Below, piece after piece: positions 1 through 64,000 of a stretch of DNA of 64,000 bases. The notes under the pieces are model-generated. The model had not been told where the DNA came from. It worked only from the letters and a program-made list of their open reading frames with translations, and made no database searches. A program made the translations under genes and the position numbers. The DNA comes from a virus. The stretch lies in the IMG/VR virus record IMGVR_UViG_3300029951_000015; one strand, 5' to 3'. How positions within the stretch are numbered: position 1 is the stretch's first letter; each line of letters begins with the position of its first letter.

Positions 1-328
1 GGTCGGACTTGATCTTGCTGTAGCCAGGGCCGGTATTCAAACCCTTTTGATCTTCACCGGTCCAACGGAACGGAACGCCCATCGAATTGGTGATGGTGAT
101 TGCCGTATTGCCGATGATCTGATCGCCCGTATTCGGAGCGGTCACACCAGGGGTGATGTTCACGGCCTGCGACGCGGGCGTGATCGGCACCAAGATTTGT
201 TGATTCAGCGCTGCCCGTTCAGCGCTGGCGTCCATCGCGACCGAGGGGATAAAACCCACCATTTCACGAGAGACGGTGTCCATCGCCTCGTACAGAGTCG
301 GGAGAAGACCGATGAGAGAGTTTGCCAC
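1..328 (-). CDS. major capsid protein, N-terminal fragment (gene runs off left edge)
   Basis: GTG at 328-326 follows AAGGA. Frame stays open to nt 1 (VANSLIGLLPTLYEAMDTVSREMVGF...). Absent from ORF track because no stop lies in the window. Sits directly after the scaffold gene in the head-gene order. Confidence 0.5.
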   Translation of the reverse strand, partial: MANSLIGLLPTLYEAMDTVSREMVGFIPSVAMDASAERAALNQQILVPITPASQAVNITPGVTAPNTGDQIIGNTAITITNSMGVPFRWTGEDQKGLNTGPGYSKIKSD

Positions 329-352
329 GGTGGGTATATCCTTTTAAAGTTT

Positions 353-1165
353 TTATTCAGTGATCGCGAGTCCGGCCTGTACATGCGCCATCTTCGCCTT
401 CGGTGCAAGTGCATCGAAATCTGCGCGGGAAAGACCTTTGCCTGCCTCTGCCGCAATCCGAGCGGCAGAGGCATTTGCGCCAGAGCCGTTCGCACCCGAG
501 GGTTTCAAAATGTGATCCTTGTTCGCGTAGTTGCCGACCAGCTCCGACAGTGCTTCATCGAAATTAGCCACTTCGCCTGGCCGGGCGCGCGAATAAATCA
601 TGTTGCCGCTGGCGTCGGTGGCCACAACCTTTCCGCCATCCAGCTTGAAATGCTGCCCAAACTTCGCTTGAACCATGTCGGCCGGAATCGCCAGCGACTC
701 AGCTGCGTACTTCGAGCGGGCGAAACTACCGCCAATCATTTCGTTGTGCAGCGTGCCGGTCAGCTGCTCATTCGCCGCTTTCATGGCCGCCAGCTCAGTG
801 GTGTAGCCGGTCTGCGCCGTGGTCAAACGTCCTTCGTATTCTTTCGCCACCGCTGCGCGGACTTCGTCCACGCGGCCGGCGTCGATCAGCTTGCCAGCGT
901 CGATATCCTTCAACGTTGCCAAGGCTTTGCGGCTCGCTACTGGGTCGATACCCTCGAAAGCTGCCAGCTGTTCCGCTGTGGCCTTCAGACTCTGCTCAGC
1001 GGTCTGCTTACCTTCCCGATGCGTCTTGGCTTCTGCGTTGAGACGGGCAATGGTCGCGGCGGTGCCCGGCGCATCGAATGCGATGTCCTTGCCGTGCTCG
1101 TCCACATAAACCGGCTTGCCGTTCTCAACAACCACATGACCATCTGCATCGAGTTTCAAAATCAT
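353..1165 (-). CDS. head scaffolding protein
   Basis: Track ORF 353..1231 trimmed to ATG 1165, which has AAGGA 7-8 nt upstream. MILKLDADGHVVVENGKPVYVDEHGKDI N-terminus, then a long Ala/Glu/Lys-rich helical region. Lies between the MuF-like and capsid genes. Confidence 0.55.
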   Translation of the reverse strand: MILKLDADGHVVVENGKPVYVDEHGKDIAFDAPGTAATIARLNAEAKTHREGKQTAEQSLKATAEQLAAFEGIDPVASRKALATLKDIDAGKLIDAGRVDEVRAAVAKEYEGRLTTAQTGYTTELAAMKAANEQLTGTLHNEMIGGSFARSKYAAESLAIPADMVQAKFGQHFKLDGGKVVATDASGNMIYSRARPGEVANFDEALSELVGNYANKDHILKPSGANGSGANASAARIAAEAGKGLSRADFDALAPKAKMAHVQAGLAITE

Positions 1166-1277
1166 TTTGGAATCCTTACTATTGTTCGGGCAGTCCTGCC
1201 CAGGCACTGTTGCGCATCCGCGCTCCAGCAATTTGACATAATGCGTTCGCCCGCATCATATACCAGCTATTGCACGA

Positions 1278-2276
1278 TCAGGTGTAAATATCGTTCAGCT
1301 TTCCTAACGATATTTGTTTTCCGGTTCGTGACACGAGGTCACGCAGCGTTATTTTCCCTGCTCTGTACAGCGCCGCGCGCCCCACTCCCAGGATCTCGTC
1401 CTGCTCAGTTTTGCTCTTACCATCCAACCACTTCTCGGCGCTAAGGCCGCTCGATGGTTTTCCGTCCATGCTGTTTTCTTCTAGACCCACTTCGGAATAG
1501 TGCCGCATGATCGGAACAGTTGCGCACCTGCATCCGAAGTGAAACGGCGCTCCGCCATTGAACGGCAGGGTCGTTGCGCCCATTGGCGTGCCGTCCACAT
1601 CATACGTTGACCCGTCGTAAGCCAGGCACTGCGCACACGTCCCTGAATCGAGCGTGGCCACTATCTCCAGCCCGAACACGACTGCGCTGTTGGCCTTGAG
1701 CACAGCGTTGCGCGCATCCATCGCGGTGCGTTGCGCGCCCGAGTGGACCAGCGACTCTGCATTATTCAGCGCCGCGGTGAACGGGCTTGTTGGCGCTAAC
1801 AACCTGGCCACCAGCTGCTCCACATCCTCGCCAGCGGTCATGCCGGCGCGAACCGTTGCAACCACCTTAGCCGAAGTGTCGGCCGCCTGAGCAGCCCACC
1901 AATCAGGCACAGCGTGGCCGCCGATCTCCGGGTCGGTCACCGTCAACCGCGGCGTGCGGACCAACTGAGACCCCATCTCTTCGTTGATGGTGGTGACCAC
2001 GAATTTGGCCTCGATCTGCGCCAGCTCCTGCGTCGCGTCTTTCGATGCTGCCGCCAGCTCGGCATACGTGGCGTCTATCTCCGCTCGTGCGGCGGCTATC
2101 ATCTTTGCGTACTCGGCTTTACTGGTTAAGTTCGTGGCCGTGATCAGTGCCACTACGAAAGCCGCCAGTCGGCGCAGCCGGTCTTTGGCGTCGTCCGACA
2201 GGCCGTCCGCGGTCTGGACCAGACGAACTCCGTGGTCAACAAACAGCGCGGCGAGCGCGTCTGATGCGTTAGTCAT
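1278..2276 (-). CDS. head morphogenesis protein (Mu gpF / SPP1 gp7-like)
   Basis: C-terminal CAQCLAYDG...PFHFGCRCATVP motif is typical of the Mu F-like family. Overlaps the portal stop by 8 nt. Confidence 0.7.
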   Translation of the reverse strand: MTNASDALAALFVDHGVRLVQTADGLSDDAKDRLRRLAAFVVALITATNLTSKAEYAKMIAAARAEIDATYAELAAASKDATQELAQIEAKFVVTTINEEMGSQLVRTPRLTVTDPEIGGHAVPDWWAAQAADTSAKVVATVRAGMTAGEDVEQLVARLLAPTSPFTAALNNAESLVHSGAQRTAMDARNAVLKANSAVVFGLEIVATLDSGTCAQCLAYDGSTYDVDGTPMGATTLPFNGGAPFHFGCRCATVPIMRHYSEVGLEENSMDGKPSSGLSAEKWLDGKSKTEQDEILGVGRAALYRAGKITLRDLVSRTGKQISLGKLNDIYT

Positions 2277-3777
2277 TCAGCTGCGCCGCTACCGAGCTTG
2301 GTGGCGTCCTTGGCGGGTTCACTTGCGGAGGTGGCATGAGTGCCGCTTGCGGTAGCGGCTGCGATTTGATCCGTTCCTGCTCCATTTCCCACGTCACGTT
2401 GGTGTCGTACACGTCGCGGCGCTGCATTGCTTCGTAGAACGACTGCTGGGACAGCATGCCTGTCGTCGTGATCTGGAACAGCAGCGCTTCCTGGACTGCG
2501 TCGTCGGCCGCCAGCAAGAAGTCCTTGTAGACGATCATCGTACCCGGCTTTCCTGCGACCGTTCCCCAACGGGCCATGACTCCAATGACCTGATTCAGCG
2601 TGTCCTCGAAAACGCCCGTCAGCGACTGCAGCTCCGAGCGCTGCTGGCTCGTATCGAGCGTGGCCTGCGTGGCCGTAGCCTGCCCTGGCTTCTTCACGAG
2701 CATCTCTGCACCGAGTAAGCGCATTTGCTCTTCAAGGTGATCTATCTGCGTCTGGCCAGATCCGACCGCCTTGCCTGAGTGCTCAACAAACTTGGCTTCC
2801 GCTCCTGACGGCAGCATTAACGCAGACTTCGCCGCTACCGTGAGGGGAGCCGTTCCGTCATCGTTTTTCTCAACCCCAGTAACTGTGAGGATCGGCACGG
2901 AAGCCGTATGGAGTACTGAATAAAGATCAGACGAAACTTGCCAGTGTTGGATGTTGATGTCGGCTATATCGATCAGCGGCGACTCGGCGGTCATAAACCC
3001 CGTGCGCCCCGTGTAGAACGTGATGATCGGAATCGCCTTCATCGAAGTTACGCCCGAATTCACCTGCTTCCAGACTTCGTTCTCGGTGTCGAACTGCCAG
3101 ATTGACCATTTCCCTGGTTCAAGCACTCGCACCTGTTCAATCGTCTTTACGGCAAACGGACCTACATTGACTTCGACGTGCTCCAAGATCCGCAACTGGG
3201 TCAGCGTCTCGACTCCGTTGCTCTTGTCCGAGCGCCACCCCAGAATCATTTCCGGATGGACATGAATCAAGTACGGCCGAGCGTTGATCGCTTTTTCCTG
3301 CGCGAGCGTCTGGATACCTTCCGTTGTCGGGTAGTCAGTCAATACGTGAGTCAGGCCATACCCGAGCGCCGTGGTGAAAAGCTCCTGCGCGAAAACGTGC
3401 ATACTGCGGCCGGTTAAGTCGATGTTCTCGAACCACTCGACAATCTCCGCCGGCATATCATTCGACCAGGACACAGGCCGCGTGAACGGCTTTCCGCCGA
3501 GGCCAGACACCGTATGAGCAAACGCATTGAACAGCACCGAGGTCTTTACCCGATACTGGTAATCGTCCGGCTCTTCCAGCCGCCATTTCGGCAAATACGT
3601 CACGCCCGCATTCCGCATGGCATTCGTGCCGCCGAGCAGCGTGGTGACCTTGTGCCAATTGGTCCGCATGTCCATGACGGCTTGCGACGGTGTACGCACG
3701 TCGTTGACATTGCTCTCCAGCTGCCCCTGAATCTCTGGAGTTACGCCTTCCGCGCTTGTGGGTCCGATCAACGGCAT
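2269..3777 (-). CDS. portal protein
   Basis: 502 aa, immediately after terL with a 1-nt TAATG overlap. Size and position between terminase and the MuF-like gene fit a portal. Confidence 0.65.
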   Translation of the reverse strand: MPLIGPTSAEGVTPEIQGQLESNVNDVRTPSQAVMDMRTNWHKVTTLLGGTNAMRNAGVTYLPKWRLEEPDDYQYRVKTSVLFNAFAHTVSGLGGKPFTRPVSWSNDMPAEIVEWFENIDLTGRSMHVFAQELFTTALGYGLTHVLTDYPTTEGIQTLAQEKAINARPYLIHVHPEMILGWRSDKSNGVETLTQLRILEHVEVNVGPFAVKTIEQVRVLEPGKWSIWQFDTENEVWKQVNSGVTSMKAIPIITFYTGRTGFMTAESPLIDIADINIQHWQVSSDLYSVLHTASVPILTVTGVEKNDDGTAPLTVAAKSALMLPSGAEAKFVEHSGKAVGSGQTQIDHLEEQMRLLGAEMLVKKPGQATATQATLDTSQQRSELQSLTGVFEDTLNQVIGVMARWGTVAGKPGTMIVYKDFLLAADDAVQEALLFQITTTGMLSQQSFYEAMQRRDVYDTNVTWEMEQERIKSQPLPQAALMPPPQVNPPRTPPSSVAAQLND

Positions 3778-5186
3778 TAGATATTCAGTCCTGTGACAAC
3801 CATTGTTTTGCGCTTGGTGCTGCAGCGATATCGCAGCACATCAGCGATGTGGTCCTCGGCTTCTGTGTCGAGGTCACCATCTTTTGCTTCGTTCCGGGGC
3901 AGGACTGGCAACGTGCGGATTGTATGCCCGCACGTAGCAAAAACATAGAGTCCTGGCAGTTCATTTCCTTTACCTTGCTGCAACATCTTTCGGAGTACTT
4001 CCCAACCATTCTTGCGACTGCCGGGCGACTTGTCCGATTTCGTCCAACGGATATAGTTCGGCGCACGCGCCATGTCGTCCGCAATGCTCGTGTTGTTGAT
4101 CACGTCGCTGATCGCGTTGTCGGCCGGCCCCGGATGCACGATGCGACGCATCTCCACGTCCCGCTGCCGAACACCGCGAGCAATCTCGGTGTTGATCATG
4201 CGGCAACCCTCGTTCGGCTTCCCGTTCCAGCCGTACCATTCCGAGATAACGAAGATGGAGCCGCGCGGGAAGTGACGCATTGTGCCGTCAGCCAACACAG
4301 CAGGTGTGCCGTCCGACTCCGCGAACCAAAGGACAGCGAATGGCTTGGACGTGCCCCAGTCAAAGCCGCGGTCGATACGCCAGCTCTGAGGTATGGTGAA
4401 TGGCTCCAGAACGTGCTTTGCCCGCTCCCACACGTCATCAAACATCCCACCTGCTACGATGTCCCAGTCGCCGTCGCGCATGGCGCGGATCAGCGATTCG
4501 TTGCCCAGCCCTTCCAAACGCTCTATGTAATCCGGATCGGTCTCAGCCAGCGTCGGGTTATCTGACAGTTTCGCGGGGATGTACTGGCGCAGCAGGCCGC
4601 CCTCCTTCTTTGTCTGCTTGCGGATTGTCATGGGCGAAGCCATGTCGACGAATGCCGCCTTTACCCAGTTGTGGCCCATGCCGCCTGGGTTCGAGCCACT
4701 AATCACGCGAGGGAACCTGCCCTTGTACTCGTCCGGCACGCGCAGCGCTCCGAGCCGCATCCGGCCGCGCAGGTAGCGATAGATCGACTCGGTAAAGTGA
4801 GTCAGCTCGTCAATCATGAGGACGTGTATTTCCGCACCTTGGTACTTGTATTTGTCTTTCTCGTACTGGCAGTGACATAGGAAAATCTTCGCGCCGTTCC
4901 AAAACTCGATGTAGTTCTTGCCGTAGTTGATCTTGCAGTGCTTGCTATCCACCAGCTCTTTGAGCAGCATCGGAAAGCCGGTCACGCCTTCCATGTGGTT
5001 CTTAGCCAAGTCGTCCGACAGCCTGCGGAAGATGTAGACCTGCAAGCCCGGAATGCCGAAGCACCAGATGATCGCGGCGCAGCGCATCAGGTGCGACTTT
5101 CCACCTCCGGCCGCTCCACCGTAAAGAATCTCCGTGGCGATGCTGAGAAACGCGTCTGTCTGCCGCTTGTGGAGATTTAAGTCCAA
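3777..5186 (-). CDS. terL: terminase large subunit
   Basis: TTG start with AAGGA upstream. Walker A GGAAGGGKSH, Walker B-like VLMIDELTH, and a C-terminal nuclease-like half. 469 aa. Confidence 0.85.
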   Translation of the reverse strand: MDLNLHKRQTDAFLSIATEILYGGAAGGGKSHLMRCAAIIWCFGIPGLQVYIFRRLSDDLAKNHMEGVTGFPMLLKELVDSKHCKINYGKNYIEFWNGAKIFLCHCQYEKDKYKYQGAEIHVLMIDELTHFTESIYRYLRGRMRLGALRVPDEYKGRFPRVISGSNPGGMGHNWVKAAFVDMASPMTIRKQTKKEGGLLRQYIPAKLSDNPTLAETDPDYIERLEGLGNESLIRAMRDGDWDIVAGGMFDDVWERAKHVLEPFTIPQSWRIDRGFDWGTSKPFAVLWFAESDGTPAVLADGTMRHFPRGSIFVISEWYGWNGKPNEGCRMINTEIARGVRQRDVEMRRIVHPGPADNAISDVINNTSIADDMARAPNYIRWTKSDKSPGSRKNGWEVLRKMLQQGKGNELPGLYVFATCGHTIRTLPVLPRNEAKDGDLDTEAEDHIADVLRYRCSTKRKTMVVTGLNI

Positions 5187-5214
5187 AGTTCCTTAAGTAT
5201 TTGTTAAATATGTT

Positions 5215-5272
5215 TAGGATTACTATGTTTAGCATTCCTGATGAATAGTAGTGCTACTTTTCAGTAATCCTA
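5215..5272. promoter_or_regulatory. 10-bp inverted repeat pair in the AT-rich terL leader
   Basis: TAGGATTACT (5215-5224) and its exact complement AGTAATCCTA (5263-5272) lie in the ~100-bp AT-rich gap upstream of terL. Confidence 0.3.
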
Positions 5273-5285
5273 TTTGTTCGTGATC

Positions 5286-5711
5286 CTAATTATTTTTATC
5301 GTGAATTTTTTGCTTGAGCAAATAACCTTCCAACGCCCAAATCTTTTCGCGCGCATTCTTGCGAGCGATGTCGCGGCCAATCTGCGGGTCGAAGTTCTCC
5401 GGACTCGCACAGGCGCTCTCCCCGGTCACGGTGAACCCGTTGCGGAGCACGATGACGCAGAAGGTGAGCAAGTGCAGTGGGCTTGCTGGACACGCGTGAC
5501 CGGCAAGCGTGTCCACGTCAGAATACCTCTGGTGCAATTCGAGTCTCGCCATTGCACCTTCAACACCGTGCTCAGCCGTGAAGAAATGCTCGCTGAAAAT
5601 CACCGCATCGATATGGGCCGGCGTAACGCGCGGCGCAATCTTCCCTGCTTGTACGATTGCGGCTTCGGTCAGCTGCTCACCGGTGCGCGACGTGGTGGCG
5701 ACCATGTTCAT
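5286..5711 (-). CDS. Gp49-like phage protein (N15 gp49 family-like)
   Basis: LTFCVIVLRNGFTVTGESACASPENFDPQIGRDIARKNAREKIWALEGY resembles the remembered hallmark of that family. ATGA overlap with the upstream gene. Confidence 0.45.
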   Translation of the reverse strand: MNMVATTSRTGEQLTEAAIVQAGKIAPRVTPAHIDAVIFSEHFFTAEHGVEGAMARLELHQRYSDVDTLAGHACPASPLHLLTFCVIVLRNGFTVTGESACASPENFDPQIGRDIARKNAREKIWALEGYLLKQKIHDKNN

Positions 5712-6124
5712 GCTTCGGCTCCGGCCGGCAGCTCACCGGTCTCGATGTACTTGGCGAGCTTGTTGACGCTGACCATGTAGTCCTGAAGGGCGCGGCCTGT
5801 CGGACTCAGGATGGACAGCGCTTGATTGCGAGCTAAGCGGCTAACTTCGGATTTTGTTTCTTGTTTTTCCGCCTGACCTTTTTGGAACGACATCCACTCT
5901 GCGTATGGGCCGCAGGGAGCGATAGCGTCGTCTTGCAGTAGCAATACGCTGGTCCGCTCGTGCTGGCGTCCGTTCTGGTTGAAGACGCTGAGATTGACCA
6001 TGTTGTCGCTCCACACGTACGTGACAATGGCTGCGAGCGGTTGGGTAGCGTCGTGACGAAACAAGTCAGCATCGCCCTCGTGCGGAGTGTAGAGGACGAC
6101 ACGGCCTGGGGTCGGTTTGATCAT
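5708..6124 (-). CDS. hypothetical protein
   Basis: 138-aa ORF co-oriented in the terS-terL block. Its stop overlaps the next start (ATGA). Confidence 0.5.
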   Translation of the reverse strand: MIKPTPGRVVLYTPHEGDADLFRHDATQPLAAIVTYVWSDNMVNLSVFNQNGRQHERTSVLLLQDDAIAPCGPYAEWMSFQKGQAEKQETKSEVSRLARNQALSILSPTGRALQDYMVSVNKLAKYIETGELPAGAEA

Positions 6125-6151
6125 TTGGGTTCCTGGGTGATTAAGTGTTTG

Positions 6152-6403
6152 TTAAGTCGGTATGGCCTGCATGTAGTTCATCCGAATCAGCAGCAATTTC
6201 TGCTGCGCGCACGCCAGTAGTTCGCTCGCATTCTTGGGATCTGCGCCACCAAAGCCGAAAATCGGTAGCGTCATTGCTTCGAGCACAACGACTGCGGCAG
6301 CGACCTCGCCATAGTTCTCTGCCTCGATATCGTCGGCCAGCTTGCGCAGCTGCCCCGGCACGTCTGTTACGGGCGGCTTGTCGCGGATAGCATGAACGGA
6401 CAT
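6152..6403 (-). CDS. hypothetical protein
   Basis: Track ORF 6152..6511 trimmed to ATG 6403, which overlaps the upstream stop by 1 nt (TGATG). Confidence 0.4.
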   Translation of the reverse strand: MSVHAIRDKPPVTDVPGQLRKLADDIEAENYGEVAAAVVVLEAMTLPIFGFGGADPKNASELLACAQQKLLLIRMNYMQAIPT

Positions 6404-6630
6404 CAAAAATCTCCTGGAGCGTTGACAGGCTTGGTTTTCGGCTGCAACTCGAACTCTTCGAACGCCGCGGCGAAGTTGCCGGTTTCCTTGTCGAGCAGCA
6501 TGAAGTCGCACTTGACGCGCGCCGGCTCGCCTGCCTCCAGGACGATCTCCAACTTGGAGACCAGGGGCGGCAAGCCGAGCGCTTTGATAAGTGTTTGTGA
6601 AATAGCTTCGGACGTGGCGAGATTACGCAC
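6403..6630 (-). CDS. hypothetical protein
   Basis: 75-aa ORF overlapping the terS stop by 8 nt, co-oriented. Confidence 0.45.
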   Translation of the reverse strand: MRNLATSEAISQTLIKALGLPPLVSKLEIVLEAGEPARVKCDFMLLDKETGNFAAAFEEFELQPKTKPVNAPGDF

Positions 6631-7348
6631 CTTGTGGGTCCTGCACGACCTGCTGCGGAGTAGCCGTCGCGCCGGCCAGCGTCACGTTCAGCGTCGGTCC
6701 GTTGCTGGCGATCTCGCCTGAATGCTCGACCTTATCCTTGAACATGCCGAGATGACGGCCCAACAGCTCCAACACCTTGACCTGGTCGTGGGTCTTCATC
6801 TCCAGGCCATCGCGCCCGGCCTTGACGCCGGCATAGAGCATTTTCGCGCCCTCCCCCATCTTGCGGGTGTCTTGCGCGTGGATCTCGCCCTTACCCTCGC
6901 CTTTGCACTCCGGGCACGCGGGATTGGGGTCTCGGTCCCTGCTGTAACCGACGCCGCCCGATTGCACCGGCTGCGGCCAGCTGCGCTTCGCCGCCTCTTC
7001 GCAGGCGCGCTCGTACTCGGCGTCAGTCCATTGGTAGCGATAATTGGTGCCGTAGCAGTACCGGCACGCGGTGCGGCGGTACTGTACGACCTCATTGACA
7101 TCAGTGGTGGCGATGGCCCACAGCCGGGCTACAACCTCGTCCTGCGTAGGCTCAAGACGCTTGGCGCGCTTCTCGACCAGGTGGTTGATGTAGCTCTGGA
7201 CATGCTCCAGAACAATCGTCGTGCAGGCGGCCGAAGACGGGTCCGCGTAGCCGGCGCGGCGCGCCGCGGCGGTCATGTTCAGGTCGAGGACGTATTCCTC
7301 GGCAAACTTCCGCTGCTTCCCCGTGAACAGTCTAAAATCGTAGCCCAC
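6623..7348 (-). CDS. terS: terminase small subunit with internal zinc-ribbon insertion
   Basis: N-terminus FTGKQRKFAEEYVLDLNMTAAARRAGYADPSSA and C-terminal KVLELLGRHLGMF match the Terminase_2-type small subunit. The middle carries CRYCYG...CPECKGEG. Confidence 0.75.
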   Translation of the reverse strand: MGYDFRLFTGKQRKFAEEYVLDLNMTAAARRAGYADPSSAACTTIVLEHVQSYINHLVEKRAKRLEPTQDEVVARLWAIATTDVNEVVQYRRTACRYCYGTNYRYQWTDAEYERACEEAAKRSWPQPVQSGGVGYSRDRDPNPACPECKGEGKGEIHAQDTRKMGEGAKMLYAGVKAGRDGLEMKTHDQVKVLELLGRHLGMFKDKVEHSGEIASNGPTLNVTLAGATATPQQVVQDPQGA

Positions 7349-7383
7349 TCTGCACGTCCCTTTGTGTATACTTGCTAGTCACA

Positions 7384-7402
7384 TAGTTCGGACTCCGAAC
7401 TA
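7384..7402. promoter_or_regulatory. 19-bp perfect palindrome upstream of terS
   Basis: TAGTTCGGA-C-TCCGAACTA lies 36-54 nt upstream of the terS start. Confidence 0.3.
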
Positions 7403-7534
7403 ATACAGGCGCGACGGTATCACGCGCCAGCCAGAACAAAAAGGGGGTGTAGGGGGTGCCGGAACGGCGAGGACAGCTACACGGTCACCATCCAAGCCAG
7501 CATTCCAGCCGTGTAAGCATTTTGTTTATTTATT

Positions 7535-7687
7535 TTATTTCTTTCGATCGTCTGTACCATAGTGGTCTTTCGTGTCACTCTTTAGCTTATCAGCACGACT
7601 GTATGACGAGCTATCACCCGAGCTGTGACCTCGTGGATATGCTTGTGTGGCATACACTATCAGCAATGCAGCTATGAGGTATCGCAT
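7535..7687 (-). CDS. small secreted peptide (putative)
   Basis: ATG 7687 with AAGGAACAAAGG upstream. MRYLIAALLIVYATQAYP looks like a signal peptide, followed by a Ser/Asp/Lys-rich tail. 50 aa. Confidence 0.35.
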   Translation of the reverse strand: MRYLIAALLIVYATQAYPRGHSSGDSSSYSRADKLKSDTKDHYGTDDRKK

Positions 7688-7716
7688 GGCCTTTGTTCCT
7701 TTGTGGGTGAAAACAC

Positions 7717-7775
7717 AGAATAGCATATTTATAGTTTTTTGTTGCACGAAAACGCTTTGTACAGCACTATTTGTT
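7717..7775 (-). promoter_or_regulatory. minus-strand copy of the family promoter box with a degenerate palindrome
   Basis: Minus strand reads ACAAAGCGTTTTCG-TGCAAC-AAAAAACTATAAATATGC-TATTCT. It points toward the small ORF, terS and the head genes. Confidence 0.4.
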
Positions 7776-7916
7776 CGATAACTTTCATTATGTAAACGAT
7801 ATTTTACACACACTTATCGAGCATATAAACGTTATTAATCAATGTGTTATGTGTTATATAGTGTCATTCTTAACAAGTAATTCACTGCAAAACTTACACA
7901 TACAAGGTTATCAATC

Positions 7917-8405
7917 ATGGAAATCTGGCGCGACGTTCCCGACTACATCGGCCTGTATCAAGTAAGCGACGATGGCAATGTGCGCAGTCTCAAGCGATTG
8001 AGTAATGCAGCGACCGCGGAAGGTATCAGGACTACTAAACACCTATTGAAGATTGGATCAAACAACAAAGGACGATTGCAGGTAACGCTATGCAAGCTAG
8101 GCGTCACCAGGCGGTTTCTGCTGCATCGTCTGGTGCTCGCAGCGTTTGCCGGGCCTTGTCCTGAGGGTTACGAGGGCTTATTCAAATCCGGCGATGTGAC
8201 CGACTGCAAAATCAGTAATTTGCATTGGGGAATTCGCACGGCTCGCGATGCTGGCGAAACGTCACCCCGCGCCAAGCTTGCCGAACAGGACGTTCGAGAC
8301 ATCCGCATATCGACGGACAGCGGCCGTGACCTTGCAGCGCGCTACGGCGTGTCGCAGGTGTCGATCCACCACATCAAAACCCGCGTCACGTGGAAACACA
8401 TTTAG
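7917..8405 (+). CDS. HNH homing endonuclease (NUMOD4 N-terminus)
   Basis: WRDVPDYIGLYQVSDDGNVRSL is a NUMOD4-type motif. RFLLHRLVLAAF is an HNH_3-like core. Locally lower GC. Confidence 0.8.
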   Translation: MEIWRDVPDYIGLYQVSDDGNVRSLKRLSNAATAEGIRTTKHLLKIGSNNKGRLQVTLCKLGVTRRFLLHRLVLAAFAGPCPEGYEGLFKSGDVTDCKISNLHWGIRTARDAGETSPRAKLAEQDVRDIRISTDSGRDLAARYGVSQVSIHHIKTRVTWKHI

Positions 8406-8443
8406 GGGTTTATACTTACTTGTTAGCAAGTATAGAATTATGG
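8405..8443 (+). promoter_or_regulatory. early promoter box, copy 1 (divergent spacer)
   Basis: GGGTTTATACTTACTTGTTAGCAAGTATAGAAT shares its first 22 nt with the boxes at 8949 and 10415. Starts right after the HNH stop. Confidence 0.4.
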
Positions 8444-8579
8444 TCAAATTTGGGCGATTTCCTGGATTTGTACGCTCCCTTGCAGCTCACTAATACCGGC
8501 TACTTGCGACAGGCCAGGATTTTACTGGCCTCGCGAGACACGGTTTTTAACGATTTTTTCATCTTTTGGAATCCTAAAA

Positions 8580-8765
8580 ATGAGTGGAAAGGAAAGAAGC
8601 AAAACTCAGCGGGCACTAGACCTGCTAAGGGCTAACCCCGGAGTTTCGCAATACGCAGCGGCTAAGGCTATTGGCATTCACGAATCCGTAGTGTCCCGCG
8701 CTGTAAGGCGCGAAGCTGAGAAATTGAAATCAAAAGACGAGGATTCAAAGAATGAGCAAAACTAA
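8580..8765 (+). CDS. small HTH DNA-binding protein
   Basis: 61 aa. QRALDLLRANPGVSQYAAAKAIGIHESVVSRAV has a helix-turn-helix pattern. Confidence 0.5.
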   Translation: MSGKERSKTQRALDLLRANPGVSQYAAAKAIGIHESVVSRAVRREAEKLKSKDEDSKNEQN

Positions 8766-8949
8766 ACAGGCACTCGCAATCCTCAAGAGCGAGCCGGATA
8801 GGTCCGTCGCATCTGTCGCAGACCAATTAAAAATCTCTAAGCGAGTGATCTACACGGCTCTAAAGGTGCGTCGGGATACCGCGCACCTGCGCTGCCTGAC
8901 GTGCGATCAGATTTTGCCTTACATGACGCACGCGGCACAGAAAGACTAG
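8752..8949 (+). CDS. small HTH DNA-binding protein (paralog of 8580..8765)
   Basis: KQALAILKSEPDRSVASVADQLKISKRVIYTAL aligns with the neighbouring gene. The two overlap by 14 nt. Confidence 0.5.
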   Translation: MSKTKQALAILKSEPDRSVASVADQLKISKRVIYTALKVRRDTAHLRCLTCDQILPYMTHAAQKD

Positions 8950-8996
8950 GGTTTATACTTACTTGCTAGTAAAACTATAAATACGGTATTATTAGT
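8949..8996 (+). promoter_or_regulatory. family promoter box, copy 2
   Basis: TTGCTA (8963-8968), 18 nt containing AAAACTATAAATACGG, then TATTAT (8987-8992) and TAG. Confidence 0.55.
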
Positions 8997-9027
8997 TCTG
9001 TTAGCAACCAACCCCTGAGACCCGAAA

Positions 9028-9330
9028 ATGACAACCAGCACCGCCCCCGGAATCAAATTTACCGTAGTCGCACGCCGCTGGTTCCAACCGACCTACGGCA
9101 ACACGTATCATTCGGTTCGAATTTACGACGCGGAAAACAAGGAAATAGCGCATATCCCGTTTGAGTACGGGTACGGCGATCAGGCGCTTGGCACCGCTGG
9201 CGATTGGTTAGTTAGTCAAGGTCTTGTTGCAGCGCCCAAGTCAGGTAGCACTCAATCGACCCTTTGGGCGCGGGAAGAAGCTGGGATTGCGTATCATGTA
9301 TCAGACGTATCGCGCAAAAAAGACCTGTGA
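9028..9330 (+). CDS. hypothetical protein
   Basis: 100-aa ORF, first gene after promoter copy 2. RRWFQPTYGNTYHSVRIY motif; function unknown. Confidence 0.5.
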   Translation: MTTSTAPGIKFTVVARRWFQPTYGNTYHSVRIYDAENKEIAHIPFEYGYGDQALGTAGDWLVSQGLVAAPKSGSTQSTLWAREEAGIAYHVSDVSRKKDL

Positions 9331-9342
9331 GCGTCAGAACTA

Positions 9343-9381
9343 AAACCAAGCCCGGTATATCCGGGCTTAGGGCATTAGGAA
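9343..9381 (+). promoter_or_regulatory. 39-nt intergenic hairpin element, copy 1
   Basis: AAACCAAGCCCGGTATATCCGGGCTTAGGGCATTAGGAA has an 8-bp stem and no U-tract. Near-identical copy at 9749. Confidence 0.5.
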
Positions 9382-9407
9382 ACCCCTAAATTACTGGATG
9401 CTACGAA

Positions 9408-9734
9408 ATGACCGATTCACGATATAACGGATTCAAAAATTACGAAACGTGGAATGTGAACCTGTGGATTGCGAATGAGGAAAGTTCGTATCGGCGCTGG
9501 ACGGATCGCGCCGAGACGTTGGTAAAGGAAAGCGCGCTTACCGAAACTAACGACGAGTTAGCACGCACAGCAGCTATTAGCACGCTCGCCGACGAGTTGA
9601 AAGACGCGCATACGGAAGAAATGCCGGAAGTAACGGGCGTCTACTCTGATCTACTGACAGCGGCATTGCAATCCGTCGATTGGCATGAAGTCGCGGCAGA
9701 CTTGGCCGGTGATGTGAAAATAGACCGCGACTAG
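9408..9734 (+). CDS. hypothetical acidic protein
   Basis: 108-aa ORF. N-terminal FKNYETWNVNLWIANEE motif, acidic C-terminal half. Confidence 0.5.
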   Translation: MTDSRYNGFKNYETWNVNLWIANEESSYRRWTDRAETLVKESALTETNDELARTAAISTLADELKDAHTEEMPEVTGVYSDLLTAALQSVDWHEVAADLAGDVKIDRD

Positions 9735-9748
9735 CGCCCTACCCGCTC

Positions 9749-9787
9749 AAACCAAGCCCGCTATACGCGGGCTTAGGGCATTAGGAA
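9749..9787 (+). promoter_or_regulatory. 39-nt intergenic hairpin element, copy 2
   Basis: AAACCAAGCCCGCTATACGCGGGCTTAGGGCATTAGGAA. The stem differs from copy 1 by a compensatory G/C to C/G swap. Confidence 0.5.
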
Positions 9788-9810
9788 GTCACCGAACAGG
9801 AACAGAGAAA

Positions 9811-10107
9811 ATGCAGACCTTTCAAATGCACCTTATAGACGGAACCAAGGTTAAGACCGAGTGCCGCAGATTCTCGCATTACGTAGGCGCATACCGGTAC
9901 TGGTTCGCGCTACATCAGGAAAGAGGCGATGCTGTGCCTACAGTCTCTCACTTCGAATCCGGGAAACGCGTTTGTCTGTCTAAAATCGGCGCTATCGTCA
10001 ATTATTCTAGAACCGATGAACTCACTGCGGCGCGTCAGGCTATCGACGCCCTGGTTGATAAGGTCGGCGCTCAGAAAGTCCGCAGCGTCTTGGCTGCGTC
10101 GTCATGA
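9811..10107 (+). CDS. hypothetical protein
   Basis: 98-aa ORF with AGGAA upstream. Its stop overlaps the next start (ATGA). Confidence 0.5.
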   Translation: MQTFQMHLIDGTKVKTECRRFSHYVGAYRYWFALHQERGDAVPTVSHFESGKRVCLSKIGAIVNYSRTDELTAARQAIDALVDKVGAQKVRSVLAASS

Positions 10108-10409
10108 CCATGTACCGCACCTTGGAAGAACGTATTAAGTTTGATGCGGGCCTGACAATCGGCGTGCATCCTGTGACATTCCAGCATGGCGAGAGGTATC
10201 TGCGCGCCCTGGTCGATATCGGTGCGCGCGGTAAAGTTTCCGCACTGATCGAACCCGACGAATCCGACATGTACTCATCTTGGTGGCAGGTTAAAGGCGA
10301 TACGACGCTCCCTAAAGGTGCCGTGATTGTGTGGGGCGCACGTGATCCCGAATTGATTAAGCAGTTCGACAGCCCGGTGGCGACTATTTCGATAGTGCGC
10401 GGAGTTTAA
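10104..10409 (+). CDS. hypothetical protein
   Basis: 101-aa ORF, ATGA-coupled to the upstream gene. Confidence 0.5.
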   Translation: MTMYRTLEERIKFDAGLTIGVHPVTFQHGERYLRALVDIGARGKVSALIEPDESDMYSSWWQVKGDTTLPKGAVIVWGARDPELIKQFDSPVATISIVRGV

Positions 10410-10414
10410 TGTAA

Positions 10415-10466
10415 GGGTTTATACTTACTTGCTAGTAAACTATAAATACGGCATTATTAGTTTTAT
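10415..10466 (+). promoter_or_regulatory. family promoter box, copy 3
   Basis: GGGTTTATACTTAC-TTGCTA-GTAAACTATAAATACGG-CATTAT-TAG. Confidence 0.5.
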
Positions 10467-10520
10467 AGTCCCGCACACGTAAGCGCGCTATGATAAGCCC
10501 GTGCCTTTTAGGACATGGCA

Positions 10521-10856
10521 ATGAACCCTAACCTGAGATTTACTATGTCTACAATGGTTTTTGATACCCTGAGCTACGCTGACGCCCTGGAGGAGTCGGG
10601 ATTTACCCCGCAACAGGCCAAGGGCCAAGCGCACGCAATGAAGGTTCTGATTGAGGATCAGATTGCGAGCAAGTCCGACCTTGCATCGACCGAGGGAACC
10701 CTTAAACTCGCCCTATCCGCAAGCGAAGGCGCTCTGAAACTCGCGATTGCCGAAAGCAAAAACGAGACGATTAAGTGGGTTGTGGGGATCGTGTTAAGCG
10801 CAGCGGCTGTGCAGCTATCCGTCATTACCGGGCTTCTGTTGCACTTGGCGAAGTAG
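10521..10856 (+). CDS. DUF1640-like coiled-coil protein with C-terminal TM helix
   Basis: ATG 10521 has better spacing from AGGA than ATG 10515. VFDTLSYADALEESGFTPQQAKGQAHAM resembles DUF1640. The tail WVVGIVLSAAAVQLSVITGLLLHL is hydrophobic. Confidence 0.45.
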   Translation: MNPNLRFTMSTMVFDTLSYADALEESGFTPQQAKGQAHAMKVLIEDQIASKSDLASTEGTLKLALSASEGALKLAIAESKNETIKWVVGIVLSAAAVQLSVITGLLLHLAK

Positions 10857-10898
10857 GCACACCGAAGGGTAACGCGTGCACGCGTTACCTCAGTCCTG

Positions 10899-11168
10899 CT
10901 AGAACCGGTCAGGAACACTGCGCAGCGACAAGCGCCGGGTCGCAGGTACTTCGATGGTGCGCGACGTGTTGGACGGAAGCGGACGCACACAGCCCTTACG
11001 CTCAAGCGTGTAAAAAGTACCGAAGCCGCGAATCATTACAGTACCTTCTGCGGCTTCCTCTTTGATTGTCTCAAACGCAATCGTTAAAGCCCGCTTAATC
11101 AGCTCTTCGTCAGCGCCCGTTTCCTGGACTATCTTGTCAATAAGTCTGCGCGGCGGTGATGTGATCAT
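10899..11168 (-). CDS. HU/IHF-like DNA-bending protein
   Basis: Trimmed to ATG 11168, which has GGGAG 7 nt upstream. 89 aa. IRGFGTFYTLERKGCVRPLPSNTSRTIEVPATRRLSLR resembles the HU/IHF beta-arm. One of only two minus-strand genes in the right arm. Confidence 0.6.
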   Translation of the reverse strand: MITSPPRRLIDKIVQETGADEELIKRALTIAFETIKEEAAEGTVMIRGFGTFYTLERKGCVRPLPSNTSRTIEVPATRRLSLRSVPDRF

Positions 11169-11264
11169 TGCTAAACTCCCTAAGCCTAATTTCCCGGATT
11201 GTAGCATTGAAAGCCCTCTATTGTGCCGGTTTCGTTTCTAAAGGGCACCAAGTTTATAGATTTG

Positions 11265-11305
11265 AAAGGTTGCTGTAAAACTATAAATACGGTATTGTTA
11301 GTGTA
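11265..11305 (+). promoter_or_regulatory. family promoter box, copy 4
   Basis: TTGCTG (11270-11275), TAAAACTATAAATACGG, TATTGT (11293-11298), TAG. Confidence 0.5.
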
Positions 11306-11363
11306 CACGTTTTGCCTTAAATCTAGAAGATTTTTCTACGCACACCCACCTGAGCGAGAACAA

Positions 11364-11555
11364 ATGCCAAGCAATGCCGAAATACGCGAAAACGGCCGGA
11401 AACTCGCAGCGATGCCTGACACCTTGGCTGAGGTGCGGCGAGCGCTAAAACTGTGCGTCAAGGATATGCGCGCCGCTTTGCGCACCCAATCCACTACATC
11501 GATCAGTGCCCCAACTCTGCGGGCCGCAGTCGCAGCGCTCGCCGCTTCGAAGTGA
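11364..11555 (+). CDS. hypothetical protein
   Basis: Track ORF 11223..11555 trimmed to ATG 11364, because the long form would read through the promoter box. 63 aa. Confidence 0.35.
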   Translation: MPSNAEIRENGRKLAAMPDTLAEVRRALKLCVKDMRAALRTQSTTSISAPTLRAAVAALAASK

Positions 11556-11619
11556 CAAAAGATACCCAAATCGGACCGCACCAACATTACATTAAGCTTA
11601 CAGCGTATTACGGCCGTTT

Positions 11620-12114
11620 AACTGATCGGTTTTCCTACCAGTACGATAAACACCCTATTTATAGGCCCTAACTGATCGGTTTTCCTACCAGTTGGTGCCT
11701 AATATTTGAGCACAAAACACCAACTGGTAGGTTTTCCTACCAGTTAGACACTCGATTTCTCCTAACTGATCGGTTTTCCTACCAGTTGGTGCTTAAATTT
11801 TAGGCAGAAAACACTAACTGATCGGTTTTCCTACCAGTTCGCAGCACTTTTCCCCTCCCTCCCAACTGATCGGTTTTCCTACCAGTTCGTTAATTCGGCC
11901 TCCTAACTGATCGGTTTTCCTACCAGTTAGCTAATTTTAGGGCACCAACTGATCGGTTTTCCTACCAGTTAGCTCGTTTCGCCCTCCTAACTGATCGGTT
12001 TTCCTACCAGTTAGCGTCATCTGCCTAAATTTTAAGCACCAACTGATCGGTTTTCCTACCAGTTCGCAGCGATATATACGCTATTTATGGTACTGATCGG
12101 TTTTCCTACCAGTT
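11620..12114 (+). repeat. array of 11 direct 24-bp repeats (iteron or centromere-like), helically phased
   Basis: AACTGATCGGTTTTCCTACCAGTT starts at 11620, 11670, 11722, 11764, 11816, 11864, 11905, 11947, 11989, 12041 and 12091. Spacings are 41-42, 48, 50 or 52 bp. Non-coding. Confidence 0.9.
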
Positions 12115-12326
12115 CAAATAGCCCGCAAAGCCTTACCCCATATAGAAAGTGAGCTTTTCTGTTACTTATTTAAAGGTACACTTTTATGGATACCCTGGAA
12201 AAATACACAAAAAGAGGTTTCTAAATCACCTATTTTTGTCTCTAATCGTCTTTTCTAGGACGGCCACCCCCTTTACGTACCTTTCCGACCGCTGCGAACT
12301 CCCCGGCAAGCTTACAAACTGTAAGA

Positions 12327-12357
12327 AACGAAAAGCGCTTTACAAAGCGTTTTCGTT
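12327..12357. promoter_or_regulatory. dispersed 31-bp palindrome, copy a
   Basis: AACGAAAAGCGCTTTACAAAGCGTTTTCGTT. A-tract, GC core, loop, GC core, T-tract. Confidence 0.6.
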
Positions 12358-12399
12358 AATTTACAGTCCAAACCTGCCCAATCTTCTTGCACCCAAAAT

Positions 12400-12948
12400 A
12401 TGCAGCCTTACCACTCAGACGGCATTGATTATGTGTTCACTTACACCGACCCCAATAGCCGCGATCATTTCATTGTCGCAGAGGTCGCAAACGCGGAAAT
12501 CGTCTTCGCTTTTGCCGAGATCGCTGCGGCTCTTGGCTATGCACATACCGGCCGCATGTCACCGCACGAGTCCGAGCATGCGCGTATCGTCAAGATGCAG
12601 CGCCGCGAGCGGCCGGTAAAGGCCGTCACCCTGGCAGGTGTTCTAACCTGCACACCGCGAAGTGCAACCGCTGTGCACTTCGCCGACTGGATGCGCGCTG
12701 TTGTATTCCCTGTGCTTGACCTGCCCGAGTTCCCGGAAAACGACAGCCATGTGGCCAAGTTCCAGCTGGCCTATATCAACACCCAGCTGGAACAGCTGCA
12801 GAACCGCGCAGAAGCCGCTCGCAGCGTCATAGCAGCCTACGCGCCGCACACTGACGCCGAAGCCGCCCAGGAGCCGCCAAGCGATCCGCAATCCCCCGAG
12901 CGCGTCAATGCTTTGCTTGATGTCGCTTTCGGCGTGAAACGTGCCTAG
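12400..12948 (+). CDS. Bro-N-like domain protein (antirepressor-like)
   Basis: IVFAFAEIAAALGYAHTG ... AVHFADWMRAVVFPVL resembles the Bro-N pattern (DVa.aLGY ... F..Wv...VlP). 182 aa. Confidence 0.45.
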   Translation: MQPYHSDGIDYVFTYTDPNSRDHFIVAEVANAEIVFAFAEIAAALGYAHTGRMSPHESEHARIVKMQRRERPVKAVTLAGVLTCTPRSATAVHFADWMRAVVFPVLDLPEFPENDSHVAKFQLAYINTQLEQLQNRAEAARSVIAAYAPHTDAEAAQEPPSDPQSPERVNALLDVAFGVKRA

Positions 12949-13234
12949 ACGCCGTCTAGTCCTCGAAACCGTGCCTGGCACGCGGATTCGCTACATCACC
13001 CACGGCGGTAAGCCGCTATTCGTCGCCTCAGACGTTGCACGCGAAGCCGGATACAAAACCCCGGCCGCAGCGACTAGCACCTGGACCGGCTCGCTAGTCC
13101 AGTTGACCGAGACTGGCAAACAGTGGCGCTTTGTTGACGCGGACCAGGCCGCCGTAGCGCTCTACCGTTCGAAAGCCCCTGCAGCACATGCTGTTTCCGC
13201 TACGTTACAACTTTTTAACGAAAACGCTCTGTAA
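12941..13234 (+). CDS. Bro-N-like domain protein (short)
   Basis: GTG start overlapping the upstream gene by 8 nt. IRYITHGGKPLFVASDVAREAGYKTP matches the Bro-N N-terminal pattern. Its stop lies inside palindrome copy b. Confidence 0.4.
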   Translation: MPRRRLVLETVPGTRIRYITHGGKPLFVASDVAREAGYKTPAAATSTWTGSLVQLTETGKQWRFVDADQAAVALYRSKAPAAHAVSATLQLFNENAL

Positions 13235-13245
13235 AGCGCTTTTCG
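13217..13245. promoter_or_regulatory. dispersed palindrome, copy b (opposite orientation)
   Basis: AACGAAAACGCTCTGTAAAGCGCTTTTCG ends 3 nt before the -35 of promoter copy 5. Confidence 0.6.
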
Positions 13246-13248
13246 ATG

Positions 13249-13289
13249 TTGCACAAAACTATAAATGCTGTATTATTAGTTTTGTGCAA
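13249..13289 (+). promoter_or_regulatory. family promoter box, copy 5, inside an 11-bp inverted repeat
   Basis: TTGCAC-AAAACTATAAATGCTG-TATTAT-TAG. TTGCACAAAAC (13249-13259) is the exact complement of GTTTTGTGCAA (13279-13289). Confidence 0.55.
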
Positions 13290-13327
13290 GGCAGTCACCT
13301 TAAGTAGTCCTAACGGAGCGGAACGAA

Positions 13328-13564
13328 ATGTCCACCAAGCAGCTAACCAGTCTGAAATTGCGTATGTTCTCCAGCCCTCAAGAGGTTATTGACTATATCC
13401 AGTCTGAGATTGCCGCCACGCTGGAGCAGGACTTGCTCAACATGGAAGGCAGCGAACGCAGTCACTACACGTCAGCGGACCGCCGGGAAATGAAGAACCG
13501 CATCTCTGACGTGAACGCTGTTATCGCTGCGCACGCCTGGACCGCTGCAGGTGGATCGAAATGA
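13328..13564 (+). CDS. hypothetical protein
   Basis: 78 aa with GGAG upstream. First gene of a long ATGA-coupled chain. Confidence 0.5.
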   Translation: MSTKQLTSLKLRMFSSPQEVIDYIQSEIAATLEQDLLNMEGSERSHYTSADRREMKNRISDVNAVIAAHAWTAAGGSK

Positions 13565-13797
13565 GCAACCTTCAGCGCCACCCCGCCGGAACAATGGTTG
13601 TGCCTCCGAGCTACGAAGCGGTTATTTACGGTTTCGACTACGCCCTGCTGTCGGCGCGTAAGGTGATCTTGTTCCGGGCGGGTGAGCGGGCCGCGGAGCG
13701 TACCTATAACGCTGCGCATGCCGTAGCAGGTAAAAGTTTCGCTGGCCTTGTCCAGTTCGTCACCTCTGACGTGACCGCTGCGGGTGAATCGAAATGA
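13561..13797 (+). CDS. hypothetical protein
   Basis: 78 aa, ATGA overlap. The C-terminus TAAGESK mirrors TAAGGSK of the upstream gene. Confidence 0.5.
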   Translation: MSNLQRHPAGTMVVPPSYEAVIYGFDYALLSARKVILFRAGERAAERTYNAAHAVAGKSFAGLVQFVTSDVTAAGESK

Positions 13798-14060
13798 GCG
13801 TACTTCATCGAATTGCCTTAGCAGCCGCCGCGACCCGCAACCAAGTCGACTTTTTCGCACAGGCCCACCCTGCGAAATCCGGCGAACAGATCGTTAAAGA
13901 TGTCGTGGAACGCAAGATGCAGATTTATTTACGGAGTCTGCGCAATCACGAAGTTTCCCTTTTCGCACTCCAAGCTGACTTAACGGAAAAATCGGACAGC
14001 CGGGGCGTGACCGATAACGCAGCGATGGCAATTGCAATTGCCATCTACCAGTGCGAGTGA
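13794..14060 (+). CDS. hypothetical protein
   Basis: 88 aa, ATGA overlap with the upstream stop. Confidence 0.5.
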   Translation: MSVLHRIALAAAATRNQVDFFAQAHPAKSGEQIVKDVVERKMQIYLRSLRNHEVSLFALQADLTEKSDSRGVTDNAAMAIAIAIYQCE

Positions 14061-14062
14061 GC

Positions 14063-14284
14063 ATGAGAACCTTAACTAAAGAGCAAAAACTCAAGGCGCT
14101 TGAGAAGTCGGGTTACAAGCTTATGGCGCGCGATCCGGAGGTAAAGCCGTTGTTTGCGGGCGCGTGGATGGTCATTGACCTCTTGGATGACGACAAAGAA
14201 GATGCTTACTCGATTGTGGGTGACGATCCCGACGCATTGGTTAATGAAGCTCATGAATTTACGCAATGGGCGTTTCGGCCATGA
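14063..14284 (+). CDS. hypothetical acidic protein
   Basis: ATG lies 2 nt after the upstream stop (track start 14051 is a GTG inside the previous gene). Asp/Glu-rich. Confidence 0.45.
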   Translation: MRTLTKEQKLKALEKSGYKLMARDPEVKPLFAGAWMVIDLLDDDKEDAYSIVGDDPDALVNEAHEFTQWAFRP

Positions 14285-14445
14285 CCGCCACCCAAATCTA
14301 CGCCCAAGGCTGGAACGACAAAGCCCGCGGTCGAGTTTCCCGCACCGCTGCGGAGTTCTCAAACGATCTGATGTACCGCGCGTATGTCGACGGCTACACC
14401 GACTACACCAGTTTGCCACTTGCCCGCCGGAGTAACGCAGCATGA
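14281..14445 (+). CDS. hypothetical protein (54 aa, below ORF-track cutoff)
   Basis: ATGA overlap at both ends fills an otherwise empty 160-nt gap. MTATQIYAQGWNDKARGRVS... Confidence 0.4.
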   Translation: MTATQIYAQGWNDKARGRVSRTAAEFSNDLMYRAYVDGYTDYTSLPLARRSNAA

Positions 14446-14666
14446 AAGATACCTCACACCTGGTGGCCCTGAGTGAGCGTCTTGGCCGCGAATTGGCCGC
14501 CTTAGCCGCGTCGAAGTCACCGCTGGAAACAGAGCACCGCGAAGTATGGGTGCGTCAAATCGAGCGCGAGATGGCTGACGAGTACGAATTCTTGGGCTTG
14601 CCAGCCCATATCAATATGGCCGCTGAAATCAGCGATGACGAATTGTTTGAACTGCTGAGCGCCTGA
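14442..14666 (+). CDS. hypothetical protein
   Basis: 74 aa, ATGA overlap. Confidence 0.5.
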   Translation: MKDTSHLVALSERLGRELAALAASKSPLETEHREVWVRQIEREMADEYEFLGLPAHINMAAEISDDELFELLSA

Positions 14667-14668
14667 GC

Positions 14669-14884
14669 ATGAAAACACAGAGGAACAAAATGAACAACGC
14701 AGAATGGAAAGCAACGCCACATCCATTCAACAGCGGACTTTGGGCTGTTTCCTCCGTGAACGACAAAGGGCAACGCAATCACGTTCATGAAGGCGTTGGG
14801 ATCGTGCCGTTAGTCCGTGCGTTTTCTACCCGCGATTCTGCCCGTGCTTACGCGGACGGTATAAACAAAGCCGCACAGGAGTAA
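14669..14884 (+). CDS. hypothetical protein
   Basis: 71 aa. Starts 2 nt after the upstream stop. Confidence 0.45.
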   Translation: MKTQRNKMNNAEWKATPHPFNSGLWAVSSVNDKGQRNHVHEGVGIVPLVRAFSTRDSARAYADGINKAAQE

Positions 14885-14889
14885 ATGCC

Positions 14890-15117
14890 ATGTCAGTCGT
14901 CATAGAAGAATCAGGCTTGCCAAGACCTACGCTGGATCGCGCAGTCGAGTGGCAACTTAAGCTTGCCGATTTGCTCGATGCAGCCGAAGCCGACGGCTTC
15001 GTCGTTACCGTAAAACAGCGCCCGCTCAAGATGCTCGCTATGGGTAACTACGAAACGGTCATCGGCATTCGTGAAGTGCGGATGCAATCATTGACAACCG
15101 CTACCGCACAGGAATAA
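14890..15117 (+). CDS. hypothetical protein
   Basis: 75 aa. Its 3' end forms the first copy of the 30-bp repeat. Confidence 0.45.
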   Translation: MSVVIEESGLPRPTLDRAVEWQLKLADLLDAAEADGFVVTVKQRPLKMLAMGNYETVIGIREVRMQSLTTATAQE

Positions 15118-15125
15118 AGACCATG
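15096..15125 (+). repeat. 30-bp perfect direct repeat, copy 1
   Basis: AACCGCTACCGCACAGGAATAAAGACCATG, identical to 15505-15534. Ends on the ATG of the next gene. Confidence 0.9.
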
Positions 15126-15488
15126 AACACCCAACACGAAATAGCAGATATCCCTTCGCTTACGAACAAGGAATTTTTCCGCATGTTCGGTTCGCTGACC
15201 GGCGCACGGATTGAGAGTGTGCTGGATAAAGAAATGATTCTGGATGACGTTTGCTCGATTGGCCCGTGGATCAGCGAGGGCATGAGCCAGTTTCCCGAAG
15301 AGGATTTCTTGAGCGATATCCTTAAGCGTCTCGACGCCCTGGCAAAGCGTATGCGCGGCGGCACCAAAGCCGAAATGCTGGAGATCATTGAGGAACTTCG
15401 GGACGTGGAAACGAAGGAGACGAGCGCGGCTGAATACGGACGCGGCGAGTTGGAAAAGGCACTAGACGCAATAAAGGAATCAGCATGA
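15123..15488 (+). CDS. hypothetical protein
   Basis: 121-aa ORF that starts on the ATG closing repeat copy 1. Confidence 0.5.
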   Translation: MNTQHEIADIPSLTNKEFFRMFGSLTGARIESVLDKEMILDDVCSIGPWISEGMSQFPEEDFLSDILKRLDALAKRMRGGTKAEMLEIIEELRDVETKETSAAEYGRGELEKALDAIKESA

Positions 15489-15504
15489 GCCGCTGCGCAT
15501 ACCA

Positions 15505-15534
15505 AACCGCTACCGCACAGGAATAAAGACCATG
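15505..15534 (+). repeat. 30-bp perfect direct repeat, copy 2
   Basis: Same 30-mer. Here it is fully intergenic and ends on the ATG of 15532..15942. Confidence 0.9.
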
Positions 15535-15942
15535 CAAACGCCCCTCACCTGGATTGTCCGTTTCGACATTGACCCCGTATGGGTCGCAGACGGTTTCGTT
15601 ATGTCCGACACGCAAGCCATCGATATGCTGTCGTATAAGCTGGAATTTGCAAACGTCGATACCGAACTGGCTGCGCAAGTCATCGCAGGCCCCTCCCCGC
15701 TTCGCATCGCCAAAGAACAAGGGTATGACGCACAGAACCCAGGCGGTAAGACTATCGTGCGGGAAATTATCAAAGCATCGCCTGCAGCGTATTCGAGTCA
15801 CGCCAAGCTTGACCGCGCATTGATCGATGCAATCACCCTGCTCGATTCCGTGGCTTTTGTTCGTGACGAGAAGGACAACACACAGCAGGTGTTGGACGAC
15901 CTTCGGAAAGCGCTCGCTCAGGTGCGAGGGGCATCAGCATGA
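15532..15942 (+). CDS. hypothetical protein
   Basis: 136-aa ORF that starts on the ATG closing repeat copy 2. Confidence 0.5.
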   Translation: MQTPLTWIVRFDIDPVWVADGFVMSDTQAIDMLSYKLEFANVDTELAAQVIAGPSPLRIAKEQGYDAQNPGGKTIVREIIKASPAAYSSHAKLDRALIDAITLLDSVAFVRDEKDNTQQVLDDLRKALAQVRGASA

Positions 15943-16178
15943 GCCGCGCAACGGAATTCCGCATCACGGTCATGGTCGACGGGGTGGTGGCTATCAGGGT
16001 AAGCGGCGTAGGCAGCATCACCAAGTATATCGAGTTCCGCGACGTAATGATGACGATGGACCGTCGCAATCTCAATGGCGAAATCTGGATGACAGAGGCA
16101 GGCGCTGAAAACTGGGACGTTTTCACCTACAAGGCTGGCGACGGAGAGGCAGTTTTGGTGCGGAGTGAACCGAAATGA
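15939..16178 (+). CDS. hypothetical protein
   Basis: 79 aa, ATGA overlap. Confidence 0.5.
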   Translation: MSRATEFRITVMVDGVVAIRVSGVGSITKYIEFRDVMMTMDRRNLNGEIWMTEAGAENWDVFTYKAGDGEAVLVRSEPK

Positions 16179-16441
16179 CCGACGCTCGCACCCTCTCCCC
16201 GCGCGAACGCACCGCAAACGGTTTCGTTTGGGTTTTCGATGAAGCTGGCGCGCACTTCTACCAGAAGGTGATACCGGAGACGCGCGAGCGCATCAGTGCG
16301 ACCGAAACGCGCATCAAGCCGCTCGGTTACAAGCTGATGCGCGTGTTGCCCAATGACCTTGTGAACGGTAATTTCGAATTCCTGTGCCGTCACGAAATGA
16401 CTAACTTGAATGCGGTTCGCACTGCCGGCAACGGGGAGTAA
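16175..16441 (+). CDS. hypothetical protein
   Basis: 88 aa, GAAATGA junction with the upstream gene. Confidence 0.5.
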   Translation: MTDARTLSPRERTANGFVWVFDEAGAHFYQKVIPETRERISATETRIKPLGYKLMRVLPNDLVNGNFEFLCRHEMTNLNAVRTAGNGE

Positions 16442-16447
16442 AGCAGC

Positions 16448-16792
16448 ATGACTACCGAGATTACCAAAGTCCGCACGATACGCGGCGGTTATGTCCACGT
16501 CGCAGTCTCAGCCCTAGCCAGCGACTGTACGCTATTGCGCAGGTTCACCGCTGACGGAAGCCCTGTCACGGGTGCTGTAGTGCATATCCATCGTGGCAAC
16601 ATAGACGGCGGAGGTACGGCGATCGCTGCGATAAACAAGGGCCACAGCATGTATGGCCGGGACATGACCGGCTACGCTACGGAAGCCGCAGCTAAAGCAG
16701 CAGTGACGCGCGCCAAGCAGAGCCTAGCTGATTACATCCTAAAGCAAGTAGGCGCTCGCTGGTGCGCCATTCATAAGGATGCCGCAGCATGA
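16448..16792 (+). CDS. hypothetical protein
   Basis: 114-aa ORF, tightly packed with its neighbours. Confidence 0.5.
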   Translation: MTTEITKVRTIRGGYVHVAVSALASDCTLLRRFTADGSPVTGAVVHIHRGNIDGGGTAIAAINKGHSMYGRDMTGYATEAAAKAAVTRAKQSLADYILKQVGARWCAIHKDAAA

Positions 16793-16977
16793 CCGACGCT
16801 CTCGAATGGCTCTGCGCAATCGCTCTCCTCCTGGTCTGTGCCGCTGTCATCTCGCTCGCCTGGGTCGCAGTCTTGGACCTTCTGTTCAACAAAGCGGCGG
16901 GCACGCGCAAATGGTTCGCAGTCTGCACAGCAGCTATGACCGGGCCGCACGCGGTCGATCTGGAAAAAGGTAGCTGA
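16789..16977 (+). CDS. small membrane protein
   Basis: 62 aa, ATGA overlap. Hydrophobic stretch WLCAIALLLVCAAVISLAWVAVLDLLF. Confidence 0.45.
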   Translation: MTDALEWLCAIALLLVCAAVISLAWVAVLDLLFNKAAGTRKWFAVCTAAMTGPHAVDLEKGS

Positions 16978-17044
16978 AATGTTCCTCCCGTCACGCACTG
17001 TCACATCGGTAATAGAGCTGAAATACACTTTAGGACTCCAAAAT

Positions 17045-17428
17045 ATGACCAAACCGTTCAATCTTGAAGCCGCCAAGCGCGGCGATCCGGTCGTAACCCG
17101 TGAGGGTCTACCCGTTCGATTCCTGGCTCACGAGCCAACGTTCTTATACACGAGCCGCGTCCTTACCGTGGTCAAAGGCAGAACCAATGTCTTGTTTACC
17201 GGCGAGGACGGCACCTACAGAACAGACAAGGTCAAGCACCCTGACGACCTGTACATGGCGACTGTCAAGCGCACCGTCTACGTGAACGTGATCCGCTCAG
17301 CCCGTGGAGAGCTGATTGCGGAAGTGCGCGAGAAAGAAGCCGAAGCGCACCGAGTAGCGCTCGACGGCTTCATGCAGGAAGGCAGTACGTATATCGCAAC
17401 CGCCGCACCCGTCGAGATCGAAGAATAA
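17045..17428 (+). CDS. hypothetical protein
   Basis: ATG 17045 gives an MTKPFNLEAAKRGDPVVTREG N-terminus. The track start at 16979 is also possible. Confidence 0.45.
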   Translation: MTKPFNLEAAKRGDPVVTREGLPVRFLAHEPTFLYTSRVLTVVKGRTNVLFTGEDGTYRTDKVKHPDDLYMATVKRTVYVNVIRSARGELIAEVREKEAEAHRVALDGFMQEGSTYIATAAPVEIEE

Positions 17429-17706
17429 TGGCCCTCACCTACACCGAGCGTGATTTGTTAATGCGAGCGCGAGAAGCCATTGTAGCGGGTGCAACTCCAT
17501 TCATCTGTACAGCGCTGGGCGACGCCGTGAGGACCGCTGAGGACCGTGTCGCTAAAAAACGTCTTTGCGCCTGGATTCAAGCGGCACTCTCTCCGACTTA
17601 TTGCCTAGCAGTTTGGCAGGATCGCTGCGGGCGGTATGTTGATGGATCGCAAACGCATCGTGACCGTATCGCCTGGATTGATTGGATGCTCGAAACACCT
17701 GTGTAA
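17428..17706 (+). CDS. hypothetical protein
   Basis: 92 aa, TAATG 1-nt overlap. Confidence 0.5.
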   Translation: MALTYTERDLLMRAREAIVAGATPFICTALGDAVRTAEDRVAKKRLCAWIQAALSPTYCLAVWQDRCGRYVDGSQTHRDRIAWIDWMLETPV

Positions 17707-17722
17707 CCCGATAAGGACCGAC

Positions 17723-18232
17723 ATGATTACCTCTTCCGAACCCATTGCCGAAGCTCAAGCAAGTGACGGCACAGATATTCATCGCGGGCAGGCTTGGCAG
17801 GACAAGGCCGAAGCGCCTGACCAGATGTTTTTGATTTTGAACGTGCAAGTGCGCAGCTACTCAGACGGCGGCAAGCGGTTTCGAGTTGCGGGCGTATCGG
17901 TAGGTGATCGCGCAGTGCAAGAAGGTCGCAGCATGGACTTGGAATCGTTGCGCAAGCTGTTTCCCGTACTGATGTTTGAACCCAACAAAAAGAGGATTGA
18001 AACGATGCCTGACGAAGCCGAAGCTGTGGAGGAATTGACGATGCAGTACACGGGATTCAACCCGCCAGGCGATTGGGAAACTGGCCGCTATTACTTCGTG
18101 GTCGCGGTCAACCCGCTCACGGGCGAGGATTGCGAAGTTGCGCATTTCCCCTATACCGACGACTTCACCAGGCAGCTCGCTTACAAGCTGGCGGTCGCAT
18201 TCGTCGAAGCGATGAACCGGTCGACACCATGA
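17723..18232 (+). CDS. hypothetical protein
   Basis: Trimmed to ATG 17723, which has AAGGA upstream. 169 aa. Confidence 0.5.
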   Translation: MITSSEPIAEAQASDGTDIHRGQAWQDKAEAPDQMFLILNVQVRSYSDGGKRFRVAGVSVGDRAVQEGRSMDLESLRKLFPVLMFEPNKKRIETMPDEAEAVEELTMQYTGFNPPGDWETGRYYFVVAVNPLTGEDCEVAHFPYTDDFTRQLAYKLAVAFVEAMNRSTP

Positions 18233-18426
18233 AATTCCAGCTACTGATCGGCAGCGCCAAAGGCGGTTCCCATTGGGAATCGTATAACGACGAGCGTATC
18301 AAGACGTTATACGAGGCGAAAGCCTGGGGCGTCGAGATCGTGGCCAGCTGGAACGCCACGCTCAGGCCGCACGAGGTAACTCGCACTTTACTGGTCGTCT
18401 GTGAGACTCAAGGAGAATTGAAATGA
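18229..18426 (+). CDS. hypothetical protein
   Basis: ATGA overlap, 65 aa (track ORF 18073 trimmed). Confidence 0.45.
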   Translation: MKFQLLIGSAKGGSHWESYNDERIKTLYEAKAWGVEIVASWNATLRPHEVTRTLLVVCETQGELK

Positions 18427-18806
18427 CACCCGAACAAAAACTGAAACACCTGATTCTGTACAAAATATCTGCGGATTCCGGTGAGCCGCTGGTCGAAGTC
18501 ACAGCTGAAAACGTCGACGGCCTGTATGACGAAGCCGATGAGGAGGACATCGGCGAAGCTGCTGCGGAACTGCGCGAAGGCGAGCACGCCACAGGCTTGA
18601 CAGCGCCGTCTTCGCGCTATTACGAGGCTAAGGAAGTCGCTGCGCAGGCCCCGGACGGTTCATGGATAGGTTGGACTTACTGGTATGGGGGCGGTAAGCA
18701 CGGTGAGCCCGAGGCTATCGATTGGATGGCCTCGGCCTACGCGCTGGACTGTGTAGCCGAGGAAAAGATGACGACCGTGCGGACATTCACGAAGGCGGCA
18801 GCGTGA
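18423..18806 (+). CDS. hypothetical acidic protein
   Basis: 127 aa, GAAATGA junction. Contains an Asp/Glu run, DGLYDEADEEDIGEAAAELREGE. Confidence 0.5.
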   Translation: MTPEQKLKHLILYKISADSGEPLVEVTAENVDGLYDEADEEDIGEAAAELREGEHATGLTAPSSRYYEAKEVAAQAPDGSWIGWTYWYGGGKHGEPEAIDWMASAYALDCVAEEKMTTVRTFTKAAA

Positions 18807-18940
18807 CCGAAACCCAACTCAAAGAAGCCATCCAAGATTTCTATGGCGACACGTCGCGCAGCCGAGAGGCAACCAAGGAGGGCCTGGAGAAAGCCCTGGA
18901 CGTTATCGAGTTGCTTATTGAAAGCTTGAAGGACGATTGA
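18803..18940 (+). CDS. hypothetical protein (45 aa)
   Basis: GTGA overlap with the upstream stop and GAAGG upstream. Confidence 0.3.
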   Translation: MTETQLKEAIQDFYGDTSRSREATKEGLEKALDVIELLIESLKDD

Positions 18941-18941
18941 A

Positions 18942-19238
18942 GTGAAAACAGAACCGAAATTCCTGCTCTACCAGGCGGAAGGCGACGATGACGAATGCGA
19001 GGGGCTGACCAAGCGCGACATGGCTGAGATGTTAGCCGCCGAGCTGGGCATGCGTCTGACCAAAGTACCCGCCAAGTGGCGTTTTAAATATGGCATCGGC
19101 TTCACGGTGACGGTAAGCGCTGTCACTTGCGAACAAGCCGCGATGAAAGCACGCGGGGTGCTGGACAAGCGTTATGAAAAGGCCGGCAAAGAACCGCCCG
19201 TAGCCTGGTCGCTGTGCCTAATCGAAGGACCGAAATGA
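18942..19238 (+). CDS. hypothetical protein
   Basis: GTG start 1 nt after the upstream stop. 98 aa. Confidence 0.45.
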   Translation: MKTEPKFLLYQAEGDDDECEGLTKRDMAEMLAAELGMRLTKVPAKWRFKYGIGFTVTVSAVTCEQAAMKARGVLDKRYEKAGKEPPVAWSLCLIEGPK

Positions 19239-19567
19239 CCAAGGCATTCAACAGACCCTTTGTAACCCCAACGCTCGACAAGAGTTCCGAAATGACCACG
19301 GGAGCCGTCGATCCGATTCCCATGCTGCTGTTTTGTCCGGAGTGCGGTAGGAAGCACATCGACGAATCCGAGTCGGACGAGGCGTATCGCAAATATCTGG
19401 CGCTAGGCGGCATGGACGACCAATGGCTTAACCCGCCCCACCGTTCGCACCTTTGTCATACGTGTGGGTGCGTGTGGCGGCCGGCGGATGTCGCTACCAC
19501 GGGTGTCGCGTCGCTTTCTACGCAGGGCAGCGCAGACACTTGGCCTGTTAGAGGACAGGGTACGTGA
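19235..19567 (+). CDS. zinc-ribbon protein
   Basis: GAAATGA junction. CPECGRKH ... HLCHTCGC gives four Cys ligands. 110 aa. Confidence 0.5.
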   Translation: MTKAFNRPFVTPTLDKSSEMTTGAVDPIPMLLFCPECGRKHIDESESDEAYRKYLALGGMDDQWLNPPHRSHLCHTCGCVWRPADVATTGVASLSTQGSADTWPVRGQGT

Positions 19568-19651
19568 CGCAAGCTCACGAGTTCCTTACGGCAGTGCAGG
19601 AAGAGATGGGAATGCTCGGATGAAACACCACGTCGCCCTCTGGATTGAATA

Positions 19652-19906
19652 ATGAATACGAAATACCAACCAGGAATCCCGACACTCGACGACTTCAAGA
19701 CCGAGGTCGCTGAGTGCGTAGCAGGTACGCGTAGCGCGGTCGTTTGCACCAAGGCGCGTGCCGAGCAAATGGGCGTAGCTTGGGCCGAACTACTTTCTGT
19801 ATGCAATGCGCAAGGACTGCGCATCGATCGGCAGGCGCGCGGTTATGTTGCATACCGCAAATCAGTGCCGAGTCCAGCGGTTTACGGCCGGAATGGTTAT
19901 AAATAG
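19652..19906 (+). CDS. hypothetical protein
   Basis: 84 aa. Last gene before palindrome copy c. Confidence 0.5.
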   Translation: MNTKYQPGIPTLDDFKTEVAECVAGTRSAVVCTKARAEQMGVAWAELLSVCNAQGLRIDRQARGYVAYRKSVPSPAVYGRNGYK

Positions 19907-19912
19907 AATTTC

Positions 19913-19943
19913 AACGAAAACGCTCTGTAAAGCGCATTTCGTT
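19913..19943. promoter_or_regulatory. dispersed palindrome, copy c
   Basis: AACGAAAACGCTCTGTAAAGCGCATTTCGTT abuts the -35 of promoter copy 6. Confidence 0.6.
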
Positions 19944-19971
19944 TTGTACAAAACTATAAAACTGGTATAGT
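19944..19971 (+). promoter_or_regulatory. family promoter box, copy 6
   Basis: TTGTAC-AAAACTATAAAACTGG-TATAGT-TAG. Confidence 0.5.
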
Positions 19972-20136
19972 TAGTCCGCAGTAAGCAGTCCTTAAAATTG
20001 CTTGATGCGGGCGCGCAACGCACAGCGCGTGACTCTAAAATTTTCCTAACAGACCTTTCTGTATCGGCCTCATAATCGCGTTTCTTTTCGAAACGACAGT
20101 TGTGAGATTGCGAAGTTCCCTAGCAATTTGACTACC

Positions 20137-20310
20137 ATGAAAACGCAGACTTTCACAGAGAACGAAAACAAAGTGGACACCCGAGACGATAGCCGCCATA
20201 GCGCGGCTGACGCACCGCGTACTTGGGCGAAAGCATCTGCACGGGCACAGCGCCGCGCAGTGCGTCACGAAGCCCGGCAGCAACTGCGTCAATTCGTGCT
20301 GGGGCGCTGA
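20137..20310 (+). CDS. hypothetical basic protein
   Basis: 57 aa from ATG 20137. Weak RBS and Arg-rich, so a weak call. Confidence 0.3.
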   Translation: MKTQTFTENENKVDTRDDSRHSAADAPRTWAKASARAQRRAVRHEARQQLRQFVLGR

Positions 20311-20312
20311 GC

Positions 20313-20555
20313 ATGGCAATGTCAAAGAAACAGATAGTCTCTCGCCTTAACGAAATCACATCGCTGATCAATGGCCTGGATGCAAACCTCAAGGAGGAGT
20401 ACGGCGATCAGGCAAACATTTTCTTCGAAGCTGATGGGACGTTTCACGCGATGGACGGTGACGATTATTCGGATCGCGGCAGCACCCGCGACCGCCAAAA
20501 ACACATCATCGCGTCCAGTTCGACTTACTGCCAGCTCGGCGCTGGCGCTTGGTAA
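20313..20555 (+). CDS. hypothetical protein
   Basis: Track ORF 20223 trimmed to ATG 20313, 2 nt after the upstream stop. 80 aa. Confidence 0.45.
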   Translation: MAMSKKQIVSRLNEITSLINGLDANLKEEYGDQANIFFEADGTFHAMDGDDYSDRGSTRDRQKHIIASSSTYCQLGAGAW

Positions 20556-20577
20556 TCCCCTTATCTCAGGATCGACA

Positions 20578-21042
20578 ATGTTTTCCGAATTCCTCACCCG
20601 TATCAAATCTGCGTGGCGCGCGCTCTGGATGCCGACGAGGCACGAGTCCACAGCTGACATGCTGGCCCGCGCGCCTGAGATTGATCAAGCATATTACGAG
20701 GACAGAGAGCGCTACGCACAAGCAGCTGCCCTAACGGGTACGCAAACCGCTGCCAGTCCTACCGGCCGCACTCAACCGCCCCGCCCTACCTCCTGGGATG
20801 CGAAGATTACCGATAGCGACCGCGGGTTTGCCGGCTATATGTCTGAGTTCGATTTCGCTCGGGCTGAGCAGAGGGTGCTGGCCTTTTACGTGGACGGCGT
20901 GCCAATAGATGAGTTTTTGGCGAGCCGAGATTACCGCAAACCCGTATTGGCGTTACTGGCTAACAGAGACTCGCTCACACCCGCGAACTGGTTAACCGAC
21001 CCCGAGCTGATAGCAGAACTCGACAAGCGCGCGAAGCCATGA
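20578..21042 (+). CDS. hypothetical protein
   Basis: Trimmed to ATG 20578, which has AGGA upstream. 154 aa. Confidence 0.5.
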   Translation: MFSEFLTRIKSAWRALWMPTRHESTADMLARAPEIDQAYYEDRERYAQAAALTGTQTAASPTGRTQPPRPTSWDAKITDSDRGFAGYMSEFDFARAEQRVLAFYVDGVPIDEFLASRDYRKPVLALLANRDSLTPANWLTDPELIAELDKRAKP

Positions 21043-21623
21043 GCCGTCATAGCGTCTATATGGACGGCGACGAAGGTATCCCGGAACAGCTTCTCGGCCG
21101 TAACGGCGAAGTAGCTTTGGATATGTGCAGGCACTGCGGAAAGGCTGAGTCAGAGCTGAGCGGTCCGTGCTTGAAAGCCCCTCCCCTCTCTCGCGAGCAG
21201 CGCCGCGCGCCGAATTACATGGAGCAGGCGTATGCGGCAACCAGCGCGCTGGTTGCCGCGCAGATCCAAGGCATTCGTCCGGCGATTGTGCCACCTTTCG
21301 TAGCAGAAATTCGCAGGCGAAGAGACAGGGCGCGAGAGGTAGAGCAAGTAGCTGCAAGGGAAGCGGCATTGCTGTCCGGGTCTCCCTCTACAGGACGTTA
21401 CGGCTCAGATCGTAGTGACGCTACCCAACAAGCCGAATTCGAAGCATTCCGAGAGTCAGTTAAATCGAACGGCACTCGCCAGCAGCCGACCACGTTCGAG
21501 CAGCTGCACAAGAAAATCCACCTACTCACTACCGCGATGCGCAAGATTGCGGCCGAAGGTGACGAAAGCATCTACGACCTGCGAACGATAGCGCGGGCTG
21601 TGTTGGAGGAAGCAGGCGAATGA
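21039..21623 (+). CDS. hypothetical protein
   Basis: 194 aa, ATGA overlap. Confidence 0.5.
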   Translation: MSRHSVYMDGDEGIPEQLLGRNGEVALDMCRHCGKAESELSGPCLKAPPLSREQRRAPNYMEQAYAATSALVAAQIQGIRPAIVPPFVAEIRRRRDRAREVEQVAAREAALLSGSPSTGRYGSDRSDATQQAEFEAFRESVKSNGTRQQPTTFEQLHKKIHLLTTAMRKIAAEGDESIYDLRTIARAVLEEAGE

Positions 21624-21808
21624 AGAATGGAGGTTCTGGAGGGCCATTTTTGTGTATGGGGCGTAAAGATCGATCAGACGGTACGCGCCTCGTGATTCGC
21701 TTGTATCACTGGGGCTTCAGCAAGACGATTTTAAAGAGAGGGGAAAACGGGGAGTGGGTGACGTTAAGTCACTCGGAATATCGATTCAATCAAGAACTCA
21801 GGGAATAG
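21620..21808 (+). CDS. hypothetical protein
   Basis: 62 aa, ATGA overlap. Confidence 0.4.
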   Translation: MKNGGSGGPFLCMGRKDRSDGTRLVIRLYHWGFSKTILKRGENGEWVTLSHSEYRFNQELRE

Positions 21809-21810
21809 AA

Positions 21811-22242
21811 ATGAACGCAGCACCTCACGAAGCATGTACGGCAGTACCGGTATCGCAGTTCGGCAAAGGTCATTGGTCATTGTTGGCATACGTGGAATCG
21901 CTCTGTGTCGACGGCAAGGACGGGAAAGGAAAGATTGATAATCGGCGCATGCGCGTGAACAAGCTACGCCACCCGAGTAAATCGCACTTGGCACGCTGGA
22001 AAGAAGAAGACAACACAGTTGCGCGTGACGGATTTGGTGAAACGGTTCAAATTGAAGGGCATGACGACTGGAACTGCCTCGCGGACTGCGCTGCCGCCGG
22101 ATACGTGGAAATCATCTCATTCGGTTCAGGTACGGTATCGATGACGGCTAAGGGAATGGACGTTGTCGCGGCAGTACGTAAGCATAAGGCGCTATGGGGC
22201 GGCGATTTTTATGATTTTGTCTGGTCTGAATCTCTGGCGTAA
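21811..22242 (+). CDS. hypothetical protein
   Basis: Trimmed to ATG 21811, which has AGGGAA upstream. 143 aa. Confidence 0.5.
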   Translation: MNAAPHEACTAVPVSQFGKGHWSLLAYVESLCVDGKDGKGKIDNRRMRVNKLRHPSKSHLARWKEEDNTVARDGFGETVQIEGHDDWNCLADCAAAGYVEIISFGSGTVSMTAKGMDVVAAVRKHKALWGGDFYDFVWSESLA

Positions 22243-22252
22243 CTCACACCAG

Positions 22253-22284
22253 CGGCCTGAGCCTCAAACGAGGCTCAGGCCGCG
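22253..22284 (+). terminator. GC-rich hairpin (14-bp stem), possible terminator or RNA stabiliser
   Basis: GCGGCCTGAGCCTC-AAAC-GAGGCTCAGGCCGC lies 10 nt after the stop. No U-tract follows. Confidence 0.4.
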
Positions 22285-22298
22285 ATAAAGGAACTTAA

Positions 22299-22697
22299 AT
22301 GACGACTAAATTACCGATCAACGCAGCCGCACGGACAGACGCTGCGGAATTCGCGACGTTGCAGACCTACCTCTCTCAGCATCACGCCGATGTTAAGCCG
22401 CCAAGCCCGGGAGGGTTAGCCGCATGGGCTTGGTTTGCGCTGGAGAAGAGCGCGCCTGCAGCGGAGCCCTATCAGGCACTCAGCAATCTCGGAACCGCGA
22501 TTGAGCTGGCTCTGGCTCAAGAGGCAGCATCCGATGTCCTGTCAGTCCTGACCGGTGCGTTCGTCGGCCTCACTACCGAATTGGTGCGTCGGCAGGGACA
22601 TGACGAGAGCAAAAAGATTAAGGTAAATAGCGGTGGCGGGCGCGGTATCACCATTCATGCGGTAGCGGACGATAGCCCCGTGAGCACACCCGCGTAA
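22299..22697 (+). CDS. hypothetical protein
   Basis: 132 aa with AAGGA upstream. Confidence 0.5.
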   Translation: MTTKLPINAAARTDAAEFATLQTYLSQHHADVKPPSPGGLAAWAWFALEKSAPAAEPYQALSNLGTAIELALAQEAASDVLSVLTGAFVGLTTELVRRQGHDESKKIKVNSGGGRGITIHAVADDSPVSTPA

Positions 22698-22769
22698 GAG
22701 CACAATAAACGACCGACATAAATCACAAAATAAAGATTAGTTATCCTACTCAAATCGGAGTCTTCCATC

Positions 22770-23327
22770 ATGAAATATTTACGCTGTTTCGCGCTGATAG
22801 TCGTGAATACGACGCGCTGGCTACTCGCGGCGACCCTGAACTTCGCCTTTACACTGATCGCCTACCCTGCCGCCCTGCTTCTCCCCGCTTTCGCCACGTC
22901 GACCGGCTATCTCCCGACATGGTTGTGGTGGTTTCAGACGCCCGACAACTCGCTCGACGGCGATACAGCGTTTCAAGCCTCACACGCGTGGTTTACGCCC
23001 CCTCAGACCGGCTGGCGACGTTACGTCAACCGGATATGGTGGTTGATGCGCAATCCCGCCTACGGCTTCGGTATCGACGTTGCAGGGGTGTCTGTAACGG
23101 CAACGCCCAAACTGTTCGGCACACTCCCTCTCGGCGGCGCATTGACGCAGAGCGGTTGGTACTTCGCCTGGACCTCAAACGCGTGGCAGTTTTACGGCGT
23201 GTGGATCTACAGCAGCACACGCTGCGCGCGCTTGAACCTGGGCTGGAAGCTCTGGCAAGTGCCCGGCGTATGCCAGCTAGTGCTGAGTCCCCTTCCGTTC
23301 GTCAGTCTGCCGGCGATCCCTGCGTAA
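22770..23327 (+). CDS. integral membrane protein
   Basis: 185 aa with GGAG upstream. Two N-terminal hydrophobic helices, then a Trp-rich WLWWFQTPDNSLDGD motif. Confidence 0.5.
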   Translation: MKYLRCFALIVVNTTRWLLAATLNFAFTLIAYPAALLLPAFATSTGYLPTWLWWFQTPDNSLDGDTAFQASHAWFTPPQTGWRRYVNRIWWLMRNPAYGFGIDVAGVSVTATPKLFGTLPLGGALTQSGWYFAWTSNAWQFYGVWIYSSTRCARLNLGWKLWQVPGVCQLVLSPLPFVSLPAIPA

Positions 23328-23370
23328 GTTGCGGCGATCCCTGCCTTTAACGAAAATTGGAGCATTAAAA

Positions 23371-23988
23371 ATGCCTACAGGTTACACAGCCACCATCGCG
23401 GACGGCATTACTTTCGAGCAGTTCGTGATGCGATGCGCCCGCGCAATGGGTGCGTGCATGAGTATGCGCGACGAACCGATGGGCAAGCCAATCCCGGAGC
23501 GTTTTGAGCCGTCTGAGTATTACGCGAGATCGCTTGCCGAGTCGCGAGTCAAGCTTGAGCAGTATCTGGCAATGTCGGTGAGCGATAGCGATGAGCAGTA
23601 CGAAGCCAGCTTTCAGCAGGATTCCGAGCAGTACGAAAAACGCGTGGCAGACAAAAATGCGCTGCGCGACAAGTATCGAGCAATGCTGGAGAGCGTGAAG
23701 TGCTGGACGCCGCCGACCGACGAGCACGCGCCATTCAAAAAATTCATGATCGAGCAGCTATCCATGTCGATGGACTCGGATTGCAGCACGGAATACGACA
23801 CCCCTCCGGAGCGTGTAACGCCCGCTGAGTGGCTTGTCGCGACTATCAAGAGGGTGCGTGAAAACGTTGTGTACCTCGACAGAGAGTACCGCAAGGGCGT
23901 TGAGCGCACAGAGTCAGGTAATCAGTGGCTCGCGTCGCTGCGGAAAAGTCTGCTTGCTCCTTCGTTGAAGGAACAAGTAAATGACTGA
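23371..23988 (+). CDS. hypothetical protein
   Basis: Trimmed to ATG 23371, which has GGAG upstream. 205 aa. Confidence 0.5.
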   Translation: MPTGYTATIADGITFEQFVMRCARAMGACMSMRDEPMGKPIPERFEPSEYYARSLAESRVKLEQYLAMSVSDSDEQYEASFQQDSEQYEKRVADKNALRDKYRAMLESVKCWTPPTDEHAPFKKFMIEQLSMSMDSDCSTEYDTPPERVTPAEWLVATIKRVRENVVYLDREYRKGVERTESGNQWLASLRKSLLAPSLKEQVND

Positions 23989-24490
23989 TCTAGCCTTTCG
24001 GGCCATGCAATTCGCCCGCGCCGCGCACAAGGGCCAGGTGCGCAAGTACACTGGCAATCCATATATCGATCATCTGGCCGAGGTCGCCGGGATTGTTGCG
24101 GCGGCTACGTCTGATCATTCCTGCGCCAATGGCACCGAGATTGCCATTGCATGGCTGCACGACTGCATGGAAGACCAGGGCGTCTCATTCGATGAGCTTA
24201 AGCAGAAATTCGGGAGCATCGTGGCTTTCGGTGTAGCGGATTTATCCGACCTTGAGACCGGCAACCGCGGCGTGCGAAACGCAAAGTCTCGCGCCCGCCT
24301 AGTGGCTGCGCCGCCCTGGGTCCAGACGATCAAATGCGCGGACTTGATCAGCAACATGAGCAGCATCGTGGAGCACGACCCCAAGTTCGCTGTGATTTAC
24401 TTGGAGGAAAAACGCCTCCTACTGGAAGTTCTCACAAAGGCAGATCCGCGACTCCGGGATATGGCCGTAACCTTGGCACACCAGCTATGA
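23981..24490 (+). CDS. small alarmone hydrolase (RelA/SpoT-type HD domain only)
   Basis: ARAAHKGQVRKYTGNPYIDHLAEVAGIV and AWLHDCMEDQG reproduce the SpoT hydrolase HD-domain motifs. At 169 aa it has no synthetase domain. Confidence 0.7.
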   Translation: MTDLAFRAMQFARAAHKGQVRKYTGNPYIDHLAEVAGIVAAATSDHSCANGTEIAIAWLHDCMEDQGVSFDELKQKFGSIVAFGVADLSDLETGNRGVRNAKSRARLVAAPPWVQTIKCADLISNMSSIVEHDPKFAVIYLEEKRLLLEVLTKADPRLRDMAVTLAHQL

Positions 24491-24921
24491 CCGAACAACC
24501 TAACACCGCATGTGACATGGGCGTCGGATGCGAAGAGCACGGCACTTGCTATGCAGCGGCTAACGGGGAACCCGATAGGTGCGGTAAAAGCGTACCCGTC
24601 GCGCAGCGCCCTGTACCTGTTACGGCCGACGACTTAGTCCGCGGCTTTGTGGCAGCGTTGAGCGCAGGCCACTCCCCTCTCGCGGTCGTTTTTACGGGGA
24701 AGATGGTCGATTACATTAACGACATCCCGGCGGGAACCTCAGCGGGCTACTACCCCGCTCTCGCAGAGCTGGAAAAACTAGGAATCGCTGAGGGGAGCAG
24801 TCTCGACTCCCTGAAAACGGACCAGATTGTGACCTACGCGATGGCGCACCACAAGACAGGTAACGACGAGCACCTGGCCGAGATCCTGACGTGGCTCGTG
24901 AGCGGGCGGAAATCCTCATGA
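24487..24921 (+). CDS. hypothetical protein
   Basis: ATGA overlap (track ORF 24334 trimmed). 144 aa with a Cys-rich N-terminus. Confidence 0.45.
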   Translation: MTEQPNTACDMGVGCEEHGTCYAAANGEPDRCGKSVPVAQRPVPVTADDLVRGFVAALSAGHSPLAVVFTGKMVDYINDIPAGTSAGYYPALAELEKLGIAEGSSLDSLKTDQIVTYAMAHHKTGNDEHLAEILTWLVSGRKSS

Positions 24922-25706
24922 TAACCGCCGACTCCGATAGAGGCACCGGCCGCACGACGAGGGCTATGGAGAGCGCACCCGTGGGCGCGGTATTCATCTG
25001 TCGGGACGGCTATTCAGCAGCATCAAATCGAAGGACGCTTAAAAGGAGGTGCGCAGTGACTGCAAAACCCGGTAACCCTGTCGAAATAACTCCGGATACC
25101 CTGACCGGATTCGAAGACATTTTTTATGCTATGCGCCGTCGCACGCCTACGAGCCAGGAGGTTTTCGACGCCGGAGTACGGTCAGGCCTGAGGCGCTCGA
25201 AAGAAACCATTGACTCGGCATTACTTGAAGAACGCGCCAAGACCGCGTACTGGGCACGCCGATGTCATGACGTTGAAATGACGGCGCAGCGTGTGGCCCC
25301 GATTCCCGCACGCCGCGACGGCGAGAAGTTCGCGGACTGGGCAGCGAGGGTCTACGCGGCCAAGGAAGCTGAGCCGGTTGACGATCACTCTGCCCTTCGC
25401 TTACGCCGGATCGTCAATCTACTGGGGTTGAATGACGCAGTGCCGAAGGGCGATAGTGAGCTGATGGGTTGCCTGTTTTCCGTTCTCGGCATGATTGCGC
25501 GCAAGATTGAACAGCCGGCCGAAACCTCAGTCGCGCCTAACCCGGCATTAGATGCCATCCAGTTCGCGCTCGAAACCGATGACGGATTGCAGTTCCTGAG
25601 ACGCTGGAATCAAGGAGATTTCGACGTAACGCGCCGCGAGTGGCCGGAAGCGCCAGAAAGCATCTACATCGGCGCTGATCAGTTTCATGGGGAGACCCCA
25701 GTATGA
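24918..25706 (+). CDS. hypothetical protein
   Basis: ATGA overlap. 262 aa. N-terminal DRGTGRTTRAM resembles a degenerate P-loop. Confidence 0.45.
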   Translation: MITADSDRGTGRTTRAMESAPVGAVFICRDGYSAASNRRTLKRRCAVTAKPGNPVEITPDTLTGFEDIFYAMRRRTPTSQEVFDAGVRSGLRRSKETIDSALLEERAKTAYWARRCHDVEMTAQRVAPIPARRDGEKFADWAARVYAAKEAEPVDDHSALRLRRIVNLLGLNDAVPKGDSELMGCLFSVLGMIARKIEQPAETSVAPNPALDAIQFALETDDGLQFLRRWNQGDFDVTRREWPEAPESIYIGADQFHGETPV

Positions 25707-26068
25707 AAGCCCAACGCCGCGATTACGGCTACGAGCGTGTCGGCGCGTCACGGAAGATAAGGCATACTAAGCACCGCAGGAGCAGGCGAGGCAGGAATTG
25801 CTTGAATGCGGACAACAGACACAAGTCGCACGCACGGCATAGCGCGGCCTGGGCGAGTGACAGGTGCCGTCCGAAAGCGTCTCGGCCTGGCGCGTTCCAG
25901 GAGTCCGTGCAGGCTGCACTTGAGCCGAAGGCCTCTACTCCGGTCTTCGAACACGATCCGCACAGCCCATTTGTGGGGATGGACGAGTGGCGGGAATATA
26001 TCAGAGGGGGCGATTACCCAGGCCACTGCGGAATGGACACCTGCGCGCGGAACGGAGCAACGGGATGA
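25703..26068 (+). CDS. hypothetical very basic protein
   Basis: ATGA overlaps on both sides support translation, but the Arg/His-rich composition makes this a weak call. Confidence 0.3.
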   Translation: MKAQRRDYGYERVGASRKIRHTKHRRSRRGRNCLNADNRHKSHARHSAAWASDRCRPKASRPGAFQESVQAALEPKASTPVFEHDPHSPFVGMDEWREYIRGGDYPGHCGMDTCARNGATG

Positions 26069-26511
26069 AAGAGCTGCTGACGGAAATTGCAGGCTTGAAA
26101 CGGCACAATGCGAATGCGGCGCGACCGCATTTGGTTCCTAAAAGTCTAGTTCTTACAGTTCCTGTGGAGCTACTAAGTCGGATCGACGCTGCGTTGGAGG
26201 TAGAAGCTCCTGCGGAGCCGCTGTACTACCTGCAGGACTCTCGCAGCTTCACAGGCAACTGCCCTCTGTGGTGGAAAGCAGGCGGAAACGGCTACACAAC
26301 GAGTTTAGAGAAGGCGCACCGATACACCCTGGCCGACGCCATGAAGCAGCACCAATGCAGACACACCGACGTTCCCTGGCCTTGCGAGCGGATCAACGCC
26401 CTGCGTCGGCTCACGGTGGATAGTCAGGACATGGGCAGCGTTAAAAAGCAGGCAGCGCAGATCCGCGCTGAGTACGCTGCGATTCAGATAGTAAAAGGAC
26501 TAGAAGCATGA
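26065..26511 (+). CDS. hypothetical protein
   Basis: ATGA overlap (track ORF 25987 trimmed). 148 aa. Confidence 0.5.
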   Translation: MKELLTEIAGLKRHNANAARPHLVPKSLVLTVPVELLSRIDAALEVEAPAEPLYYLQDSRSFTGNCPLWWKAGGNGYTTSLEKAHRYTLADAMKQHQCRHTDVPWPCERINALRRLTVDSQDMGSVKKQAAQIRAEYAAIQIVKGLEA

Positions 26512-27068
26512 AATTCGAACCAACAGAAGAAAATATCACCCTTCACGGCCTTGGATTTGTCCAGGTCAAGCTCGCCGGCAATCAACGGATGCATGTTTGG
26601 CACCCGGAGCTGCCGCGCCGCTCCTGTTTTGAGCATTCAGCGATCCATGACCATCGGTTCAGCTTTACGTCCCGTGTCCTGGTTGGCCAGCAGATAAACG
26701 TGCGCTATACGGCCACCAGGCAGGTTTCCGACCTTTCTACGCATATGGCCTACCTGCACGAAGGGAAACGCACCAAACGCGGCAATAGGCCCTGGAAACC
26801 GGACTTTACGCTGGCAGTGCACCAGCAAGCTGCAGATGTGATCGAAGCCGGCCAGGAATACCGGTTTATGGCATATTGCTACCACTCGACGCAACCGGGC
26901 GGCGACGGCAAGGTGGCGACCATCATGAAGAAGACCGACGAAGGCACCCGCGGTGCCCATTCCCTATGTGCGTTGGGTGTAGACCCCGATGTGGACTTTG
27001 ATCGCAAGCAATGGGCACCTGAGGCTCTGTGGGCTATCGTTACTGATGTGCTGGGATCTGTAAAATGA
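26508..27068 (+). CDS. hypothetical protein, possible cupin-like metal-binding fold
   Basis: 186 aa. HSAIHDHRFSFTSRVLVGQ and EAGQEYRFMAYCYHST loosely fit the two cupin motifs. Confidence 0.45.
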   Translation: MKFEPTEENITLHGLGFVQVKLAGNQRMHVWHPELPRRSCFEHSAIHDHRFSFTSRVLVGQQINVRYTATRQVSDLSTHMAYLHEGKRTKRGNRPWKPDFTLAVHQQAADVIEAGQEYRFMAYCYHSTQPGGDGKVATIMKKTDEGTRGAHSLCALGVDPDVDFDRKQWAPEALWAIVTDVLGSVK

Positions 27069-27124
27069 AGATGGCCGCCGTGGTAGTGTCCTGCTGATCG
27101 CCCTCCCCTCACCTATGCTCAAAT

Positions 27125-27155
27125 AGCCCCTTCCTTGCCGAAGGGGCTTTTATTT
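27125..27155 (+). terminator. rho-independent terminator
   Basis: AGCCCCTTC-CTTGCC-GAAGGGGCT followed by TTTTATTT. Confidence 0.7.
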
Positions 27156-27416
27156 ATGACTAAACCTGTATGGCACGAAGGCCCTCCCCCGTTCATTGGC
27201 TGGTGGATTGCGTCGCGCTTCAATAACCTATCTGCGTGGCGCTGGTGGAATGGCTATGAGTGGTCAAGCCCAGCACCCTCCGACTGCACACGCAAGGAAG
27301 CAGCCGAAGCAGCGAGCAAGCCCGCAAACATCCGAGCAACTATCTATTGGACCGACCATTGGCCTGATGACGCACCCGTACCGCGCCCCACTCCGCCGAC
27401 TGATCAACTGTTTTAA
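27156..27416 (+). CDS. hypothetical Trp-rich protein
   Basis: ATG 27156 chosen because the track TTG start at 27135 lies inside the terminator stem. 86 aa. Confidence 0.35.
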   Translation: MTKPVWHEGPPPFIGWWIASRFNNLSAWRWWNGYEWSSPAPSDCTRKEAAEAASKPANIRATIYWTDHWPDDAPVPRPTPPTDQLF

Positions 27417-27422
27417 TCAACA

Positions 27423-27486
27423 CATATAGCGTCAGTGCTATATAGCGTGCTATATGCAATGCTACACATACACGGTGCTATATAGC
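27423..27486. repeat. cluster of GCTATATAGC palindromes upstream of parA
   Basis: Perfect 10-bp palindromes at 27437-27446 and 27477-27486. Degenerate copies at 27423-27430, 27449-27458 and 27461-27470. Confidence 0.6.
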
Positions 27487-27510
27487 ATGATGTATCAGCG
27501 TAGTGGAATG

Positions 27511-27545
27511 CCAACACAAAACTATAAATACGGCATTTATCACTT
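27511..27545 (+). promoter_or_regulatory. family promoter box, copy 7 (weak -35)
   Basis: CAACAC-AAAACTATAAATACGG-CATTTA, about 70 nt upstream of parA. Confidence 0.4.
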
Positions 27546-27609
27546 AAACGTTTGACTCGCCGAACTGACGCCGCTAATCTGGTAGATGGGTTAATCACAT
27601 GGAGCGGTG

Positions 27610-28260
27610 ATGCTATATACGTTTGGTGCAGAGAAGGGTGGAGTGGGTAAGTCCACGCTCGCGGAAGAGATGGCCGTGGAGCGTGCGAGTAGGGGATTTG
27701 AGACCCTACTGGTCGACCTAGACCCGCAGCGCACGACAACTGAGTGGGCCGCCGCGCGAGTCTATAACGAGGTGGTTCCACAGATCGTGTGTGTGTCGAA
27801 GGGTAAGAGCCTTACGAAAGAGCTTATCAAGATGCGCGAGGCGTTCGACACAGTGATCGTGGATATTGGCGGTAAAGACACACGGGACTTGCGCGAGGCT
27901 ATTGTCATTGCAGACAAGACCATCGTACCGATCAAGCCGTCGCCGGCAGACCTACGCACGTTCCCGGACTTCGCAGACTTTATCCGGCGCATCAACGCTG
28001 AGATTGAGACGCCCAAAGACGTGTGCGTGGTGCTCAACATGGTCAACGGGTCGAGCAACCAGTTCAAACGGTTCACGGACGGATTCGCGGAGTTCAGCGA
28101 CTGTATGAAGCTGCTGGATTCGCGTGTTTGCGAGCGCGTCGCGTATCAGAACGCATATGAGGCAGGGAAGGGCGTTCGTGAGCTGTCTCGTAGCGAGTAT
28201 GACCCCAAAGCCGCAGCTGAAATTGAGAGCCTTTATCTGGAGATTTTCGGAAATGAGTAA
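27610..28260 (+). CDS. parA: ParA-type partition ATPase (small, type Ib-like)
   Basis: Deviant Walker A GAEKGGVGKST and LLVDLDPQ. About 216 aa with no N-terminal HTH. GGAG lies 5 nt before ATG 27610. Confidence 0.8.
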   Translation: MLYTFGAEKGGVGKSTLAEEMAVERASRGFETLLVDLDPQRTTTEWAAARVYNEVVPQIVCVSKGKSLTKELIKMREAFDTVIVDIGGKDTRDLREAIVIADKTIVPIKPSPADLRTFPDFADFIRRINAEIETPKDVCVVLNMVNGSSNQFKRFTDGFAEFSDCMKLLDSRVCERVAYQNAYEAGKGVRELSRSEYDPKAAAEIESLYLEIFGNE

Positions 28261-28633
28261 GCCCATGACCGCGCGCCCCAGGGCCGCAACGCCGGAAGAG
28301 ACCTTGGCCAAAGTCCAGGGGATTATCAACGAGGTCCCGCCGGCAGCTGAGGCGCTGCCAGCCCCCGCACCTGTAGCAGCCACGCAACAGCAGGAAGCGC
28401 CGCCGGCCGCGGCTCTTGAAGCAGAAACCGCAGCACCGGCAACTGATTGGCGCGTGTTGCCGAAGAAGGTGCCGACGACGCAGTTCAACGTTCGCATTCG
28501 CTCTGATCTGCACGAAGTTTTGAACGAGCTGGCGACATACACGCCAGGCGAAAGCATGACTAAGATAGCTGCGCGTGGAATCGAGACGGAAATCCGGCGG
28601 ATGATGGCAGAACGGGGCATAGAGCTAAAGTGA
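28253..28633 (+). CDS. ribbon-helix-helix centromere-binding partner (ParG-like)
   Basis: ATG 28253 overlaps the parA stop. Pro/Ala-rich linker, then TTQFNVRIRSDLHEVLNELA...SMTKIAARGIETEIRRM, which fits a strand-helix-helix layout. Confidence 0.5.
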   Translation: MSKPMTARPRAATPEETLAKVQGIINEVPPAAEALPAPAPVAATQQQEAPPAAALEAETAAPATDWRVLPKKVPTTQFNVRIRSDLHEVLNELATYTPGESMTKIAARGIETEIRRMMAERGIELK

Positions 28634-28677
28634 GTGCTCACTAACAAAGGTTTTGCCCCTTTTCTGCTAAACCGGTT

Positions 28678-28831
28678 TTCGTCTTTAGAGTGATCGTGAT
28701 ATTCGCCTTTTGACTGATGGTTTACAAGAGCAGAATCGCTGGTTTTCGTCTTTTGACTGATGGCTCTTTTAAAGTAGTTTCGAGGTTTGAGAGAAGGGCG
28801 CGGACGCTGCGAATATCGCCTTTAGGCTGAT
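28678..28831 (-). repeat. four inverted-orientation iterons
   Basis: TTCGYCTTTWGRSTGAT at 28678, 28702, 28745 and 28816 is the complement of the direct iterons downstream. Confidence 0.7.
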
Positions 28832-28850
28832 GATTCAAGGGGTAAACCAT

Positions 28851-28910
28851 TTATAAACATTAAAGACGATTAGGGGGCTTTCAGAAATTCTGGAAGCCCT
28901 TTGTTTATAA
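28851..28910. promoter_or_regulatory. AT-rich nested dyad between the iteron blocks
   Basis: TTATAAACA (28851-28859) pairs with TGTTTATAA (28902-28910). These enclose GGGCTTTCAG-AAATT-CTGGAAGCCC. Confidence 0.5.
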
Positions 28911-28930
28911 GGCTTTACAGGAAATGCGTT

Positions 28931-29159
28931 GTCAGGCTAAAGGCGAATATGGATGCGCCTAAAGGCGAGTTTTTGTCAGGCTAAAGGCGACATTGATCAG
29001 TCTTCAGACGAAAACCGTCAGTCATAGGGCGAATGCAGCGATCAGCCTAAAGGCGAGGTTACTCGGATCAGTCAAAAGACGAATCTAGACATCAGCCATA
29101 AGGCGAAAGAGTGCATCAGTCAAAAGGCGAACATCAAGTGCCATCAGTCTTAAGGCGAA
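28931..29159 (+). repeat. ten direct 17-bp iterons (oriV-like)
   Basis: RTCAGYCWWAAGGCGAA-like units start at 28931, 28953, 28976, 28996, 29017, 29041, 29067, 29091, 29115 and 29143. Spacing is 20-28 bp. The array ends 69 nt before the initiator gene. Confidence 0.8.
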
Positions 29160-29227
29160 CATTTCCGCTTTAATTTGATTTGGACCCCGTGCTAGAGTCC
29201 TGAAAACCAACACGCAAGAGGCCAGCG

Positions 29228-30160
29228 ATGGAAGACGCACGGCAGTTTATGGACAGGGTACACGAGGTTGCTCAGCGGGCTTCGAAGTCGGTAAAAGCTA
29301 AGCCTGAGAAAGCCTTGAAACTAAAGGTGATCCAGCAGTTGATGCTCTGGTCTGACAAGGTGAGGGGGCTTCCTAACTCGCTGGCTCGATGCGCCTTGTT
29401 CACTGTGGGAAACCGCAATGAACCGCGCCGCATGTACGCACGAGAGGTCATAGCGTCGCTGCAGGGAATCGTGATCCAGTACACGGGTGAGGAGCTGCGG
29501 CAGGACGACGAGGACGTGTTCCTTCAGATCGTCCACTTGGGTCGGATGGTTGATGTCGGAGAGCCGTTCGTCGTCACGGGCCACATGGTTCTGACGGCGC
29601 TAGGGTGGGGCAGGTCGTCGGACAAGTACAAACGCCTCCTGGAATCCATCGGCAGACTCTCTGAGGGCACCATATGGGTCACGTACACCAACGAGGACGA
29701 AGTGGAGGCGAGCGTCGCTGCCGGCGCGGCAGCGCCTAAGAGAAAACGGAACGGTTACAACGGCCGCTTGATCGCTAAGTTGAAATGGCGAGAAGAGGGC
29801 GAAGAGTCCGAACAGGGGAAACACGTCAAATGGCAGTTCCGTCTTGACCCCGACATCATTAATCTGTTCGGCAAGGATGAATTCACGCTAGTTGACTGGG
29901 AGCAGCGCCTGTCGCTCACGTCGCTGGAGAAGTGGCTGCACAGTTTTTATTTCACACATCGCGAGCCTTACGCCTACAAGACATCGACGCTGTACACGCT
30001 CTGTGGCAGCAGCTGCGCCACACTGGCCAAGTTTCGCTACATGCTCAAGGGCGCACTCAGGAACCTGGAAGAGTCCGGCTTCTTCGAGTCGGCTTCGATA
30101 GACCCGCGGACGGATTTAGTGCAGGTTAAACGTAGGCGTCAGACCGCAATCGCAGCCTGA
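29228..30160 (+). CDS. trfA: plasmid replication initiator, TrfA-like
   Basis: VRGLPNSLARCALFTVGN, IVIQYTGEELRQDDEDVFLQIVHL and WLHSFYFTHREPYAYKTSTLYTLCGS match my memory of TrfA-family blocks. Immediately downstream of the iterons. Confidence 0.6.
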   Translation: MEDARQFMDRVHEVAQRASKSVKAKPEKALKLKVIQQLMLWSDKVRGLPNSLARCALFTVGNRNEPRRMYAREVIASLQGIVIQYTGEELRQDDEDVFLQIVHLGRMVDVGEPFVVTGHMVLTALGWGRSSDKYKRLLESIGRLSEGTIWVTYTNEDEVEASVAAGAAAPKRKRNGYNGRLIAKLKWREEGEESEQGKHVKWQFRLDPDIINLFGKDEFTLVDWEQRLSLTSLEKWLHSFYFTHREPYAYKTSTLYTLCGSSCATLAKFRYMLKGALRNLEESGFFESASIDPRTDLVQVKRRRQTAIAA

Positions 30161-30177
30161 CAATCGAGAGGTATGGA

Positions 30178-30399
30178 ATGACTCAAACGCTAAAGCAGTT
30201 GAAGGACGAACTTCAGGTGCTCCAGGAACGTATTTCGCTGTTAGCTCCCGAGGCGGAGCAGCAGGCGCTCGCCGTAATCCGTGATGACGTGCGGATGTAC
30301 GGCTTCACCGTGGCGCAGGTGTTCGGCATGATTCGAGTGAAGCGTCCGCGTCGCTCGCGCGAGCAGATTGACGCGGATAACGCCGCGGCCGGCAAATAA
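30178..30399 (+). CDS. small coiled-coil protein, possibly like the H-NS N-terminal domain
   Basis: 73 aa. LKQLKDELQVLQERISLL...AVIRDDVRMYGFTVAQVF, then a basic tail. No C-terminal DNA-binding domain. Confidence 0.5.
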   Translation: MTQTLKQLKDELQVLQERISLLAPEAEQQALAVIRDDVRMYGFTVAQVFGMIRVKRPRRSREQIDADNAAAGK

Positions 30400-30692
30400 T
30401 GCTCCGCCGTAGCTATACGCTCGACCCGAGCTACGAGCTTGGAGGCGGATGGCGTCTCAAGCTGTTTGAGGACGGCGTCGAAGCCGGCGGCGGTGTGTTT
30501 CCTGTCACAGTAGACCCGGTCGCCGGGATTGCTTGGTTCAACGGGCTTTCAGAGCAGGATCGGGCGCTGTGGCTGAAAATTGCGGACAGCGCACGTCCGG
30601 TCGAGGCGTGGGTAGCTTACCTAAGCGCCGCGGCTTTCCAAGAAGCAAAGGACGAGGCCGAGTCGTTTGTAGGTTATCAGGTTAACCCTTGA
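30399..30692 (+). CDS. hypothetical protein
   Basis: 97 aa, TAATG 1-nt overlap. Confidence 0.5.
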   Translation: MLRRSYTLDPSYELGGGWRLKLFEDGVEAGGGVFPVTVDPVAGIAWFNGLSEQDRALWLKIADSARPVEAWVAYLSAAAFQEAKDEAESFVGYQVNP

Positions 30693-30726
30693 TAAGTTCG
30701 ATAATTAAGATTATGTAAAATACGAG

Positions 30727-30750
30727 AGCCCCGCCAAGAGCGGGGCTTTT
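30727..30750 (+). terminator. rho-independent terminator
   Basis: AGCCCCGC-CAAGA-GCGGGGCT running into TTTT. Confidence 0.7.
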
Positions 30751-30869
30751 CATAGAGCGCTGAGGACCCTATGAAAAATTATAAGGTGCAATAAATTATA
30801 CGATACGGACGGTTACGTATCCACCCAGCAGCTGTGTACCGATCGATAGCAGAAATGCGTGACAAATAA

Positions 30870-30900
30870 AACGAAAAGCGCTCTACAAAGCGTTTTCGTT
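30870..30900. promoter_or_regulatory. dispersed palindrome, copy d (upstream of parB-like gene)
   Basis: AACGAAAAGCGCTCTACAAAGCGTTTTCGTT, followed by TGTG-TATTAT. Lies 40 nt before the parB-like start. Confidence 0.6.
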
Positions 30901-30939
30901 TGTGTATTATTCGGATACACCCAACCCCAAGGTATCCGA

Positions 30940-31878
30940 ATGGCACAAATACTTTCGATGAAACAGCGCGCCGAAGGGCACGAACCTGGCGTCAAAAAAC
31001 ACTCAAAGTACTACAAGCTGAACCCAGCGCTGCTCCTGATCGAGGAGGGCTTCAATGTGCGAATCGATACGCCGGAGGCGCGCGAGAAAATCGGTAAGAT
31101 GAAGCTAGACATCTTAGCCGGTGCGAGCATGCCGGCAATCGACGTGCGTAACGATGTAGGCGGTTCGTTCGTCGTCGACGGCCATCGGCGCACTACCGCG
31201 TTCCAAGAGCTGATCGCTGAGGGTCACATAATTCTCGAAGTGGACGTGCGCGAGCTTAATGGCAACGCCACTGGTCGCAAGCTCGGCACCGCAGTACCCC
31301 TTTCGCCGGAAGCGCAAGCTTTGGCAGACCGCGTGTTCCATATGCTCGGCACCGCGGAAGGCTCGGAACCCATATCGACGCTGGAACAAGGCATCGGCTA
31401 CCTCAAGCTCGTTAAGATCGGTATATCGCGCGCAGTGATTGCGGCCGAAGAGCACAAGTCGCAGTCGCACGTCGATCAGGCGCTGACGCTCGCCATGTCC
31501 AGTCCAGACGTACATATGCTGGTAGCCCTAGGCAAGGTTCCGGGCCGGGTAGCAATCAAAGCGATCAAGGAGCATGGCAGCGACGCAGGACCGTTCCTGC
31601 AGTCGCTGCTCGATAGATCGAAGAAAGGTAAGCTGACGCAGAAGTCTATCTCTGGAACAGCCCTTCCCCGCAAACTGGCCGACCGCTGCGAAAACACCAT
31701 CCGAACGATTTTCACGCAGTCGTTCGAAATCGCAGCGCGCGTTGCGATTCAAGACGCAAAAGATGAGGATTTCGTGAACGTGCAGATGCCCAAGGCGCAG
31801 CTCCGCGCCCTGCTGGACGCGAACGAAGAAATCGCCAAGGTTCGCACGAAAGCCGGCAGCAGTGCAGCTCCCGCGTGA
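30940..31878 (+). CDS. parB: ParB/KorB-like (ParB N-terminal domain) protein
   Basis: Trimmed to ATG 30940, which has AAGG upstream; the track start at 30859 would read through the palindrome. IDVRNDVGGSFVVDGHRRTTAFQEL matches the ParB/Srx box. Confidence 0.65.
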   Translation: MAQILSMKQRAEGHEPGVKKHSKYYKLNPALLLIEEGFNVRIDTPEAREKIGKMKLDILAGASMPAIDVRNDVGGSFVVDGHRRTTAFQELIAEGHIILEVDVRELNGNATGRKLGTAVPLSPEAQALADRVFHMLGTAEGSEPISTLEQGIGYLKLVKIGISRAVIAAEEHKSQSHVDQALTLAMSSPDVHMLVALGKVPGRVAIKAIKEHGSDAGPFLQSLLDRSKKGKLTQKSISGTALPRKLADRCENTIRTIFTQSFEIAARVAIQDAKDEDFVNVQMPKAQLRALLDANEEIAKVRTKAGSSAAPA

Positions 31879-32123
31879 TTCGCGTTTACGGGTGGACTGC
31901 ATCGCAGTGGCAGAAGGCGTTCGACTATAGAGACCAACTCTGTGCCCGTCTACCCACCCAACGTGATTTCTACGCGACCTTTATCCAGATGGGCAGCTCA
32001 CGCAAACTTGACGAGCTTATAGAAATGCTCGAAGTCCAGCGATTCTGGAATAACCGGCGCGTTGATCAACCAGGCGAGAGCACCCTAATTTACTCGACTA
32101 CTTACAGGGCAAGAACAGCATGA
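31875..32123 (+). CDS. hypothetical protein
   Basis: GTGA overlap. 82 aa. The N-terminus VIRVYGWTASQWQKAF is echoed at 60291. Confidence 0.4.
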   Translation: MIRVYGWTASQWQKAFDYRDQLCARLPTQRDFYATFIQMGSSRKLDELIEMLEVQRFWNNRRVDQPGESTLIYSTTYRARTA

Positions 32124-32491
32124 CCTTTCACGCGAAGTTGACGCGCCTGCGGGAAGCTTGTGTGGGGCGCTCTCCAGCGAAACGGGGCAATCCGCACGAA
32201 GCTCTGATTCTGGTCAGGGACCTACAGGAGTTGCTGCATCACTTCGACCGGCTCGACTCAGAGGCACGCATCCGAGAGGCGCATAAAGGGAATCGATTAA
32301 TCACCAGCCAAGAGCTAGATCGTGAAATGGCTACGTTCTGCCGGAGCTTGAGTGTCGTCGCTGATCTGCTCAAGGCGACAAGAGAGCTGTGCAACAAGCT
32401 GCCCAAGATGCCTTCCAATTTGGAAGGATGGCACGCGCGTAAAGAATTGCAGGCCGTGCGCGATCTGATGGAGAAATTCAATGAAAATTAA
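32120..32491 (+). CDS. hypothetical protein
   Basis: 123 aa, ATGA overlap. Confidence 0.5.
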   Translation: MTFHAKLTRLREACVGRSPAKRGNPHEALILVRDLQELLHHFDRLDSEARIREAHKGNRLITSQELDREMATFCRSLSVVADLLKATRELCNKLPKMPSNLEGWHARKELQAVRDLMEKFNEN

Positions 32492-32795
32492 ACGAGGCAG
32501 CTTCTTACTGCTTCCCGCCTGGCGCTGCAAGGACGGCCGGGTGCTTCTGATTCAAGACATGGAAACAAGCCATCTGACCAATACCGTCGCCATGTTGCGT
32601 CGTAAAGGCTATGTCAGCGAACAGGAGGCAGTAGACGCTCCGAGGCCTATGTCTTTCGGCGGAGAGTACGCGCAGATGTTTGCAGACGCGCAGTTTGATG
32701 TGGAAATGAACGACTGGTTGCGGCAGAAGATCCATCTCGGCCTGGGGCACCTTGAACGAGAGTTGGCGCAGCGGGCAGTAGCGCATGTGCATTGA
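32481..32795 (+). CDS. hypothetical protein
   Basis: 104 aa, 11-nt overlap with the upstream gene. Confidence 0.45.
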   Translation: MKIKRGSFLLLPAWRCKDGRVLLIQDMETSHLTNTVAMLRRKGYVSEQEAVDAPRPMSFGGEYAQMFADAQFDVEMNDWLRQKIHLGLGHLERELAQRAVAHVH

Positions 32796-32830
32796 AAAGC
32801 CCGCGCTAGACTGAACCAGCGCGGGCTTTT
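32795..32830. terminator. bidirectional rho-independent terminator
   Basis: AAAAGCCCGCGCT-loop-AGCGCGGGCTTTT has an A-tract and a T-tract. It sits between convergent genes. Confidence 0.75.
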
Positions 32831-32846
32831 GGACCAGGCGTATTGC

Positions 32847-33032
32847 TTACAGGTACAGCAGGGTTTTCAGCTTTTCGAGGTCGGCTTCCACGGCCGTAAT
32901 GACTTCATGATCGAGGTCTTGGAGCTTGGCCAAGATGCCGGCATGTACGGCCTTGGCTTCGGTATGTGCTTCGGGCGTGATGACTACGGCGGTCGGCAAA
33001 GTGGTGTTGGATGCTGCGGTCGGATCGGACAT
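32847..33032 (-). CDS. small minus-strand protein
   Basis: 61 aa, ATG 33032 with AAGGA upstream. It converges on the bidirectional terminator. Confidence 0.5.
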   Translation of the reverse strand: MSDPTAASNTTLPTAVVITPEAHTEAKAVHAGILAKLQDLDHEVITAVEADLEKLKTLLYL

Positions 33033-33134
33033 GATTTTCCTTAGTTGTACTGATTAGGTTGTAGTGCCAGCGCATACTACCGCCGTCACGAGTTTAGCGC
33101 CACAAAAACATCAATCGTGGGAGCGTATATTTAA

Positions 33135-33165
33135 AACGAAAGGGCTTTGTAGAGCGCTTTTCGAG
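33135..33165. promoter_or_regulatory. dispersed palindrome, copy e (degenerate)
   Basis: AACGAAAGGGCTTTGTAGAGCGCTTTTCGAG, 11 nt before the -35 of promoter copy 8. Confidence 0.5.
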
Positions 33166-33176
33166 TGAAAAATAGC

Positions 33177-33204
33177 TTGCAGGAAACTATAAAACGCGTA
33201 TATT
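33177..33204 (+). promoter_or_regulatory. family promoter box, copy 8
   Basis: TTGCAG-GAAACTATAAAACGCG-TATATT-TAG. Confidence 0.5.
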
Positions 33205-33234
33205 TAGCGTCTCCCTACCCCAAGGAAATTTGAG

Positions 33235-34833
33235 ATGGAATCGACAACTTGCACCCTCGATCACGACACGGACTACGGCCCACTGTTGGAAAGCGTGGCG
33301 AACAGCTTCGCAAAGCTTACCCAAGAGCCTGGCACGAAACTCTTCACCACTGACGTAACCGGCCTGTTCACGGCGTATCTGGACGAGCTGCCGCAAGAGC
33401 TGCGTCAAGAACACACCTGCAACTGCTGCCGAAATTTCGTCGAACGGTTCGGCGGTCTCGTTCGGATTAACGAGCAAGGCCAGATACGCACGGTGATGTG
33501 GGATAACGTTCCTCCCGGCATCTACCAGTCGTCGTTCGAACGCATGCAGAAGCTTGTTGAACGTGCCAAGGTGACCGGCGTATTCCACAGCGACGAGAAG
33601 ACCTGGGGCACCGCGAAGACCGGCGCTTGGTCTCACCTGTCGATCACGCCTGCCAAGCACCTGCTGCATGACTCCCGAGCACTGCTACCGCACCAGGCCG
33701 AAGCTGAACGCGCCGAAGACTTCAAGACGATGGTGAAGGCGCTGAAGGAATTTGACCTGCAGACAGTAACGACCGCAGTAACGCTGCTGGAAAGCGAAGC
33801 TCTGTATCGTTCAGAAAAGACGCTAGGCGTCGCCAAATGGCTACAGGAGCTGATCACGCGCCGCAACGCTACCAAGGACAGTCGAAGCCGTGCGAACCAG
33901 CTATGGCTCGCTGTAGCCACAGCGCCCGCCGGTTTTGCGCATCCACGGTCGTCAATGATCGGTACGTTACTGGAAGACATTGCAGACGGCCTAGCCTACG
34001 AGGACGTGCGCAACAAGTTTTCTGCCAAGATGAACCCGACAAAGTACATGCGACCGCAGTCAGATCCCACAGCAGGTGCGACTGCTTCGGCGGAAAGGCT
34101 GGTCGAAAAACTCGGCGTAGCCGCGGCGTTTGAACGCCGGTTCGCTCGCCTGGAAGAGTTACAGACGATTTGGAAGCCTGCGGCAGTCAAGTCGGTTTCA
34201 GGTACAGGCGTATTTACGGCTGTCAAGCCGAAGGGTGCCGAGGCACGCGCCTTGGTGAACGGCCGCGCGTCGCAAGCCCTGACCTGGGCAAAGTTCGCCC
34301 GTACCATCATGCCGCAGGCCGACAAGATCGAGCTGTACGTGCCCGAAGTCGGCAGCTTCTCAGCGTTCTTGACCGCTGTGGACGGCGCTGCCCCTCCGAT
34401 CATCCAATGGGACAGCGAGGAAGCGCGCAATCCTCTGACTTGGTATGTCTATCGCAACGGATCTCCTGCGTCTCGTTGGGGCCTCATTCCGGGCACTTGG
34501 ACCAACGTTACGGCGCTTAGTGAGCAGCCTAATCTGTGGCAGGCAGGCTTCAAGCATCAAGGTGAAGGCGTTTTGTTCGTGCTGGACGGCGCAAAGGACG
34601 ACCGCAGCGTTGGTGCCGGTAATAACCTATTCCCGGAGTTACTGAAGTCGGAGCTACACGGTGCTCGGAAAGTGATCGAAGCCTTTTCCAAAACGGCGAA
34701 GGTCCACGGGTTCACTAACGCGTCGGCGTGCGGATATCTTTTCCAGAAAAATATTTCCAGTTTCAGCAGAAACCGGATTCGCGTAACTACTCAAGGCACT
34801 GCGATTGAATACAGCCTGGACCGCTGGGATTAA
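33235..34833 (+). CDS. large hypothetical protein with an N-terminal Cys cluster
   Basis: 532 aa with AAGGAA upstream and its own promoter. HTCNCCRNFVERFGG motif. I recognise no domain. Confidence 0.6.
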   Translation: MESTTCTLDHDTDYGPLLESVANSFAKLTQEPGTKLFTTDVTGLFTAYLDELPQELRQEHTCNCCRNFVERFGGLVRINEQGQIRTVMWDNVPPGIYQSSFERMQKLVERAKVTGVFHSDEKTWGTAKTGAWSHLSITPAKHLLHDSRALLPHQAEAERAEDFKTMVKALKEFDLQTVTTAVTLLESEALYRSEKTLGVAKWLQELITRRNATKDSRSRANQLWLAVATAPAGFAHPRSSMIGTLLEDIADGLAYEDVRNKFSAKMNPTKYMRPQSDPTAGATASAERLVEKLGVAAAFERRFARLEELQTIWKPAAVKSVSGTGVFTAVKPKGAEARALVNGRASQALTWAKFARTIMPQADKIELYVPEVGSFSAFLTAVDGAAPPIIQWDSEEARNPLTWYVYRNGSPASRWGLIPGTWTNVTALSEQPNLWQAGFKHQGEGVLFVLDGAKDDRSVGAGNNLFPELLKSELHGARKVIEAFSKTAKVHGFTNASACGYLFQKNISSFSRNRIRVTTQGTAIEYSLDRWD

Positions 34834-34881
34834 AGCGCAACTTAGCAGGTAAGTAGACTCACTAATTCAAGGAAGTAACTG

Positions 34882-35214
34882 ATGACAAAATTTCAAGTAG
34901 TCCTAAGCGTTATAGCCGGTTTGCTCGCGATTGCAGCGCTCGGATTCTACTTCAACGCCCTGGACTTGGCACTGCTCGCAACGTTTGCCCCGAGGACCGA
35001 AGCTGTACGCCAAAACACGTTCGAGCAGAGCAGGGCTTATAACGACGGCATGATCCGCGATCTGGAGAATATCCAGATGGATTATGTCGCGGCGACGACA
35101 GACCAGCAGCGCGCAGTGTTGCGTGCGACGGCCCTCCACCGCTTTTCGGTCTACCCAGCTTCAAAGCTGCCGCCCGACTTACAAGCGTTTTACCAACAAT
35201 TGAAAAACAACTAA
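34882..35214 (+). CDS. single-pass membrane protein
   Basis: 110 aa with AAGGAA upstream. N-terminal TM VVLSVIAGLLAIAALGFYF. Confidence 0.55.
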   Translation: MTKFQVVLSVIAGLLAIAALGFYFNALDLALLATFAPRTEAVRQNTFEQSRAYNDGMIRDLENIQMDYVAATTDQQRAVLRATALHRFSVYPASKLPPDLQAFYQQLKNN

Positions 35215-35225
35215 GGACCAAAACC

Positions 35226-35738
35226 ATGAAGAAGCTTACTTATGTTCTTATCGCGCTGCTCAGCGCGCTCATGCTCGCGGGTTGTCCGGTAGACCTGCCT
35301 ACATCGGACCAAGTCGCGCACCAGCAACAAGAGCAGATGTCGGCAGAAGGCAACCAATCGGTAGGCATGCCGGCGATCACGAATTTCGCGCAGAAGCGCG
35401 AATTCAAGATGATTCTGGAACTGGCTGACCAGGAGAAGCCGACCATCACATACCAGAAGGACATGAACGGCCGCTTCCATAAAATTTGCGACTCGATTGG
35501 CTTTCCAATTCCGGCCGCGACGCAGTACACGAACCCGCAGTACATTGCGTATAAAGGAAGTCAAGTCGGCGTGATTACGCTACCGCAAGCCGACCCGAGC
35601 GGGCTGTATTCGCCGGCATCGGCCGATGCGACCTGGGTGCTGTGTCTCGATCCGACCACGAAGAAGATCGCACCGTTTTACGCAGAAGACCGCGTGGAAG
35701 CGTCGCTGTTCCCACTCCCCGGAGCGCTGCCCAATTGA
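35226..35738 (+). CDS. lipoprotein
   Basis: 170 aa with AAGGA upstream. Lipobox LSALMLAGC. Confidence 0.6.
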   Translation: MKKLTYVLIALLSALMLAGCPVDLPTSDQVAHQQQEQMSAEGNQSVGMPAITNFAQKREFKMILELADQEKPTITYQKDMNGRFHKICDSIGFPIPAATQYTNPQYIAYKGSQVGVITLPQADPSGLYSPASADATWVLCLDPTTKKIAPFYAEDRVEASLFPLPGALPN

Positions 35739-36121
35739 ACCCCAGCGTCTTCGACGGTGATCGTGACGGGCAGTACGTCATTCCCGCCAACAGTCCCTTA
35801 GGGATCAGATTTCCGATGCCTATCTCGAAGGGATACGCGCGAGAGATGAATGGCGATTTCGTCAAAACAGGGAGAAGCCAGCACTCAAAGGAGGGCAACC
35901 TCGTGTGGGTGAATGTTACTCATGCCATAGAGCAGAACATTCCCTACAGAGTGATTACGCATAAGAACCCGCTCGACGGGCAGGTAATTGGGTATGAGGT
36001 GCTTATGATGAGCTTTCACTGCTTGATATGCAGCCGAAAACTCGACCAGCCCGAAGATCCGCTCAGCCTCGATTGTGGTGGTGACTGCCTAGGTTGTATG
36101 AACAGAATTGAAAAGGAATGA
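35735..36121 (+). CDS. hypothetical protein with C-terminal zinc-ribbon
   Basis: TTGA-coupled TTG start (uncertain; first ATG is at 35816). CLICSRKL...DCGGDCLGC. Confidence 0.4.
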   Translation: MNPSVFDGDRDGQYVIPANSPLGIRFPMPISKGYAREMNGDFVKTGRSQHSKEGNLVWVNVTHAIEQNIPYRVITHKNPLDGQVIGYEVLMMSFHCLICSRKLDQPEDPLSLDCGGDCLGCMNRIEKE

Positions 36122-36122
36122 A

Positions 36123-37340
36123 ATGACACAAGCATGGAACATTAGAAACCCGATCGGTGGCGCAGGTGAGCCTTATGCGACCGGACCTGCAGGAATCGTC
36201 ATCAGGCCAGGAGTCACTAACTCCCCTGAGTTTTTCGAGGCGGTGATCGCTACGCTGAACCGCGAGTTTCCACAACATTCCGCTGATGCCTCCGTCGAAC
36301 CGGCGCCAGGCGAGTTTGTATTAGGTTCGCCGGCGATCCCCGTCACGCATTCCGCGCAAATCGGAGATGCAGTAGTCGTGATCTCCGCGGCGACCGCTGA
36401 GGAAGTGCTTGAAGTACTGAACGGCTCGCAGCGTCCCGCAAGCTACGGCGCTCCTGTCGCTATCACGAACATCACCACAAGCGCTGAAAACCTTATAGAC
36501 TTCGCGGCTTTGGGACCTATTTGCGGTCTTGCCTCTGACGGAGTCGATGGTCGCCCCCAGGTCTATATCACTCTGCCGAATGTGTTGGATGCTAAGGGCG
36601 GTGCTACGACTATCGATTTCACTGGGCATCTTACCAATTTAAGTACCGGCGATCACTGGAGCGTCCGCACCATCTTCAAGGGTAAATCGAGGAGTCCGTA
36701 CAGTCGACGCGTGTTTATGACGGCTGGGTGCGACAACGAAAATGAGATGTTATCCGAGCGCATAAAGCAGCTGGAAGCCGCTAATCTCGACCAGGACCGC
36801 CGCATGCAGGAGTTGGCAGCTGAGCGCGACGACTTTAAGGGTAGGGTCGACCAGCGGACCCGCGACGTAGATTATTACCAGGACATTATGGAACGGTGCT
36901 GTCAGTATCTCGATATCAAGTATGACGAGAGCGAGGCACTGAACCGCAGATACGAGACGTTGTTCGACAAAATCAAGCAAGGAATCGACGTTGGCCCCGG
37001 CTTGCAAGTTCACGGGACAGCCGGAGCAGTTTCGGCGGTGTACGAACTGCTCGCGCGTTACGCGAAGGTGCAACGCAGAGAGGGTTACCTCACCGCGCGC
37101 ACAGCCAACTCACTGCTCATAGGTAGAGATCACCAGGTGTACGGGAGCGCCGAAGCCTTGAAAGCAACAAGTGCTTTGATGCGGTGGCCCCGCGTAGACC
37201 GCATGTTTCGAGCAGCCGTAAGTACACCGTTCTGGAATAACTCTATTCGTCTCGATTTCGAGAACGAGGAGCAGCGGCAGCTGGCGCTCCAAGAATGGCG
37301 TAACGCAGTCGCTGCACACTACTTGCGAGGCAAATCATGA
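36123..37340 (+). CDS. hypothetical protein with central coiled coil
   Basis: ATG 36123 has AAGGA 6 nt upstream. 405 aa. I recognise no domain. Confidence 0.55.
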   Translation: MTQAWNIRNPIGGAGEPYATGPAGIVIRPGVTNSPEFFEAVIATLNREFPQHSADASVEPAPGEFVLGSPAIPVTHSAQIGDAVVVISAATAEEVLEVLNGSQRPASYGAPVAITNITTSAENLIDFAALGPICGLASDGVDGRPQVYITLPNVLDAKGGATTIDFTGHLTNLSTGDHWSVRTIFKGKSRSPYSRRVFMTAGCDNENEMLSERIKQLEAANLDQDRRMQELAAERDDFKGRVDQRTRDVDYYQDIMERCCQYLDIKYDESEALNRRYETLFDKIKQGIDVGPGLQVHGTAGAVSAVYELLARYAKVQRREGYLTARTANSLLIGRDHQVYGSAEALKATSALMRWPRVDRMFRAAVSTPFWNNSIRLDFENEEQRQLALQEWRNAVAAHYLRGKS

Positions 37341-37780
37341 ACGAAGTCCGCCCACGCCCGGCGGCGGGACAGCAGTGGAAGCACCGCAAAGGCCACGTCT
37401 ATACCGTTATCGGCGTCACGAACGAGCCGAGCGAAGAGAAGGCGCACAAGTTCCCAGTAACGGTCTTCTACCGCGCGCCGGACGGCCGCGTCTGGTCACG
37501 TAAGCTCGATAGCTGGATGCGCAGCTTCACGCTGATTCCTGGAGGCGTTAAGTCGACCTGGGATGGAGACGGACTGCCTCCGATTGACTGCGATGTGATG
37601 GTCAAGACACTGAACGGCAGCGACGCTCAAGGCAGCGTAACCGGTTATCACCTTCTCGGCGCGCTGAGCGGGGTTGGTGCGGATTACTACCGCGTCTTTG
37701 TGGATCTTGTAGACAGAGGTTCCGGGAAGCAGGAAACGCGCCTGCTGCGCGACGTATCCCCGGTAAAGGCATCCTCATGA
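37337..37780 (+). CDS. DUF1653-like protein
   Basis: GQQWKHRKGHVYTVIGV...VFYRAPDGRVWSRKLDSWMRSF fits the DUF1653 pattern. ATGA overlap. Confidence 0.5.
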   Translation: MNEVRPRPAAGQQWKHRKGHVYTVIGVTNEPSEEKAHKFPVTVFYRAPDGRVWSRKLDSWMRSFTLIPGGVKSTWDGDGLPPIDCDVMVKTLNGSDAQGSVTGYHLLGALSGVGADYYRVFVDLVDRGSGKQETRLLRDVSPVKASS

Positions 37781-37992
37781 CCAGAGTCGCTTGCTCAGGA
37801 GTCATCAAGCGAATCCTCGCCGGCACGCCAAACAAGGATGGCTGGTCATTCCGTGGTGGCGGCCAAGACGTGACCTCAGACGTTTTGAAAGCCGTCAAGG
37901 AATTCGTGGGAGTCGGATGCACTCAGGTTGTCACTGAGGACGGCAAGCCCGTGTTTGAAATCGAAGTCCGTGCCATTGGAGTGCCGAAATGA
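37777..37992 (+). CDS. hypothetical protein
   Basis: 71 aa, ATGA overlap. Confidence 0.45.
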   Translation: MTRVACSGVIKRILAGTPNKDGWSFRGGGQDVTSDVLKAVKEFVGVGCTQVVTEDGKPVFEIEVRAIGVPK

Positions 37993-38240
37993 GTTGTACC
38001 TGTGTGTGTGACAACGAAAAACGCCTCGCGGAGCATTACAGCAAACAATTAGGCGTCCCTGCGAGTGCCGAAGCAAAGAATGTGGCGATAGTGTTTGGCG
38101 CAAAAGTAGAAAGCCGCCCCTTCTTGTTCTATGCGATTAAGGCAGACAAGCCGGGCTACCGCAGCGTAAACGGAAAAAATATCCACATGTTCTTTAATTT
38201 TTGCCCGTTCTGTGGCGTCAAGACTGAGGAAGTCAAATGA
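37989..38240 (+). CDS. hypothetical Cys-rich protein
   Basis: 83 aa, GAAATGA junction. CTCVC ... CPFCG. Confidence 0.45.
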   Translation: MSCTCVCDNEKRLAEHYSKQLGVPASAEAKNVAIVFGAKVESRPFLFYAIKADKPGYRSVNGKNIHMFFNFCPFCGVKTEEVK

Positions 38241-38455
38241 CCGCCGACACCTACGTTGCAGCCGTCTTAACCGGCTGGGTCTATGCCAAGCCCAAGCACG
38301 GCAACGCCAAGACCCTACTTCTGACGATTGGAGGTATCGCCATCGTCGGCAGCTGGACCGGAGAAGTCGGCCAGAGCTTCTTAGCCTGGGCACCGCTGCC
38401 CAAGCGGGACAAAGCTCTTGAAGCGGAGCTGTTGGCCAAGGGTCGGGCGGCATGA
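38237..38455 (+). CDS. hypothetical protein
   Basis: 72 aa, AAATGA junction. Confidence 0.45.
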   Translation: MTADTYVAAVLTGWVYAKPKHGNAKTLLLTIGGIAIVGSWTGEVGQSFLAWAPLPKRDKALEAELLAKGRAA

Positions 38456-38796
38456 CACACCAAGCTAATTGGACGGCCCTGTTTCGATCTGTCGAGCGCA
38501 GCGAATTCTTCGCGAGCTTCGCAGAAACCGCTGCGGAGTGCTTGGCGCGCGAGTATTACCACAGCGTTGAGCGCTACGACCGCAGCGTCTGCACAGGGCG
38601 TATCTATGCCGGTTGCATTATGCCGGCGACGCCTGCGGAATCGCGCTTGATCAACCGAAACGCCACAGCGACGCTTCGACGGATCGAAGACAAGGGCTTG
38701 CAGCTGGGTATCAGCGCGCAGGATCTGTACGACGCGCGGATTCGCTTACTTAAGGCCGGCCGTGAGATGGAGGGTTTCGAATGCTATACGCCGTGA
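38452..38796 (+). CDS. hypothetical protein
   Basis: 114 aa, ATGA overlap. Confidence 0.5.
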   Translation: MTHQANWTALFRSVERSEFFASFAETAAECLAREYYHSVERYDRSVCTGRIYAGCIMPATPAESRLINRNATATLRRIEDKGLQLGISAQDLYDARIRLLKAGREMEGFECYTP

Positions 38797-39092
38797 TTCT
38801 CGGGTTGCTTCAAGAGGGTCGGATACGGAGCGCGCGGCCGACTTCCTTTGCTGGCATTTTCGATCAAGGACGCGACGCCTGGACCTGGGCTTTCCCCTGG
38901 GAGCTTGTGGAGCATGAAGGCGTGCGTTTCCATATACCGGCAACGAGAAAGACCTACGCAGGAGGTCGGACTGGCGGAAAGTCTCACTTTGCGAGGCAGA
39001 TGCAGAAAACGACAGGAAGCCGCCCTGACACGATGATCTGGCTCGACGAGGCGAGTACGTTCACGGCGCGGCAGTGGGGATTGCTCAAATGA
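38781..39092 (+). CDS. miniature P-loop protein
   Basis: 103 aa. GGRTGGKSH looks like a Walker A and MIWLDEAS like a Walker B. Confidence 0.4.
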   Translation: MLYAVILGLLQEGRIRSARPTSFAGIFDQGRDAWTWAFPWELVEHEGVRFHIPATRKTYAGGRTGGKSHFARQMQKTTGSRPDTMIWLDEASTFTARQWGLLK

Positions 39093-39316
39093 TCCACGGC
39101 CCTTTCCCCACGTTCAAATCCATGCTCGACGACGCGATCAGCCGGGCAACGTATGTAGCGCCGGCCGTGGATCACGCATTGGCGGAAGCTGGCCTGCAGG
39201 AGCCTTTCGACGGCGACGTTTTTCTTGACGCGTTGGCTAAGCAGTGCGGGATGGTGATCAGCCTCGACTCTATCGCAGACCTGACATTTTCGTATGAATT
39301 AACGGAGGAAGAATGA
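39089..39316 (+). CDS. hypothetical protein
   Basis: ATGA overlap (track ORF 39074 trimmed). 75 aa. Confidence 0.45.
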   Translation: MIHGPFPTFKSMLDDAISRATYVAPAVDHALAEAGLQEPFDGDVFLDALAKQCGMVISLDSIADLTFSYELTEEE

Positions 39317-39594
39317 CAGATCTTGCCGCAGAAAACGTCAAGTTCACGAACGCGCTGCGCTATGCGGCCAAGATCCTAGGCCATGACAAGCTCGCAGTCG
39401 GGCCTAAGCCGGCCAGCGAGGCGCAGCAGCACTTACGGTTGCGCCAGGCGTTGCGTGAAGCGGTGCGGCAGATGCGGGCTATCGCTGAGCCTGTTGGGAG
39501 CATGCACGGTTACTGGGACGACATAGGCGACTTTGAGGCCCTGTTAAGCGGCGGTCAGCCGCGGCTAGACTGGTCGGTTGACCATACGAAATAA
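39313..39594 (+). CDS. hypothetical protein
   Basis: 93 aa, ATGA overlap. Confidence 0.5.
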   Translation: MTDLAAENVKFTNALRYAAKILGHDKLAVGPKPASEAQQHLRLRQALREAVRQMRAIAEPVGSMHGYWDDIGDFEALLSGGQPRLDWSVDHTK

Positions 39595-39620
39595 GCACAG
39601 CAGCTACGGCAACATTTTCA

Positions 39621-39653
39621 ATCGAAAAGCGCTCTATAGAGCGCTTTCGTTTT
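39621..39653. promoter_or_regulatory. dispersed palindrome, copy f (most symmetric)
   Basis: Contains the perfect 22-bp palindrome AAAGCGCTCTATAGAGCGCTTT (39626-39647). Confidence 0.6.
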
Positions 39654-39679
39654 ATTTAAAGCGATAAAAGGTGTATATT
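39651..39679 (+). promoter_or_regulatory. promoter, copy 9 (divergent spacer)
   Basis: TTTATT, 17 nt, then TATATT-TAGC. The GTATATTTAGC segment is shared with copy 8. Confidence 0.35.
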
Positions 39680-39706
39680 TAGCTCCACGGAATCAGGAGT
39701 TAGAAA

Positions 39707-39934
39707 ATGTGTTTCACAGTAGTTGTATCGCCGGCTCAGCCTGGCAAGTTCCGCAGCGTTCTGATCCAGGACGAGCAGAAGCGGATGGTCGCAGTGATGA
39801 ACACGCATGACACAGGCTGGGAGCATGCCGTAGCCACCGCCGTTGCGTTTTCGGAAGCGGCGAACACGCGGGAGAAGCTGGAAGAGGCGGAAGAAACGAT
39901 CAAGGGCCTGCGCTTGCAGCTGTCCAACATTTAG
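39707..39934 (+). CDS. hypothetical protein
   Basis: 75 aa with AGGAG upstream. Confidence 0.5.
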   Translation: MCFTVVVSPAQPGKFRSVLIQDEQKRMVAVMNTHDTGWEHAVATAVAFSEAANTREKLEEAEETIKGLRLQLSNI

Positions 39935-39947
39935 ACCAGGAGAACCA

Positions 39948-40571
39948 GTGTCTGATAACGTAATTTTTATGATCGAGAGCGGCAAAATGCTTGCTCTGGT
40001 CAAAGACCACCTCAAGCAACGCGCGCGAGCGCACCGGGAGGGTATCTCCCTGGTTAAAGAGTTAGGTGCAGATCAGTACCGTGTTTTCGACGACGACGGA
40101 AAGGTGTTTGAAGTCATATTCAGCAGCTGCCCGCGTCACCCTGACTTTACGGTGCCTAAGAAGTCAGGCTCACGTCCCAAGCGAGGGACTGAATGGGCTA
40201 AGCGTTTCGCCGCGCAGGTGGGGTTCAAGCCTGTGTCCGGGCTTATTGCCGAAGCGCTTGGAATTCCCCTATCGATAGCCTCTAACAGCACTGACGTGGG
40301 TATGGGGCGTTGGCGCGTCCTGGGCTACCCGCTGCGGGAGTGCGGTTTCATCTACCCAAGTTTGAAAGGCCCTTATGCGTTTTACACCCCTAACGTTCCG
40401 GCCGAAGTAGCCTGTGAAGTAGCACTAGGCCAGAGCGTCGAAGAGCCAGCCGCATCGTTCAAGCTCGAATTCGAGGGGTGTCGACGCATTACGGAAGAGG
40501 AATGGAACTTCATCGTGGCCCGGCACAAGTTCAAAAAACAGAAAGCATACAAACAGGGAGAAGCGAGTTGA
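39948..40571 (+). CDS. hypothetical protein
   Basis: GTG 39948 has AGGAG 6 nt upstream (track ORF 39843 trimmed). 207 aa. Confidence 0.45.
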   Translation: MSDNVIFMIESGKMLALVKDHLKQRARAHREGISLVKELGADQYRVFDDDGKVFEVIFSSCPRHPDFTVPKKSGSRPKRGTEWAKRFAAQVGFKPVSGLIAEALGIPLSIASNSTDVGMGRWRVLGYPLRECGFIYPSLKGPYAFYTPNVPAEVACEVALGQSVEEPAASFKLEFEGCRRITEEEWNFIVARHKFKKQKAYKQGEAS

Positions 40572-41011
40572 GCAAGATACTGCCGTTAGTGTCGACCGAT
40601 GAGATGCGGCAGGCGATGGAAGGTGAGACGCCTTACTTCTGCAGGAGAGCACTCGACAAGTCATGTTACGTAGTGGGCATCCGCAAGAACGTCGATTGGG
40701 CGGACGTGATTTCTGATGACCAAGAAATTCTGGAAACGTTTCCCCACGAGGATCTAGCTCACGATAAGTACGGCGAGCTGGAGTTCCAGTGGCGCTACGC
40801 AGAGATGCTGCGTGTAGCCCCGACGCTGCCGAATCCGCTGCTCGCCAATTGCTGGGAGTTCAATACCGAATACGACAAGAACAACGAGCCGAGCCAGATC
40901 AAAGCCACGTTCCGCGTCACAACGCTCGTCGACCAAGGATTGCAAGAAAAGGCGCAGGAGCACATTAATGCGTTTATTGCGAACGCGATCACCAAGGGAA
41001 ACGCAACGTGA
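40568..41011 (+). CDS. hypothetical protein
   Basis: TTGA-coupled TTG start with GGGAGAAG upstream. An alternative ATG lies at 40604. Confidence 0.4.
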   Translation: MSKILPLVSTDEMRQAMEGETPYFCRRALDKSCYVVGIRKNVDWADVISDDQEILETFPHEDLAHDKYGELEFQWRYAEMLRVAPTLPNPLLANCWEFNTEYDKNNEPSQIKATFRVTTLVDQGLQEKAQEHINAFIANAITKGNAT

Positions 41012-41262
41012 AGAAGCCCTATTTTGTAACTCTCACCACCGTAGCCGTCGTGATGGCGCGGGACGCTGCGGACGCCGCACAGGTTGCTCGTGACGTGCGT
41101 CGCGATATTTTTTCCGAAACGCCGCCGGAACACATCAGTTTTGAAGTCGGAAATTCCCTGACGCTTCAAGCGCAGCATGCTTGGCCCGCAGGCTGGAGTC
41201 TTGACCTCATTCCCTACGGCGGCGATGGCAATACCCCGCTCTGCGACATCCTGCGCGCCTAA
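41008..41262 (+). CDS. hypothetical protein
   Basis: GTGA overlap. 84 aa. Confidence 0.45.
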   Translation: MKKPYFVTLTTVAVVMARDAADAAQVARDVRRDIFSETPPEHISFEVGNSLTLQAQHAWPAGWSLDLIPYGGDGNTPLCDILRA

Positions 41263-41290
41263 GCAATAAGTATACCAACCTGAGACAAAA

Positions 41291-41905
41291 ATGAATCATT
41301 TCGCTGAAGTAGTACGTTTTAACGAAGCCGCACGCGGCGCGCTGCCGCACCGCCCAACTAAGCTGACACTCGACGAGACAAAGCTCTGCCTGCGTTTGAT
41401 CATCGAAGAGTCGTTCGAGACCGTCGAAGCGTGCCTCAGGCCCGAAAGCGCGGCGCTCGTCCTGATGACGACTTATAAGAACAAAATTCAGGCGGTCATT
41501 GCTCACCTGATCGACCACTCGGATGTAGAACAGGACAGCGCAGCCCTGTTGGACGGTCTGTGCGATACAATCGTGGTTACTATGGGGATGGCTGCGCTCG
41601 CCGGGTTGCCGCTGAATGAAGGCATGGGTGAGGTCAATGGTAGCAACTTGGCCAAGATCGACCCAGCCACAGGCCTGTGCATCAAGGATGCCGGCGGAAA
41701 GATCCAAAAACCGCCGGGTTGGAAGAAGCCGGACCTCGAATCGATCATCAGCTGGTCTCGGTTGCACGGCAACCGCGGCGACGTGCATTACGAGAAGATT
41801 AAGCCAGTCTCGGCTGCACTCGAAACCGCGTTAAGCAGCTGCGGTCAGTTCCCCGAGAACTTAGCAGCGCACAAGAAAGCTGGGGGTGTAGGTCAGCATG
41901 AGTAG
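41291..41905 (+). CDS. all-alpha NTP pyrophosphohydrolase-like protein (MazG / HisE-like)
   Basis: RLIIEESFETVEA (EExxE) and a later DGLCDTIVV fit the MazG-type metal-binding helices. 204 aa. Confidence 0.45.
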   Translation: MNHFAEVVRFNEAARGALPHRPTKLTLDETKLCLRLIIEESFETVEACLRPESAALVLMTTYKNKIQAVIAHLIDHSDVEQDSAALLDGLCDTIVVTMGMAALAGLPLNEGMGEVNGSNLAKIDPATGLCIKDAGGKIQKPPGWKKPDLESIISWSRLHGNRGDVHYEKIKPVSAALETALSSCGQFPENLAAHKKAGGVGQHE

Positions 41906-42068
41906 AGAAGAAGTTGAGGCGCTCCTGAGAGCTAAGAGGGAGTCGGATGGAATCGACACGGGGCTTTACGACTGCGGATTACAGTACGTGGTCATGGACG
42001 AAGTGGACGGCGTAGGTTTGACGTTCACTTGGTTCTCTCAGATGAATGATTTAGACGATCTGGTTTAA
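41898..42068 (+). CDS. hypothetical protein (56 aa, below ORF-track cutoff)
   Basis: The ATG overlaps the upstream stop region by 8 nt. The ORF fills the gap to the next gene. Confidence 0.35.
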   Translation: MSREEVEALLRAKRESDGIDTGLYDCGLQYVVMDEVDGVGLTFTWFSQMNDLDDLV

Positions 42069-42078
42069 GGAAAACGTA

Positions 42079-42501
42079 ATGGATTGGTTCAACCTCAAAG
42101 ACATCTACACCGACAAAGAAATGCGCGATACCTACTCCAGCTACCGCAGCCGTGTAGCTGGTGCTCAGGCGCGACACGTACGCCATCTGGACATCCCGCG
42201 GGAAGCTGGAGCCGGAGCTGGACGGCCCGCGCGTGTCACGCTGATCACGCGGGAAGGTGTAGATGCGCTGTACGCGCCGGCCGCCGCGCCTGCAAAGCTG
42301 AAGCCTTACGTCTGCCCGATGCGCCTGACCGATAAAGCGCGTCAGCACATAGCGGTTACGGACAAGTACACGCTTGGGCTTCGGTTCTCCACGGAAGGGC
42401 TTGAGAAGCGTGCCCGAATTCTCGACACGGATCAATTCATCGCGTTCCTTGTGAAGATCGGCAACGTGGATTTGATCGAGCCGGATTTTATCAACCTCTA
42501 G
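42079..42501 (+). CDS. hypothetical protein
   Basis: 140 aa with AAGGAAA upstream. Confidence 0.5.
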   Translation: MDWFNLKDIYTDKEMRDTYSSYRSRVAGAQARHVRHLDIPREAGAGAGRPARVTLITREGVDALYAPAAAPAKLKPYVCPMRLTDKARQHIAVTDKYTLGLRFSTEGLEKRARILDTDQFIAFLVKIGNVDLIEPDFINL

Positions 42502-42562
42502 TCTTTACAGCGGGTTAGTGTCATCTTTGGCATTTTATAGATAATAATATTTAGGATTCCTA

Positions 42563-43507
42563 ATGAAACAGGTCTACGTTGAAAAGAAGCTGAACAAGGC
42601 CAACACCGTGTTGGTCGGCATCATGGAATCCATCTCGCGCGAGTACTCTGCAGCGGGATACACCATGACCACTCGACAGCTCTATTACCAGCTCGTTGCG
42701 CGCGACTACATCCCGAACACGCTGCAGGAATACAAGCGCGTCGCATCGATTATCAACGACGCCAAGCTCGCCGGCCTGCTCGACTGGGACGCGTTTGAAG
42801 ATCGCACGCGGGCATTCGAGCGTCGTGGTCACTGGGATAACCCGGAAGACATGGTGCAGGCATGCGCCAACCAGTTCTACGTTGATATGTGGGAAGGACA
42901 GGACCGTCGCGTGTTCGTGATCGTCGAGAAAGAGGCGCTGGTAGGCGTCCTGAATCGCGTCTGCGAACGATTCGACGTTCCGCTGCTCGCAGCTCGTGGC
43001 TACCCCTCTGCAACAGTGCTGCGCGAGTTCGCCGTCTCCGACATGCGAAAGGCCGAACAAGCGGGTCAAGACTGCTTGATCTTGCACCTGGGCGATCATG
43101 ATCCGAGTGGTATTGATATGACGCGCGACTTGCAGGAACGCCTGTCCTTGTTCACCAACTCGCACGTCGACCTGCGGCGCATCGCTTTGAACATGCAGCA
43201 GGTCGAAGCCGAAGACCCGCCGGAAAATCCGGCCAAGATCAGCGACTCGCGCTTTGCAGACTACCAACGCAACTTTGGTGACAGTAGCTGGGAACTTGAC
43301 GCGTTGCCGCCCGAGTTCTTGGACTCGCTGCTAACTGAGCAGATCCGCGAAAACATAGACGAGCCGGTTTGGCGTGAACGCGAAGATGAAATCATTGACG
43401 GCCGCCAGGCGTTGAACGAGGCAGTCGACTACATCGCGAACGGGCTACCTCACTACAAAGACAAGATGACCGGTCGCACGGGTAAGTTTGAATCGGCGCT
43501 GGACTGA
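42563..43507 (+). CDS. Spo11 / topoisomerase VI subunit A-like protein (stand-alone)
   Basis: TTRQLYYQLV resembles the 5Y-CAP R-x-x-Y-Y element. VIVEKEALVGVL, ARGYPS and LGDHDPSGIDM resemble the Toprim E, GxP and DxDPxG elements, in the canonical order. 314 aa. Confidence 0.7.
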   Translation: MKQVYVEKKLNKANTVLVGIMESISREYSAAGYTMTTRQLYYQLVARDYIPNTLQEYKRVASIINDAKLAGLLDWDAFEDRTRAFERRGHWDNPEDMVQACANQFYVDMWEGQDRRVFVIVEKEALVGVLNRVCERFDVPLLAARGYPSATVLREFAVSDMRKAEQAGQDCLILHLGDHDPSGIDMTRDLQERLSLFTNSHVDLRRIALNMQQVEAEDPPENPAKISDSRFADYQRNFGDSSWELDALPPEFLDSLLTEQIRENIDEPVWREREDEIIDGRQALNEAVDYIANGLPHYKDKMTGRTGKFESALD

Positions 43508-43510
43508 GCG

Positions 43511-43912
43511 GTGAGCAAGCAGCCGAGGAAACGGACCAAGAAGTATGTCCCGAAGCGCGTCAGCTCACCGGTCATGCCGGAGCTGCACGACATCATTGCG
43601 ATGGGCATGCACACGTCGTTCTCAACGCTGAAAAGCCGGCCGGATGAAAATGCGTTCTCAATGCTGGCCAGGATTGTAGGAATGGTCGGCCGCGCTATCG
43701 AGGGCGACCCGAGGTTTGCAGCGGAACGGCTGCAGATCAACTCGGCCGGCGCAGCGCTCAACCAGATCGGGGCCAAGGTGGGTCCGTTGCGCGCGACGGC
43801 GCTGGAGCTGCTGCCTGTCTTGAACGCAGTGCGAATGATCGATGTTATCTTGCCGCGCCTCGATGTCGCGAAGTTGCATCAGGCTAATTTGGATATGGCC
43901 TGCCTCAAATAG
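43511..43912 (+). CDS. hypothetical protein with basic N-terminus
   Basis: GTG start 3 nt after the upstream stop. 133 aa. KQPRKRTKKYVPKR. Confidence 0.45.
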   Translation: MSKQPRKRTKKYVPKRVSSPVMPELHDIIAMGMHTSFSTLKSRPDENAFSMLARIVGMVGRAIEGDPRFAAERLQINSAGAALNQIGAKVGPLRATALELLPVLNAVRMIDVILPRLDVAKLHQANLDMACLK

Positions 43913-43914
43913 AA

Positions 43915-43936
43915 AAGCCGGGCTTTCGCCCGGCTT
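43915..43936. terminator. hairpin, possible terminator
   Basis: AAGCCGGG-CTTTCG-CCCGGCTT has an A-tract upstream but no T-tract downstream. Confidence 0.4.
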
Positions 43937-44014
43937 CCCCCTCTACGCACCACCCCTGGATCACCCTATGAATCATCGCAGCGCGAAGATATCACAGTTC
44001 TATTGGGAACTGTG

Positions 44015-44776
44015 ATGGAGACCATACTGTTTCCGTACGTTATTGAAGGAAAGTCGAAAAATCTAGCGATCCGAGTGAGTGGTGAAGTCATTGGCGTCTT
44101 ACCCATTCTGGCGATTCTTGGCTTGAAATGGCAGTTAGAGCGTGTCCATCTCAAGCCAAAGTACGACATAAACGTTGCCGGCCGCGTCGAACCAGCAGTA
44201 GGCCTTTCAGCATTGGAAAATTGGTTAGGACTACTTAAGCCATCAGCATCAAAAGAAGGCGTTTTGACGCAGCATTTCAGGGACCACCTGTGCGCAGCGC
44301 TCGTGTCCAAGTCCAGTTCACTTGGCGCTCGGGCGCGTGAGCAAAGCGCTGCAGTCACAGCTGCTAAGGGTGCGGTCGCTCTCATCGGCGCACCTCTTGA
44401 AGCGATTGACCACTTCCGCAGAGACGCCAGTCTAGGTTCCGAACGTATTCAGCCGGATCTGATCGCCAAAGTGGCCCACAGAGGCGTGCTCGATCTGTTC
44501 GTCCGGCCGCCTCCTTCAATGTGGGACGACTCACTTGCCGCAATCCAGCGTGTGACCGTCAGCCTGGCAGACGACGCCTACCGGCCGCGCCTGCTTCAAG
44601 ACTACCGCAGAGCGAATCAAGAGGTCTTGGTCGGGCCGCAGATGCTTGAGAGGTATCCAGACAACCCTCTAGTCCACCGACGCCTCCTGCCGGCGCGTAA
44701 CACGGTGGAGACCGTAGGTGGCGAGACGCAGGTGACCACCGTGCCGGAGCACCTACAGAAATTCCCCTGGGAATAA
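44015..44776 (+). CDS. hypothetical protein
   Basis: ATG 44015 (the track TTG at 44003 is possible). 253 aa. Confidence 0.5.
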   Translation: METILFPYVIEGKSKNLAIRVSGEVIGVLPILAILGLKWQLERVHLKPKYDINVAGRVEPAVGLSALENWLGLLKPSASKEGVLTQHFRDHLCAALVSKSSSLGARAREQSAAVTAAKGAVALIGAPLEAIDHFRRDASLGSERIQPDLIAKVAHRGVLDLFVRPPPSMWDDSLAAIQRVTVSLADDAYRPRLLQDYRRANQEVLVGPQMLERYPDNPLVHRRLLPARNTVETVGGETQVTTVPEHLQKFPWE

Positions 44777-44803
44777 GCAACTAACGATCTAGGAGTAAAA
44801 CGG

Positions 44804-46207
44804 ATGTCTGCAGTAGCGAATATTTGCAAAAAAATAAACTTCCCACTTACGCCCCTCGGCTACCAGGTAGAGAACGTCGACGCGAGCATTGCGGAAAGCA
44901 TCGATCACCACGGCATGTATTGGGACATGGGCGCAGGCAAGACGTTCGGATCGACACTGCGAAACATGATCTACCGAGACGAGACTGGAGCGCAAATCAT
45001 CCAGGTCGTACCCCCCATTCTCATTAGGCAATGGGCGCGATGGCTGGACAGCTGCGGGATATCGAACACGGTCTACGTCGGAACCAAGAAGCAGCGATCA
45101 AAACTCACGCTAGGTCGCGACACGAGCTACCTGCTGATTCCGCTTGGCATCCTCAAGAACGACTACGATCGAATCTATGAGACCTACAGTGCGCGCAAGA
45201 TATCCGTGGCTGTCGACGAGGCTACCTGCATCAAAAACTACGACTCAGGCAATTTCAGGGCGATCCTGCAGCTGCAGTCCGGCCAAGCCATCATGCCCAT
45301 GACCGGTACTCCCCTCGCAACACCTAGTGACGCCTACGCATACATCAAGCTGATTAGCCCGGAAATTTACCGAAGCTTCTCCCAGTTCGAGAACATCCAC
45401 GTCGGGTCGAAGGATTACTTCGACACGGTCACAGAGTGGAAAAATCTTGACGTTTTGAAGAAAAACTTAGGACTCCGATCTTCTTTTATATCGACGCCAG
45501 AGGTTCATCCTGACATGCCGCGCGCGCGAATCTCGGATATCGAGTACGACTTGGCCAAGTCACATGAGAAGCTGTACCGGACGCTGGTAGACCAACAGCT
45601 GCTCGTGTTCGACAACGGCGGCGCTATCGATGCGTCAACGCCATCTAAACTCTACCATGCGGTCCAGCAGATCGTGCTGAACTACGGCTACTTCGCGCAG
45701 CAGAACGATCTAGTCCCCGCAGGCTTTGAAGTGCTTGATGAAATGGTCGCAGAGGTCGGCCGAGCAAAGCTGCTGGTGTTTGCGAACTACAAGATGTCCG
45801 TGCGCGCCATCGTGGAGCATTTGCGTAAGACGGGCGTAGCAGCTGTGCAAGTGAACGGCGAGATATCCGCCAAGGAGAAGTTCGACAACATCGAGATGTT
45901 CTTGAAAAACCCGCTGTGTCAGGTTCTCGTTGTCAACACGATATCCGCCGGCAAAGGTCTCGACGGCCTGCAGCATGTCTGCCACTACATGCTGTTTATG
46001 GAGGTGCCAACCGTAGCTCTGACATTTTGGCAGGCTGTCAAGCGTCTTGAGCGACCTGGACAGAAGTTTATCACGGACGTACGGATCGCCACGGCGCTCG
46101 GAACCGTACAGGTGCGGATGCGCAAAAACCTGATTCAGAACGATGGCCTCGTAAATTCCCTAGTTCCGTCTGCAAACGATCTCCGAAATGCGCTCTACGG
46201 GAAGTAG
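44804..46207 (+). CDS. SNF2-family helicase
   Basis: AGGAG upstream. MYWDMGAGKTF (motif I), VAVDEATCIKN (II), PMTGTPL (III), QAVKRLERPGQ (VI). Confidence 0.8.
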   Translation: MSAVANICKKINFPLTPLGYQVENVDASIAESIDHHGMYWDMGAGKTFGSTLRNMIYRDETGAQIIQVVPPILIRQWARWLDSCGISNTVYVGTKKQRSKLTLGRDTSYLLIPLGILKNDYDRIYETYSARKISVAVDEATCIKNYDSGNFRAILQLQSGQAIMPMTGTPLATPSDAYAYIKLISPEIYRSFSQFENIHVGSKDYFDTVTEWKNLDVLKKNLGLRSSFISTPEVHPDMPRARISDIEYDLAKSHEKLYRTLVDQQLLVFDNGGAIDASTPSKLYHAVQQIVLNYGYFAQQNDLVPAGFEVLDEMVAEVGRAKLLVFANYKMSVRAIVEHLRKTGVAAVQVNGEISAKEKFDNIEMFLKNPLCQVLVVNTISAGKGLDGLQHVCHYMLFMEVPTVALTFWQAVKRLERPGQKFITDVRIATALGTVQVRMRKNLIQNDGLVNSLVPSANDLRNALYGK

Positions 46208-49086
46208 TGCGGTTAGAATCCTCCCTTCCCCTTAGCACCCACAACCAAAGACACCACCCCATGTCTGACACATTTTTTTACCACACATCAAATAAGACAT
46301 CTGGTTGGACAGCAGCGCCGTCGTCGTCGCGCGAAGCCGTCATTGCGGCCAAGAAACCGAAGTACGTCACGGTCTTAGACCTGGACACACTGGTCAACGA
46401 CGAAACACCTCTCGAAGACACGTTGAAGATCCGTTACTCCGGTCCGTTCTACGCTGACTGGGATTGCCCGGACATTATGGAAGGCGCAGCATCCGTTAAT
46501 CGTTATCTTGACCTACTTAGTCAGGACTACGATGTAAATGTTGAGTGCGTCGCACTGTACGCCACGGGCGGCCGGGGATTTCACGCGGAGATTCCGTTCG
46601 CTGTGATGTCGGCTTCCAAAGCAGGTGTGATGTACTTGCCGTCGATCTACAAGGAAATCGCAAACGAGACGTTCGTCGAGTTCTTGGACTTGGCCGTCTA
46701 CTCAGCCAAGCGCGGCCGGATGTGGCGCACACCGAACGTCGAGCGGGAAACACCCGGTAAGTTTAAAGTGCCTATCTCGCTCGATCAAATGCGCAACATG
46801 ACGCAAGCGCTGTACGACGAGCTTTGCAGCGAGCCTCAGCCAACCCCTGAGCGCGCCGAGCCTACCCTAGCGCCGGCTTTCGCTGCCCTCTTCGCTGACC
46901 TGAAAAAGAAGGTCGAGCAGAAGTTCCGTGAGCGCAAGAACAAGAAGGGAGACGACAGCGCCGTCAAGCGCTTCAAAGGCGAGTGGCCCGAGTCGGTCTT
47001 AACGCTGATGCGCGGCGAGAACCTGAGCAAGGACGTAGGCCTGAACAAGGTAGCGCTGCAGATCGGCATCTTGTCCTGTGCTCTTGGGAAAACGCTCGAT
47101 CAGCATCTGGAAGCCTGCGAGGGGCTGATATCCACTTATAAGGGCGATGGCCACAACACGCGGTCGTCAGTACGCAATGAGCTGAAGCGCATGTACGGGT
47201 ACGCGAACGGCAACGTCGCCTACGCCTACTCGCCCGCGGCGATGGCACACATCATGGACGTGCCCCAGCTGGCCAAGGATCTGCGAGGCACAGCTGCTCA
47301 AGTGGGCGGCGACTCTAACCCTGACGATTTGAGCGACCTATCGCGCGGCCTGATCAACGGATCGAACGGCATCTACAGCATCAAAGAAGACACGCTGTAC
47401 CGCGAGACCAATTGGCACTTCGATTCCGACTCCGTTCTGGAGATCACGGACGCGGAGACTGGCGTGTCACGCGGATTCATCCTGCAGAGCCGTGACAGTG
47501 GTCGGCCGACCCAGGAAATCAACGTCGACCACGGTACGTTCGTGTCCGGCGACAAGCTAAAGGGCTTTCTGGCGTCTAAAGGCGCAGTTGCGCCGAACAT
47601 GGACACTCTCAAGGCCGGCCGCCTGCTGGCCTTGATCATGCAAAGCGCCAAGGCCAACGGCCAGATCAAGGCTCTTCCCAAGGAAGGATTCAACCTCATA
47701 GGCGATCACATGGTGTGGTGCAGCCCGAGTGGATGCTGGGCGCACAATTCGCCCGACAACTATCGCTTCAGGGCCTGTGCGGGCGGCGAAAGCGGCAATT
47801 TCAGGTCCGACGTAATGGCAGCGCCTCAGTTGAAGGATCTGGCGAGCGCGGGCGACGTGATAGACGCCCTGCTCGCCTTCAACTTGAACGATTTCACTGT
47901 GGCCGCGACCCTCGGCTGGTTCGTAGCCTGCTGGCACAAGCCGCTGCACATCGCGCTGGGCCAGTCGTTCCCAATCCTTCAAGCTTACGGCGAGTCGGGC
48001 GCGGGCAAGACCCTGCTCTGTATGCAGCTGCTCCGCATGTTCTATTTCAACGAAGCGCCTAAGGCGATGAATGCCTCACAGGGAACGGCTTACGGCCGGC
48101 GCGTCATGTTCGGCGGCGCTACCTCGATCCCGATCCTGGTCGACGAGTTCAAGCCTACGCGGATGTCGATTGAAGCAGCACGTGACTTCCGCATGACAAT
48201 CCATGAGATGTACACCCCGGCATTTCAGTCGCCGCGGGGCGGTGGTGACGCCAGGTCGAGCGCACCAGGTAACTGGGCCGAGCTGTCGCAGGACACCAAA
48301 ACCACGCCGCTGTGCTTCACAACAGAGACGGCCGAGTCCGAGACCGCGATCCAGGAACGCACGATTTCGGTGCCGTTCAGCAAGGCAGCGCGCGGCGGCA
48401 CAGCAGACGCAGCGTTCCAGAAGCTGACCGGCAACCCCGAAGTACTCGCAGCCGTTGGCAAGCTACTTCTGCAAGGCACAGCAGCTGCGAAGAGAGATAC
48501 CCTCAAAAGCCTGATCGAGCGCGGACACACAGTTGCTAAGGAGAACTTGAACCGCTCGGGCAACAGCCGGATCGTCTACAACGCGGGCGTCGCCATATCG
48601 GGCTTGGGCTTCCTCGGTATGGTTCTGCGGCACCAGATGCCTGAAGAGTTTTCCGAGCGCTTTGAGGCGCGTCTGGAGACCTTGCGCGCGGCGCTTCTTG
48701 ACGCTACCAACTACACGACCCTACAAGCCGCGCCGGAAATCGTAAAGCTGCTACGTTTCATGATCACTATTTCGCACCAGGACGAAGCGGATGCGGACCA
48801 CAACGTGCGTCTTGGCAAAGAGTACGCATACTTCGGCAAGGGTCTAGACCTCGACTTGGACGTGGATGCTTTCTACCTGCGTTACCGGACAGCGGCGACA
48901 CGGCGCAGCCAGGTTCCGGCGTTCGCAGACCCGGATACTTTCCTCGCAGCGTTGGGTTCGTCGTCGCTGCTGAAGGAGAACTCACCGCCCGATTCCGGGC
49001 TGATTAACGGCACGAATGCGCCTCGCGTTGTGCGTCTTAGCGCGATTGCACTCGAAGAGTACAAATTAGGAGCGTTTATGGCATGA
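46207..49086 (+). CDS. DNA primase-helicase fusion (AEP prim-pol N-terminus, SF3/D5-like P-loop C-terminus)
   Basis: VTVLDLDT, YATGGRGFHAEIPF and FLDLAVYSAKRGRMWRTPN match AEP motifs I-III. AYGESGAGKTL and PILVDEFK are Walker A and B. The start may instead be ATG 46261. Confidence 0.75.
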   Translation: MRLESSLPLSTHNQRHHPMSDTFFYHTSNKTSGWTAAPSSSREAVIAAKKPKYVTVLDLDTLVNDETPLEDTLKIRYSGPFYADWDCPDIMEGAASVNRYLDLLSQDYDVNVECVALYATGGRGFHAEIPFAVMSASKAGVMYLPSIYKEIANETFVEFLDLAVYSAKRGRMWRTPNVERETPGKFKVPISLDQMRNMTQALYDELCSEPQPTPERAEPTLAPAFAALFADLKKKVEQKFRERKNKKGDDSAVKRFKGEWPESVLTLMRGENLSKDVGLNKVALQIGILSCALGKTLDQHLEACEGLISTYKGDGHNTRSSVRNELKRMYGYANGNVAYAYSPAAMAHIMDVPQLAKDLRGTAAQVGGDSNPDDLSDLSRGLINGSNGIYSIKEDTLYRETNWHFDSDSVLEITDAETGVSRGFILQSRDSGRPTQEINVDHGTFVSGDKLKGFLASKGAVAPNMDTLKAGRLLALIMQSAKANGQIKALPKEGFNLIGDHMVWCSPSGCWAHNSPDNYRFRACAGGESGNFRSDVMAAPQLKDLASAGDVIDALLAFNLNDFTVAATLGWFVACWHKPLHIALGQSFPILQAYGESGAGKTLLCMQLLRMFYFNEAPKAMNASQGTAYGRRVMFGGATSIPILVDEFKPTRMSIEAARDFRMTIHEMYTPAFQSPRGGGDARSSAPGNWAELSQDTKTTPLCFTTETAESETAIQERTISVPFSKAARGGTADAAFQKLTGNPEVLAAVGKLLLQGTAAAKRDTLKSLIERGHTVAKENLNRSGNSRIVYNAGVAISGLGFLGMVLRHQMPEEFSERFEARLETLRAALLDATNYTTLQAAPEIVKLLRFMITISHQDEADADHNVRLGKEYAYFGKGLDLDLDVDAFYLRYRTAATRRSQVPAFADPDTFLAALGSSSLLKENSPPDSGLINGTNAPRVVRLSAIALEEYKLGAFMA

Positions 49087-49113
49087 AAAGCGTTGTACAA
49101 AGCGTTTTCGTTT
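49084..49113. promoter_or_regulatory. dispersed palindrome, copy g
   Basis: TGAAAAGCGTTGTACAAAGCGTTTTCGTTT overlaps the primase stop codon. Confidence 0.55.
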
Positions 49114-49182
49114 AGTACAGTTCGTCTGCGCTGAGATGAATCAGACACATAAAACACCGTTCATAAAACAGGAAAATAAATC

Positions 49183-50124
49183 ATGGCCATCGTTAAAAAC
49201 AAAAATGTCAAAGCAGCCGACGCAGCACCCGTGTTCGAACAAGAAAGCGAAACTGCGGCGGCCGAAACGGTCGCTGCAGTTACTCGCGCTGATGTGGCCG
49301 ATCTGAAGCCTGCGGAAACCGCAAAGGCCGAAGTTACGGCAAAAGTCACGTCGGAAGTGGTCGTTGAAGTTAAGTCTGAACCGGTGATTAATGACGCACA
49401 AAATGCTCAGGAGTCCGAAGTAACTGAGCCGGTCGAGGTAAAGAAAACGGCCGTCATTGCGCGCAATCAGAGCGGTGCGATGAAGACGATCTTGAATAGC
49501 AGCTCGGGTGCTCCCAGCCCCCTGGATGACTTGGAAAATGCGTTCGCCAAGGCCGGTATTGAAACCGACTACGGCACCTTCCCGCGCCTGCGTCTCGATG
49601 CCGGCGTGATCGCTTCGACGGAAGGCAACGAAGCCGGCACGTTCATCGAACTGCAGGTGATCAGCTACAGCCCGAGTTGGACCGTGGCCACGGGCACCGA
49701 AGGCAAGGAGGGCAAAGAGCACGTTCGTTTCTCCGACGACGGCAAGGTTACCAACAGTGCCGGCGAAAAGGACGAATACGCCGGTACGCCTTTGGAGGAG
49801 TATCGCCAGATCCTTGTCGATAAGGGTTTCGAAAAGGCTTCCATCAAGGAATACACGGCAGTCTTCGGCATCGCTTTGGACGCGCAGCTTCCGGACTTTG
49901 CGCACATGAACGAAGTCGTTTCCGTGAGCCTTGCGCCTGAGTCGCGGAAGAAGTTCGACAGCTATAAGGTCAACCGCAAGATCGCTGCTCGTATGGGCAA
50001 AGTGCAAGAAACGTCGGGCAATCCGGTTGTGCGTTTCACGTCCGTTCGCGTTACGGGCAAGGAACGCAGCTACTTCAACTTGCTTGCCTCACACGGCGTT
50101 ACCGCACCGGTCGATTTGGCTTAA
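49183..50124 (+). CDS. hypothetical protein with acidic low-complexity N-terminus (possible ssDNA-binding role, unproven)
   Basis: 313 aa with AGGAAA upstream. The location between primase and exonuclease is the only functional hint. Confidence 0.5.
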   Translation: MAIVKNKNVKAADAAPVFEQESETAAAETVAAVTRADVADLKPAETAKAEVTAKVTSEVVVEVKSEPVINDAQNAQESEVTEPVEVKKTAVIARNQSGAMKTILNSSSGAPSPLDDLENAFAKAGIETDYGTFPRLRLDAGVIASTEGNEAGTFIELQVISYSPSWTVATGTEGKEGKEHVRFSDDGKVTNSAGEKDEYAGTPLEEYRQILVDKGFEKASIKEYTAVFGIALDAQLPDFAHMNEVVSVSLAPESRKKFDSYKVNRKIAARMGKVQETSGNPVVRFTSVRVTGKERSYFNLLASHGVTAPVDLA

Positions 50125-50182
50125 TCAGTATCAGTAGAACAAGCAGCCGGCCGCGAGGTCGGTTGTTTCACATGGAGTCGTA

Positions 50183-50854
50183 ATGACACGAATTTTTGTG
50201 GCTGATACCGAAACGACGGGCCTGAAGTCGTCTGACCGCGTTGTCGAGTATGCCCACCTTGAATGCCGACTGCAGGCTAACCGACTGGTAGTCGTAAAGC
50301 AGTTTGAGACACTGACCAACCCAGGCATACCCATTCCCGAAGGGGCGATGAAAGTGCATGGCGTGAACGACGCGATGATCGCTAAGGCTCCGTATCTGCG
50401 CGATGTACTGCCCGCGGCCCTCGGCGTGGCCAAGAACGAATACGCGAAGATGTTTGGCCATAACTTCACAGCCTACGATATGCAGTTCCTTGACGGCCTG
50501 ATCCCGGACAGCTTCGATATTGGATGCACGCTGAAAGCAGCCCGCATGTTTATCGACGCACCCCGACACTCGCTCGACTTCTTGCGAGAGCATCTTGACC
50601 TACCTGAAGCACTGGCACACAGCGCGCTTGGCGACTGCTGCTCGACGTTTCATTTGATCAATCACATGCTCGCTGCAGGCACCCCTTGGGATGCACTGTC
50701 GAGCTGCATGCTGTCAAAGCCTACTGCGATCACGTTCGGCAAGCACAAAGGGACGCTGCTGCAGGATCTGCCGGACGACTACGTTCGCTGGTTGCTGGAG
50801 AAGTGCGACAACACGTCGTGGGAACTGCGCCGCGCGCTGAAGGAGTTGGCATGA
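50183..50854 (+). CDS. DnaQ-like 3'-5' exonuclease (DEDDh)
   Basis: IFVADTETTGL (Exo I), FGHNFTAYDMQFL (Exo II), HSALGDC (Exo III). Confidence 0.75.
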   Translation: MTRIFVADTETTGLKSSDRVVEYAHLECRLQANRLVVVKQFETLTNPGIPIPEGAMKVHGVNDAMIAKAPYLRDVLPAALGVAKNEYAKMFGHNFTAYDMQFLDGLIPDSFDIGCTLKAARMFIDAPRHSLDFLREHLDLPEALAHSALGDCCSTFHLINHMLAAGTPWDALSSCMLSKPTAITFGKHKGTLLQDLPDDYVRWLLEKCDNTSWELRRALKELA

Positions 50855-51339
50855 CTACCCGCTGCGGTGCCCCTGTCACGGGGGAGACCTACTTCACTTC
50901 GACATCTGGCGTCAAGAATCCCAACCCGAAAGACTCGATAGGCAGCTCGAAGATCCCGATGCACCTCTGGCCAGAAGCCGCGACTGTCCTAGGCTCCTTA
51001 GCGCTGCTCGACGGGGCGCTGAAGTACGGTCGCAGCAACTTCCGCGCCTCGCCGGTCCGCGCCTCTGTCTACTACGACGCAGCGAAGCGCCACCTCAACG
51101 CCTGGTTCGAAGGTAGGTCTTGCGACCCTGATTCCGGCCTACCCGATCTGGCGCATGCACTCGCCTGTTTGGCAATCCTCGTGGATGCAGAAGCGGCCTG
51201 CACGCTGATAGACGACCGCATGGTTTCTGGCGGCTACCTAACGTTGCTCGAAGGAATGACGCCGCACGTAAAACGACTGCAGGAACTGCACGCGGACAAG
51301 ACCCCGAAACACTACACCATCGCGGACCAGATGCCATGA
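50851..51339 (+). CDS. protein like the dATP/dGTP diphosphohydrolase N-terminal domain
   Basis: ATGA overlap with AAGGAG upstream. KIPMHLWPEAATVLGSLALLDGALKYGRSNFR and AKRHLNAWFEG...DPDSGLPDLAHALACLAILVD match the remembered family pattern. Confidence 0.55.
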   Translation: MTTRCGAPVTGETYFTSTSGVKNPNPKDSIGSSKIPMHLWPEAATVLGSLALLDGALKYGRSNFRASPVRASVYYDAAKRHLNAWFEGRSCDPDSGLPDLAHALACLAILVDAEAACTLIDDRMVSGGYLTLLEGMTPHVKRLQELHADKTPKHYTIADQMP

Positions 51340-51641
51340 GCCAATTCACTCCCCTCACCCCCGCTCAACGAGAGCGCATGACCAAGCTCGTCCAAGAACT
51401 GATGGAGTCTGGCGTAGCGGCCACCAAGATTCTGGAGCATGGCTTCGTGGCCACTGACGGCAACGGTGTGACCTATGACAACCGCGCCGACCTACAGCGT
51501 GAGCTTGGCGACATCCTTGCAGCTGCCCACCTGATGTTCGCTAACGGCGACATTGACGGAGACGCGGTGCTCGCGGCCGGCGAAGTAAAGAAGTTGACTG
51601 TCACTCGGTACATGCACTTCCAAGGGGAACCTCATGCGTAA
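51336..51641 (+). CDS. small MazG-like NTP pyrophosphohydrolase
   Basis: 101 aa, ATGA overlap. LVQELMESG ... LQRELGDILAAAHLM fits the MazG helix pair. Confidence 0.4.
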   Translation: MSQFTPLTPAQRERMTKLVQELMESGVAATKILEHGFVATDGNGVTYDNRADLQRELGDILAAAHLMFANGDIDGDAVLAAGEVKKLTVTRYMHFQGEPHA

Positions 51642-54600
51642 GCGCCGTCACTTGATCATGGACGTGTCGAGCATCCTTAAAGCCTGCTATTTCGCAGGGA
51701 AAGACAAGGAGTTCGGCTTCGAAGTCTTGCACAACGAGAGGCCTGTTTGGGTCAATGGTTGGCAACACGGCCGTGAGTCCTTCATGAACTACATGCACGC
51801 AGCTCTCCGCGACCTCGACGCCCGACCGATGGACGTGATCTTCGTCCTGGAAGGCGCTCACGGCACGACGATTCGCCGCAACATGTACTCCGGCTACAAA
51901 CAGCGCGAGGACCGTCATCCGGACCAGATATCTCAGTACAACCTGTTGGAGTCCTGGCTGCAGGCGTATTTCTCTCGCATGGGGTCGACGTTCGTTAAAC
52001 AAGATGGTCTAGAAGCCGATGACGTTTTCGCTTACCTGTGCAAGAACCTGAAGGGCGAAATTGTCGGCTTGATCAACGATGGCGACGGTTTAGCCCTGAT
52101 GGACGGTGAGCGCGTCAAGATCCGCTATCAGTCAAAAATTGCGGCGGCCGACGAAAACCCTCTCGGACCTTTCCCGTTCGAGTTTAACCGGCTCTACAAG
52201 GCTATTGTAGGCGACAAGAGCGACACGCTGCCCGGAGCTAAAGGCGTAGGCGAGGCAGGCTTCCTGGATCTCTACGTGGCCTGCGAAGAAGATGGATTGC
52301 GCGCACTCGAAGACGTGATCAACCGCGGCGCGTGGGTTGAGCTGGAAGACGAAGTGCAGCATCTGAAGGTCCTGCAGAAGATCCTGGACTCGGCGGACAC
52401 CGTTCGGCGCTGCTACAAGTGCGCGGGCTTCCTCGACGCCTTAGTCAACGTGCCTGGCAAGAAGCTGATCTGGATGCCGGGTATGACGCTCGAAAAGCCG
52501 GAAGGCGAGCACAAGGATGACCGCTTCGACGGCTACTACCAAACGCGCCGTTTAATTCATTCGGATAACTTCGCACAACTAATGGCTTCGGACGTTTGGG
52601 CGAAGTTTCGTCAGTCGCCCTGGGTGTCGATCGACCTTGAAACGTCGACGCCGCCCGAGTCCGATGATTGGTTGCGTGAAGTCAACTCGATGGAAGACGA
52701 GGAAGATGAAGAAGGCAACCTGAAGAAAGCTCCAGGCGTTGATTTTGTCGCTTCGAAGATATCGGGAATGGGCGTCACGTTTGGCGACAACCAGCAGTAC
52801 ACACTGTACCTGACGGTCGACCACAAGACGGACAAGAACCTAACGCCAGAGCAGCTGTTGGCGTTCATTAACAAGATGCTTGACGCTGACAAGGACATTC
52901 GTTTCAACGTCCACAACAGCGCGTTTGAGCTGCCGGTCTTCTTCCTGAATCTAATCGATCTGATCGGCGACGATCCGCGCTGGGATTGCGGATTTTTCCC
53001 GCGCATCGACGACACCATTTTCATGGCGTCGTATGTAGACGAAAACGTGAAAGTAGGCCTCAAAGCCCAAGCATCTCTGCGTCTCGGATACGAACAGACC
53101 TCATACGATGAAGTGACGCAAGGCCGCAAGATGTGCGAGCTGACGCCCAAGGAAGTGTTCGCGTATGGCACCGACGACACGATTGTGACCTCGGCGCTGC
53201 GCACGCACTATCAGCACATCCTGGAGATCGAGAACACTTTCGAGATTTACCGTGACGTTGAAGTCGATGCGGCGTACTTAGTCGCAGCGGGCATGGTCAC
53301 GGGTATAAATTTCGACCGCGAGGCCATGCGTAAGCAGGAACGCAGCGATGACGTTCGCCGGGAAGCTGCGTGGCAGATCGTGCGCAAGTATCTGTTCGAG
53401 AAGAAGTGGGAAGGCGTAGAGCTACCTGCCGTGACGCTTGAACCGTCGAGCATGAAGGCGATTTTCGAAATCGTGACGGGCGAAGAGCTGAAGACGCAGG
53501 TACGCAAGCCGGAAAAGGTCGCAGCGTTGATGGCCGATTTTGACGGCGGCGAAACGCTGGCTGAGCTGTACATCCAGGCCATCGCCAACAACGGCGATAC
53601 AAGCGACGTGGAAGCCTACGCCAGGAAGTATTTCAAGGGCGAGCCGACGCTGAACGTGGACAGTCCGAAGCAGATGCTGAAGTTGCTCTACGAAACGATG
53701 GCATTCCCGATCCGCGTTCGTAATCGCCCGACTGACGCAGCGAGAGAAGAGTTCGGCCGCAACGTGGCCGGGTCGCCCAAGTCGGACGCCCTCGCCTTCG
53801 CCAGCGCCAAGTTCTATGACAAGGAAACGCACCCGGAAGAGGTGGTGGTACTCGATGCACTGCACGCAATGCGTTCGGTGGCCACGAACCGGAAGATGTT
53901 CTACAAGCCGTACCGCACGCTGCGTCATTGGAAGACCGGGATGATTCACGGCAGCGAAGGTCAGTGTATGACGGTCACGCGCCGCTTCGCGCCAAAGAAG
54001 CCGAACAAGGCGCAGTGGCCCAAAACGAAGGGCGACTTCCGCGCCTGCATCGTCCCGCACCACAAAGATGCGGTAGTGGTCGCGCTCGACTTCAAGGCGC
54101 AAGAGCTGCGTGTGATCGCTGACAGTTCCGGCGATGAAGCCATGACCTCGTGCTTCGTAGGCGAGAACAAGCGTGACATGCACCACATGACCGGCGTGTC
54201 CATCGCTCAGAAGAAGATCGACCCGGAAATCAACTATGACTGGTTCGCCTCGGTGATCGAAGACGAATCGCACCCGATGTTCAAGGTGATCAAGGCCACG
54301 CGCGGCAAAGCCAAGACGACGAACTTTGCGTCTGAGTACGGCGCGCAGGGTCCGAAGATGGCCGAAACGCTGATGGTGCCGCTCGAAGAAGCCGAGTCGT
54401 ATCTGGACGCTAAGCACCAAACGTTCTGGCGTGCGGAAGAGTGGAAGAAGGACGAGGTCATTCCGGCCGCCAAGCAACGTGGATACGCCCTCACCCGCCT
54501 CGGCGCTCGCCGGCATCTGGCCGAAGCTTTCGCTTCGGATAGCTGGGGCACACGCGCACGCGCTGAACGCCAGGCAGTGAACTTTGAAATTCAGGGTTCA

Positions 54601-54927
54601 TGCGGAGAAATGACAAAGCTGGCTATGGGCCGTATCTGGCGCGCTCGCCTGCTGGAGCGTTTCGACGCGCAGCTGATCGCCGTGGTGCATGACGAGCTGG
54701 TGTTCTCTGTCGCCCGTGAGGACGTGGAGGCTTTCACCAAAGAGCTGCACGCCTTAATGACGCAGCGTTATGCGGACATGACCATTCCCGTCGAGTCGAG
54801 CATCGGCATCGGCCACAACTTCAAAGACTTGGTCGAGATTGGCGACCAGCCCTCACACGAAGCGATTTCTAAGGCACTGCGCGACCTGTTCCCGCAGCTG
54901 TACGAAGAAGCCGCTGAACACGCCTAA
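51634..54927 (+). CDS. polA: DNA polymerase I (5'-3' exo, 3'-5' exo and polymerase domains)
   Basis: GDKSDTLPGAKGVGEAG (FEN domain), VSIDLETS (Exo I), VVALDFKAQELRV (motif A), RGKAKTTNFASEYG (motif B), AVVHDELVF (motif C). 1097 aa. Confidence 0.9.
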   Translation: MRKRRHLIMDVSSILKACYFAGKDKEFGFEVLHNERPVWVNGWQHGRESFMNYMHAALRDLDARPMDVIFVLEGAHGTTIRRNMYSGYKQREDRHPDQISQYNLLESWLQAYFSRMGSTFVKQDGLEADDVFAYLCKNLKGEIVGLINDGDGLALMDGERVKIRYQSKIAAADENPLGPFPFEFNRLYKAIVGDKSDTLPGAKGVGEAGFLDLYVACEEDGLRALEDVINRGAWVELEDEVQHLKVLQKILDSADTVRRCYKCAGFLDALVNVPGKKLIWMPGMTLEKPEGEHKDDRFDGYYQTRRLIHSDNFAQLMASDVWAKFRQSPWVSIDLETSTPPESDDWLREVNSMEDEEDEEGNLKKAPGVDFVASKISGMGVTFGDNQQYTLYLTVDHKTDKNLTPEQLLAFINKMLDADKDIRFNVHNSAFELPVFFLNLIDLIGDDPRWDCGFFPRIDDTIFMASYVDENVKVGLKAQASLRLGYEQTSYDEVTQGRKMCELTPKEVFAYGTDDTIVTSALRTHYQHILEIENTFEIYRDVEVDAAYLVAAGMVTGINFDREAMRKQERSDDVRREAAWQIVRKYLFEKKWEGVELPAVTLEPSSMKAIFEIVTGEELKTQVRKPEKVAALMADFDGGETLAELYIQAIANNGDTSDVEAYARKYFKGEPTLNVDSPKQMLKLLYETMAFPIRVRNRPTDAAREEFGRNVAGSPKSDALAFASAKFYDKETHPEEVVVLDALHAMRSVATNRKMFYKPYRTLRHWKTGMIHGSEGQCMTVTRRFAPKKPNKAQWPKTKGDFRACIVPHHKDAVVVALDFKAQELRVIADSSGDEAMTSCFVGENKRDMHHMTGVSIAQKKIDPEINYDWFASVIEDESHPMFKVIKATRGKAKTTNFASEYGAQGPKMAETLMVPLEEAESYLDAKHQTFWRAEEWKKDEVIPAAKQRGYALTRLGARRHLAEAFASDSWGTRARAERQAVNFEIQGSCGEMTKLAMGRIWRARLLERFDAQLIAVVHDELVFSVAREDVEAFTKELHALMTQRYADMTIPVESSIGIGHNFKDLVEIGDQPSHEAISKALRDLFPQLYEEAAEHA

Positions 54928-54947
54928 CACATAACAGGACAAGAACA

Positions 54948-55178
54948 ATGCCCGACCTCGCAGACATGGCAGACGACAACATCGAGTTGGAGCTGCAATC
55001 GAACATTTACCTCGCCCGAAAGCGAGTGATCAAACCGCTGATGCCTAACAAGAAGTGCCACAACTGTGGCGACGGGGTCGCTAAAGACGAGCTGTTCTGC
55101 CCGAAGGTGGGCGAGAAAGCTTTGATGTCCGAGTGCCAAGCCGATTTCGAACGCAGGTCCACCAAAGGTCAAAAATGA
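54948..55178 (+). CDS. small zinc-finger protein (TraR/DksA-like, tentative)
   Basis: 76 aa. CHNCGDG ... C ... C. ATGA-coupled to the next gene. Confidence 0.4.
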   Translation: MPDLADMADDNIELELQSNIYLARKRVIKPLMPNKKCHNCGDGVAKDELFCPKVGEKALMSECQADFERRSTKGQK

Positions 55179-55663
55179 ACGACGCAACTGCATTTACCGA
55201 TCACAAAAAGCGCGCTGCAATCTCGAAGCGTGGGAAAGCGGCCGAGAACTCGGTCAAGCTCTACCTGGAGCGTGTACGCGAGCGTCTTGGCATCGCATTC
55301 GACGCTGAGCGGGTTCCTGACGCTCGCGCAGCTGGTGGCCGCTTCACACCCGTGACAGGCGATTTCCGGGCCTTCTACGCAGGCCGCAGCGCCAACATCG
55401 AGGTCAAGGAGGTGGACACGTCCGACCGTCTGCCGAAAAAGAACTTCTCGCGCGACCAGATCGCCCGCTGCTACACCCGCTCGCTGACCGGCGTCATCAC
55501 CATCGTGCTGATCCATCACACCAAGACCGGTGCGTGGGTCGTAGCCCCGATCAAAGATTTTTTCGACTACGACGGCCCGAGCTGGCTGACCGGTGGCTAC
55601 CCGAAATTCGTTTCTGCAGAAGCAGCTCTTGACTTTGCATTGAAGCCCCTGTTTAATGCGTGA
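55175..55663 (+). CDS. PD-(D/E)XK nuclease, possible Holliday junction resolvase
   Basis: Trimmed to ATG 55175. GDFRAFYAGRSANIEVKEV gives a D ... E-x-K arrangement. 162 aa. Confidence 0.4.
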   Translation: MNDATAFTDHKKRAAISKRGKAAENSVKLYLERVRERLGIAFDAERVPDARAAGGRFTPVTGDFRAFYAGRSANIEVKEVDTSDRLPKKNFSRDQIARCYTRSLTGVITIVLIHHTKTGAWVVAPIKDFFDYDGPSWLTGGYPKFVSAEAALDFALKPLFNA

Positions 55664-55668
55664 CGGAT

Positions 55669-55699
55669 AACGAAAAGCGCTCTACAAAGCGTTTTCGTT
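55669..55699. promoter_or_regulatory. dispersed palindrome, copy h
   Basis: AACGAAAAGCGCTCTACAAAGCGTTTTCGTT, identical to copy d. Confidence 0.6.
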
Positions 55700-55724
55700 A
55701 CGTAAATCCCCAAAATTCACCACG

Positions 55725-55746
55725 AGGGCGTTCCTAGGAACGCCCT
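55725..55746. promoter_or_regulatory. 22-bp perfect palindrome abutting the helicase RBS
   Basis: AGGGCGTTCCT/AGGAACGCCCT, immediately followed by GGAG. Confidence 0.35.
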
Positions 55747-55761
55747 GGAGATTGCCCCAAA

Positions 55762-57273
55762 ATGACCGAATCAATTACCGTCGAACAGGCGGGGGAAGCG
55801 CTCGTACTTACGGATGATCAGCAGACCTCGTATGACGAGGTCATGGCCTGGCTTACCGAGCGCGACCCATCTGTCAAACAGCCTGACGGCATCGACCTAC
55901 GCTACAGGCGCCCGAAGTTCGCACTGCCCGCGGGCGCTGAGGCTTGGTTCAAGGACAACCAGGACGATTACTTCGTTCTCAAAGGCTTCGCCGGCACCGG
56001 CAAGAGCACGCTCACGTCGAAGCTGATCAAAGACCTGAGCGCCCAAGACTGGAACATGGCAGTCTGCGCGCCGACGAACAAGGCCGTAGGCGTTATCCAG
56101 GAGAAGGTTCGAGACGCTATGGGTGACAGCGTACTCGCGGCGACCTTCTGCTCGCTGCACTCCGTGTGTGGTATCCGCATGATCGAGACCGACGACGGCC
56201 ACCACATCGCGTCGGACAGCGGTCTGTCTAACCTGAATCAGTACGACCTCGTAATCATCGACGAAGCATCTATGGTCGACACGGCGATGTTGTTGCGCTC
56301 CGTGCAGAGCGGCCGAGGCAGCTGCTTGGTGCTGTTCGTAGGCGACCCAGCGCAGCTGCCGCCGGTCATCGAGAAGTCTGTCGCCAAGCTGTTCCGGCTT
56401 CCTCGGGGCAGCATGCTTTCCGAAATCACGCGCGTGGCCGCCGGCAACCCGCTGATCGCAGCAGCTATGCACGTCCGAAAGAAGAATCGTTGTGACGAGC
56501 TGCTTTCGGAAGGCGCTGATGAAATCTTCGCCGGCATGGGGCCTGACGACCGCGTGAAGCCATCGGATTTGATGGAATGGCTTCCCGACTCGATGGTCCG
56601 TGGCAGTAGCGCGCTGGCTCAGATAGGTATTGACCTGCAGCGTGAAGGCCACGACGCACGGGTGATCGCATATCGGAACAGTACCGTCCTGCGGAACAAC
56701 GAAAACGCCCACTTCGCACTACACCCGAGCAGCGGATACACCTTGTTCTCTGTGGGCGAGCGCGTGATTGTGCAATCTGCCTGCAAGGCCGAAAGCCTGG
56801 ACACGGGCAAGACCGTCGATTTGGTAACGAGCGAAGAGCTGGTTGTCGAGTACGTCGAGCTGACCAAGCACCCGCTATACCCTACGATCAACGTGTACCA
56901 GCTGGCTCTGCGTGACTACCTGGGCAACAGCGTTGTGGTCTACGTGCCGAAGCTGATGACCGCTTTCAAGCACCACTGTGCCAAGCTTTTCGACGAAGTA
57001 CGAGACCTCAGCCAGCAGCTCAAGCGCCGGTACTCCATTCAGGTGTCCGACCAGCTCAGACGAGCGCGGGGCGAGGCTTGGGGTTTCAAAAACAGCTTCG
57101 CTGAGATCCGCCACACCTACTCCATTACGGCCCACAAGTCGCAAGGATCGACGTTTGACATCGTGTTGATCGACCTGCTGGATCTAATGACCATGCAGTC
57201 TGCGTTCGAATTCAACTGTGCGCTGTACGTGGCACTGACCCGCGCACGTCTTCGCGCTTACATTTCTTATTGA
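55762..57273 (+). CDS. RecD/Dda-like SF1 helicase
   Basis: LKGFAGTGKST (Walker A), LVIIDEASMV (Walker B), ITAHKSQGSTFD and LYVALTRAR (C-terminal SF1 motifs). Confidence 0.8.
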   Translation: MTESITVEQAGEALVLTDDQQTSYDEVMAWLTERDPSVKQPDGIDLRYRRPKFALPAGAEAWFKDNQDDYFVLKGFAGTGKSTLTSKLIKDLSAQDWNMAVCAPTNKAVGVIQEKVRDAMGDSVLAATFCSLHSVCGIRMIETDDGHHIASDSGLSNLNQYDLVIIDEASMVDTAMLLRSVQSGRGSCLVLFVGDPAQLPPVIEKSVAKLFRLPRGSMLSEITRVAAGNPLIAAAMHVRKKNRCDELLSEGADEIFAGMGPDDRVKPSDLMEWLPDSMVRGSSALAQIGIDLQREGHDARVIAYRNSTVLRNNENAHFALHPSSGYTLFSVGERVIVQSACKAESLDTGKTVDLVTSEELVVEYVELTKHPLYPTINVYQLALRDYLGNSVVVYVPKLMTAFKHHCAKLFDEVRDLSQQLKRRYSIQVSDQLRRARGEAWGFKNSFAEIRHTYSITAHKSQGSTFDIVLIDLLDLMTMQSAFEFNCALYVALTRARLRAYISY

Positions 57274-57281
57274 GGACTACT

Positions 57282-58682
57282 ATGAATTCACAACAAGTAT
57301 TTGATGTGATCGAAGCAATAGCTGAGACCGCAAGCAAGAAGGAAAAGCAGGCGCTGCTCGCAGCCAACATCGGACAGCCTTTGTTCAAGCGCGTGCTCGT
57401 CGCAGCTCTCGACCCGCTCATTAGCTATGGCATCAGCAAGCGCCCTCCGTCTGGAACGAACAGCGCGGGGCGGGGAGCACTGTTCGACGACGGTACTTGG
57501 GCAGTTATTGACGACTTGGCCGCGCGCCGGCTGACCGGCCACAACGCGATTGCCGTCTTGTGCGGCGAGATGGAACGCCTCGAACCTAAATCGGCCGAAC
57601 TGTTCTGGCGCATCGTTAAAAAAGACCTGCGCGCGGGCTTCGGCGCAGAGACGGTCAACAAGGCATCTAAAGGGCTGATTCAGGCGTCTCCCTATATGCG
57701 CTGCGTGCTGCCCGCAGACGCGAAGTTCGATGAATGGGATTGGGTCAAGGGTGCATTCAGCCAGCAAAAGGCAGACGGCGCATTCACGAACGTCGACCAC
57801 GACCACGCCGGCATCGTGCGTCTGACCACGCGGCAGGGTAATGAGTTGCCGATTGAGCAGTTTGCCGAAGTTGTCGACGCTGTTAAGGTGCGCCTGCAGC
57901 TTGGCACGCAAACGCATGGAGAAATCCTCGTGCTGGTCGACGGCAAGATCGCGGATCGCGCGACAGGTAACGGTATTCTCAACCGAGTGGCGGCAGGCGG
58001 CAGCTTTACTGAGCGCGAGGTTCCCCTATTTTTCGCGTGGGACCAGATCCCACTGGAGTGTGTGAAGCCGAAGGGCGAGTACACGGTGCCGTACCGCGAG
58101 CGCTGGTCGTCGCTGGTGGATCAGGTCGTGGGCGAAGGCAACTCGATAATGTCGGTGCGCCTGATCCCTACCGAACGTGTGCACTCGCTCAAGGACGGCT
58201 ACGCCCACTGCACAAGCCTGCAGGTCGAAGGCAAAGAAGGAACCGTCCTCAAGAACGGCAGCGGCTTCTGGAAAGACACCAAGAGCGGTAACAAGGATGT
58301 CGTGAAGCTCAAGCTCGAAGTGGATGTCGACCTGATTACGAGGGAAGTTCTGAACGGTGAAGACGGCACGAAAAACGACGGGCGCGCGGGCCGCGTACGG
58401 ATGGAAACGCGCGACGGGTTGCTGAGCGTGAACGTTGCAGTGAAAAACGAGAAGCTGCGCGACGCAATCGACGCGAACCGGGCCGACTTCACCGACCGTA
58501 TATGGACCGTGCGCTTCAATGAAATCACGGAACCGTCCGACAGCAACCCGCTGCACTCGTTGTTTCTGCCGCGCATGGTGGAAGACTGGTATCGCAGCGA
58601 TAAAAGTGACGCGGACTCGCTGCCCGAAGTCTACGCACAGCGTGACGCTAAAGTCCAGGGCACGCCCGAGGTGGTCGCATGA
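57282..58682 (+). CDS. lig: ATP-dependent DNA ligase
   Basis: ATG 57282 has GAGGA upstream. QQKADGAF (KxDG motif I), HGEILVLVDG, GKEGTVLKN. Confidence 0.75.
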   Translation: MNSQQVFDVIEAIAETASKKEKQALLAANIGQPLFKRVLVAALDPLISYGISKRPPSGTNSAGRGALFDDGTWAVIDDLAARRLTGHNAIAVLCGEMERLEPKSAELFWRIVKKDLRAGFGAETVNKASKGLIQASPYMRCVLPADAKFDEWDWVKGAFSQQKADGAFTNVDHDHAGIVRLTTRQGNELPIEQFAEVVDAVKVRLQLGTQTHGEILVLVDGKIADRATGNGILNRVAAGGSFTEREVPLFFAWDQIPLECVKPKGEYTVPYRERWSSLVDQVVGEGNSIMSVRLIPTERVHSLKDGYAHCTSLQVEGKEGTVLKNGSGFWKDTKSGNKDVVKLKLEVDVDLITREVLNGEDGTKNDGRAGRVRMETRDGLLSVNVAVKNEKLRDAIDANRADFTDRIWTVRFNEITEPSDSNPLHSLFLPRMVEDWYRSDKSDADSLPEVYAQRDAKVQGTPEVVA

Positions 58683-59233
58683 AGACCGACATCCCCACCT
58701 TCAGCGGCAACTACTTCAGCTTCACTGACGTGGTGTCTAACGTCGTCAGCATCGAAGACATTGCGCACGGCCTATCAAACGTATGCCGGTTCGCCGGCCA
58801 GTGCCCGCAATTTTACTCCGTCGCACAGCACAGCGTCATGGTCGCCTACATCCTTGAAGAGTTATACGGGATACACGATCCAGAAGTACTTCTTCAAGGT
58901 CTTTTCCACGACGCCTCCGAGGCTTTCCTGGGCGACATGACTACACCGCTGAAGAAGCTGATCCCCGAGTACATGGTGATCGAGGCACGCGTACAGGCTG
59001 ACCTTATGCGGCGCTTTGGTTTGCCATCCTCTCTGCATCGAATCGTAAGTCTCGCGGATCTCTCAGCGCTCCGGATGGAGAAAGAGCAACTGCTTAAGAA
59101 CCACGACGTGTGGGCGGTTTTAGAGGGCGTCGAGTGCCTTCAAGAATTTTTCGTTTTCTTCTACACCCCTGAGCAGGCGAAGGCTCAGTTCTTGAATACC
59201 TTTTACCGACTAATGAGCGCCCGCAGATGCTGA
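58679..59233 (+). CDS. HD-domain phosphohydrolase (YfbR-like 5'-deoxynucleotidase type)
   Basis: SVAQHSVMVAYIL and LFHDASEAFLGDMTTPLK. 184 aa. Confidence 0.6.
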   Translation: MKTDIPTFSGNYFSFTDVVSNVVSIEDIAHGLSNVCRFAGQCPQFYSVAQHSVMVAYILEELYGIHDPEVLLQGLFHDASEAFLGDMTTPLKKLIPEYMVIEARVQADLMRRFGLPSSLHRIVSLADLSALRMEKEQLLKNHDVWAVLEGVECLQEFFVFFYTPEQAKAQFLNTFYRLMSARRC

Positions 59234-60294
59234 TCATAAATGACCTTCACCTCGGCGTGAACCGCTCCGGCGGCACGACGCCGCTGACCCATGCCACCTT
59301 GACCGAATACACGCACGAGAAGTTCGAGTGGCTGCTTGACCAAACCGACCAAGACGGTTGCCTGCTGATTGACGGCGATCTATTCGACGGTTTCCTCGTG
59401 TCCAACAACGTGCTGTTGCGTACGTTCTCGGGGCTGTCCACACGGCTCTATTCAGGCGTCATCAAGAAGCTTCTCTTGGCGCGCGGAAACCACGATATAG
59501 CGAAAGACTCGACGAAGCTCAGCTCCTTCGATCTGCTCGGCGCGCTGCTGGTCGAGGCGTATCCGCAGCGTGTGGTGGTGATCACCGAACCTACCGTTAT
59601 CCGTTGGGGCGCAGAGAATGAATCATCTGCCTGGGTCATTCCCCACGCCGAGAACCAGGACATCTTCGACATGTGGATCGGCCAGGTGATCAACGATCCA
59701 CAAGACATCGTGTTCGTCCACGCCAATTACGACAACGGCTTTGCAGCTGAGTCGGACCACTCTCTGAACTTGACCAAAGAGTGGTGCAACGCGCTTGAAA
59801 CAGTCGGCGTTCAAAAGATCATCTTCGGTCACGAGCATCAGCAGGGCATCCGGCCGAACGGCGTGATCATCATCGGCAACCAGTTTCCCACATCTATTTC
59901 TGACTGCTTGAATAACGACAGCAAGCGCGCGCTGCAGATCAGCGAGACGGGCCACATCACCGAGTTGCAGACCTGGACGGACCGCGGTTCGTACTTCGAA
60001 TGCGACTGGGCGAAACTGGATCAAGTGCCGGAAGACGCCCAATTCGTGCGGATCAAGGGCGAAGCGACCGACGAGCAGGCCGCAGCGGTTCTCGACGCTG
60101 CGTCTGCCTTGCGCAAGAAGCACGGCGCGTTCGTCATCACCAACTCGGTCGTCGTGAACGGCCGCACGCTGGACATCTCCGCTCTCGACGCCGTCGAACA
60201 GGTCCAGACGTTCGACGTGACTGCCTTCTTATTCGACAACCTGTCGGCCGACCAGGTCGAATACTTGAAGCCGATGCTGAAGGAGCGCACGTGA
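59227..60294 (+). CDS. sbcD: SbcD/Mre11-like nuclease
   Basis: INDLHLG, LIDGDLFDG, LARGNHD, FVHANYDNG and IFGHEHQ are the calcineurin-like phosphoesterase motifs in order. Confidence 0.75.
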   Translation: MLIINDLHLGVNRSGGTTPLTHATLTEYTHEKFEWLLDQTDQDGCLLIDGDLFDGFLVSNNVLLRTFSGLSTRLYSGVIKKLLLARGNHDIAKDSTKLSSFDLLGALLVEAYPQRVVVITEPTVIRWGAENESSAWVIPHAENQDIFDMWIGQVINDPQDIVFVHANYDNGFAAESDHSLNLTKEWCNALETVGVQKIIFGHEHQQGIRPNGVIIIGNQFPTSISDCLNNDSKRALQISETGHITELQTWTDRGSYFECDWAKLDQVPEDAQFVRIKGEATDEQAAAVLDAASALRKKHGAFVITNSVVVNGRTLDISALDAVEQVQTFDVTAFLFDNLSADQVEYLKPMLKERT

Positions 60295-60416
60295 AGATAC
60301 TTGGATGGACCCGTGCGCAGTGGCGTGAAGCGCACAAGCATGCGAGTCGTGCAACCACGCTCGCGGAATACCTTGATCGTTTGAAAAACGCATTGGAGCG
60401 AAGCGCAAATGCTTAA
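60291..60416 (+). CDS. hypothetical protein (41 aa)
   Basis: GTGA overlap with sbcD, and its stop overlaps the sbcC start. VKILGWTRAQWREAH echoes 31875..32123. Confidence 0.3.
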   Translation: MKILGWTRAQWREAHKHASRATTLAEYLDRLKNALERSANA

Positions 60417-62547
60417 TGAAATCAGCCTCACCAACTTCCGGCAATTTACCGATCGTACAGTCGTCTTCGGTGCCGGCAACACGTCGCTGCGCGGTGCAAA
60501 CGAGGGCGGAAAGAGCACCATCATCGAAGGTTTCCTGTACTTGGTCGGCGGCGTCAAGGCTTGCCGCAACAATGACTTCGTTACTTGGGGCGCTAAAGCA
60601 TCAACCTGCAAAGTCGAAGGCTTGCTCACGCTGCAAGGCACGCAGATCCGCGCCACGCGCGGCAAGTCCGGCGCTGAAATCTACGTGCCGCACTCGGCTG
60701 ACAAACCGACCATCGTCGGCCAAAACGAGGTCACGGCCTGGTTCAGTGAGCAGCTGGGCGCATCGTTCGACGTGATCAAGAAAATGTGCTTCGCCGGACA
60801 GAAGGAAATCGGTGGTTTGCTCGATGAAGGCAATACTAAGGCTGTCGAGTTCATCGAAGACATGTCCGGTCTAGACATTGTCGAGTTCTTCATTGGTAAG
60901 ATCCAGGCAACCGGTAAAGTCGGCGTCACCACGGCATTGGTCGAGCGCGCGCACAACGACCGCGACCAGCTTGAGCTGAGCAAGGGTTACGGCTCCAGCG
61001 CCGAGCAAAACATCAAATCCTGCGAAGCGCAGATCGTGCCTCTTGAGAAAACATCGCAACTGCTTACTTCTCAGGTCGAGGAAGCCGAAGATGTCTTGAA
61101 AGCGGATCGCGAGCTACTGCGTATAGCCACGCGGCGTTCGTCCCTGCTCGAATCTGCAAAACAACGCAAAACAGCCGCAATTTTGGCTCTTGACAAGGCC
61201 ACAAACACGCGAGAAGGCACCGCCAGCGCCCTTGCGGAAGCTCGCCTTGATGCTGCCCTTGAGGCAGAGCTAGAAACGGCACAGGCGAGGCAACAAAATG
61301 TGGAAGATTCCACAATTCGCATAAAAATGAAGCAGGCTCTCGACGCGTGGCCAGCGCCCGAGGCGGAATGGGATGAAGGTCTCCCCGCGCTGCAGAAATT
61401 CGTCGCCGACAACCGAAACCTGGAAAACGACGCGAGCCGTCGAATCGCGTCATGCAGGAAAGACATCGCTGTTGCTGAAGCGAAAAAGGTTAATTCGAGT
61501 GCATGCGGTTTGTGCGGGAAGGATGTCAGTGAATTTCCGGAAGTCGCCAAGAAAAACGCAGCGTTGGACGCTGCGGCCGAAGCACTGCGGGCCGAAGTGG
61601 TAATCCTGCTGGCCCATTCGGAAGACTACGTAGCCAACATCGAGGCCGGCGCAGCGATCTTGGCTGCGCCGAGTTTCCCCCACGCGCACAAGCGCCCCGA
61701 TCTGTTCGAGATCGACTGCAAGTATGTGCCGTTCCGTGTCAAGTGGGTCGGCGGTGAAGTCGGAGCCGCTGCGCCGAGTCTGCTGTCACAAATCGCAGCG
61801 TTGAAGGCCGAGCGCCAGGCACGCGCAACGCTGGAACGCGCGGCGGCCACTGCGCAGGCCGCGTTCGACGCCGCTGATGCGGCCTTGACCGCATTGACGG
61901 GCGATCTGGTGGCGCTCGAAGCCGGGCCGGCGACGGTTGAGAGCGACATCGCTGAGCGGATCGCGATTGCCGAAGGTGTGCTGACGCAGCTCCGGGTGGA
62001 GCTTTCCCTTGTCGACAGGGAGTTGGCCGGTCTGCGGAGTCAGCTGACCAGTCTGCGGATCAGCTTCAGAGATTTGGCGGTGACCCTGGAGCGGCTTAAA
62101 TCTTCACTCGCCGTCACGGAAGCTGATCTGGCCACCTACGAGTTTCACAACAAGCTGATTGAGGATTTGCGTAAGGCGCGGCCGGTCGTTGCTAACCGGC
62201 TCTGGAACATGGTCTTGAAGGCGGTTTCAACCTATCTCACCCGGATGCGCAACGAGCCGTCCATCGTCGAGCGCCAGGACAAGACGTTCATTGTGAATGG
62301 CAAGCCCTATACCTCGTACTCAGGCAGCGCCATCGACTTGCTGGCGCTCGGCATCCGCATAGCTCTCACCAAAATCTTCGTGCCCGGCGCGGACATGCTA
62401 GTGCTCGACGAGCCGTTCGCAGCTTGCACGCCCGAGCGGACGCTTCAGTGCTTGGCTTTCGCGGTTGCGGCTGGCTTCTCGCAGACGATCATCATCACGC
62501 ACGAGGGCGGTACCGAGCAAGTTTTCGATCATATCGTGGAGGTGTGA
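60409..62547 (+). CDS. sbcC: SbcC/Rad50-like ATPase
   Basis: LRGANEGGKST (Walker A), a long Ala/Glu/Leu coiled coil, YSGSAIDLLALGIRIAL (signature-like), MLVLDEPF (Walker B). Confidence 0.75.
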   Translation: MLNEISLTNFRQFTDRTVVFGAGNTSLRGANEGGKSTIIEGFLYLVGGVKACRNNDFVTWGAKASTCKVEGLLTLQGTQIRATRGKSGAEIYVPHSADKPTIVGQNEVTAWFSEQLGASFDVIKKMCFAGQKEIGGLLDEGNTKAVEFIEDMSGLDIVEFFIGKIQATGKVGVTTALVERAHNDRDQLELSKGYGSSAEQNIKSCEAQIVPLEKTSQLLTSQVEEAEDVLKADRELLRIATRRSSLLESAKQRKTAAILALDKATNTREGTASALAEARLDAALEAELETAQARQQNVEDSTIRIKMKQALDAWPAPEAEWDEGLPALQKFVADNRNLENDASRRIASCRKDIAVAEAKKVNSSACGLCGKDVSEFPEVAKKNAALDAAAEALRAEVVILLAHSEDYVANIEAGAAILAAPSFPHAHKRPDLFEIDCKYVPFRVKWVGGEVGAAAPSLLSQIAALKAERQARATLERAAATAQAAFDAADAALTALTGDLVALEAGPATVESDIAERIAIAEGVLTQLRVELSLVDRELAGLRSQLTSLRISFRDLAVTLERLKSSLAVTEADLATYEFHNKLIEDLRKARPVVANRLWNMVLKAVSTYLTRMRNEPSIVERQDKTFIVNGKPYTSYSGSAIDLLALGIRIALTKIFVPGADMLVLDEPFAACTPERTLQCLAFAVAAGFSQTIIITHEGGTEQVFDHIVEV

Positions 62548-62698
62548 CGTGAGTGGCTACGCCAAGTCGCTGTTGAGGCTTATCGAAATGTCTAAAAGTC
62601 CCTTCGGCGTTGGCGTGTCCACGCGTGGAGATATGCGATTCATGGCCGACTGCATTATCAGCGGCACTTACTGTAAACCGTTTAGAGGAGTGTATTAA

Positions 62699-63574
62699 AT
62701 GAGCCTTACCTGGGAACACCAATATCTTGACCTCCTGGCCGAGCTGCTGCACAGCGGCAATCAGAAAGGCGACCGCACGGGAACGGGCACACGCAGCCTC
62801 TTTGGCCGCCAGATCCGCATCGACCTGCAGCGGGAATTTCCGCTGATGACGACCAAGTTTGTCCCGTTCAAGGCTGTGGACGGCGAACTCCGCTGGATGC
62901 TCAGCGGCTCGACGAGCGCCAAGGAGCTGGTCGAGAAGTATGGCACGACCATTTGGAACGAGTGGGCAGATGAATACGGCGATCTTGGGCCGGTATATGG
63001 CGCGCAGTGGCGCACCTGGTGCGGTGTGAACGTCAACACTGATGCCTGCAGCGACGTGGTGGTAGTCGACCAGATCGCAGAGGTGATCAAAAGTCTGCGG
63101 GAACGCCCGAATAGCCGGCGGCACGTCGTGAGCGCTTGGAACGTAACGGATCTGCCGGACGAGGCATTGACCCCACAAGAGAACGTCGCAGCGGGCAAGA
63201 TGGCGCTATCGCCGTGCCACTGTCTGTTCCAGTTCTACGTGAACGACGGCAAGCTGTCGTGCCTGCTCTATCAGCGCAGCTGCGATATCTTCCTTGGCGT
63301 ACCGTTCAATATCCCGAGCTACGCTCTGCTGACGCATATCATCGCCTCGCTCGTGGGTCTCGACGTGGGCGAGTTTATCTGGACCGGTGGAGATGTCCAT
63401 TTGTACAACAATCACGTCGACCAGGCGCGCACACAACTGGCTCGGCAACCCACCGCGGCACCTCAGCTGCAGTGGAGCCATGCCCCGGTATCGCTCGACC
63501 AGCTCGGCGCAGATTGTTTTGAGGTTGTAGACTACACGCCACAGGCGGCTATCAAGGCTGCGGTCTCAGTGTGA
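62699..63574 (+). CDS. thyA: thymidylate synthase (ThyA family)
   Basis: DRTGTGTRSLFG, SRRHVVSAWN, LSPCHCLFQFYV, LYQRSCDIFLGVPFNIPSYALL, GGDVHLYNNH. Confidence 0.85.
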   Translation: MSLTWEHQYLDLLAELLHSGNQKGDRTGTGTRSLFGRQIRIDLQREFPLMTTKFVPFKAVDGELRWMLSGSTSAKELVEKYGTTIWNEWADEYGDLGPVYGAQWRTWCGVNVNTDACSDVVVVDQIAEVIKSLRERPNSRRHVVSAWNVTDLPDEALTPQENVAAGKMALSPCHCLFQFYVNDGKLSCLLYQRSCDIFLGVPFNIPSYALLTHIIASLVGLDVGEFIWTGGDVHLYNNHVDQARTQLARQPTAAPQLQWSHAPVSLDQLGADCFEVVDYTPQAAIKAAVSV

Positions 63575-63625
63575 TATTCTGGCGGCTTGGTCTGCACGAC
63601 GGGCCGCCTACCTTGAGAACCTAGA

Positions 63626-64000
63626 ATGAAAATAAAATGGCTGCTTCTCGCGATGTCCGCAGCGGTCTTGGCCTCCGGCTGTGCGCCTACCGTGTATCCG
63701 TCAGCTTACGAACCGGTTCCTGATCCAGTCCACTGCAAGGCTGGGCGGCAGTGTGAGGCTGAGTGGGTTGCAGCGCAAGAGGCGGTCGAAAGCGCAAGCT
63801 TCATGAAGTTGCGTATGGTCACCGACACGCGCCTTGAAACATATCCGGAGGCTACATCCGGCCGCATGCAGGGAACAGTTACCAAGTTCCCTGCGCCGGA
63901 CGGAAGTTACGTCATAGCCGCACAATTCACCTGCTACACCCTGCCTGGATGTGACTCGGCCCAAGCGCTGATCAACTTCACAGCTCACATCAAGTACGCG
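63626..64000 (+). CDS. lipoprotein, N-terminal part (runs off right edge)
   Basis: ATG 63626. MKIKWLLLAMSAAVLASGC lipobox. Open to the window end, so not in the ORF track. Confidence 0.45.
   Translation, partial: MKIKWLLLAMSAAVLASGCAPTVYPSAYEPVPDPVHCKAGRQCEAEWVAAQEAVESASFMKLRMVTDTRLETYPEATSGRMQGTVTKFPAPDGSYVIAAQFTCYTLPGCDSAQALINFTAHIKYA

Follow-up and report, generated by a model that had tools for sequence, protein, structure and literature searches.

A dispersed 31-bp imperfect palindrome at promoters of a phage with plasmid genes: candidate operators of a ParB-fold protein

Introduction

Global networks of operators have been described for a few model replicons, namely RK2 with KorB, P1 with C1, L5 with gp71 and N15 with SopB. 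The KorB operator OB has the sequence TTTAGC(G/C)GCTAAA, and OB-proximal sites are located 4-10 bp upstream of promoters (PMC11790492). The P1 plasmid-prophage carries 22 dispersed 17-bp operators of the C1 repressor (PMC8546580). In cluster A mycobacteriophages more than 20 sites for the L5 gp71 repressor, the stoperators, are found at promoters and in short gaps after stop codons, where a block of both initiation and elongation was proposed (PMC9283540). The linear plasmid-prophage N15 has dispersed SopB centromere sites, IR1-4, which are four sites of approximately 16 bp (PMC7205306 and references therein). The PeSL elements of T4-like phages are strong terminator stem-loops located upstream of a promoter (PMC2839356, PMC4122927).

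The window analyzed here is a stretch of 64,000 nt from IMG/VR record IMGVR_UViG_3300029951_000015. It belongs to a new phage of approximately 88 kb with plasmid replication and partition genes. A preliminary description had reported a palindrome of about 31 bp dispersed at transcription-unit boundaries. Either a KorB-like operator network or minimal bidirectional terminators had been proposed.

Results

Repeat family

The dispersed palindrome was found to be real. Nine near-identical copies (0-5 mismatches) of the 31-bp imperfect palindrome AACGAAAAGCGCTCTACAAAGCGTTTTCGTT, the consensus, were present in the window in both orientations (Table 1). Positions 7751 and 49084 of the preliminary description correspond to copies 7745 and 49082 (offsets of 6 and 2 nt). 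The identity of copies 30870 and 55669 was confirmed, as was the perfect palindrome within copy 39621, AAAGCGCTCTATAGAGCGCTTT at 39626-39647. Five copies had 3 or fewer mismatches to the 31-mer reported earlier compared to none expected (100 shuffles), and exactly nine had 8 or fewer. A weight matrix built from the nine copies themselves scored them at 42-52 bits and the next independent site in the window (11206-11236, minus strand) at 13.4 bits. The 10 kb adjoining the window on its right (L014) yielded no additional copy, and no match was found in IMG/VR. The palindrome was not found in the 185,579 species genomes searched and is thus no repeat of host origin. With k=31, assemblies of this phage (L001-L003) break at the repeats.

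Base 16 is the centre of symmetry of the outer arms AACGAAAA/TTTTCGTT, and the inner GCGCT/AGCG arms are offset by one base. Owing to this register shift the element is not a true palindrome. The same asymmetry was present in every copy, in either direction (forward 42-52 bits, reverse 7-18 bits). This is odd for a simple symmetric dimer and could reflect common descent or gene conversion.

All nine copies were non-coding, in agreement with the earlier placement in intergenic regions or on stop codons (13217 and 49082 overlap stops). Approximately 18% of the window is non-coding by a crude gene set, giving a chance probability of approximately 2e-7 for this placement. Orientations were mixed (5:4, plus to minus). 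Relative to local transcription, which is almost entirely rightward from 7.9 kb onward, six copies were forward and three backward.

Table 1. Copies of the 31-bp palindrome and the gene of its candidate binder in the window.
Feature	Position	Strand	Mismatches	Setting	Gap to -10 (nt)	Approximate centre
Palindrome copy (degenerate)	7745..7775	-	5	Upstream of leftward packaging/structural operon promoter; -10 TATTCT	22	-50
Palindrome copy	12327..12357	+	1	-35-like central hexamer TTTACA, spaced 17 nt from TACAGT	3-4	on -35
Palindrome copy	13217..13247	-	3	Overlaps stop codon of 12941-13234; ends 1 nt before -35 TTGCAC of AAACTATAAA-type promoter	23	-51
Palindrome copy	19913..19943	-	3	Begins 6 nt past stop codon; abuts -35 TTGTAC of AAACTATAAA-type promoter	22	-50
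Palindrome copy (consensus)	30870..30900	+	0	On ParB-like gene promoter TCTACA-17-TATTAT	4	on -35
Candidate palindrome binder (ParB-fold protein gene, 312 aa, helix-turn-helix domain)	30940..31878	+				
Palindrome copy	33135..33165	-	4	11 nt upstream of -35 TTGCAG	33	-61
Palindrome copy	39621..39651	+	4	Holds perfect 22-bp palindrome; begins 26 nt past stop codon; abuts TTATTT-16-TATATT	22	-50
Palindrome copy	49082..49112	+	4	Overlaps stop codon of 959-aa gene; centred on -35 TTGTAC	3-4	on -35
Palindrome copy (consensus)	55669..55699	+	0	Begins 5 nt past stop codon, 62 nt before helicase gene		

Promoter geometry

The gap between the palindrome and the -10 hexamer was 3-4 nt, 22-23 nt or 33 nt in eight of the nine copies. 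In the 3-4 nt class the palindrome is centred on the -35 (12327, 30870, 49082). The other five (7745, 13217, 19913, 39621, 33135) lie just upstream of the -35, centred at approximately -50/-51 or -61, and abut it with an overlap of up to approximately 3 nt or a distance of up to 11 nt. The earlier statement that most copies end 0-12 nt before a -35 holds for these five, but three copies contain the -35 in their own centre and copy 55669 has no recognizable promoter. The 22-nt class includes copies that point with and against transcription as well as unrelated promoter sequences (7745, 39621), which simple duplication of a terminator-plus-promoter unit does not account for. Judged from this geometry, which agrees with the earlier suggestion of operator behavior, the palindromes are probably promoter-linked operators rather than plain terminators.

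ParB-fold protein and plasmid module

The protein encoded behind copy 30870 has the ParB/Noc/KorB N-domain plus helix-turn-helix (HTH) fold and is, by this fold, a predicted DNA binder. The AlphaFold model had a mean pLDDT of 78.5 (approximately 80-94 over most of residues 20-230, with a dip at approximately 101-120). Foldseek matched it to Noc, ParB, Spo0J and KorB (E 2e-7 to 1e-4), with the highest target-normalised TM-score, 0.65, to KorB-KorA-DNA 8qa9. A profile search against solved structures matched ParB (E 3.7e-9) and PHROG 1033 'ParB-like partition protein' matched at 1.8e-30. Searches of Pfam and NCBIfam gave no match. The CTP-pocket motifs are replaced, with MPA for LQP, DGHRR (DGHCR in relatives) for GERRxR and HMLGT for ENLQR. 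Only one Arg was invariant, based on alignment to Myxococcus xanthus and Bacillus subtilis ParB and a family alignment. A KorB-style CTP sliding clamp is unlikely because GERRxR and ENLQR are replaced.

The plasmid module inferred earlier was borne out by TrfA with iterons and by ParA (27607-28260), and it is this TrfA/ParA module that suggests lysogeny. The next gene overlaps the end of parA with its start and encodes a 126-aa protein that is ribbon-helix-helix-like as read by eye. The ParB-like gene is 2.7 kb from the ParA gene, behind trfA and a terminator. The parA-gap-trfA module recurred in 15 viral contigs, in none of which a ParB-like gene lay within 10 kb of it. The 30940-31878 protein had been taken for a KorB-type partition protein. 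This was not supported, as its CTP-pocket motifs are replaced, ParA pairs with its own small neighbor and the module recurs elsewhere without a ParB-like gene. Silencing of the replication operons had also been proposed. Among replication operons this would hold only for those of the phage's own DNA polymerase and helicase, as the plasmid replication operon (parA, trfA) has no copy.

Conservation in relatives

The copy noted earlier directly upstream of the ParB-like gene is on its promoter, and the arrangement is kept in two diverged relatives, contigs of only 2.3 and 9.3 kb. In all three lineages (the window, L005 and L004) the palindrome directly precedes the gene, 4 nt from a -10 TATTAT. 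The L005 protein is 58% identical and the palindrome arms are nearly unchanged. The L004 protein is 45% identical and its cassette is set among otherwise unrelated genes; the outer CGAAAA/TTTCG and central TGTACA are kept, the inner stem is lost and the hairpin is gone. Full palindromes were lineage-specific. Neither the ParB-like gene nor the palindromes were found in the closest viral relative, L018, in pattern-based scans that covered few relatives. No ParB-like relative was found in IMG/VR, which includes the 90.8-kb L018 contig. Within the scope of these scans, the joint absence of gene and palindrome favors the operator reading given below.

Sites 49082 and 55669 were compared with relatives whose DNA polymerase is 73-76% identical. 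At the equivalent of 49082, L018, L100 and L101 keep a sigma-70-type promoter (TTGCAC-17-TAAAGT) and the palindrome and hairpin are absent. At the equivalent of 55669 only the left half plus the loop is kept. The hairpin is thus not the conserved feature.

Discussion

The nine elements are read here as double stranded DNA operators of one phage-encoded sequence-specific regulator, with the ParB-like protein as the most likely binder. On the sequence evidence the chances of this reading are about even. That the palindromes act as operators of some protein is slightly favored. The narrower proposal, that the ParB-like protein is the one that binds them, is tentative.

The palindromes might instead be operators of another regulator (a small HTH protein, an unrecognized repressor or a host factor), with the ParB-like protein binding elsewhere, which is considered unlikely. 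The early region encodes two small HTH proteins (8580-8765, 8752-8949) and an HU/IHF-like protein. A 24-bp array of 11 copies at 11620-12114, spaced 42-52 bp, looks like a sopC-type centromere and may be what the ParB-like protein actually binds. This array and the GTGCTATATAGC repeats at 27421-27495 are candidate centromere repeats. Known ParB or KorB sites are 13-16 bp, and the 31-bp composite asymmetric site is unlike these. However, another repeat, GGGTTTATACTTACTTG, precedes the small HTH genes, a host repeat is contradicted by the search of species genomes, and the ParB-like gene alone has a conserved physical linkage to the palindrome.

A further explanation, equally improbable, is that the palindromes are weak orientation-independent intrinsic terminators or attenuators that insulate operons and are each simply followed by the next promoter. 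Every copy has the form A-tract, short GC stem, T-tract, and the RNA folds at -9.5 to -14.7 kcal/mol when A/U pairs are counted (only -4.6 for degenerate copy 7745). The core stem is only 4-5 GC pairs, however, and further A/U pairs would consume the U-tract. Canonical terminators in the same window fold at -16.5 to -33 kcal/mol. Copies 30870 and 33135 are themselves preceded by strong canonical hairpins, that of the trfA operon (30727-30750, approximately 120 nt upstream) and 32795-32830 (-25 kcal/mol, approximately 300 nt upstream). Placement favors termination, as two copies (13217, 49082) are on stop codons, three more (19913, 39621, 55669) begin 5-26 nt past one, copy 55669 lacks a promoter and six copies are at operon ends with no other terminator nearby. 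A permissive terminator scan picked up five copies, but terminator-like matches in these regions were no commoner than in shuffled sequence. T4-like PeSL elements offer a precedent, being conserved stem-loop-plus-promoter cassettes that terminate (PMC2839356).

Conservation speaks against termination. Substitutions broke pairs rather than restored them (one compensatory cell compared to 16 unpaired), no better than shuffles. Positions T25-T30 (TTTCGT), loop T15, A16, A18 and C3/G4 were invariant or nearly so in 10 sequences from three lineages, so that both loop bases and the CG within the T-tract are fixed. The L004 variant has no stem yet retains the outer motifs and position, the 49082 site in relatives has no hairpin, and the spacing to the -10 is quantised. 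From 7.9 kb onward transcription is almost entirely rightward, so that a bidirectional terminator would seem to serve little purpose, but conservation extends to both arms and orientations are mixed. Termination is a poor sole explanation, and a weak terminator or roadblock role may exist alongside operator function.

Least probable of all, and considered very unlikely, is that the palindromes are mainly recombination linkers or selfish, PeSL-like repeats spread by gene conversion and flanking exchangeable cassettes, with regulation secondary. Inverted pairs do enclose two cassettes (12327/13217 around a two-gene cassette, 12400-13234, whose second gene is Bro-N/anti-repressor-like; 30870/33135, 93% complementary, around the ParB-like cassette). 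The 9-nt flank ATGCGTGAC, coding sequence at 55669, is common to the identical copies 30870 and 55669, the common asymmetry suggests a single ancestral sequence, full palindromes are confined to the lineage and the L004 cassette lies among unrelated genes. But 31 bp of homology is short for efficient recombination, and the contigs of this phage from different samples, all 99-100% identical, show no cassette polymorphism. The fixed spacing to unrelated promoters is left unexplained, as is the persistence of the site in front of the ParB-like gene when the proteins are only 45-58% identical.

In the operator reading the sites would place the majority of transcription units in the early, replication and packaging regions under common control. 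A protein bound at the -35-centred copies would exclude RNA polymerase. The five others lie just upstream of the -35, with centres near -50/-51 or, one turn of the helix away, at -61. At copy 55669, and at those right after stop codons, protein roadblocks or weak attenuators may also limit read-through. Autoregulation is suggested by the consensus copy that encloses the promoter of the ParB-like gene. The fullest form of the proposal is speculative and on balance unlikely. It holds that a ParB-fold protein without a CTP clamp pocket is the master regulator of a TrfA-type phage-plasmid, acting through nine 31-bp sites that occupy the promoters of almost all lytic operons in registers -32, -50 and -61. 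Lytic operons would be off in the plasmid-prophage state and read-through blocked at operon ends, with parA/trfA exempt from this control. The regulator would have come into one lineage along with its sites, and both would have spread jointly, forming a phage counterpart of the RK2 KorB regulon without sliding.

If true, the known networks would be joined by that of an uncultivated phage-plasmid whose TrfA/iteron replicon is RK2-like and whose ParB-fold regulator has no CTP pocket. It would also mean that phages can employ ParB proteins as conventional repressors that act by promoter occlusion. Nine sites, three discrete promoter registers and L018, which has neither gene nor sites in pattern-based scans, make a compact test system in which the spread of a regulon through a phage genome could be studied.

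Each of the described systems shares part of this arrangement. As in PeSL, a conserved repeated intergenic stem-loop lies beside a sigma-70-type promoter and flanks small variable genes. The composite is present at eight sites, with inverted pairs around two cassettes, and no breakpoints are visible as the contigs are near-identical. In contrast to PeSL, the hairpin is weak, contains the -35 itself in three cases and is conserved at the base level. N15 is also a phage-plasmid with inverted repeats for a ParB-family protein scattered rather than clustered, the binding being putative here. SopB works with SopA in partition, whereas the ParB-like gene has no ParA partner. Stoperators are likewise sited at promoters and in short intergenic gaps after stops, but they are 13-bp asymmetric, monomer-bound and oriented with transcription. 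Membership in this class was rejected since orientation does not follow transcription here. P1 resembles the proposed network in that lytic operons of a plasmid-prophage are tied by many dispersed copies of one operator. The P1 operators are asymmetric 17-mers, C1 is not ParB-fold, and no C1-like gene was identified in the window.

The KorB-like network proposed earlier stands in part. With 31 bp and a register shift, the composite site has no relation to the OB sequence TTTAGCSGCTAAA, and three copies are centred on the -35. The GERRxR and ENLQR motifs of KorB are DGHRR and HMLGT here. The gene is outside the ParA operon, a small partner of its own accompanies ParA, a KorA-like partner was not recognized and the replicon is a tailed phage. 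Shared with RK2 KorB/OB (PMC11790492) are a ParB-fold protein with an HTH domain, dispersed palindromic operators, putative in the phage, many of them a few bp upstream of promoters and one at the regulator's own operon, and a replicon that uses TrfA with iterons.

Palindrome Copies

Nine copies of a palindrome of about 31 bp were found in the window, at 7745, 12327, 13217, 19913, 30870, 33135, 39621, 49082 and 55669, and are best read as a predicted operator network. They lie within 2-6 nt of the positions in the preliminary description, and zero copies were expected by chance. The copies scored 42-52 bits against a weight matrix compared to 13 bits or less at independent sites. Each of the nine is either non-coding or overlaps a stop codon, with five forward and four reverse on the plus strand. 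Palindromy is only approximate. Base 16 is the centre of symmetry of the outer arms AACGAAAA/TTTTCGTT and 16.5 that of the inner arms GCGCT/AGCG, a one-base shift identical in every copy and both orientations. The spacing is 10 bp between the CGCT/AGCG half-sites and 23 bp between the outer CGAAAA arms. A very degenerate palindrome-like sequence (13 bits) at 11206-11236 overlaps the start of the HU/IHF-like gene. A LexA box (no CTGT-N8-ACAG), an IHF site (no WATCAA-N4-TTR) and a UP element were considered as identities and dropped.

The 10 kb beyond the right end of the window contained no further copy. Pattern scans gave zero matches in viral contigs and zero in 185,579 species genomes, and in JGI metagenomes only this phage and one relative matched. 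Three independent Logan assemblies of the phage break exactly at the palindrome, with a contig start at window position 30871. A 31-bp repeat defeats assembly at k=31, which fragments this lineage's short-read assemblies at the palindromes. All contigs of the phage were 99-100% identical, leaving no strain variation for testing selection on the sites.

The identical copies 30870 and 55669 both have the 9-mer ATGCGTGAC to their left (30855-30863 and 55654-55662, 6 and 4 nt off). At 55669 the 9-mer forms the 3' end of the upstream ORF, where relatives conserve it, so copy 30870 appears to have been derived from 55669 along with its flank. Two inverted palindrome pairs bracket cassettes. Together with the common asymmetry and the ATGCGTGAC flank, these pairs indicate spread by duplication or gene conversion. 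Such spread is compatible with a secondary recombination role like that of PeSL, the promoter/stem-loop cassettes of T4-like phages (PMC2839356, PMC4122927).

Phage Genome and Plasmid Module

The window is part of a tailed phage of about 87.6 kb that occurs in many metagenomes, with identical contigs of up to 87,593 and 87,827 bp. No match, and no close relative, turned up in phage and plasmid collections when 12 kb was searched by megablast. Leftward genes from about 7.4 kb encode the small terminase, large terminase, portal and a Mu-F-like protein, and tail genes lie beyond the right end of the window. The protein of 353-1231 (-) was absent from the record, hence the window could not be extended leftward. 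Almost all genes from 7.9 kb on are rightward, including those for a family-A DNA polymerase, SNF2 and Pif1-like helicases, a ligase, an SbcC-like ATPase and thymidylate synthase. The only exceptions in this region are two isolated small genes on the minus strand. The main features are listed in the table.

Features of the window associated with the palindromes and the plasmid module
Feature	Position	Strand	Detail
Shared-pattern promoter	7728	-	
Shared-pattern promoters	8972, 10437, 11278, 13256, 19951, 27519, 33184	+	
GGGTTTATACTTACTTG repeats	8406-8422, 8949-8965, 10415-10431		Three copies just upstream of early promoters
HU/IHF-like DNA-binding protein	10899-11207	-	Pfam 2e-8; isolated small gene
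24-bp imperfect palindrome AACTGATCGGTTTTCCTACCAGTT	11620-12114		11 direct copies, 42-52 bp apart
Promoter-like hexamers at palindrome	12327	+	TTTACA-17-TACAGT
GTGCTATATAGC repeats	Ahead of parA		Start of plasmid module (27421-30160)
ParA	27607-28260		NCBIfam ParA_partition 6e-37, under the model's curated cut-off
126-aa protein	Directly after parA, overlapping it		C-terminus ribbon-helix-helix (RHH)-like, read by eye
Iterons ATCAGYCWAAAGGCGAA	28673-29162		At least 11, two inverted clusters, before trfA
TrfA	29228-30160		Pfam 1.6e-30
Promoter-like hexamers at palindrome	30870	+	TCTACA-17-TATTAT
ParB-like protein	30940-31878	+	312 aa
Isolated small gene	32847-33032	-	
Promoter-like hexamers at palindrome	49082	+	TTGTAC-17-TACAGT

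The arrangement parA-gap-trfA was found in 15 IMG/VR contigs of 17-116 kb, most with iterons of their own. The label of phage-plasmid is therefore reasonable, and lysogeny itself we infer. Other TrfA-carrying viral contigs contain dispersed short palindromes of their own, namely L107 (4996, 7547, 17671) and L109 (5936-5967, 7866, 8001), with the sequences AGTCAGGGCTGACT (three times) and AGGTGGTTTGAACCACCT. Phage-plasmids of this type may commonly contain such dispersed palindromes.

Promoters Adjoining the Palindromes

Eight promoters have in common the pattern TTGCnn-AAAACTATAAA-N5-TATTAT-TAGT, with the 10-nt spacer exactly conserved. Palindromes 7745, 13217, 19913 and 33135 lie directly upstream of such promoters and a fifth copy, 39621, abuts TTATTT-16-TATATTTAG. 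Three plus-oriented copies carry a -35-like element of their own, the hexamer T(T/C/G)TACA at the palindrome centre, and a -10-like hexamer follows 16-17 nt later. The gap from palindrome end to -10 was 3-4 nt in these three copies and two relatives, 22-23 nt in four copies and 33 nt in one, placing the palindrome centres at about -32, -50/-51 and -61, respectively. The latter two registers are one helical turn apart. The only copy without a promoter was 55669. Copying of a single terminator-plus-promoter unit was ruled out as the cause of this spacing because palindromes of the 22-nt class face either way with respect to transcription and adjoin promoters that differ in sequence. Leftward promoters inside the minus-oriented copies were also dropped, there being no usable -10 and only two small minus-strand genes there.

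In two relatives, L004 and L005, the AAACTATAAAT of the shared promoters also precedes the palindrome at their ParB-like gene. The layout there is as if a palindrome had been inserted into a shared-pattern promoter.

Comparison with Terminators

With an A-tract, a short GC stem and a T-tract the palindromes are terminator-like in form, and several copies were caught by a permissive terminator scan. However, termination is disfavoured as their main function. Predicted RNA folds were -9.5 to -14.7 kcal/mol in eight copies and only -4.6 kcal/mol in the degenerate 7745, and these energies require A/U pairs that would consume the U-tract. Canonical hairpins of the same genome (22252, 27122, 32795) ranged from -16.5 to -33 kcal/mol. 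Copies 30870 and 33135 already lie downstream of strong canonical terminators (30727-30750 and 32795-32830). Stem substitutions across ten sequences comprised 16 that break pairs and one that compensates, no better than shuffled controls, so covariation was unsupported. The loop bases and the CG within the T-tract are invariant. Transcription around the copies is almost wholly rightward, yet both arms are conserved and orientations are mixed. Rfam at gathering thresholds found no known RNA family in the whole window.

Relatives at the Replication Operons

A search with the DNA polymerase identified a phage family at 55-76% identity (contigs of 57-95 kb), three members of which (L018, L100 and L101) were compared at the palindrome sites. 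Contigs of relatives include IMGVR_UViG_3300037244_000020 (90.8 kb), JGI Ga0597970_000005 (95 kb) and Logan SRR29078253_19414 (61.5 kb). At the equivalent of 49082 all three have a conserved promoter, TTGCAC/TTGCGT-17-TAAAGT, that immediately follows the 940-aa gene's stop codon, and none has a hairpin. The right arm of the palindrome, AAAGCGTTTTCG, forms the promoter spacer in L018 and is not found in L100 or L101. At the equivalent of 55669 only the left half and loop (GTAACGCGAAAGCGTTCTACAGAG) remain, and a covarying GC hairpin follows without a gap, ahead of the helicase ribosome-binding site. In 25 related loci the surroundings of the polymerase gene, out to 10 kb, contained no 31-mer-like site. 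The full palindrome is therefore specific to this lineage, superimposed on promoters that already existed, and is not a conserved structural RNA. The DUF8224 protein was tried as a handle on IMG/VR loci but was just 23-25% identical and not useful.

The GC hairpin is at 55723-55748 in the window. Its pairing is kept through sequence change in four related phages, with arms GGGCGTTCC/GGAACGCCC versus GGGCATCC/GGATGCCC and GGGCATTC/GAATGCCC (L018 at about 8502-8521; also L100 and L101).

ParB-like Gene and Candidate Binders

The ParB-like protein had no match in Pfam or NCBIfam. It matched PHROG 1033 and phage proteins annotated as ParB-like, and its predicted model has a ParB/Noc/KorB N-domain plus HTH fold. 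The family profile matched solved ParB structures (E 4e-9). In the profile alignment the CTP-pocket motifs are replaced (LQP by MPA, GERR by DGHR and ENLQR by HMLGT), making a CTP-dependent sliding clamp, as described for KorB (PMC11790492), unlikely. Phage-type relatives of the gene numbered only two, L005 (58% identity) and L004 (45%). L005 has AACGAAAACGCTTTGTAGAGCGTTTTCGTT upstream of the gene with TATTAT 4 nt away. L004 has TACGAAAATACCTGTACAGCGAGCTTTCGTG at the equivalent place, retaining the outer arms and central TGTACA with the inner stem gone. Within the intergenic region, conservation is highest in the block spanning the palindrome and the -10. The 90.8-kb contig of L018 in IMG/VR had no detectable ParB-like relative and no palindrome match; by pattern-based scans, gene and palindrome are thus co-absent there. 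Homologues at 37-40% identity (Ralstonia, Paraburkholderia) were set aside as not comparable, having GC-rich terminators and unrelated small palindromes. Their context is that of conjugative elements, with a relaxase, coupling protein and N6 methyltransferase.

Because its linkage to a palindrome copy is conserved, the ParB-like protein is the leading candidate to bind the palindromes. Given the small HTH proteins, the HU/IHF-like protein and the unexplained 24-bp array, it is put forward tentatively, as a possible rather than a probable binder. The array occupies part of 770 bp of non-coding DNA immediately to the left of palindrome 12327 and resembles a sopC-type centromere or a second (lytic) origin. 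GGGTTTATACTTACTTG is a second operator-like repeat and adjoins two small HTH genes (8580-8765 and 8752-8949).

Two other elements were observed near the ParB-like gene. An inverted repeat between the -10 and the start codon (window 30909-30940, L005 1215-1245) covaries, being TTCGGATAC/GTATCCGAA in the window and TTCGAAAACC/GGTTTTCGAA in L005. L004 lacks this repeat, which may serve as a leader hairpin or second operator. On the minus strand at 30715-30823 a promoter, TGGATA-17-TATAAT, is followed by two hairpins (-29.1 kcal/mol, z -4.9) and a T-run. This is a possible small RNA, and its second hairpin also forms the plus-strand terminator of the trfA operon.

Proposed Operator Network

In the predicted operator network, palindromes would cover the -35 of three promoters and sit at set distances upstream of five others. 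One site and the copies beside stop codons could additionally serve as protein roadblocks or as weak attenuators. Regulation from the -50 and -61 sites could be of either sign, with activation of the poorly matched leftward promoter possible. The regulon would take in the packaging/structural operon, an anti-repressor-like cassette, the long early operons, the ParB-like operon and the phage replication operons. Outside it would be parA-trfA and the 8-11 kb early region with its own repeat, GGGTTTATACTTACTTG. This is the pattern expected if a repressor silences lytic functions while the plasmid module runs.

The preliminary description had proposed a KorB-like operator network or terminators. 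The operator idea held in outline, as the repeats are tied to promoters and fit termination poorly. Its identification of a KorB-like partition protein was not supported: the protein has the ParB/KorB fold, but the likeness to KorB did not extend to the CTP motifs, ParA partnership or operator sequence. The C1 repressor of P1 acts at 22 dispersed operators (PMC8546580) and silences lytic functions while the plasmid runs, and the same is proposed for the phage studied here. KorB of RK2, like P1 C1, works in the manner of the proposed repressor. The palindrome network would be an operator system of a known kind in a new form.

Follow-up and report, generated by a model that had tools for sequence, protein, structure and literature searches.

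Organisation of the array locus

The window, by which we mean the whole 64,000-nucleotide stretch of viral DNA analysed here, contains a non-coding gap occupied by an array of direct 24-bp repeats (A-sites). To the left lie a small ORF, a promoter-like motif and a gene for an HU/IHF-like protein, and to the right an AT-rich tract, a GC-rich block, a near-palindrome and two Bro-N-like ORFs (Table 1). No gene was called within 11556–12399 on identical metagenome contigs, in line with the first-pass annotation, which had described the array as non-coding; the HU/IHF-like gene and the AT-rich tract (compared with 43.9% AT for the window) that it had placed on either side were likewise recovered by Pfam search and by composition. 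The promoter-like motif recurs at the equivalent place in three related phages (L014, L017 and L018). ORF63 matched no family in Pfam and PHROG searches, and no small ORF was called at its position in L015. The AT-rich tract includes a block, GTTACTTATTTAAAGGTACAC (12161–12181), of which ..TAAAGGAAAC is common to the relatives. ORF182 had no Pfam hit at E ≤ 0.01, no significant match in a PDB fold search and none in a PDB sequence search; its predicted structure (pLDDT 78.6) found its best BFVD matches among Bro-N/BRO proteins (E 7e-6 to 1e-3, probability 1.00).

Table 1 Features in and around the repeat array, in window coordinates
Feature	Position	Strand	Basis
HU/IHF-like gene (Bac_DNA_binding), 89 aa, transcribed away from the array	10899..11168	-	Pfam PF00216, E 2e-8
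Promoter-like motif AAACTATAAATACGG, towards ORF63 and the array	11278..11292	+	1 of 6 window copies, all intergenic
ORF63, 63-aa small ORF between promoter-like motif and array	11364..11555	+	Gene call, identical metagenome contigs
A-sites, 24-bp, direct, AACTGATCGG-TTTT-CCTACCAGTT	Array span 11620..12114; starts 11620, 11670, 11722, 11764, 11816, 11864, 11905, 11947, 11989, 12041, 12091	+	Pattern and repeat search
Spacer B-site GCCTAATATTTGAGC, palindrome with AT-rich centre	11697..11711	.	Motif search
Spacer B-site GCTTAAATTTTAGGC	11791..11805	.	Motif search
Spacer motif TTCGCAGC	11838..11845, 12063..12070	+	Read from sequence
Spacer B-site GCCTAAATTTTAAGC, inverted relative to the B-site at 11791	12023..12037	.	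Motif search; inverted-repeat pair I1
AT-rich tract, 66–72% AT, candidate unwinding element	12136..12256	.	Composition
GC-rich conserved block GGCCACCCCCTTT..CCTTTCCGACCGCTGCGAAC	12262..12299	+	Partly shared with L014, L015, L024
Near-palindrome AAAGCGCTTTACAAAGCGTTTTCG, 1 of 8 dispersed copies	12332..12355	.	Overlaps sigma-70-like promoter match upstream of ORF182
ORF182, divergent Bro-N-fold domain and long helix	12400..12948	+	Structure model, homologues
ORF97, second Bro-N-like ORF	12941..13234	+	Pfam Bro-N E 5e-4, below curated cut-off; PHROG anti-repressor families E 6e-5

Repeat unit, spacing and curvature

A pattern search of the window recovered AACTGATCGGTTTTCCTACCAGTT 11 times, as first reported, with eight exact copies and three carrying 1–2 mismatches; the 24-bp unit gave no matches in 100 shuffles. 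Start-to-start distances from the repeat search (50, 52, 42, 52, 48, 41, 42, 42, 52 and 50 bp, in order) reproduced the values given earlier. The inverted repeat that had been placed at the 5-bp ends of each unit (AACTG/CAGTT) is present and extends further, the A-site as a whole being a 10-4-10 imperfect palindrome, AACTGaTcGG-TTTT-CCtAcCAGTT. The third copy, at 11722, had been singled out as a perfect palindrome, and its arms are indeed fully complementary.

Core conservation is confined to the 24 bp and does not extend over the whole repeat, and the period varies between 41 and 52 bp. The spacers (17–28 bp) fall into related families and differ among themselves; GCYTAAWWTTTARGC, one of two shared sub-motifs pointed out in them by the first-pass annotation, occurs at 11697, 11791 and 12023 and is practically absent elsewhere. 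Two-unit blocks are duplicated inside the array with periods of 84 and 94 bp, and assemblies break within it. The AA/TT periodicity of the array peaks at 10.6 bp with a power of 3.96, about four times the background maximum of 1.01 (250 windows), which implies curved DNA.

Across ~84 kb of the ~87.7-kb genome, the 24-bp unit was confined to the array locus, and searches for it in exact or degenerate form in IMG/VR, GTDB genomes and JGI metagenomes returned no match. The phage itself was represented in metagenomes by 13 loci that were 100% identical save for one SNP in L002, and these therefore carry no population-level information on the array.

Conservation in related phages

Using HU-like and ORF182 homologues, we located an array in the same non-coding gap of eight related metagenomic phages (L014, L015, L017 (partial), L024 and L032–L035), a comparison of array position that had been suggested at the outset. 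This recurrence, with a conserved design despite a change of unit, is new here. The conserved order comprises the HU-like gene, small ORFs, the array, the AT-rich tract, the GC-rich block and the Bro-N-fold gene. HU-like homologues (52–63% identity) sit beside the array in those relatives that have the gene, and downstream of the arrays lie homologues of ORF182, with 28–36% identity in L014, L015 and L024 and 29–37% in L032–L035 (P0008 and P0010–P0012). Wherever we inspected the sequence beyond the array of a relative, L032–L035 included, it opened with an AT-rich tract (peaks of 70–87% AT behind the arrays of L014, L015 and L024), and in most of these phages a GC-rich block came next.

The units themselves differ in sequence from phage to phage and measure 19–24 bp. 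All except those of L024 show partial dyad symmetry around an A/T tract, and in L024 the spacers are filled by B-type sites (TGCYTAAAAAATAGGCA). The full arrays of the relatives hold 5–9 units, and among the relatives units stand in both orientations and in two clusters. Taken over the window and the relatives, the distances between neighbouring units (n = 49) cluster at 31, 41–43, 52, 62–63 and 73 bp, values that correspond to multiples of 10.4 bp; the Rayleigh R was 0.60, with a mean phase of ~0 only near a 10.4-bp period, and R remained at 0.58 after removal of the window (n = 39). AA/TT periodicity exceeded the background of the same locus in six of seven relatives.

These findings strongly support the earlier proposal of an independent nucleoprotein assembly site, as both position and helical phasing are kept in the eight relatives. 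The array is predicted to be a conserved protein-docking stretch of curved DNA. Turnover of the unit at a site that is itself retained is the pattern expected if the site co-evolves with a specificity protein.

The phages that carry the array are siphophages of ~88–95 kb from environmental metagenomes. None of the phages in GenBank, plasmids in PLSDB or genomes in GTDB is closely related to them, and they form a new, previously undescribed group, in which the array defines a conserved cis-acting module. The 10–14 kb DNA had no match in near-identity searches against phages and plasmids. Searching IMG/VR for loci with one protein at a time, the HU-like protein or ORF182, brought no match either, and no useful hit came from a tblastn comparison of the HU-like protein and ORF 10515 with GenBank phages. 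Literature searches returned nothing relevant.

Comparison with known repeat arrays

The window carries a TrfA oriV at 28.68–29.16 kb, with 17-bp iterons spaced 22–24 bp apart, and the TrfA gene lies 17 kb from the array. The TrfA iterons (..ATCAGYCWAAAGGCGAA) are asymmetric, whereas the array units are dyad-symmetric, more widely spaced, unrelated in sequence and without a Rep gene in cis. The unit is also absent from the oriV region, so that the dissimilarity to the iterons at 28.7–29.2 kb noted in the first-pass annotation holds. An array acting in copy control of TrfA in the manner of P1 incA, one of three roles that annotation had offered, fails because the units share nothing with the TrfA iterons.

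The array resembles the lambda origin in its units, which in both cases are imperfect palindromes around an A-tract with an AAAA(C) centre (lambda ATCCCTCAAAACGAGGGA, sequence checked; L034 TAGCCTCCAAAAACGGAGGCTA; window unit, other strand, AACTGGTAGGAAAACCGATCAGTT). In both, the iterons are directly followed by an AT-rich tract, and the phased A-tracts imply bent DNA able to wrap initiator dimers. However, lambda has four iterons spaced 20–24 bp apart within the initiator gene, whereas the array is intergenic, lacks an O-like initiator and consists of 7–11 units at 31–52 bp (3–5 turns). Also unlike lambda, the relatives' units occur in both orientations and two clusters, and some array spacers contain B-sites.

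In the oriV regions of RK2 (TrfA) and RSF1010, iterons are followed by an AT-rich tract and then by a GC-rich block, and the array locus has the same order. Baculovirus hrs are arrays of imperfect palindromes that are bound by a dimeric viral protein and serve as enhancers and putative origins; baculoviruses are rich in Bro-N (BRO) proteins, although the hrs are bound by IE-1 and not by a BRO protein. The hrs differ from the array in having eukaryotic hosts and several dispersed copies per genome, and the two have no sequence relationship.

A candidate replication origin and the alternatives

We tentatively read the array as a replication origin of the iteron type, apart from the TrfA oriV, which we hold to be quite possible, if somewhat short of probable. 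Among the three roles first put forward (a sopC-like centromere, an incA-like locus or a lytic origin with an adjacent unwinding element), the lytic origin fits best, given the conserved order of array, AT-rich tract and GC-rich block and the lambda-iteron-like form of the unit. Protein binding, wrapping, unwinding and origin function are what we infer from this arrangement. The A-sites would act as iterons, that is, high-affinity sites for a sequence-specific and probably dimeric DNA-binding protein. Placed at whole helical turns, they would bring the bound proteins and the central A-tracts to one side of the DNA, which would consequently be intrinsically curved and could be wrapped up in a single large nucleoprotein assembly, probably with the help of the phage HU/IHF-like protein, which may act at the AT-centred B-sites of the longer spacers. 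Assembly on the array might then destabilise the 120-bp AT-rich tract, bounded by the GC-rich block, and phage replication proteins could be loaded at the opened tract; the phage encodes a primase (46207–49086), PolA (51634–54927) and helicases.

Repeated sites and an adjacent AT-rich element, as in iteron origins, are both present, but an initiator of a known family is absent in cis: no recognised initiator (Rep, O or DnaA-like) lies next to the array, where the neighbours are Bro-N-fold genes and, in the relatives, ORF-K, and the flanking genes gave no Rep-family match in Pfam and PHROG searches. No clear DnaA boxes were seen, inspection of the window by eye yielding only a 7/9 DnaA-box-like match. 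L032 and L033 have apparent matches to the IHF consensus in their AT-rich tracts. The cumulative G–C minimum of the window, a partial genome, falls at 13880, ~1.8 kb from the array, and is unchanged when the array is masked; as origin evidence it is suggestive only. The one IMG/VR relative with an array (90.8 kb) was not among 15 viral contigs bearing TrfA as judged by its invariant motifs, which suggests that the array is independent of the TrfA module. Further points against an origin are the complete TrfA oriV already present in the window and the spacing of 31–52 bp, which is wider than the 20–24 bp of classical origins.

A partition centromere of the sopC/parS type, in which the phased sites would be covered by a ParB-like or other centromere-binding protein and the resulting complex partitioned while the phage persists as a plasmid prophage, would account for ~10 repeats at ~4–5 helical turns with an inverted repeat in each, as in F sopC. 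It would also suit the plasmid genes of the window (TrfA with its iterons, and ParA) and an orphan ParB-like gene at 30937–31878 (phrog_1033, E 1.6e-30) that has no adjacent parS and whose product matched no PDB sequence. We nevertheless consider this unlikely, and the reading is weakened by the lack of a ParB or ParA neighbour, the separate parA/RHH palindromes, conservation of the core only and the mixed orientations. The array is separated from the ParB-like gene by 18.8 kb and from parA (27607–28260) by 15.5 kb. The parA/RHH pair is a type Ib module complete in itself, preceded by GCTATATAGC palindromes of its own. F sopC (10.7 × 43 bp, ~4 helical turns, core TGGGACCACGGTCCCA, sequence checked) begins ~90 bp after sopB and has a fixed period, with the whole 43-bp unit conserved (94% matches), whereas the array is neither beside parA–parB nor built from a uniform unit of fixed period. 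Units in both orientations and in two clusters, as seen among the relatives, do not suit a centromere, in which a conserved AT-rich tract and GC-rich block, absent from sopC, would also have no role. Moreover, phrog_1033 ParB-like proteins occur in many phage records, some annotated as transcriptional regulators, and TrfA was not detected in one array-bearing relative.

The array could instead be regulatory, serving as a multi-operator or enhancer-like platform or as a titration sink. By DNA wrapping or looping with HU it would then control either the promoter of the Bro-N/antirepressor-like operon downstream or early read-through transcription from the promoter-like motif at 11278. It is flanked by that early promoter-like motif on one side and by conserved genes of the Bro-N and AntA types on the other, with the sigma-70-like promoter match and the dispersed palindrome just upstream of ORF182, and the relatives have a structured, covarying leader ahead of the next gene. 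Because the AT-rich tract holds conserved sequence blocks, as a promoter/operator region would, it could be such a region and not an unwinding element. However, no −10/−35 element is conserved in the tract across the relatives, as read from their sequences, the unit was found at no other promoter in the ~84 kb of the ~87.7-kb genome searched, and 7–11 near-identical sites over 400–500 bp far exceed any phage operator known to us, so that we think a regulatory role improbable as well. A packaging site (pac or cosB-like), with TerS binding the repeats and the HU/IHF-like protein in the DNA-bending role that IHF has at lambda cosB, is very unlikely. Such a site would agree with the adjoining HU/IHF-like gene, with the constant synteny of array, HU, ~10 small genes, HNH and TerS in the window, L015 and L018, and with 87.6–87.8 kb contigs that start at different points, as expected of a genome that is circular or circularly permuted. 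But terS usually contains or adjoins the pac or cos site, whereas here terS (6623–7348) is 4.3 kb away with ~10 early-type genes in between, and we know of no pac site composed of 11 sites and an AT-rich tract. The two-unit duplications and the assembly breaks inside the array would be in keeping with a functionless tandem duplication, a CRISPR-like array or a mobile-element remnant. Against these, position, phasing and architecture are kept in eight relatives with unrelated units, which makes this explanation exceedingly improbable; a CRISPR or RNA array was rejected on the short, interrelated spacers, the occurrence of the relatives' units in both orientations and the lack of a match in an Rfam search of the array.

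Candidate binding proteins

The first-pass annotation had held that the binding protein is not identifiable from the sequence, and this still applies. The Bro-N-fold protein ORF182, acting as a dimer, heads the candidates, possibly with ORF97, and it is a candidate only. HU was considered as the reader of the A-sites and discarded, as the HU proteins of L014 and L033 are 91% identical and their units unrelated; on this comparison HU is excluded as the specificity determinant. ORF-K, a basic ORF of the relatives, is absent from the window and was dropped as a universal binder. Correlating unit similarity with protein identity tied no protein to unit specificity (Spearman 0.29 for the Bro-N N-domain, not significant; −0.03 for HU; 0.49 for ORF-K, nominal p 0.025). 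That a dimer of the ORF182 family and the HU/IHF-like protein, on phased A- and B-sites, might constitute a new class of phage origin with a curved organising centre is a distinctly unlikely proposal.

Should the origin reading be true, the phage would possess, besides its plasmid-type TrfA oriV, a second and unrelated origin of the phage iteron type, and thus follow a P1-like phage-plasmid logic built from different parts. If in addition the initiator were a Bro-N protein, the array would provide the first defined DNA site, and an initiator role, for this widespread and functionally obscure domain. The array offers a testable DNA target for Bro-N-fold proteins, and the relatives constitute a natural series of sites in which sequence has changed and geometry has been kept, which helps in studying selection on spacing and curvature as opposed to sequence.

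Minor motifs in units and spacers

A GATC is present in every unit of the window and is absent as a conserved feature from the units of the relatives. Control by Dam/SeqA through this GATC was considered and rejected, as the window shows no depletion of GATC (345 occurrences against 241 expected) and the units of the relatives do not conserve it; its presence in the units is incidental. The second spacer sub-motif named in the first-pass annotation, TTCGCAGC, was found twice in the array (11838 and 12063), and its complement, GCTGCGAA, lies at 12291–12298. GCTGCG(AA) is found again downstream of the relatives' arrays.

Genomic setting and structure of the repeat array

The window is part of a ~87.7-kb siphophage genome, for which a circular or circularly permuted form is indicated by contigs of 87.6–87.8 kb that start at differing points across assemblies. 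All copies in public metagenomes were essentially identical, and no close relative was found in GenBank phages, PLSDB, IMG/VR or GTDB genomes; TerL was ~52% identical to that of Rosemountvirus, and TrfA ~49% identical to TrfA proteins of Burkholderia plasmids. Tail genes lie outside the window. A long rightward block starting at 7917 comprises ~60 small early ORFs and then a plasmid-like module; replication genes (primase, SNF2 and PIF1-like helicases, PolA, exonuclease, ligase, SbcCD and ThyA) come after the ParB-like gene.

The 24-bp unit (A-site) occurs on the plus strand between 11620 and 12114 in 8 exact copies and 3 with 1–2 mismatches, as counted by DNA search, and matches to this 24-mer appeared in 0/100 dinucleotide-preserving shuffles. 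Start-to-start distances are 50, 52, 42, 52, 48, 41, 42, 42, 52 and 50 bp. Each unit forms an imperfect 10-4-10 palindrome (AACTGaTcGG-TTTT-CCtAcCAGTT), with perfect arms in copy 3. Beyond the array, half-sites occur at chance level only, and the unit is absent from the ~20 kb retrieved from the same genome outside the window. A second palindrome, GCYTAAWWTTTARGC (B-site), AT-centred and essentially confined to the array, sits in the longer spacers, and TTCGCAGC is present at 11838 and 12063. Independent gene calls place no genes in this stretch, and the tract directly following it is 66–72% AT against a window average of 43.9%. All elements of the first-pass annotation of the array (copies, spacings, palindrome, spacer motifs, non-coding status and AT-rich tract) were thus reproduced. 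The AA/TT signal of the array peaks at 10.6 bp with a power of 3.96 (mean 0.29, maximum 1.01 in 250 background windows); phased A-tracts are a classical cause of intrinsic DNA curvature.

Coordinates of features in the window and in related metagenomic loci (L numbers)
Feature	Position	Strand	Remark
MuF, portal, TerL, TerS	1278-7348	-	packaging and head genes
NUMOD4/HNH endonuclease gene	7917-8405		divergent from terS
HU/IHF-like gene	10899-11168	-	left of array, before promoter-like motif at 11278
ORF63	11364-11555		between promoter-like motif at 11278 and array
AT-rich tract	~12136-12256		directly after array
GC-rich block	12262-12299		after array and AT-rich tract
ORF182	12400-12948		after palindrome at 12332
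ORF97	12941-13234		after palindrome at 12332
Promoter-like motif AAACTATAAATACGG(TATTATTAGT)	7723	-	6 copies in all
Promoter-like motif	8972, 10437, 11278, 13256, 27519	+
Promoter-like motif, weaker copy	19951
Dispersed palindrome AAAGCGCTYTACAAAGCGTTTTCG	7747, 12332, 13219, 19915, 30875, 33137, 49087, 55674		12332 follows GC-rich block
Type Ib-like partition module	27424-27495, 27607-28633
ParA	27607-28260		plasmid-like module
TrfA-type iterons	28.68-29.16 kb		plasmid-like module
TrfA	29228-30160		plasmid-like module
ParB-like protein	30937-31878		phrog_1033
Nucleotide-pool enzyme genes	41291-41905, 50686-51339, 58679-59233, 62699-63574
~140-nt structured element	L014:4435-4572	-	upstream of ORF-K
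~140-nt structured element	L035:3625-3762, L033:4640-4782, L034:610-751		upstream of ORF-K
~140-nt structured element	L015:1851-1978	-	upstream of ORF-K
H-NS-like gene	L014:668-1036	-
H-NS-like gene	L032:7760-8278, L033:8124-8492

Array design is conserved among relatives

Homologues of the HU-like protein and of ORF182 led to eight related metagenomic loci (L014, L015, L017, which is partial, L024/L025, L032, L033, L034 and L035); L018 is also related, its contig stopping short of the array position. All share, in this order, a divergent HU gene, small ORFs, a non-coding gap of 0.9–1.4 kb, a gene for a basic protein of ~176–213 aa (ORF-K, missing from the window) and an ORF182 homologue, with an AntA-like gene between gap and ORF-K in some. 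Each of these gaps holds a repeat array.

Repeat units of the window and related loci
Locus	Unit	Copies
Window	AACTGATCGGTTTTCCTACCAGTT	11
L014 / L035	ACTCCTTTTTCCGAACGAGG	8 / 7
L032	TTCGCTTTTCGGAACGAGGGA	5
L015	CTGCTTATGTTTTCCTAAATTAG	7
L033	AAATGTGGTTTTACCACCT	8
L034	TAGCCTCCAAAAACGGAGGCTA	7-8
L017 (partial)	GTAGCCTCAAAATTTGTAGGCTAC	2 seen
L024	TTAGCCTACATTGATGTAGGCTAA	9

Unit sequences have turned over among these relatives while the design of the array stays constant. The units measure 19–24 bp with partial dyad symmetry about an A/T tract (except in L024, which has no central tract), and both orientations and two clusters are frequent. Neighbour distances group at 31, 41–43, 52, 62–63 and 73 bp; for all 49, whose independence is limited by array growth through internal duplication, the Rayleigh R was 0.60 (0.58 for the 39 left without the window), with a mean phase near zero only at a period of ~10.4 bp. 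The AA/TT peak of the relatives, at 10.6–10.8 bp, rose above own-locus background in 6/7. The B-site recurs as TGCYTAAAAAATAGGCA in L024 spacers. In relatives examined downstream, an AT-rich tract follows the array and contains a shared block, ..TAAAGGAAAC (window version GTTACTTATTTAAAGGTACAC at 12161–12181), and is itself followed by GC-rich blocks (GGCCACCCCC, CCTTTCCGA..GCTGCGAA).

Within this tract, TAAGTCATTGATT in L032 and L033 fits the reverse complement of the IHF consensus, WATCAANNNNTTR; L014, L035 and L024 match with one mismatch, and the window has no clear equivalent. Besides HU, relatives have an H-NS-like protein (PF00816) encoded a few kb away from the array, with no homologue detectable in the window (tblastn E 0.32). 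Immediately upstream of ORF-K stands the structured element, likewise missing from the window. Compensatory changes affect 16/41 of its predicted pairs, a long-range helix (TTGGCNG/CNGCCAA) covaries too, and the element may represent either a 5′ leader RNA or a hairpin for single-strand initiation.

Candidate binding proteins

HU was rejected as the determinant of A-site specificity, the L014 and L033 proteins being 91% identical and their units unrelated; it may instead serve as a cofactor that bends DNA, perhaps at B-sites. ORF-K is only 42–43% identical between L014 and L035, although they have a common unit. A comparison of unit similarity with protein identity singled out no protein (rho: Bro-N N-domain, 0.29; ORF-K, 0.49; HU, −0.03). 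The only conserved protein-coding partner downstream of the array is ORF182, whose model (pLDDT 78.6) shows a beta/alpha domain at the N-terminus. The predicted viral structures that matched it best were consistently Bro-N and BRO proteins (E 7e-6 to 1e-3), it had no match in the PDB, and a 33-residue helix (115–147) could mediate dimerisation. This family is tiny (22 clusters in 1.84 billion representatives). ORF182 and ORF97 are candidate array-binding proteins only.

Function of the array

Many near-identical sites, strict same-face phasing that survives complete sequence turnover and an adjacent architectural-protein gene together make it very probable that the array is a nucleoprotein assembly site, on DNA built to wrap and bound by a sequence-specific protein co-evolving with its sites. 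It is a known kind of element, an iteron-like, phased binding-site array. New are an array family apparently without sequence relationship to any described site, the composite A/B-site design with 3–5-turn spacing, and conserved partners (HU-like and Bro-N-fold proteins) not known as initiators or centromere-binding proteins.

We tentatively favour a replication origin, because iterons, AT-rich tract and GC-rich block follow canonical origin order in the window and the relatives examined, the units share the form of the lambda ori iterons (ATCCCTCAAAACGAGGGA and three variants, then an AT-rich region, in the lambda record), the window's cumulative G-C minimum falls at 13880 whether or not the array is masked, and replication proteins are encoded by the phage itself. 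Furthermore, a search with invariant TrfA motifs recovered 15 TrfA-bearing viral contigs but not the sole array-bearing IMG/VR relative, a result that suggests an array independent of the TrfA replicon. Against an origin, the genes beside the array encode no member of a known initiator family, no clear DnaA boxes were found, the conserved blocks in the AT-rich tract are possibly promoter or operator elements, and classical origins have narrower spacing. An incA-like locus, as the first-pass annotation had also offered, was discarded since the unit shares nothing with the TrfA iterons.

A sopC-type centromere, also built of repeated sites, is an unlikely identity: F sopC, which we checked, has 10.7 x 43 bp with the entire unit conserved at 94% and begins ~90 bp past sopB, whereas in the array just a 24-bp core is retained, the period varies, and the ParB-like gene is 18.8 kb distant. 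The parA/RHH pair comes with GCTATATAGC palindromes of its own, and ParB-like proteins of phrog_1033 occur in many phage records, some annotated as transcriptional regulators. Regulation of the downstream Bro-N operon is made plausible by position, but we doubt it, knowing of no parallel among phage operators to 7–11 sites across ~0.5 kb. A packaging site is highly improbable, with terS 4.3 kb away. Two further readings were rejected: a CRISPR-like array, given short, mutually related spacers and units in both orientations, and Dam/SeqA control, since GATC, found in each window unit, is unconserved among the relatives and unremarkable across the window as a whole.

Other features of the window

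The promoter-like motif is intergenic and precedes gene blocks, occurs also by the HU gene in L014, L017 and L018, and probably represents a class of phage early promoters. The 24-bp near-palindrome AAAGCGCTYTACAAAGCGTTTTCG has 8 intergenic copies (none expected by chance), 3 of them immediately upstream of this motif. They could serve a global regulator as operators, a reading that brings to mind both the KorB sites scattered through RK2 and the orphan ParB-like protein, or they could be weak terminators. The packaging site could lie in the 570-bp intergenic region between terS and the HNH gene; where the window has this HNH gene, L015 carries a NUMOD4-domain gene.

The partition module pairs ParA (217 aa) with a 125-aa protein that reads as RHH-like at its C-terminus and has no PHROG match; the GCTATATAGC palindromes upstream of parA are likely its operator and centromere. 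TrfA homologues with 27–47% identity were present in 15 viral contigs (L026–L031, L039–L053; IMG/VR, 16–116 kb), and of six compared with the window, 4 also match its ParA and 3 its ligase; TrfA-type replicons seem widespread in environmental phage-like elements. Finally, a MazG-like pyrophosphohydrolase, a dATP/dGTP diphosphohydrolase N-domain (PF18909), a YfbR-like protein and thymidylate synthase form a nucleotide-pool cluster, which hints at a modified base in the phage DNA.

Follow-up and report, generated by a model that had tools for sequence, protein, structure and literature searches.

Analysis of a 64,000-nucleotide window (the whole stretch of DNA under study, IMG/VR record IMGVR_UViG_3300029951_000015) from an uncultured tailed phage of soil metagenomes revealed a plasmid replication and partition cassette among the phage genes. 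The cassette is complete, its parts and their arrangement can be identified, and it is conserved across many independent assemblies. The joint presence of a TrfA initiator, an origin with iterons and partition genes of ParF/ParG type, in the absence of an integrase, suggests that this is most likely a phage-plasmid, and that the phage is probably temperate and kept as a low-copy circular plasmid prophage by an active cassette. Phage-plasmids are a known kind of element; what is new here is the TrfA-type replicon, which we did not find reported for them.

The window covers 73% of a siphovirus-like genome of about 87.7 kb. Contigs of 87,593, 87,721 and 87,753 bp from independent assemblies begin at different places, a sign that the genome is circular or circularly permuted; headful packaging would equally give circularly permuted assemblies, and this counts against a phage-plasmid, as does the recording of the phage in metagenomes only. 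The host is most likely a betaproteobacterium of the order Burkholderiales. An earlier note, made from the sequence without database searches, had reported terminase, portal and capsid genes, and the genes for TerL, portal, MuF and TerS indeed lie inside the window, as does only the start of the major capsid gene (~100 codons). In INPHARED (GenBank phage collection) there is no DNA-level relative of the phage and no phage encoding a similar TrfA, and portal identity to any INPHARED phage does not exceed 44%; the portal used as query against genome contigs gave no match. These results agree with the suggestion of an undescribed lineage, but the phage is not unique, as at least five other phage-like contigs encode TrfA, with ParA adjoining in most of them.

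The functional unit is a terminator-bounded cassette at about 27125-30750 (Table 1), narrower than the block of 27423-31878 delimited by the earlier note; all the plasmid-maintenance parts named there (small ParA, overlapping partner, iterons, TrfA and ParB-family gene) are present where it placed them. The cassette is insulated, with hairpin terminators at both ends and without the 31-bp promoter/operator motif used throughout the phage. This motif, a palindrome, occurs at nine sites. The second of the two small ORFs behind trfA shows ~70% DNA identity to a hypothetical gene of Ralstonia solanacearum plasmids.

Table 1. Features of the cassette and of nearby or related sites (window coordinates)
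Feature	Position	Strand	Description
Lone iteron-like site	22842..22858	-	2 mismatches; inside DUF7338 gene, 6 kb upstream of origin
Terminator-like hairpin	27125..27148	+	AGCCCCTTC-loop-GAAGGGGCT, then T run; ends upstream phage operon; left cassette boundary
Candidate parC/operator	27421..27495	.	Cluster of 12-bp palindromes TGCTATATAGCA
parA	27610..28260	+	216 aa, small ParF-type ATPase; deviant Walker A GAEKGGVGKST
Small partner gene	28253..28633	+	126 aa; 8-nt overlap with parA, translationally coupled
Four inverted iterons	28678..28831	-	At 28678, 28702, 28745, 28815
AT-rich spacer	28835..28925	.	60-65% A+T; imperfect palindrome GGGCTTTCAGAAATTCTGGAAGCCC between inverted TTTATAAACA / TGTTTATAA
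Ten direct 17-bp iterons	28931..29159	+	Consensus ATCAGTCAAAAGGCGAA; spacing 21-28 bp; reach trfA promoter region
trfA	29228..30160	+	310 aa, plasmid-type replication initiator; corresponds to short TrfA-33 form
Two small ORFs	30178..30692	+	73 and 97 aa; close behind trfA
Bidirectional terminator hairpin	30727..30747	.	AGCCCCGC-CAAG-AGCGGGGCT, then TTTT; right cassette boundary
ParB/Noc/KorB-family gene	30940..31878	+	N-terminal ParB/Srx domain with DGHRR box, plus HTH

The initiator, which had been said to recall TrfA, matches Pfam PF07042 well above threshold (1.6e-30, 106.6 bits, cut-off 22). Burkholderia plasmids (for example B. cenocepacia pTY921B, NZ_CP155791, and B. glumae plasmids) carry annotated TrfA proteins to which it is 48-50% identical across 96% of its length; identity to R751 TrfA is 28% (E = 5e-29). 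The count of 14 iterons given by the earlier note was also borne out, with four inverted and ten direct copies at 28678-29159. When the whole window was scanned with ATCAGTCAAAAGGCGAA at up to three mismatches, 11 of the 12 matches fell within the 480-bp iteron region; the lone site upstream may be a handcuffing site or a chance match, of which ~0.01 are expected per window. Unwinding is presumed to take place in the AT-rich spacer that lies between the two clusters. No DnaA box was detected in the origin at up to one mismatch, unlike in RK2, which counts against a phage-plasmid.

Upstream of the origin, the small ParA with its deviant Walker A, noticed previously, was recognised by Pfam (CbiA/AAA_31/MipZ), by phrog_164 (3e-38) and over its full length by NCBIfam NF041546 'ParA family partition ATPase' (6e-37, yet under the curated cut-off), and its best solved homologue is ParF of TP228. 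The overlap of the partner gene with parA stood, while the RHH fold proposed for its product remains putative: the best PDB matches were to the omega RHH repressor of pSM19035 with E-values of only 0.77 and 1.3, the AF2 model, with two C-terminal helices behind a disordered N-terminus, was poor (pLDDT 59), and Foldseek with this model gave no match. The N-terminus of the protein is disordered and its C-terminal part holds a conserved strand-helix-helix-like segment; it is presumed to be a ParG/omega-like centromere-binding protein. In front of the operon, the TGCTATATAGCA palindrome occurs in perfect copies at 27436 and 27476 and in degenerate copies at 27423, 27448, 27460 and 27488, with one further copy overlapping the parA start at 27611. 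The small ATPase, the coupled small partner and the upstream palindromes indicate a ParF/ParG-type (type Ib) system rather than IncC/KorB. TP228 ParF-ParG and pSM19035 delta-omega likewise combine repeats upstream of the operon, a small deviant-Walker ParA and a small downstream partner whose N-terminus is flexible and whose C-terminal segment is similar, but the palindrome resembles neither parH nor the omega heptads. An IncC-type ParA was rejected, as alignment with R751 IncC was confined to the Walker A motif.

The ParB/KorB-like gene of the earlier note kept its family, but its membership of the plasmid block was not borne out. Its product matches phrog_1033 (1.6e-30), the family profile matches Spo0J/ParB/Noc (6.5e-16) and KorB (1.6e-4), and the AF2 model (pLDDT 81) matched ParB, Noc and KorB folds with full probability, so it is predicted to belong to the ParB/Noc/KorB family at fold level; the expected Pfam ParBc match was not obtained, nor any other Pfam match. 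We place it outside the cassette because the terminator at 30727-30747 separates it from the trfA operon, it has its own 31-bp phage motif (30870-30900), and its homologues, encoded by conjugative plasmids and by both integrative and virulent phages, are orphan ParBs without an adjoining ParA or Rep.

The logic of RK2/IncP, which had been read into this region, holds for TrfA and iterons and fails for partition. TrfA homology to RK2/R751 spans the whole TrfA-33 portion, the 17-bp iterons have a similar ~22-bp spacing, and a protein of ParB/KorB fold is encoded nearby (TM 0.65 to KorB). However, the ssb-trfA and korA-incC-korB operons of IncP-1 are absent from the phage, no KorB operators (OB) were found, and the pairwise comparison of the ParB-family protein with KorB was not significant. 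The nearest relatives, and an identical gene layout, are found among Burkholderiales TrfA plasmids such as pTY921B, not in IncP-1. The order of centromere-like repeats, small parA, small ORF, inverted iterons, AT-rich region, direct iterons and trfA is shared by pTY921B and the phage, with the AT-rich region at the same position. In pTY921B, however, ParA is just 28% identical, the partner is unrelated, the iteron sequence is another and DnaA-box-like sites are present; moreover, pTY921B is a plasmid, whereas the TrfA replicon described here sits in a phage genome.

Similar replicons were found in other uncultured phage contigs (IMG/VR L020, L022 and L025, JGI L073 and Logan L074), with TrfA 41-53% identical. 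ParA adjoins trfA in all but L074, where none was seen; iterons were found in the contigs checked (L020, L022, L025 and L073), and L020, L022 and L025 repeat the pTY921B-like layout. The surroundings are those of phages (ligase, CobS/CobT, DnaB, lysis cassette or Mu-like baseplate), but the backbones differ, with only ParA, TrfA and ligase in common among 36 window proteins tested. In L073, TrfA is 51% identical and the iterons are identical to ours at 15/17 positions. Phage contig L070 encodes a partner 57% and a ParA 39% identical to ours, with three TGCTATATAGCA palindromes upstream of the homologous operon, which is paired with another rep gene. Protein and DNA site are conserved together in both L073 (TrfA/iterons) and L070 (par/palindromes).

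By homology with these systems, TrfA would bind the 14 iterons, melt the AT-rich spacer that separates the inverted cluster from the direct one, and then recruit the helicase and replisome of the host to start theta replication, while surplus iterons beside the trfA promoter would provide autoregulation and copy-number control through handcuffing. The partner protein would bind the palindromes upstream of parA, a site serving as both operator and centromere, and the ParF-type ParA would segregate the copies. The cassette could thereby allow the phage to stay as a low-copy circular plasmid prophage, for which an integrase would be unnecessary, and for lytic replication the phage would rely on PolA, primase, helicases and ligase of its own. 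The earlier remark that no integrase is visible was upheld: Pfam and PHROGs on essentially every ORF of the window detected no integrase, recombinase or transposase, nor a CI-type repressor, and none of these was found in 18 kb of head/tail genes read outside the window, the two together covering the genome except for ~5.4 kb between the tape-measure and gpJ-like genes. Plasmid lysogeny, as proposed before, is the best explanation of a complete cassette without detectable integrase, although no repressor was recognised. Known phage-plasmids (P1, N15, SSU5/pHCM2 group and others; PMC7969092, PMC12977533) are likewise tailed phages with a plasmid replicase and partition genes and no integrase, but they differ from our phage in its TrfA-type replicon, its lack of DNA similarity in INPHARED and the absence of a detected repressor or addiction module. 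The SSU5 group also resembles it as large siphoviruses with their own DNA-replication genes. Full replication gene sets are likewise carried by SSU5-type phage-plasmids, a point in favour of the phage-plasmid reading.

It is also conceivable, though we regard it as unlikely, that the phage is virulent or enters at most a transient carrier state, TrfA and the iterons acting as an early theta origin like lambda O/ori, and ParA and its partner positioning or segregating genomes during a long infection. The phage encodes a full set of replisome and nucleotide-metabolism proteins (PolA, primase, two helicases, ligase, SbcCD and ThyA), and its backbone resembles that of many virulent phages, which speaks for this and against a phage-plasmid. 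So does the failure to recognise a lysogeny repressor, Cro/CI pair, S24 peptidase or other lysogeny gene in ~97 ORFs; searches for a toxin-antitoxin system, a multimer-resolution recombinase and a dif/cer-like site were negative too, which also counts against a phage-plasmid, and weak anti-repressor/Bro-N matches count for one. The cassette is furthermore co-oriented within a long early/middle operon, and for the CobS/CobT-bearing TrfA contigs L022 and L025 the closest phages are Rhizobium RHEph10 and those of the Pseudomonas nickie type, which are generally regarded as lytic. On the other side, 14 iterons in two opposed clusters by the trfA promoter represent a low-copy plasmid copy-control design, as in Burkholderia plasmids; a ParF/ParG-type operon with a centromere is not known to contribute to lytic growth; and the insulation of the cassette fits its expression with phage genes off. 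In addition, the closest homologue of the par operon belongs to the clearly temperate L070, which has a CI-like HTH_3+S24 repressor and a Cro-like gene.

That the cassette is a passenger recently captured from a plasmid by recombination, no longer or not yet functional and without a role in the life cycle, appears improbable. Gene exchange between phages and plasmids is common (PMC7969092), and TrfA and par modules shuffle independently (L070 has the other rep gene, and L075 presents a conjugative-plasmid context), but every ORF of the cassette is intact, iterons and palindromes show good conservation and agree with those found in relatives, the G+C content (0.53-0.55) is close to that of the remaining genome, and 26 collection blocks contain an identical TrfA. 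An assembly chimera at the phage/plasmid junction, which the metagenomic source might suggest, is hardly credible, because at least six independent contigs show TrfA in the same phage surroundings and both cassette junctions recur in independent JGI, ENA and Logan assemblies of different samples. Elsewhere, the repeat systems of the phage include a 24-bp motif present in 11 arrayed copies.

The block is built around an initiator gene and the iteron array upstream of it, both of which the earlier note had read from sequence alone as a TrfA-type gene and a 14-copy origin, and both readings held. The initiator matched Pfam PF07042 with 106.6 bits (cut-off 22, E = 1.6e-30), a domain present in 120 of 120 TrfA homologues among the matches listed, and aligned over 96% of its length with annotated TrfA proteins from plasmids of Burkholderia glumae and B. 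cenocepacia (48-50% identity). The C-terminal TrfA-33 part of TrfA from the IncP-1 plasmid R751 also aligned with it (28% identity, ~300 aa, E = 5e-29), and by sequence similarity its identity as TrfA is unambiguous. The iterons are ten direct and four inverted copies of the 17-mer ATCAGTCAAAAGGCGAA, with an AT-rich spacer containing an imperfect palindrome between the two clusters. When the whole window was searched allowing up to three mismatches, 11 of 12 matches fell inside the 480 bp of the predicted origin. DnaA boxes are present in RK2 oriV, whereas no TTATCCACA site with at most one mismatch was found in 27300-29300 of the phage. An extra iteron-like site, ATCAGTGTAAAGGCGAA, with two mismatches, was detected inside a DUF7338 gene 6 kb from the origin (chance expectation ~0.01).

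The small ParA with a deviant Walker A motif and the partner gene overlapping it, as described in the first reading, were likewise recovered. ParA (216 aa, KGGVGKST) matched Pfam CbiA, AAA_31 and MipZ as well as phrog_164 (3e-38), and aligned to positions 6-201 of 203 of NCBIfam NF041546, 'ParA family partition ATPase', at 6e-37, which is below the curated cut-off. Its best PDB match is ParF of TP228 (4dzz), and it combines the features by which type Ib is recognised, namely small size (~200-220 aa) and a deviant Walker A without an N-terminal HTH. The partner, a 126-aa ORF with an 8-nt overlap with parA, is called in every assembly; four homologues were obtained from 5.8 billion proteins. Among these the N-terminus varies, is rich in alanine and proline and is predicted to be disordered, while the C-terminus is invariant (TQFNVRIRSDL..SMT.IAARGIE.EI) and resembles an RHH segment. 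Its top PDB matches are to the omega RHH repressor and are weak (E = 0.77), profile and Foldseek searches with the partner gave no match, and the AF2 model, of low confidence (pLDDT 59), has two C-terminal helices; the analogous partner in a conjugative-plasmid context (L075) carries Pfam Antitox_RHH. Upstream of parA are TGCTATATAGCA palindromes, of which no copy with 0-1 mismatch occurs elsewhere in the window, and which are candidate centromere/operator repeats of a type Ib system. The partition system as a whole is predicted to be type Ib and ParF/ParG-like.

Features of the phage genome within the window
Feature	Position	Strand	Remark
MuF-like head protein	1278-2276	minus	
Portal	2269-3777	minus	
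TerL	3777-5186	minus	
TerS	6623-7348	minus	
HU-like gene	10899-11168	minus	lone minus-strand gene next to the array
AACTGATCGGTTTTCCTACCAGTT array	11620-12114	plus	gene-free 500 bp
Two neighbouring ORFs	12400-13234	plus	weak Bro-N matches
149-aa protein	16979-17428		
Iteron-like site ATCAGTGTAAAGGCGAA	22842-22858	minus	
Strong hairpin terminator	27125-27148		precedes cassette
TGCTATATAGCA palindromes	27421-27495		candidate centromere/operator
parA	27610-28260		
Partner gene	28253-28633		
Inverted iterons (four)	28678-28831		
Direct iterons (ten)	28931-29159		
trfA	29228-30160		
Bidirectional terminator	30727-30747		after two small ORFs 3' of trfA
ParB-like gene	30940-31878		
314-aa protein	42563-43507	plus	
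AACGAAAAGCGCTNTACAAAGCGTTTTCGTT sites (nine)	7747, 12327, 13217, 19913, 30870, 33137, 39626, 49082, 55669		31-bp near-palindrome

The cassette between the two terminators runs in the order TGCTATATAGCA palindromes, parA, partner, inverted iterons, AT-rich spacer, direct iterons and trfA. This order is common to three IMG/VR contigs too, and the B. cenocepacia TrfA plasmid pTY921B (NZ_CP155791) has exactly the same element order, although its ParA is merely 28% identical to that of the phage and its small ORF is unrelated to the partner. The earlier note had recognised the RK2/IncP logic in the block; comparison with R751 upheld this for TrfA and oriV, but not for ParA, the ParB-like gene or the operators. 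R751 IncC aligned with the phage ParA at the Walker A motif only (E = 2e-4), R751 KorB and the ParB-like protein showed no significant pairwise similarity (E = 2.9), and no KorB operator (TTTAGCSGCTAAA, at most one mismatch) was found in the window. The korA-incC-korB control operon of IncP-1 plasmids is not matched in the phage, and the gene order differs. Because of the R751 comparison and the lack of KorB operators in the window and of DnaA boxes in 27300-29300, the IncP logic is confined to TrfA and oriV. Membership of IncP was rejected, TrfA alone being homologous, and judged by these comparisons the block is a Burkholderiales-type TrfA replicon and not an IncP block.

For the ParB/KorB-like gene the first reading was right about the family, but the Pfam ParBc match that it expected was absent, no direct Pfam match being obtained. 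The gene product matched phrog_1033 (1.6e-30), its homologues carry PF17762 HTH_ParB, and a 12-sequence profile reached Spo0J/ParB/Noc at 1e-16 to 1e-11 (Spo0J 6.5e-16, Noc ~1e-12) and KorB at 1.6e-4. Its AF2 model (pLDDT 81) superposed on ParB, Noc and KorB with probability 1.0, and the N-terminal ParB/Srx domain, arginine box and HTH domain of the superfamily were all found. A terminator stands between the cassette and this gene. Homologues were placed in three contexts: phages, some integrative and temperate and others virulent (Achromobacter Mano, Burkholderia Mica and BcepF1, Pseudomonas phi2, MD8 and LESphi3); stretches of small hypothetical genes in conjugative or mobilisable plasmids, without adjoining ParA or Rep; and, for the closest longer relative, a phage early region adjoining an anti-Thoeris Tad3 gene. 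Because of these settings and its position beyond the terminators, we treat the protein as a putative orphan of ParB-CTPase type belonging to the phage early region, outside the maintenance block; it may still act in partition or as a KorB-like silencer.

TrfA and par genes were also found in other phage contigs. The 64-kb JGI contig L073, with holin, SLT, Rz, ParA, DUF927 primase and SNF2 helicase genes, has a TrfA 51% identical to that of the phage and likewise an inverted-plus-direct iteron layout, with an iteron (ATCGGTCAGAAGGCGAT) identical at 15 of 17 positions to that of the window. In the 58.9-kb contig L070 (JGI Ga0597970_000013), ParA (39% identical) and partner (57% identical) are kept together, and three TGCTATATAGCA copies lie upstream of parA, with 0-1-mismatch copies at no other spot in the contig. 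Since protein and DNA site are conserved jointly in L073 and L070, the predicted cis sites are likely to be real. L070 has a divergent CI-like HTH_3+S24 repressor, a Cro-like gene, RecT, SSB, lysozyme and tail fibres, and its gene content is plainly that of a temperate phage. It is probably another phage-plasmid (region 9190-12600), whose replication genes encode an HTH_36 protein and a 375-aa protein; the par operon is thus paired with a different replication gene, and par and rep modules therefore move independently between elements. Two IMG/VR contigs with TrfA (L022 and L025) encode CobS/CobT, DnaB, primase and ligase and have RHEph10 and nickie-type siphoviruses (112-120 kb) as their closest phages. 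At 136-2433 of the 25.4-kb Logan contig DRR294288_394 (L074), TrfA (53% identical) adjoins a protein of the IncP-associated family KfrA_N, with a lysis cassette and Mu-like baseplate genes immediately flanking the two; by gene content this contig is a myovirus with a TrfA replicon.

Beyond the minus-strand packaging and head genes, almost all genes from ~7.4 to 64 kb are on the plus strand and encode an SNF2 helicase, a 959-aa primase-like protein, PolA with 5'-3' exonuclease, a Dda-like helicase, an ATP-dependent ligase, SbcCD and ThyA. Exact-protein look-ups placed the phage genes on metagenomic contigs of 87,593, 87,721 and 87,753 bp (longest on record, 87,827 bp), and the MuF gene lies at ~18.8 kb in one contig and at ~55.3 kb in another, their start points differing. 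Because near-equal contigs have different starts, the genome is taken to be ~87.7 kb and to assemble as a circle, which fits a circular molecule and circularly permuted headful-packaged DNA alike. The phage is an uncultured tailed phage, and the window covers 73% of its genome. The 23.7 kb beyond the window carry scaffold, capsid, tail tube, tape measure, gpJ-like and fibre genes. The interval from tape measure to gpJ-like gene, outside the sequence read, measures ~5.4 kb, or ~2.5 kb after subtracting the remainders of both genes, which matches the size of the usual minor tail genes.

Against 50,697 GenBank phage records, no DNA similarity was detected by blastn of the block and no TrfA match by tblastn, and portal identity to phages among these records was at most 44%. 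Neither blastn nor tblastn revealed kinship with the named phage-plasmid groups (P1, N15, SSU5 and others), and by these comparisons the phage stands outside all of them. The phage occurs solely in JGI, ENA and Logan metagenomes, and its portal had no match in 185,579 species genomes. TrfA matches in isolate genomes came only from plasmid or chromid-like contigs of Burkholderiales/Chromatiales, without phage genes. These relatives are nearly all Burkholderiales with some Chromatiales (genera Noviherbaspirillum, Herbaspirillum, Acidovorax, Azohydromonas and Polaromonas), and the Burkholderiales majority therefore points to a betaproteobacterial host.

The operational definition of PMC7969092 was applied to the phage, and packaging and virion genes, a plasmid replicase and a partition system were found together on one replicon. 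That no integrase is visible, as the earlier note had stated, now extends to ~94% of the genome (the window and the readable flanks), where Pfam and PHROG revealed no integrase, serine recombinase, transposase or excisionase; the search covered precomputed Pfam matches on contigs spanning the window and both flanks, together with Pfam/PHROG scans of long unknown ORFs and 66 further ORFs. We consider it fairly likely that the phage is a phage-plasmid, carried as a plasmid prophage, because the origin has a copy-control design, the partition operon is complete and has its nearest homologue in a temperate phage, the cassette is terminator-insulated, and TrfA cassettes recur in other phage contigs (L022, L025, L073 and L074). 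Against it count the failure to recognise a repressor, toxin-antitoxin or multimer-resolution function and a backbone resembling that of many virulent phages. A repressor of the CI/Cro/S24 or any other family was not found, most small ORFs being without family, and no dif/cer-like XerCD site was recognised. The scan for lysogeny control gave only a weak HTH_11 match and weak Bro-N/anti-repressor matches; two neighbouring ORFs account for the sole lysogeny-flavoured matches in the window, and the PHROG anti-repressor matches probably come from the same two ORFs. A lytic or carrier-state phage, with TrfA and oriV as its early origin, would suit these points, and appears unlikely beside the copy-control design, the partition operon and the insulation of the cassette.

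Two repeat systems were found outside the cassette. The first consists of 11 same-orientation copies of a 24-nt imperfect palindrome, AACTGATCGGTTTTCCTACCAGTT, eight of them identical, spaced 41-52 bp apart (chance expectation none) and interleaved with AT-rich CCTAAATTTTAGG-like palindromes; the HU-like gene adjoins it. The array is kept in two independent assemblies, and its motif is absent from IMG/VR. Its layout is like that of the F sopC centromere, and by this analogy it could be a centromere (parS), a lytic origin or an operator array. A tie to the ParB-like protein is unsupported, as no similar arrays lie near its homologues in three further sequences (L061, L062 and L072). The second system is the near-palindrome AACGAAAAGCGCTNTACAAAGCGTTTTCGTT, with nine intergenic sites against none expected by chance. 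Its loop, T(C/T)TACA, overlaps -35-like hexamers of promoter-like sites, and the sites include the ParB-like promoter and the terS side of the divergent late/early region, while none lies within the parA-oriV-trfA cassette. It appears to be a promoter/operator or terminator motif used throughout the phage.

Phage-plasmids form a known class, diverse and varying in their plasmid modules (PMC7969092, PMC12977533). The literature searched contained no account of one based on TrfA, and interest in the phage stems chiefly from its environmental origin and replicon type. Phage-plasmids are increasingly regarded as links between phage and plasmid gene pools, and the TrfA family is known for its broad host range in IncP-1 plasmids. 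To our knowledge, the typed phage-plasmid groups are nearly all from clinical Enterobacteria, Vibrio, Acinetobacter, Bacillus and Mycobacterium; the present candidate comes from peat or soil-type metagenomes and is prevalent across many samples. A wider reading, to which we give low credence, is that TrfA cassettes are a recurrent, undescribed route to the plasmid prophage state in unrelated tailed phages of soil and freshwater Burkholderiales, exemplified by this 88-kb siphovirus, nickie/RHEph10-like phages of 110-116 kb, a Mu-like myovirus and others, and that the arrangement here has two layers with a ParB-CTPase silencer. The TrfA/ParF-ParG cassette would then stand outside the phage regulon, while the separate ParB-CTPase protein would act on the sopC-like 11-copy array or on the nine 31-bp operators as a KorB-like silencer of phage genes, substituting for a classical CI repressor. 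If active, the cassette would provide a natural minireplicon with partition functions for soil Burkholderiales that are difficult to work with, a test case for plasmid modules inserted into phage genomes as terminator-insulated cassettes, and grounds for including TrfA profiles in phage-plasmid detection tools.

Two plasmids sharing the portal family proved to be other elements. Pseudomonas aeruginosa pHPA0008-2 is a lambdoid phage with CI/Cro, and the Rhodovastum atsumiense 'plasmid' RHOApg (NZ_OW485608, a linear record of 55 kb, portal 41% identical) is another phage-plasmid, equipped with RepA, ParA and a myovirus tail. RHOApg, deposited under a plasmid label, encodes a complete myovirus-type phage together with ParA, RepA, a ParB N-terminal domain protein, HigBA and an Arc-like protein. 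Synteny anchored on DUF8224 led to distant phages only, and neither tRNAs nor Rfam families were found. The 314-aa protein matched phrog_6247 'DNA topoisomerase' (1.6e-122) and, weakly, Pfam DUF2399, a Toprim-like domain of the kind found in Topo VI-A and JetD; no solved homologue was obtained by sequence, and kinship with tyrosine recombinases was rejected, the protein being DUF2399/Toprim-like. The 149-aa protein is on record in just two contigs, against 26-41 collection blocks for the flanking genes, so the early region at ~12.3-17 kb may vary among strains of the phage.
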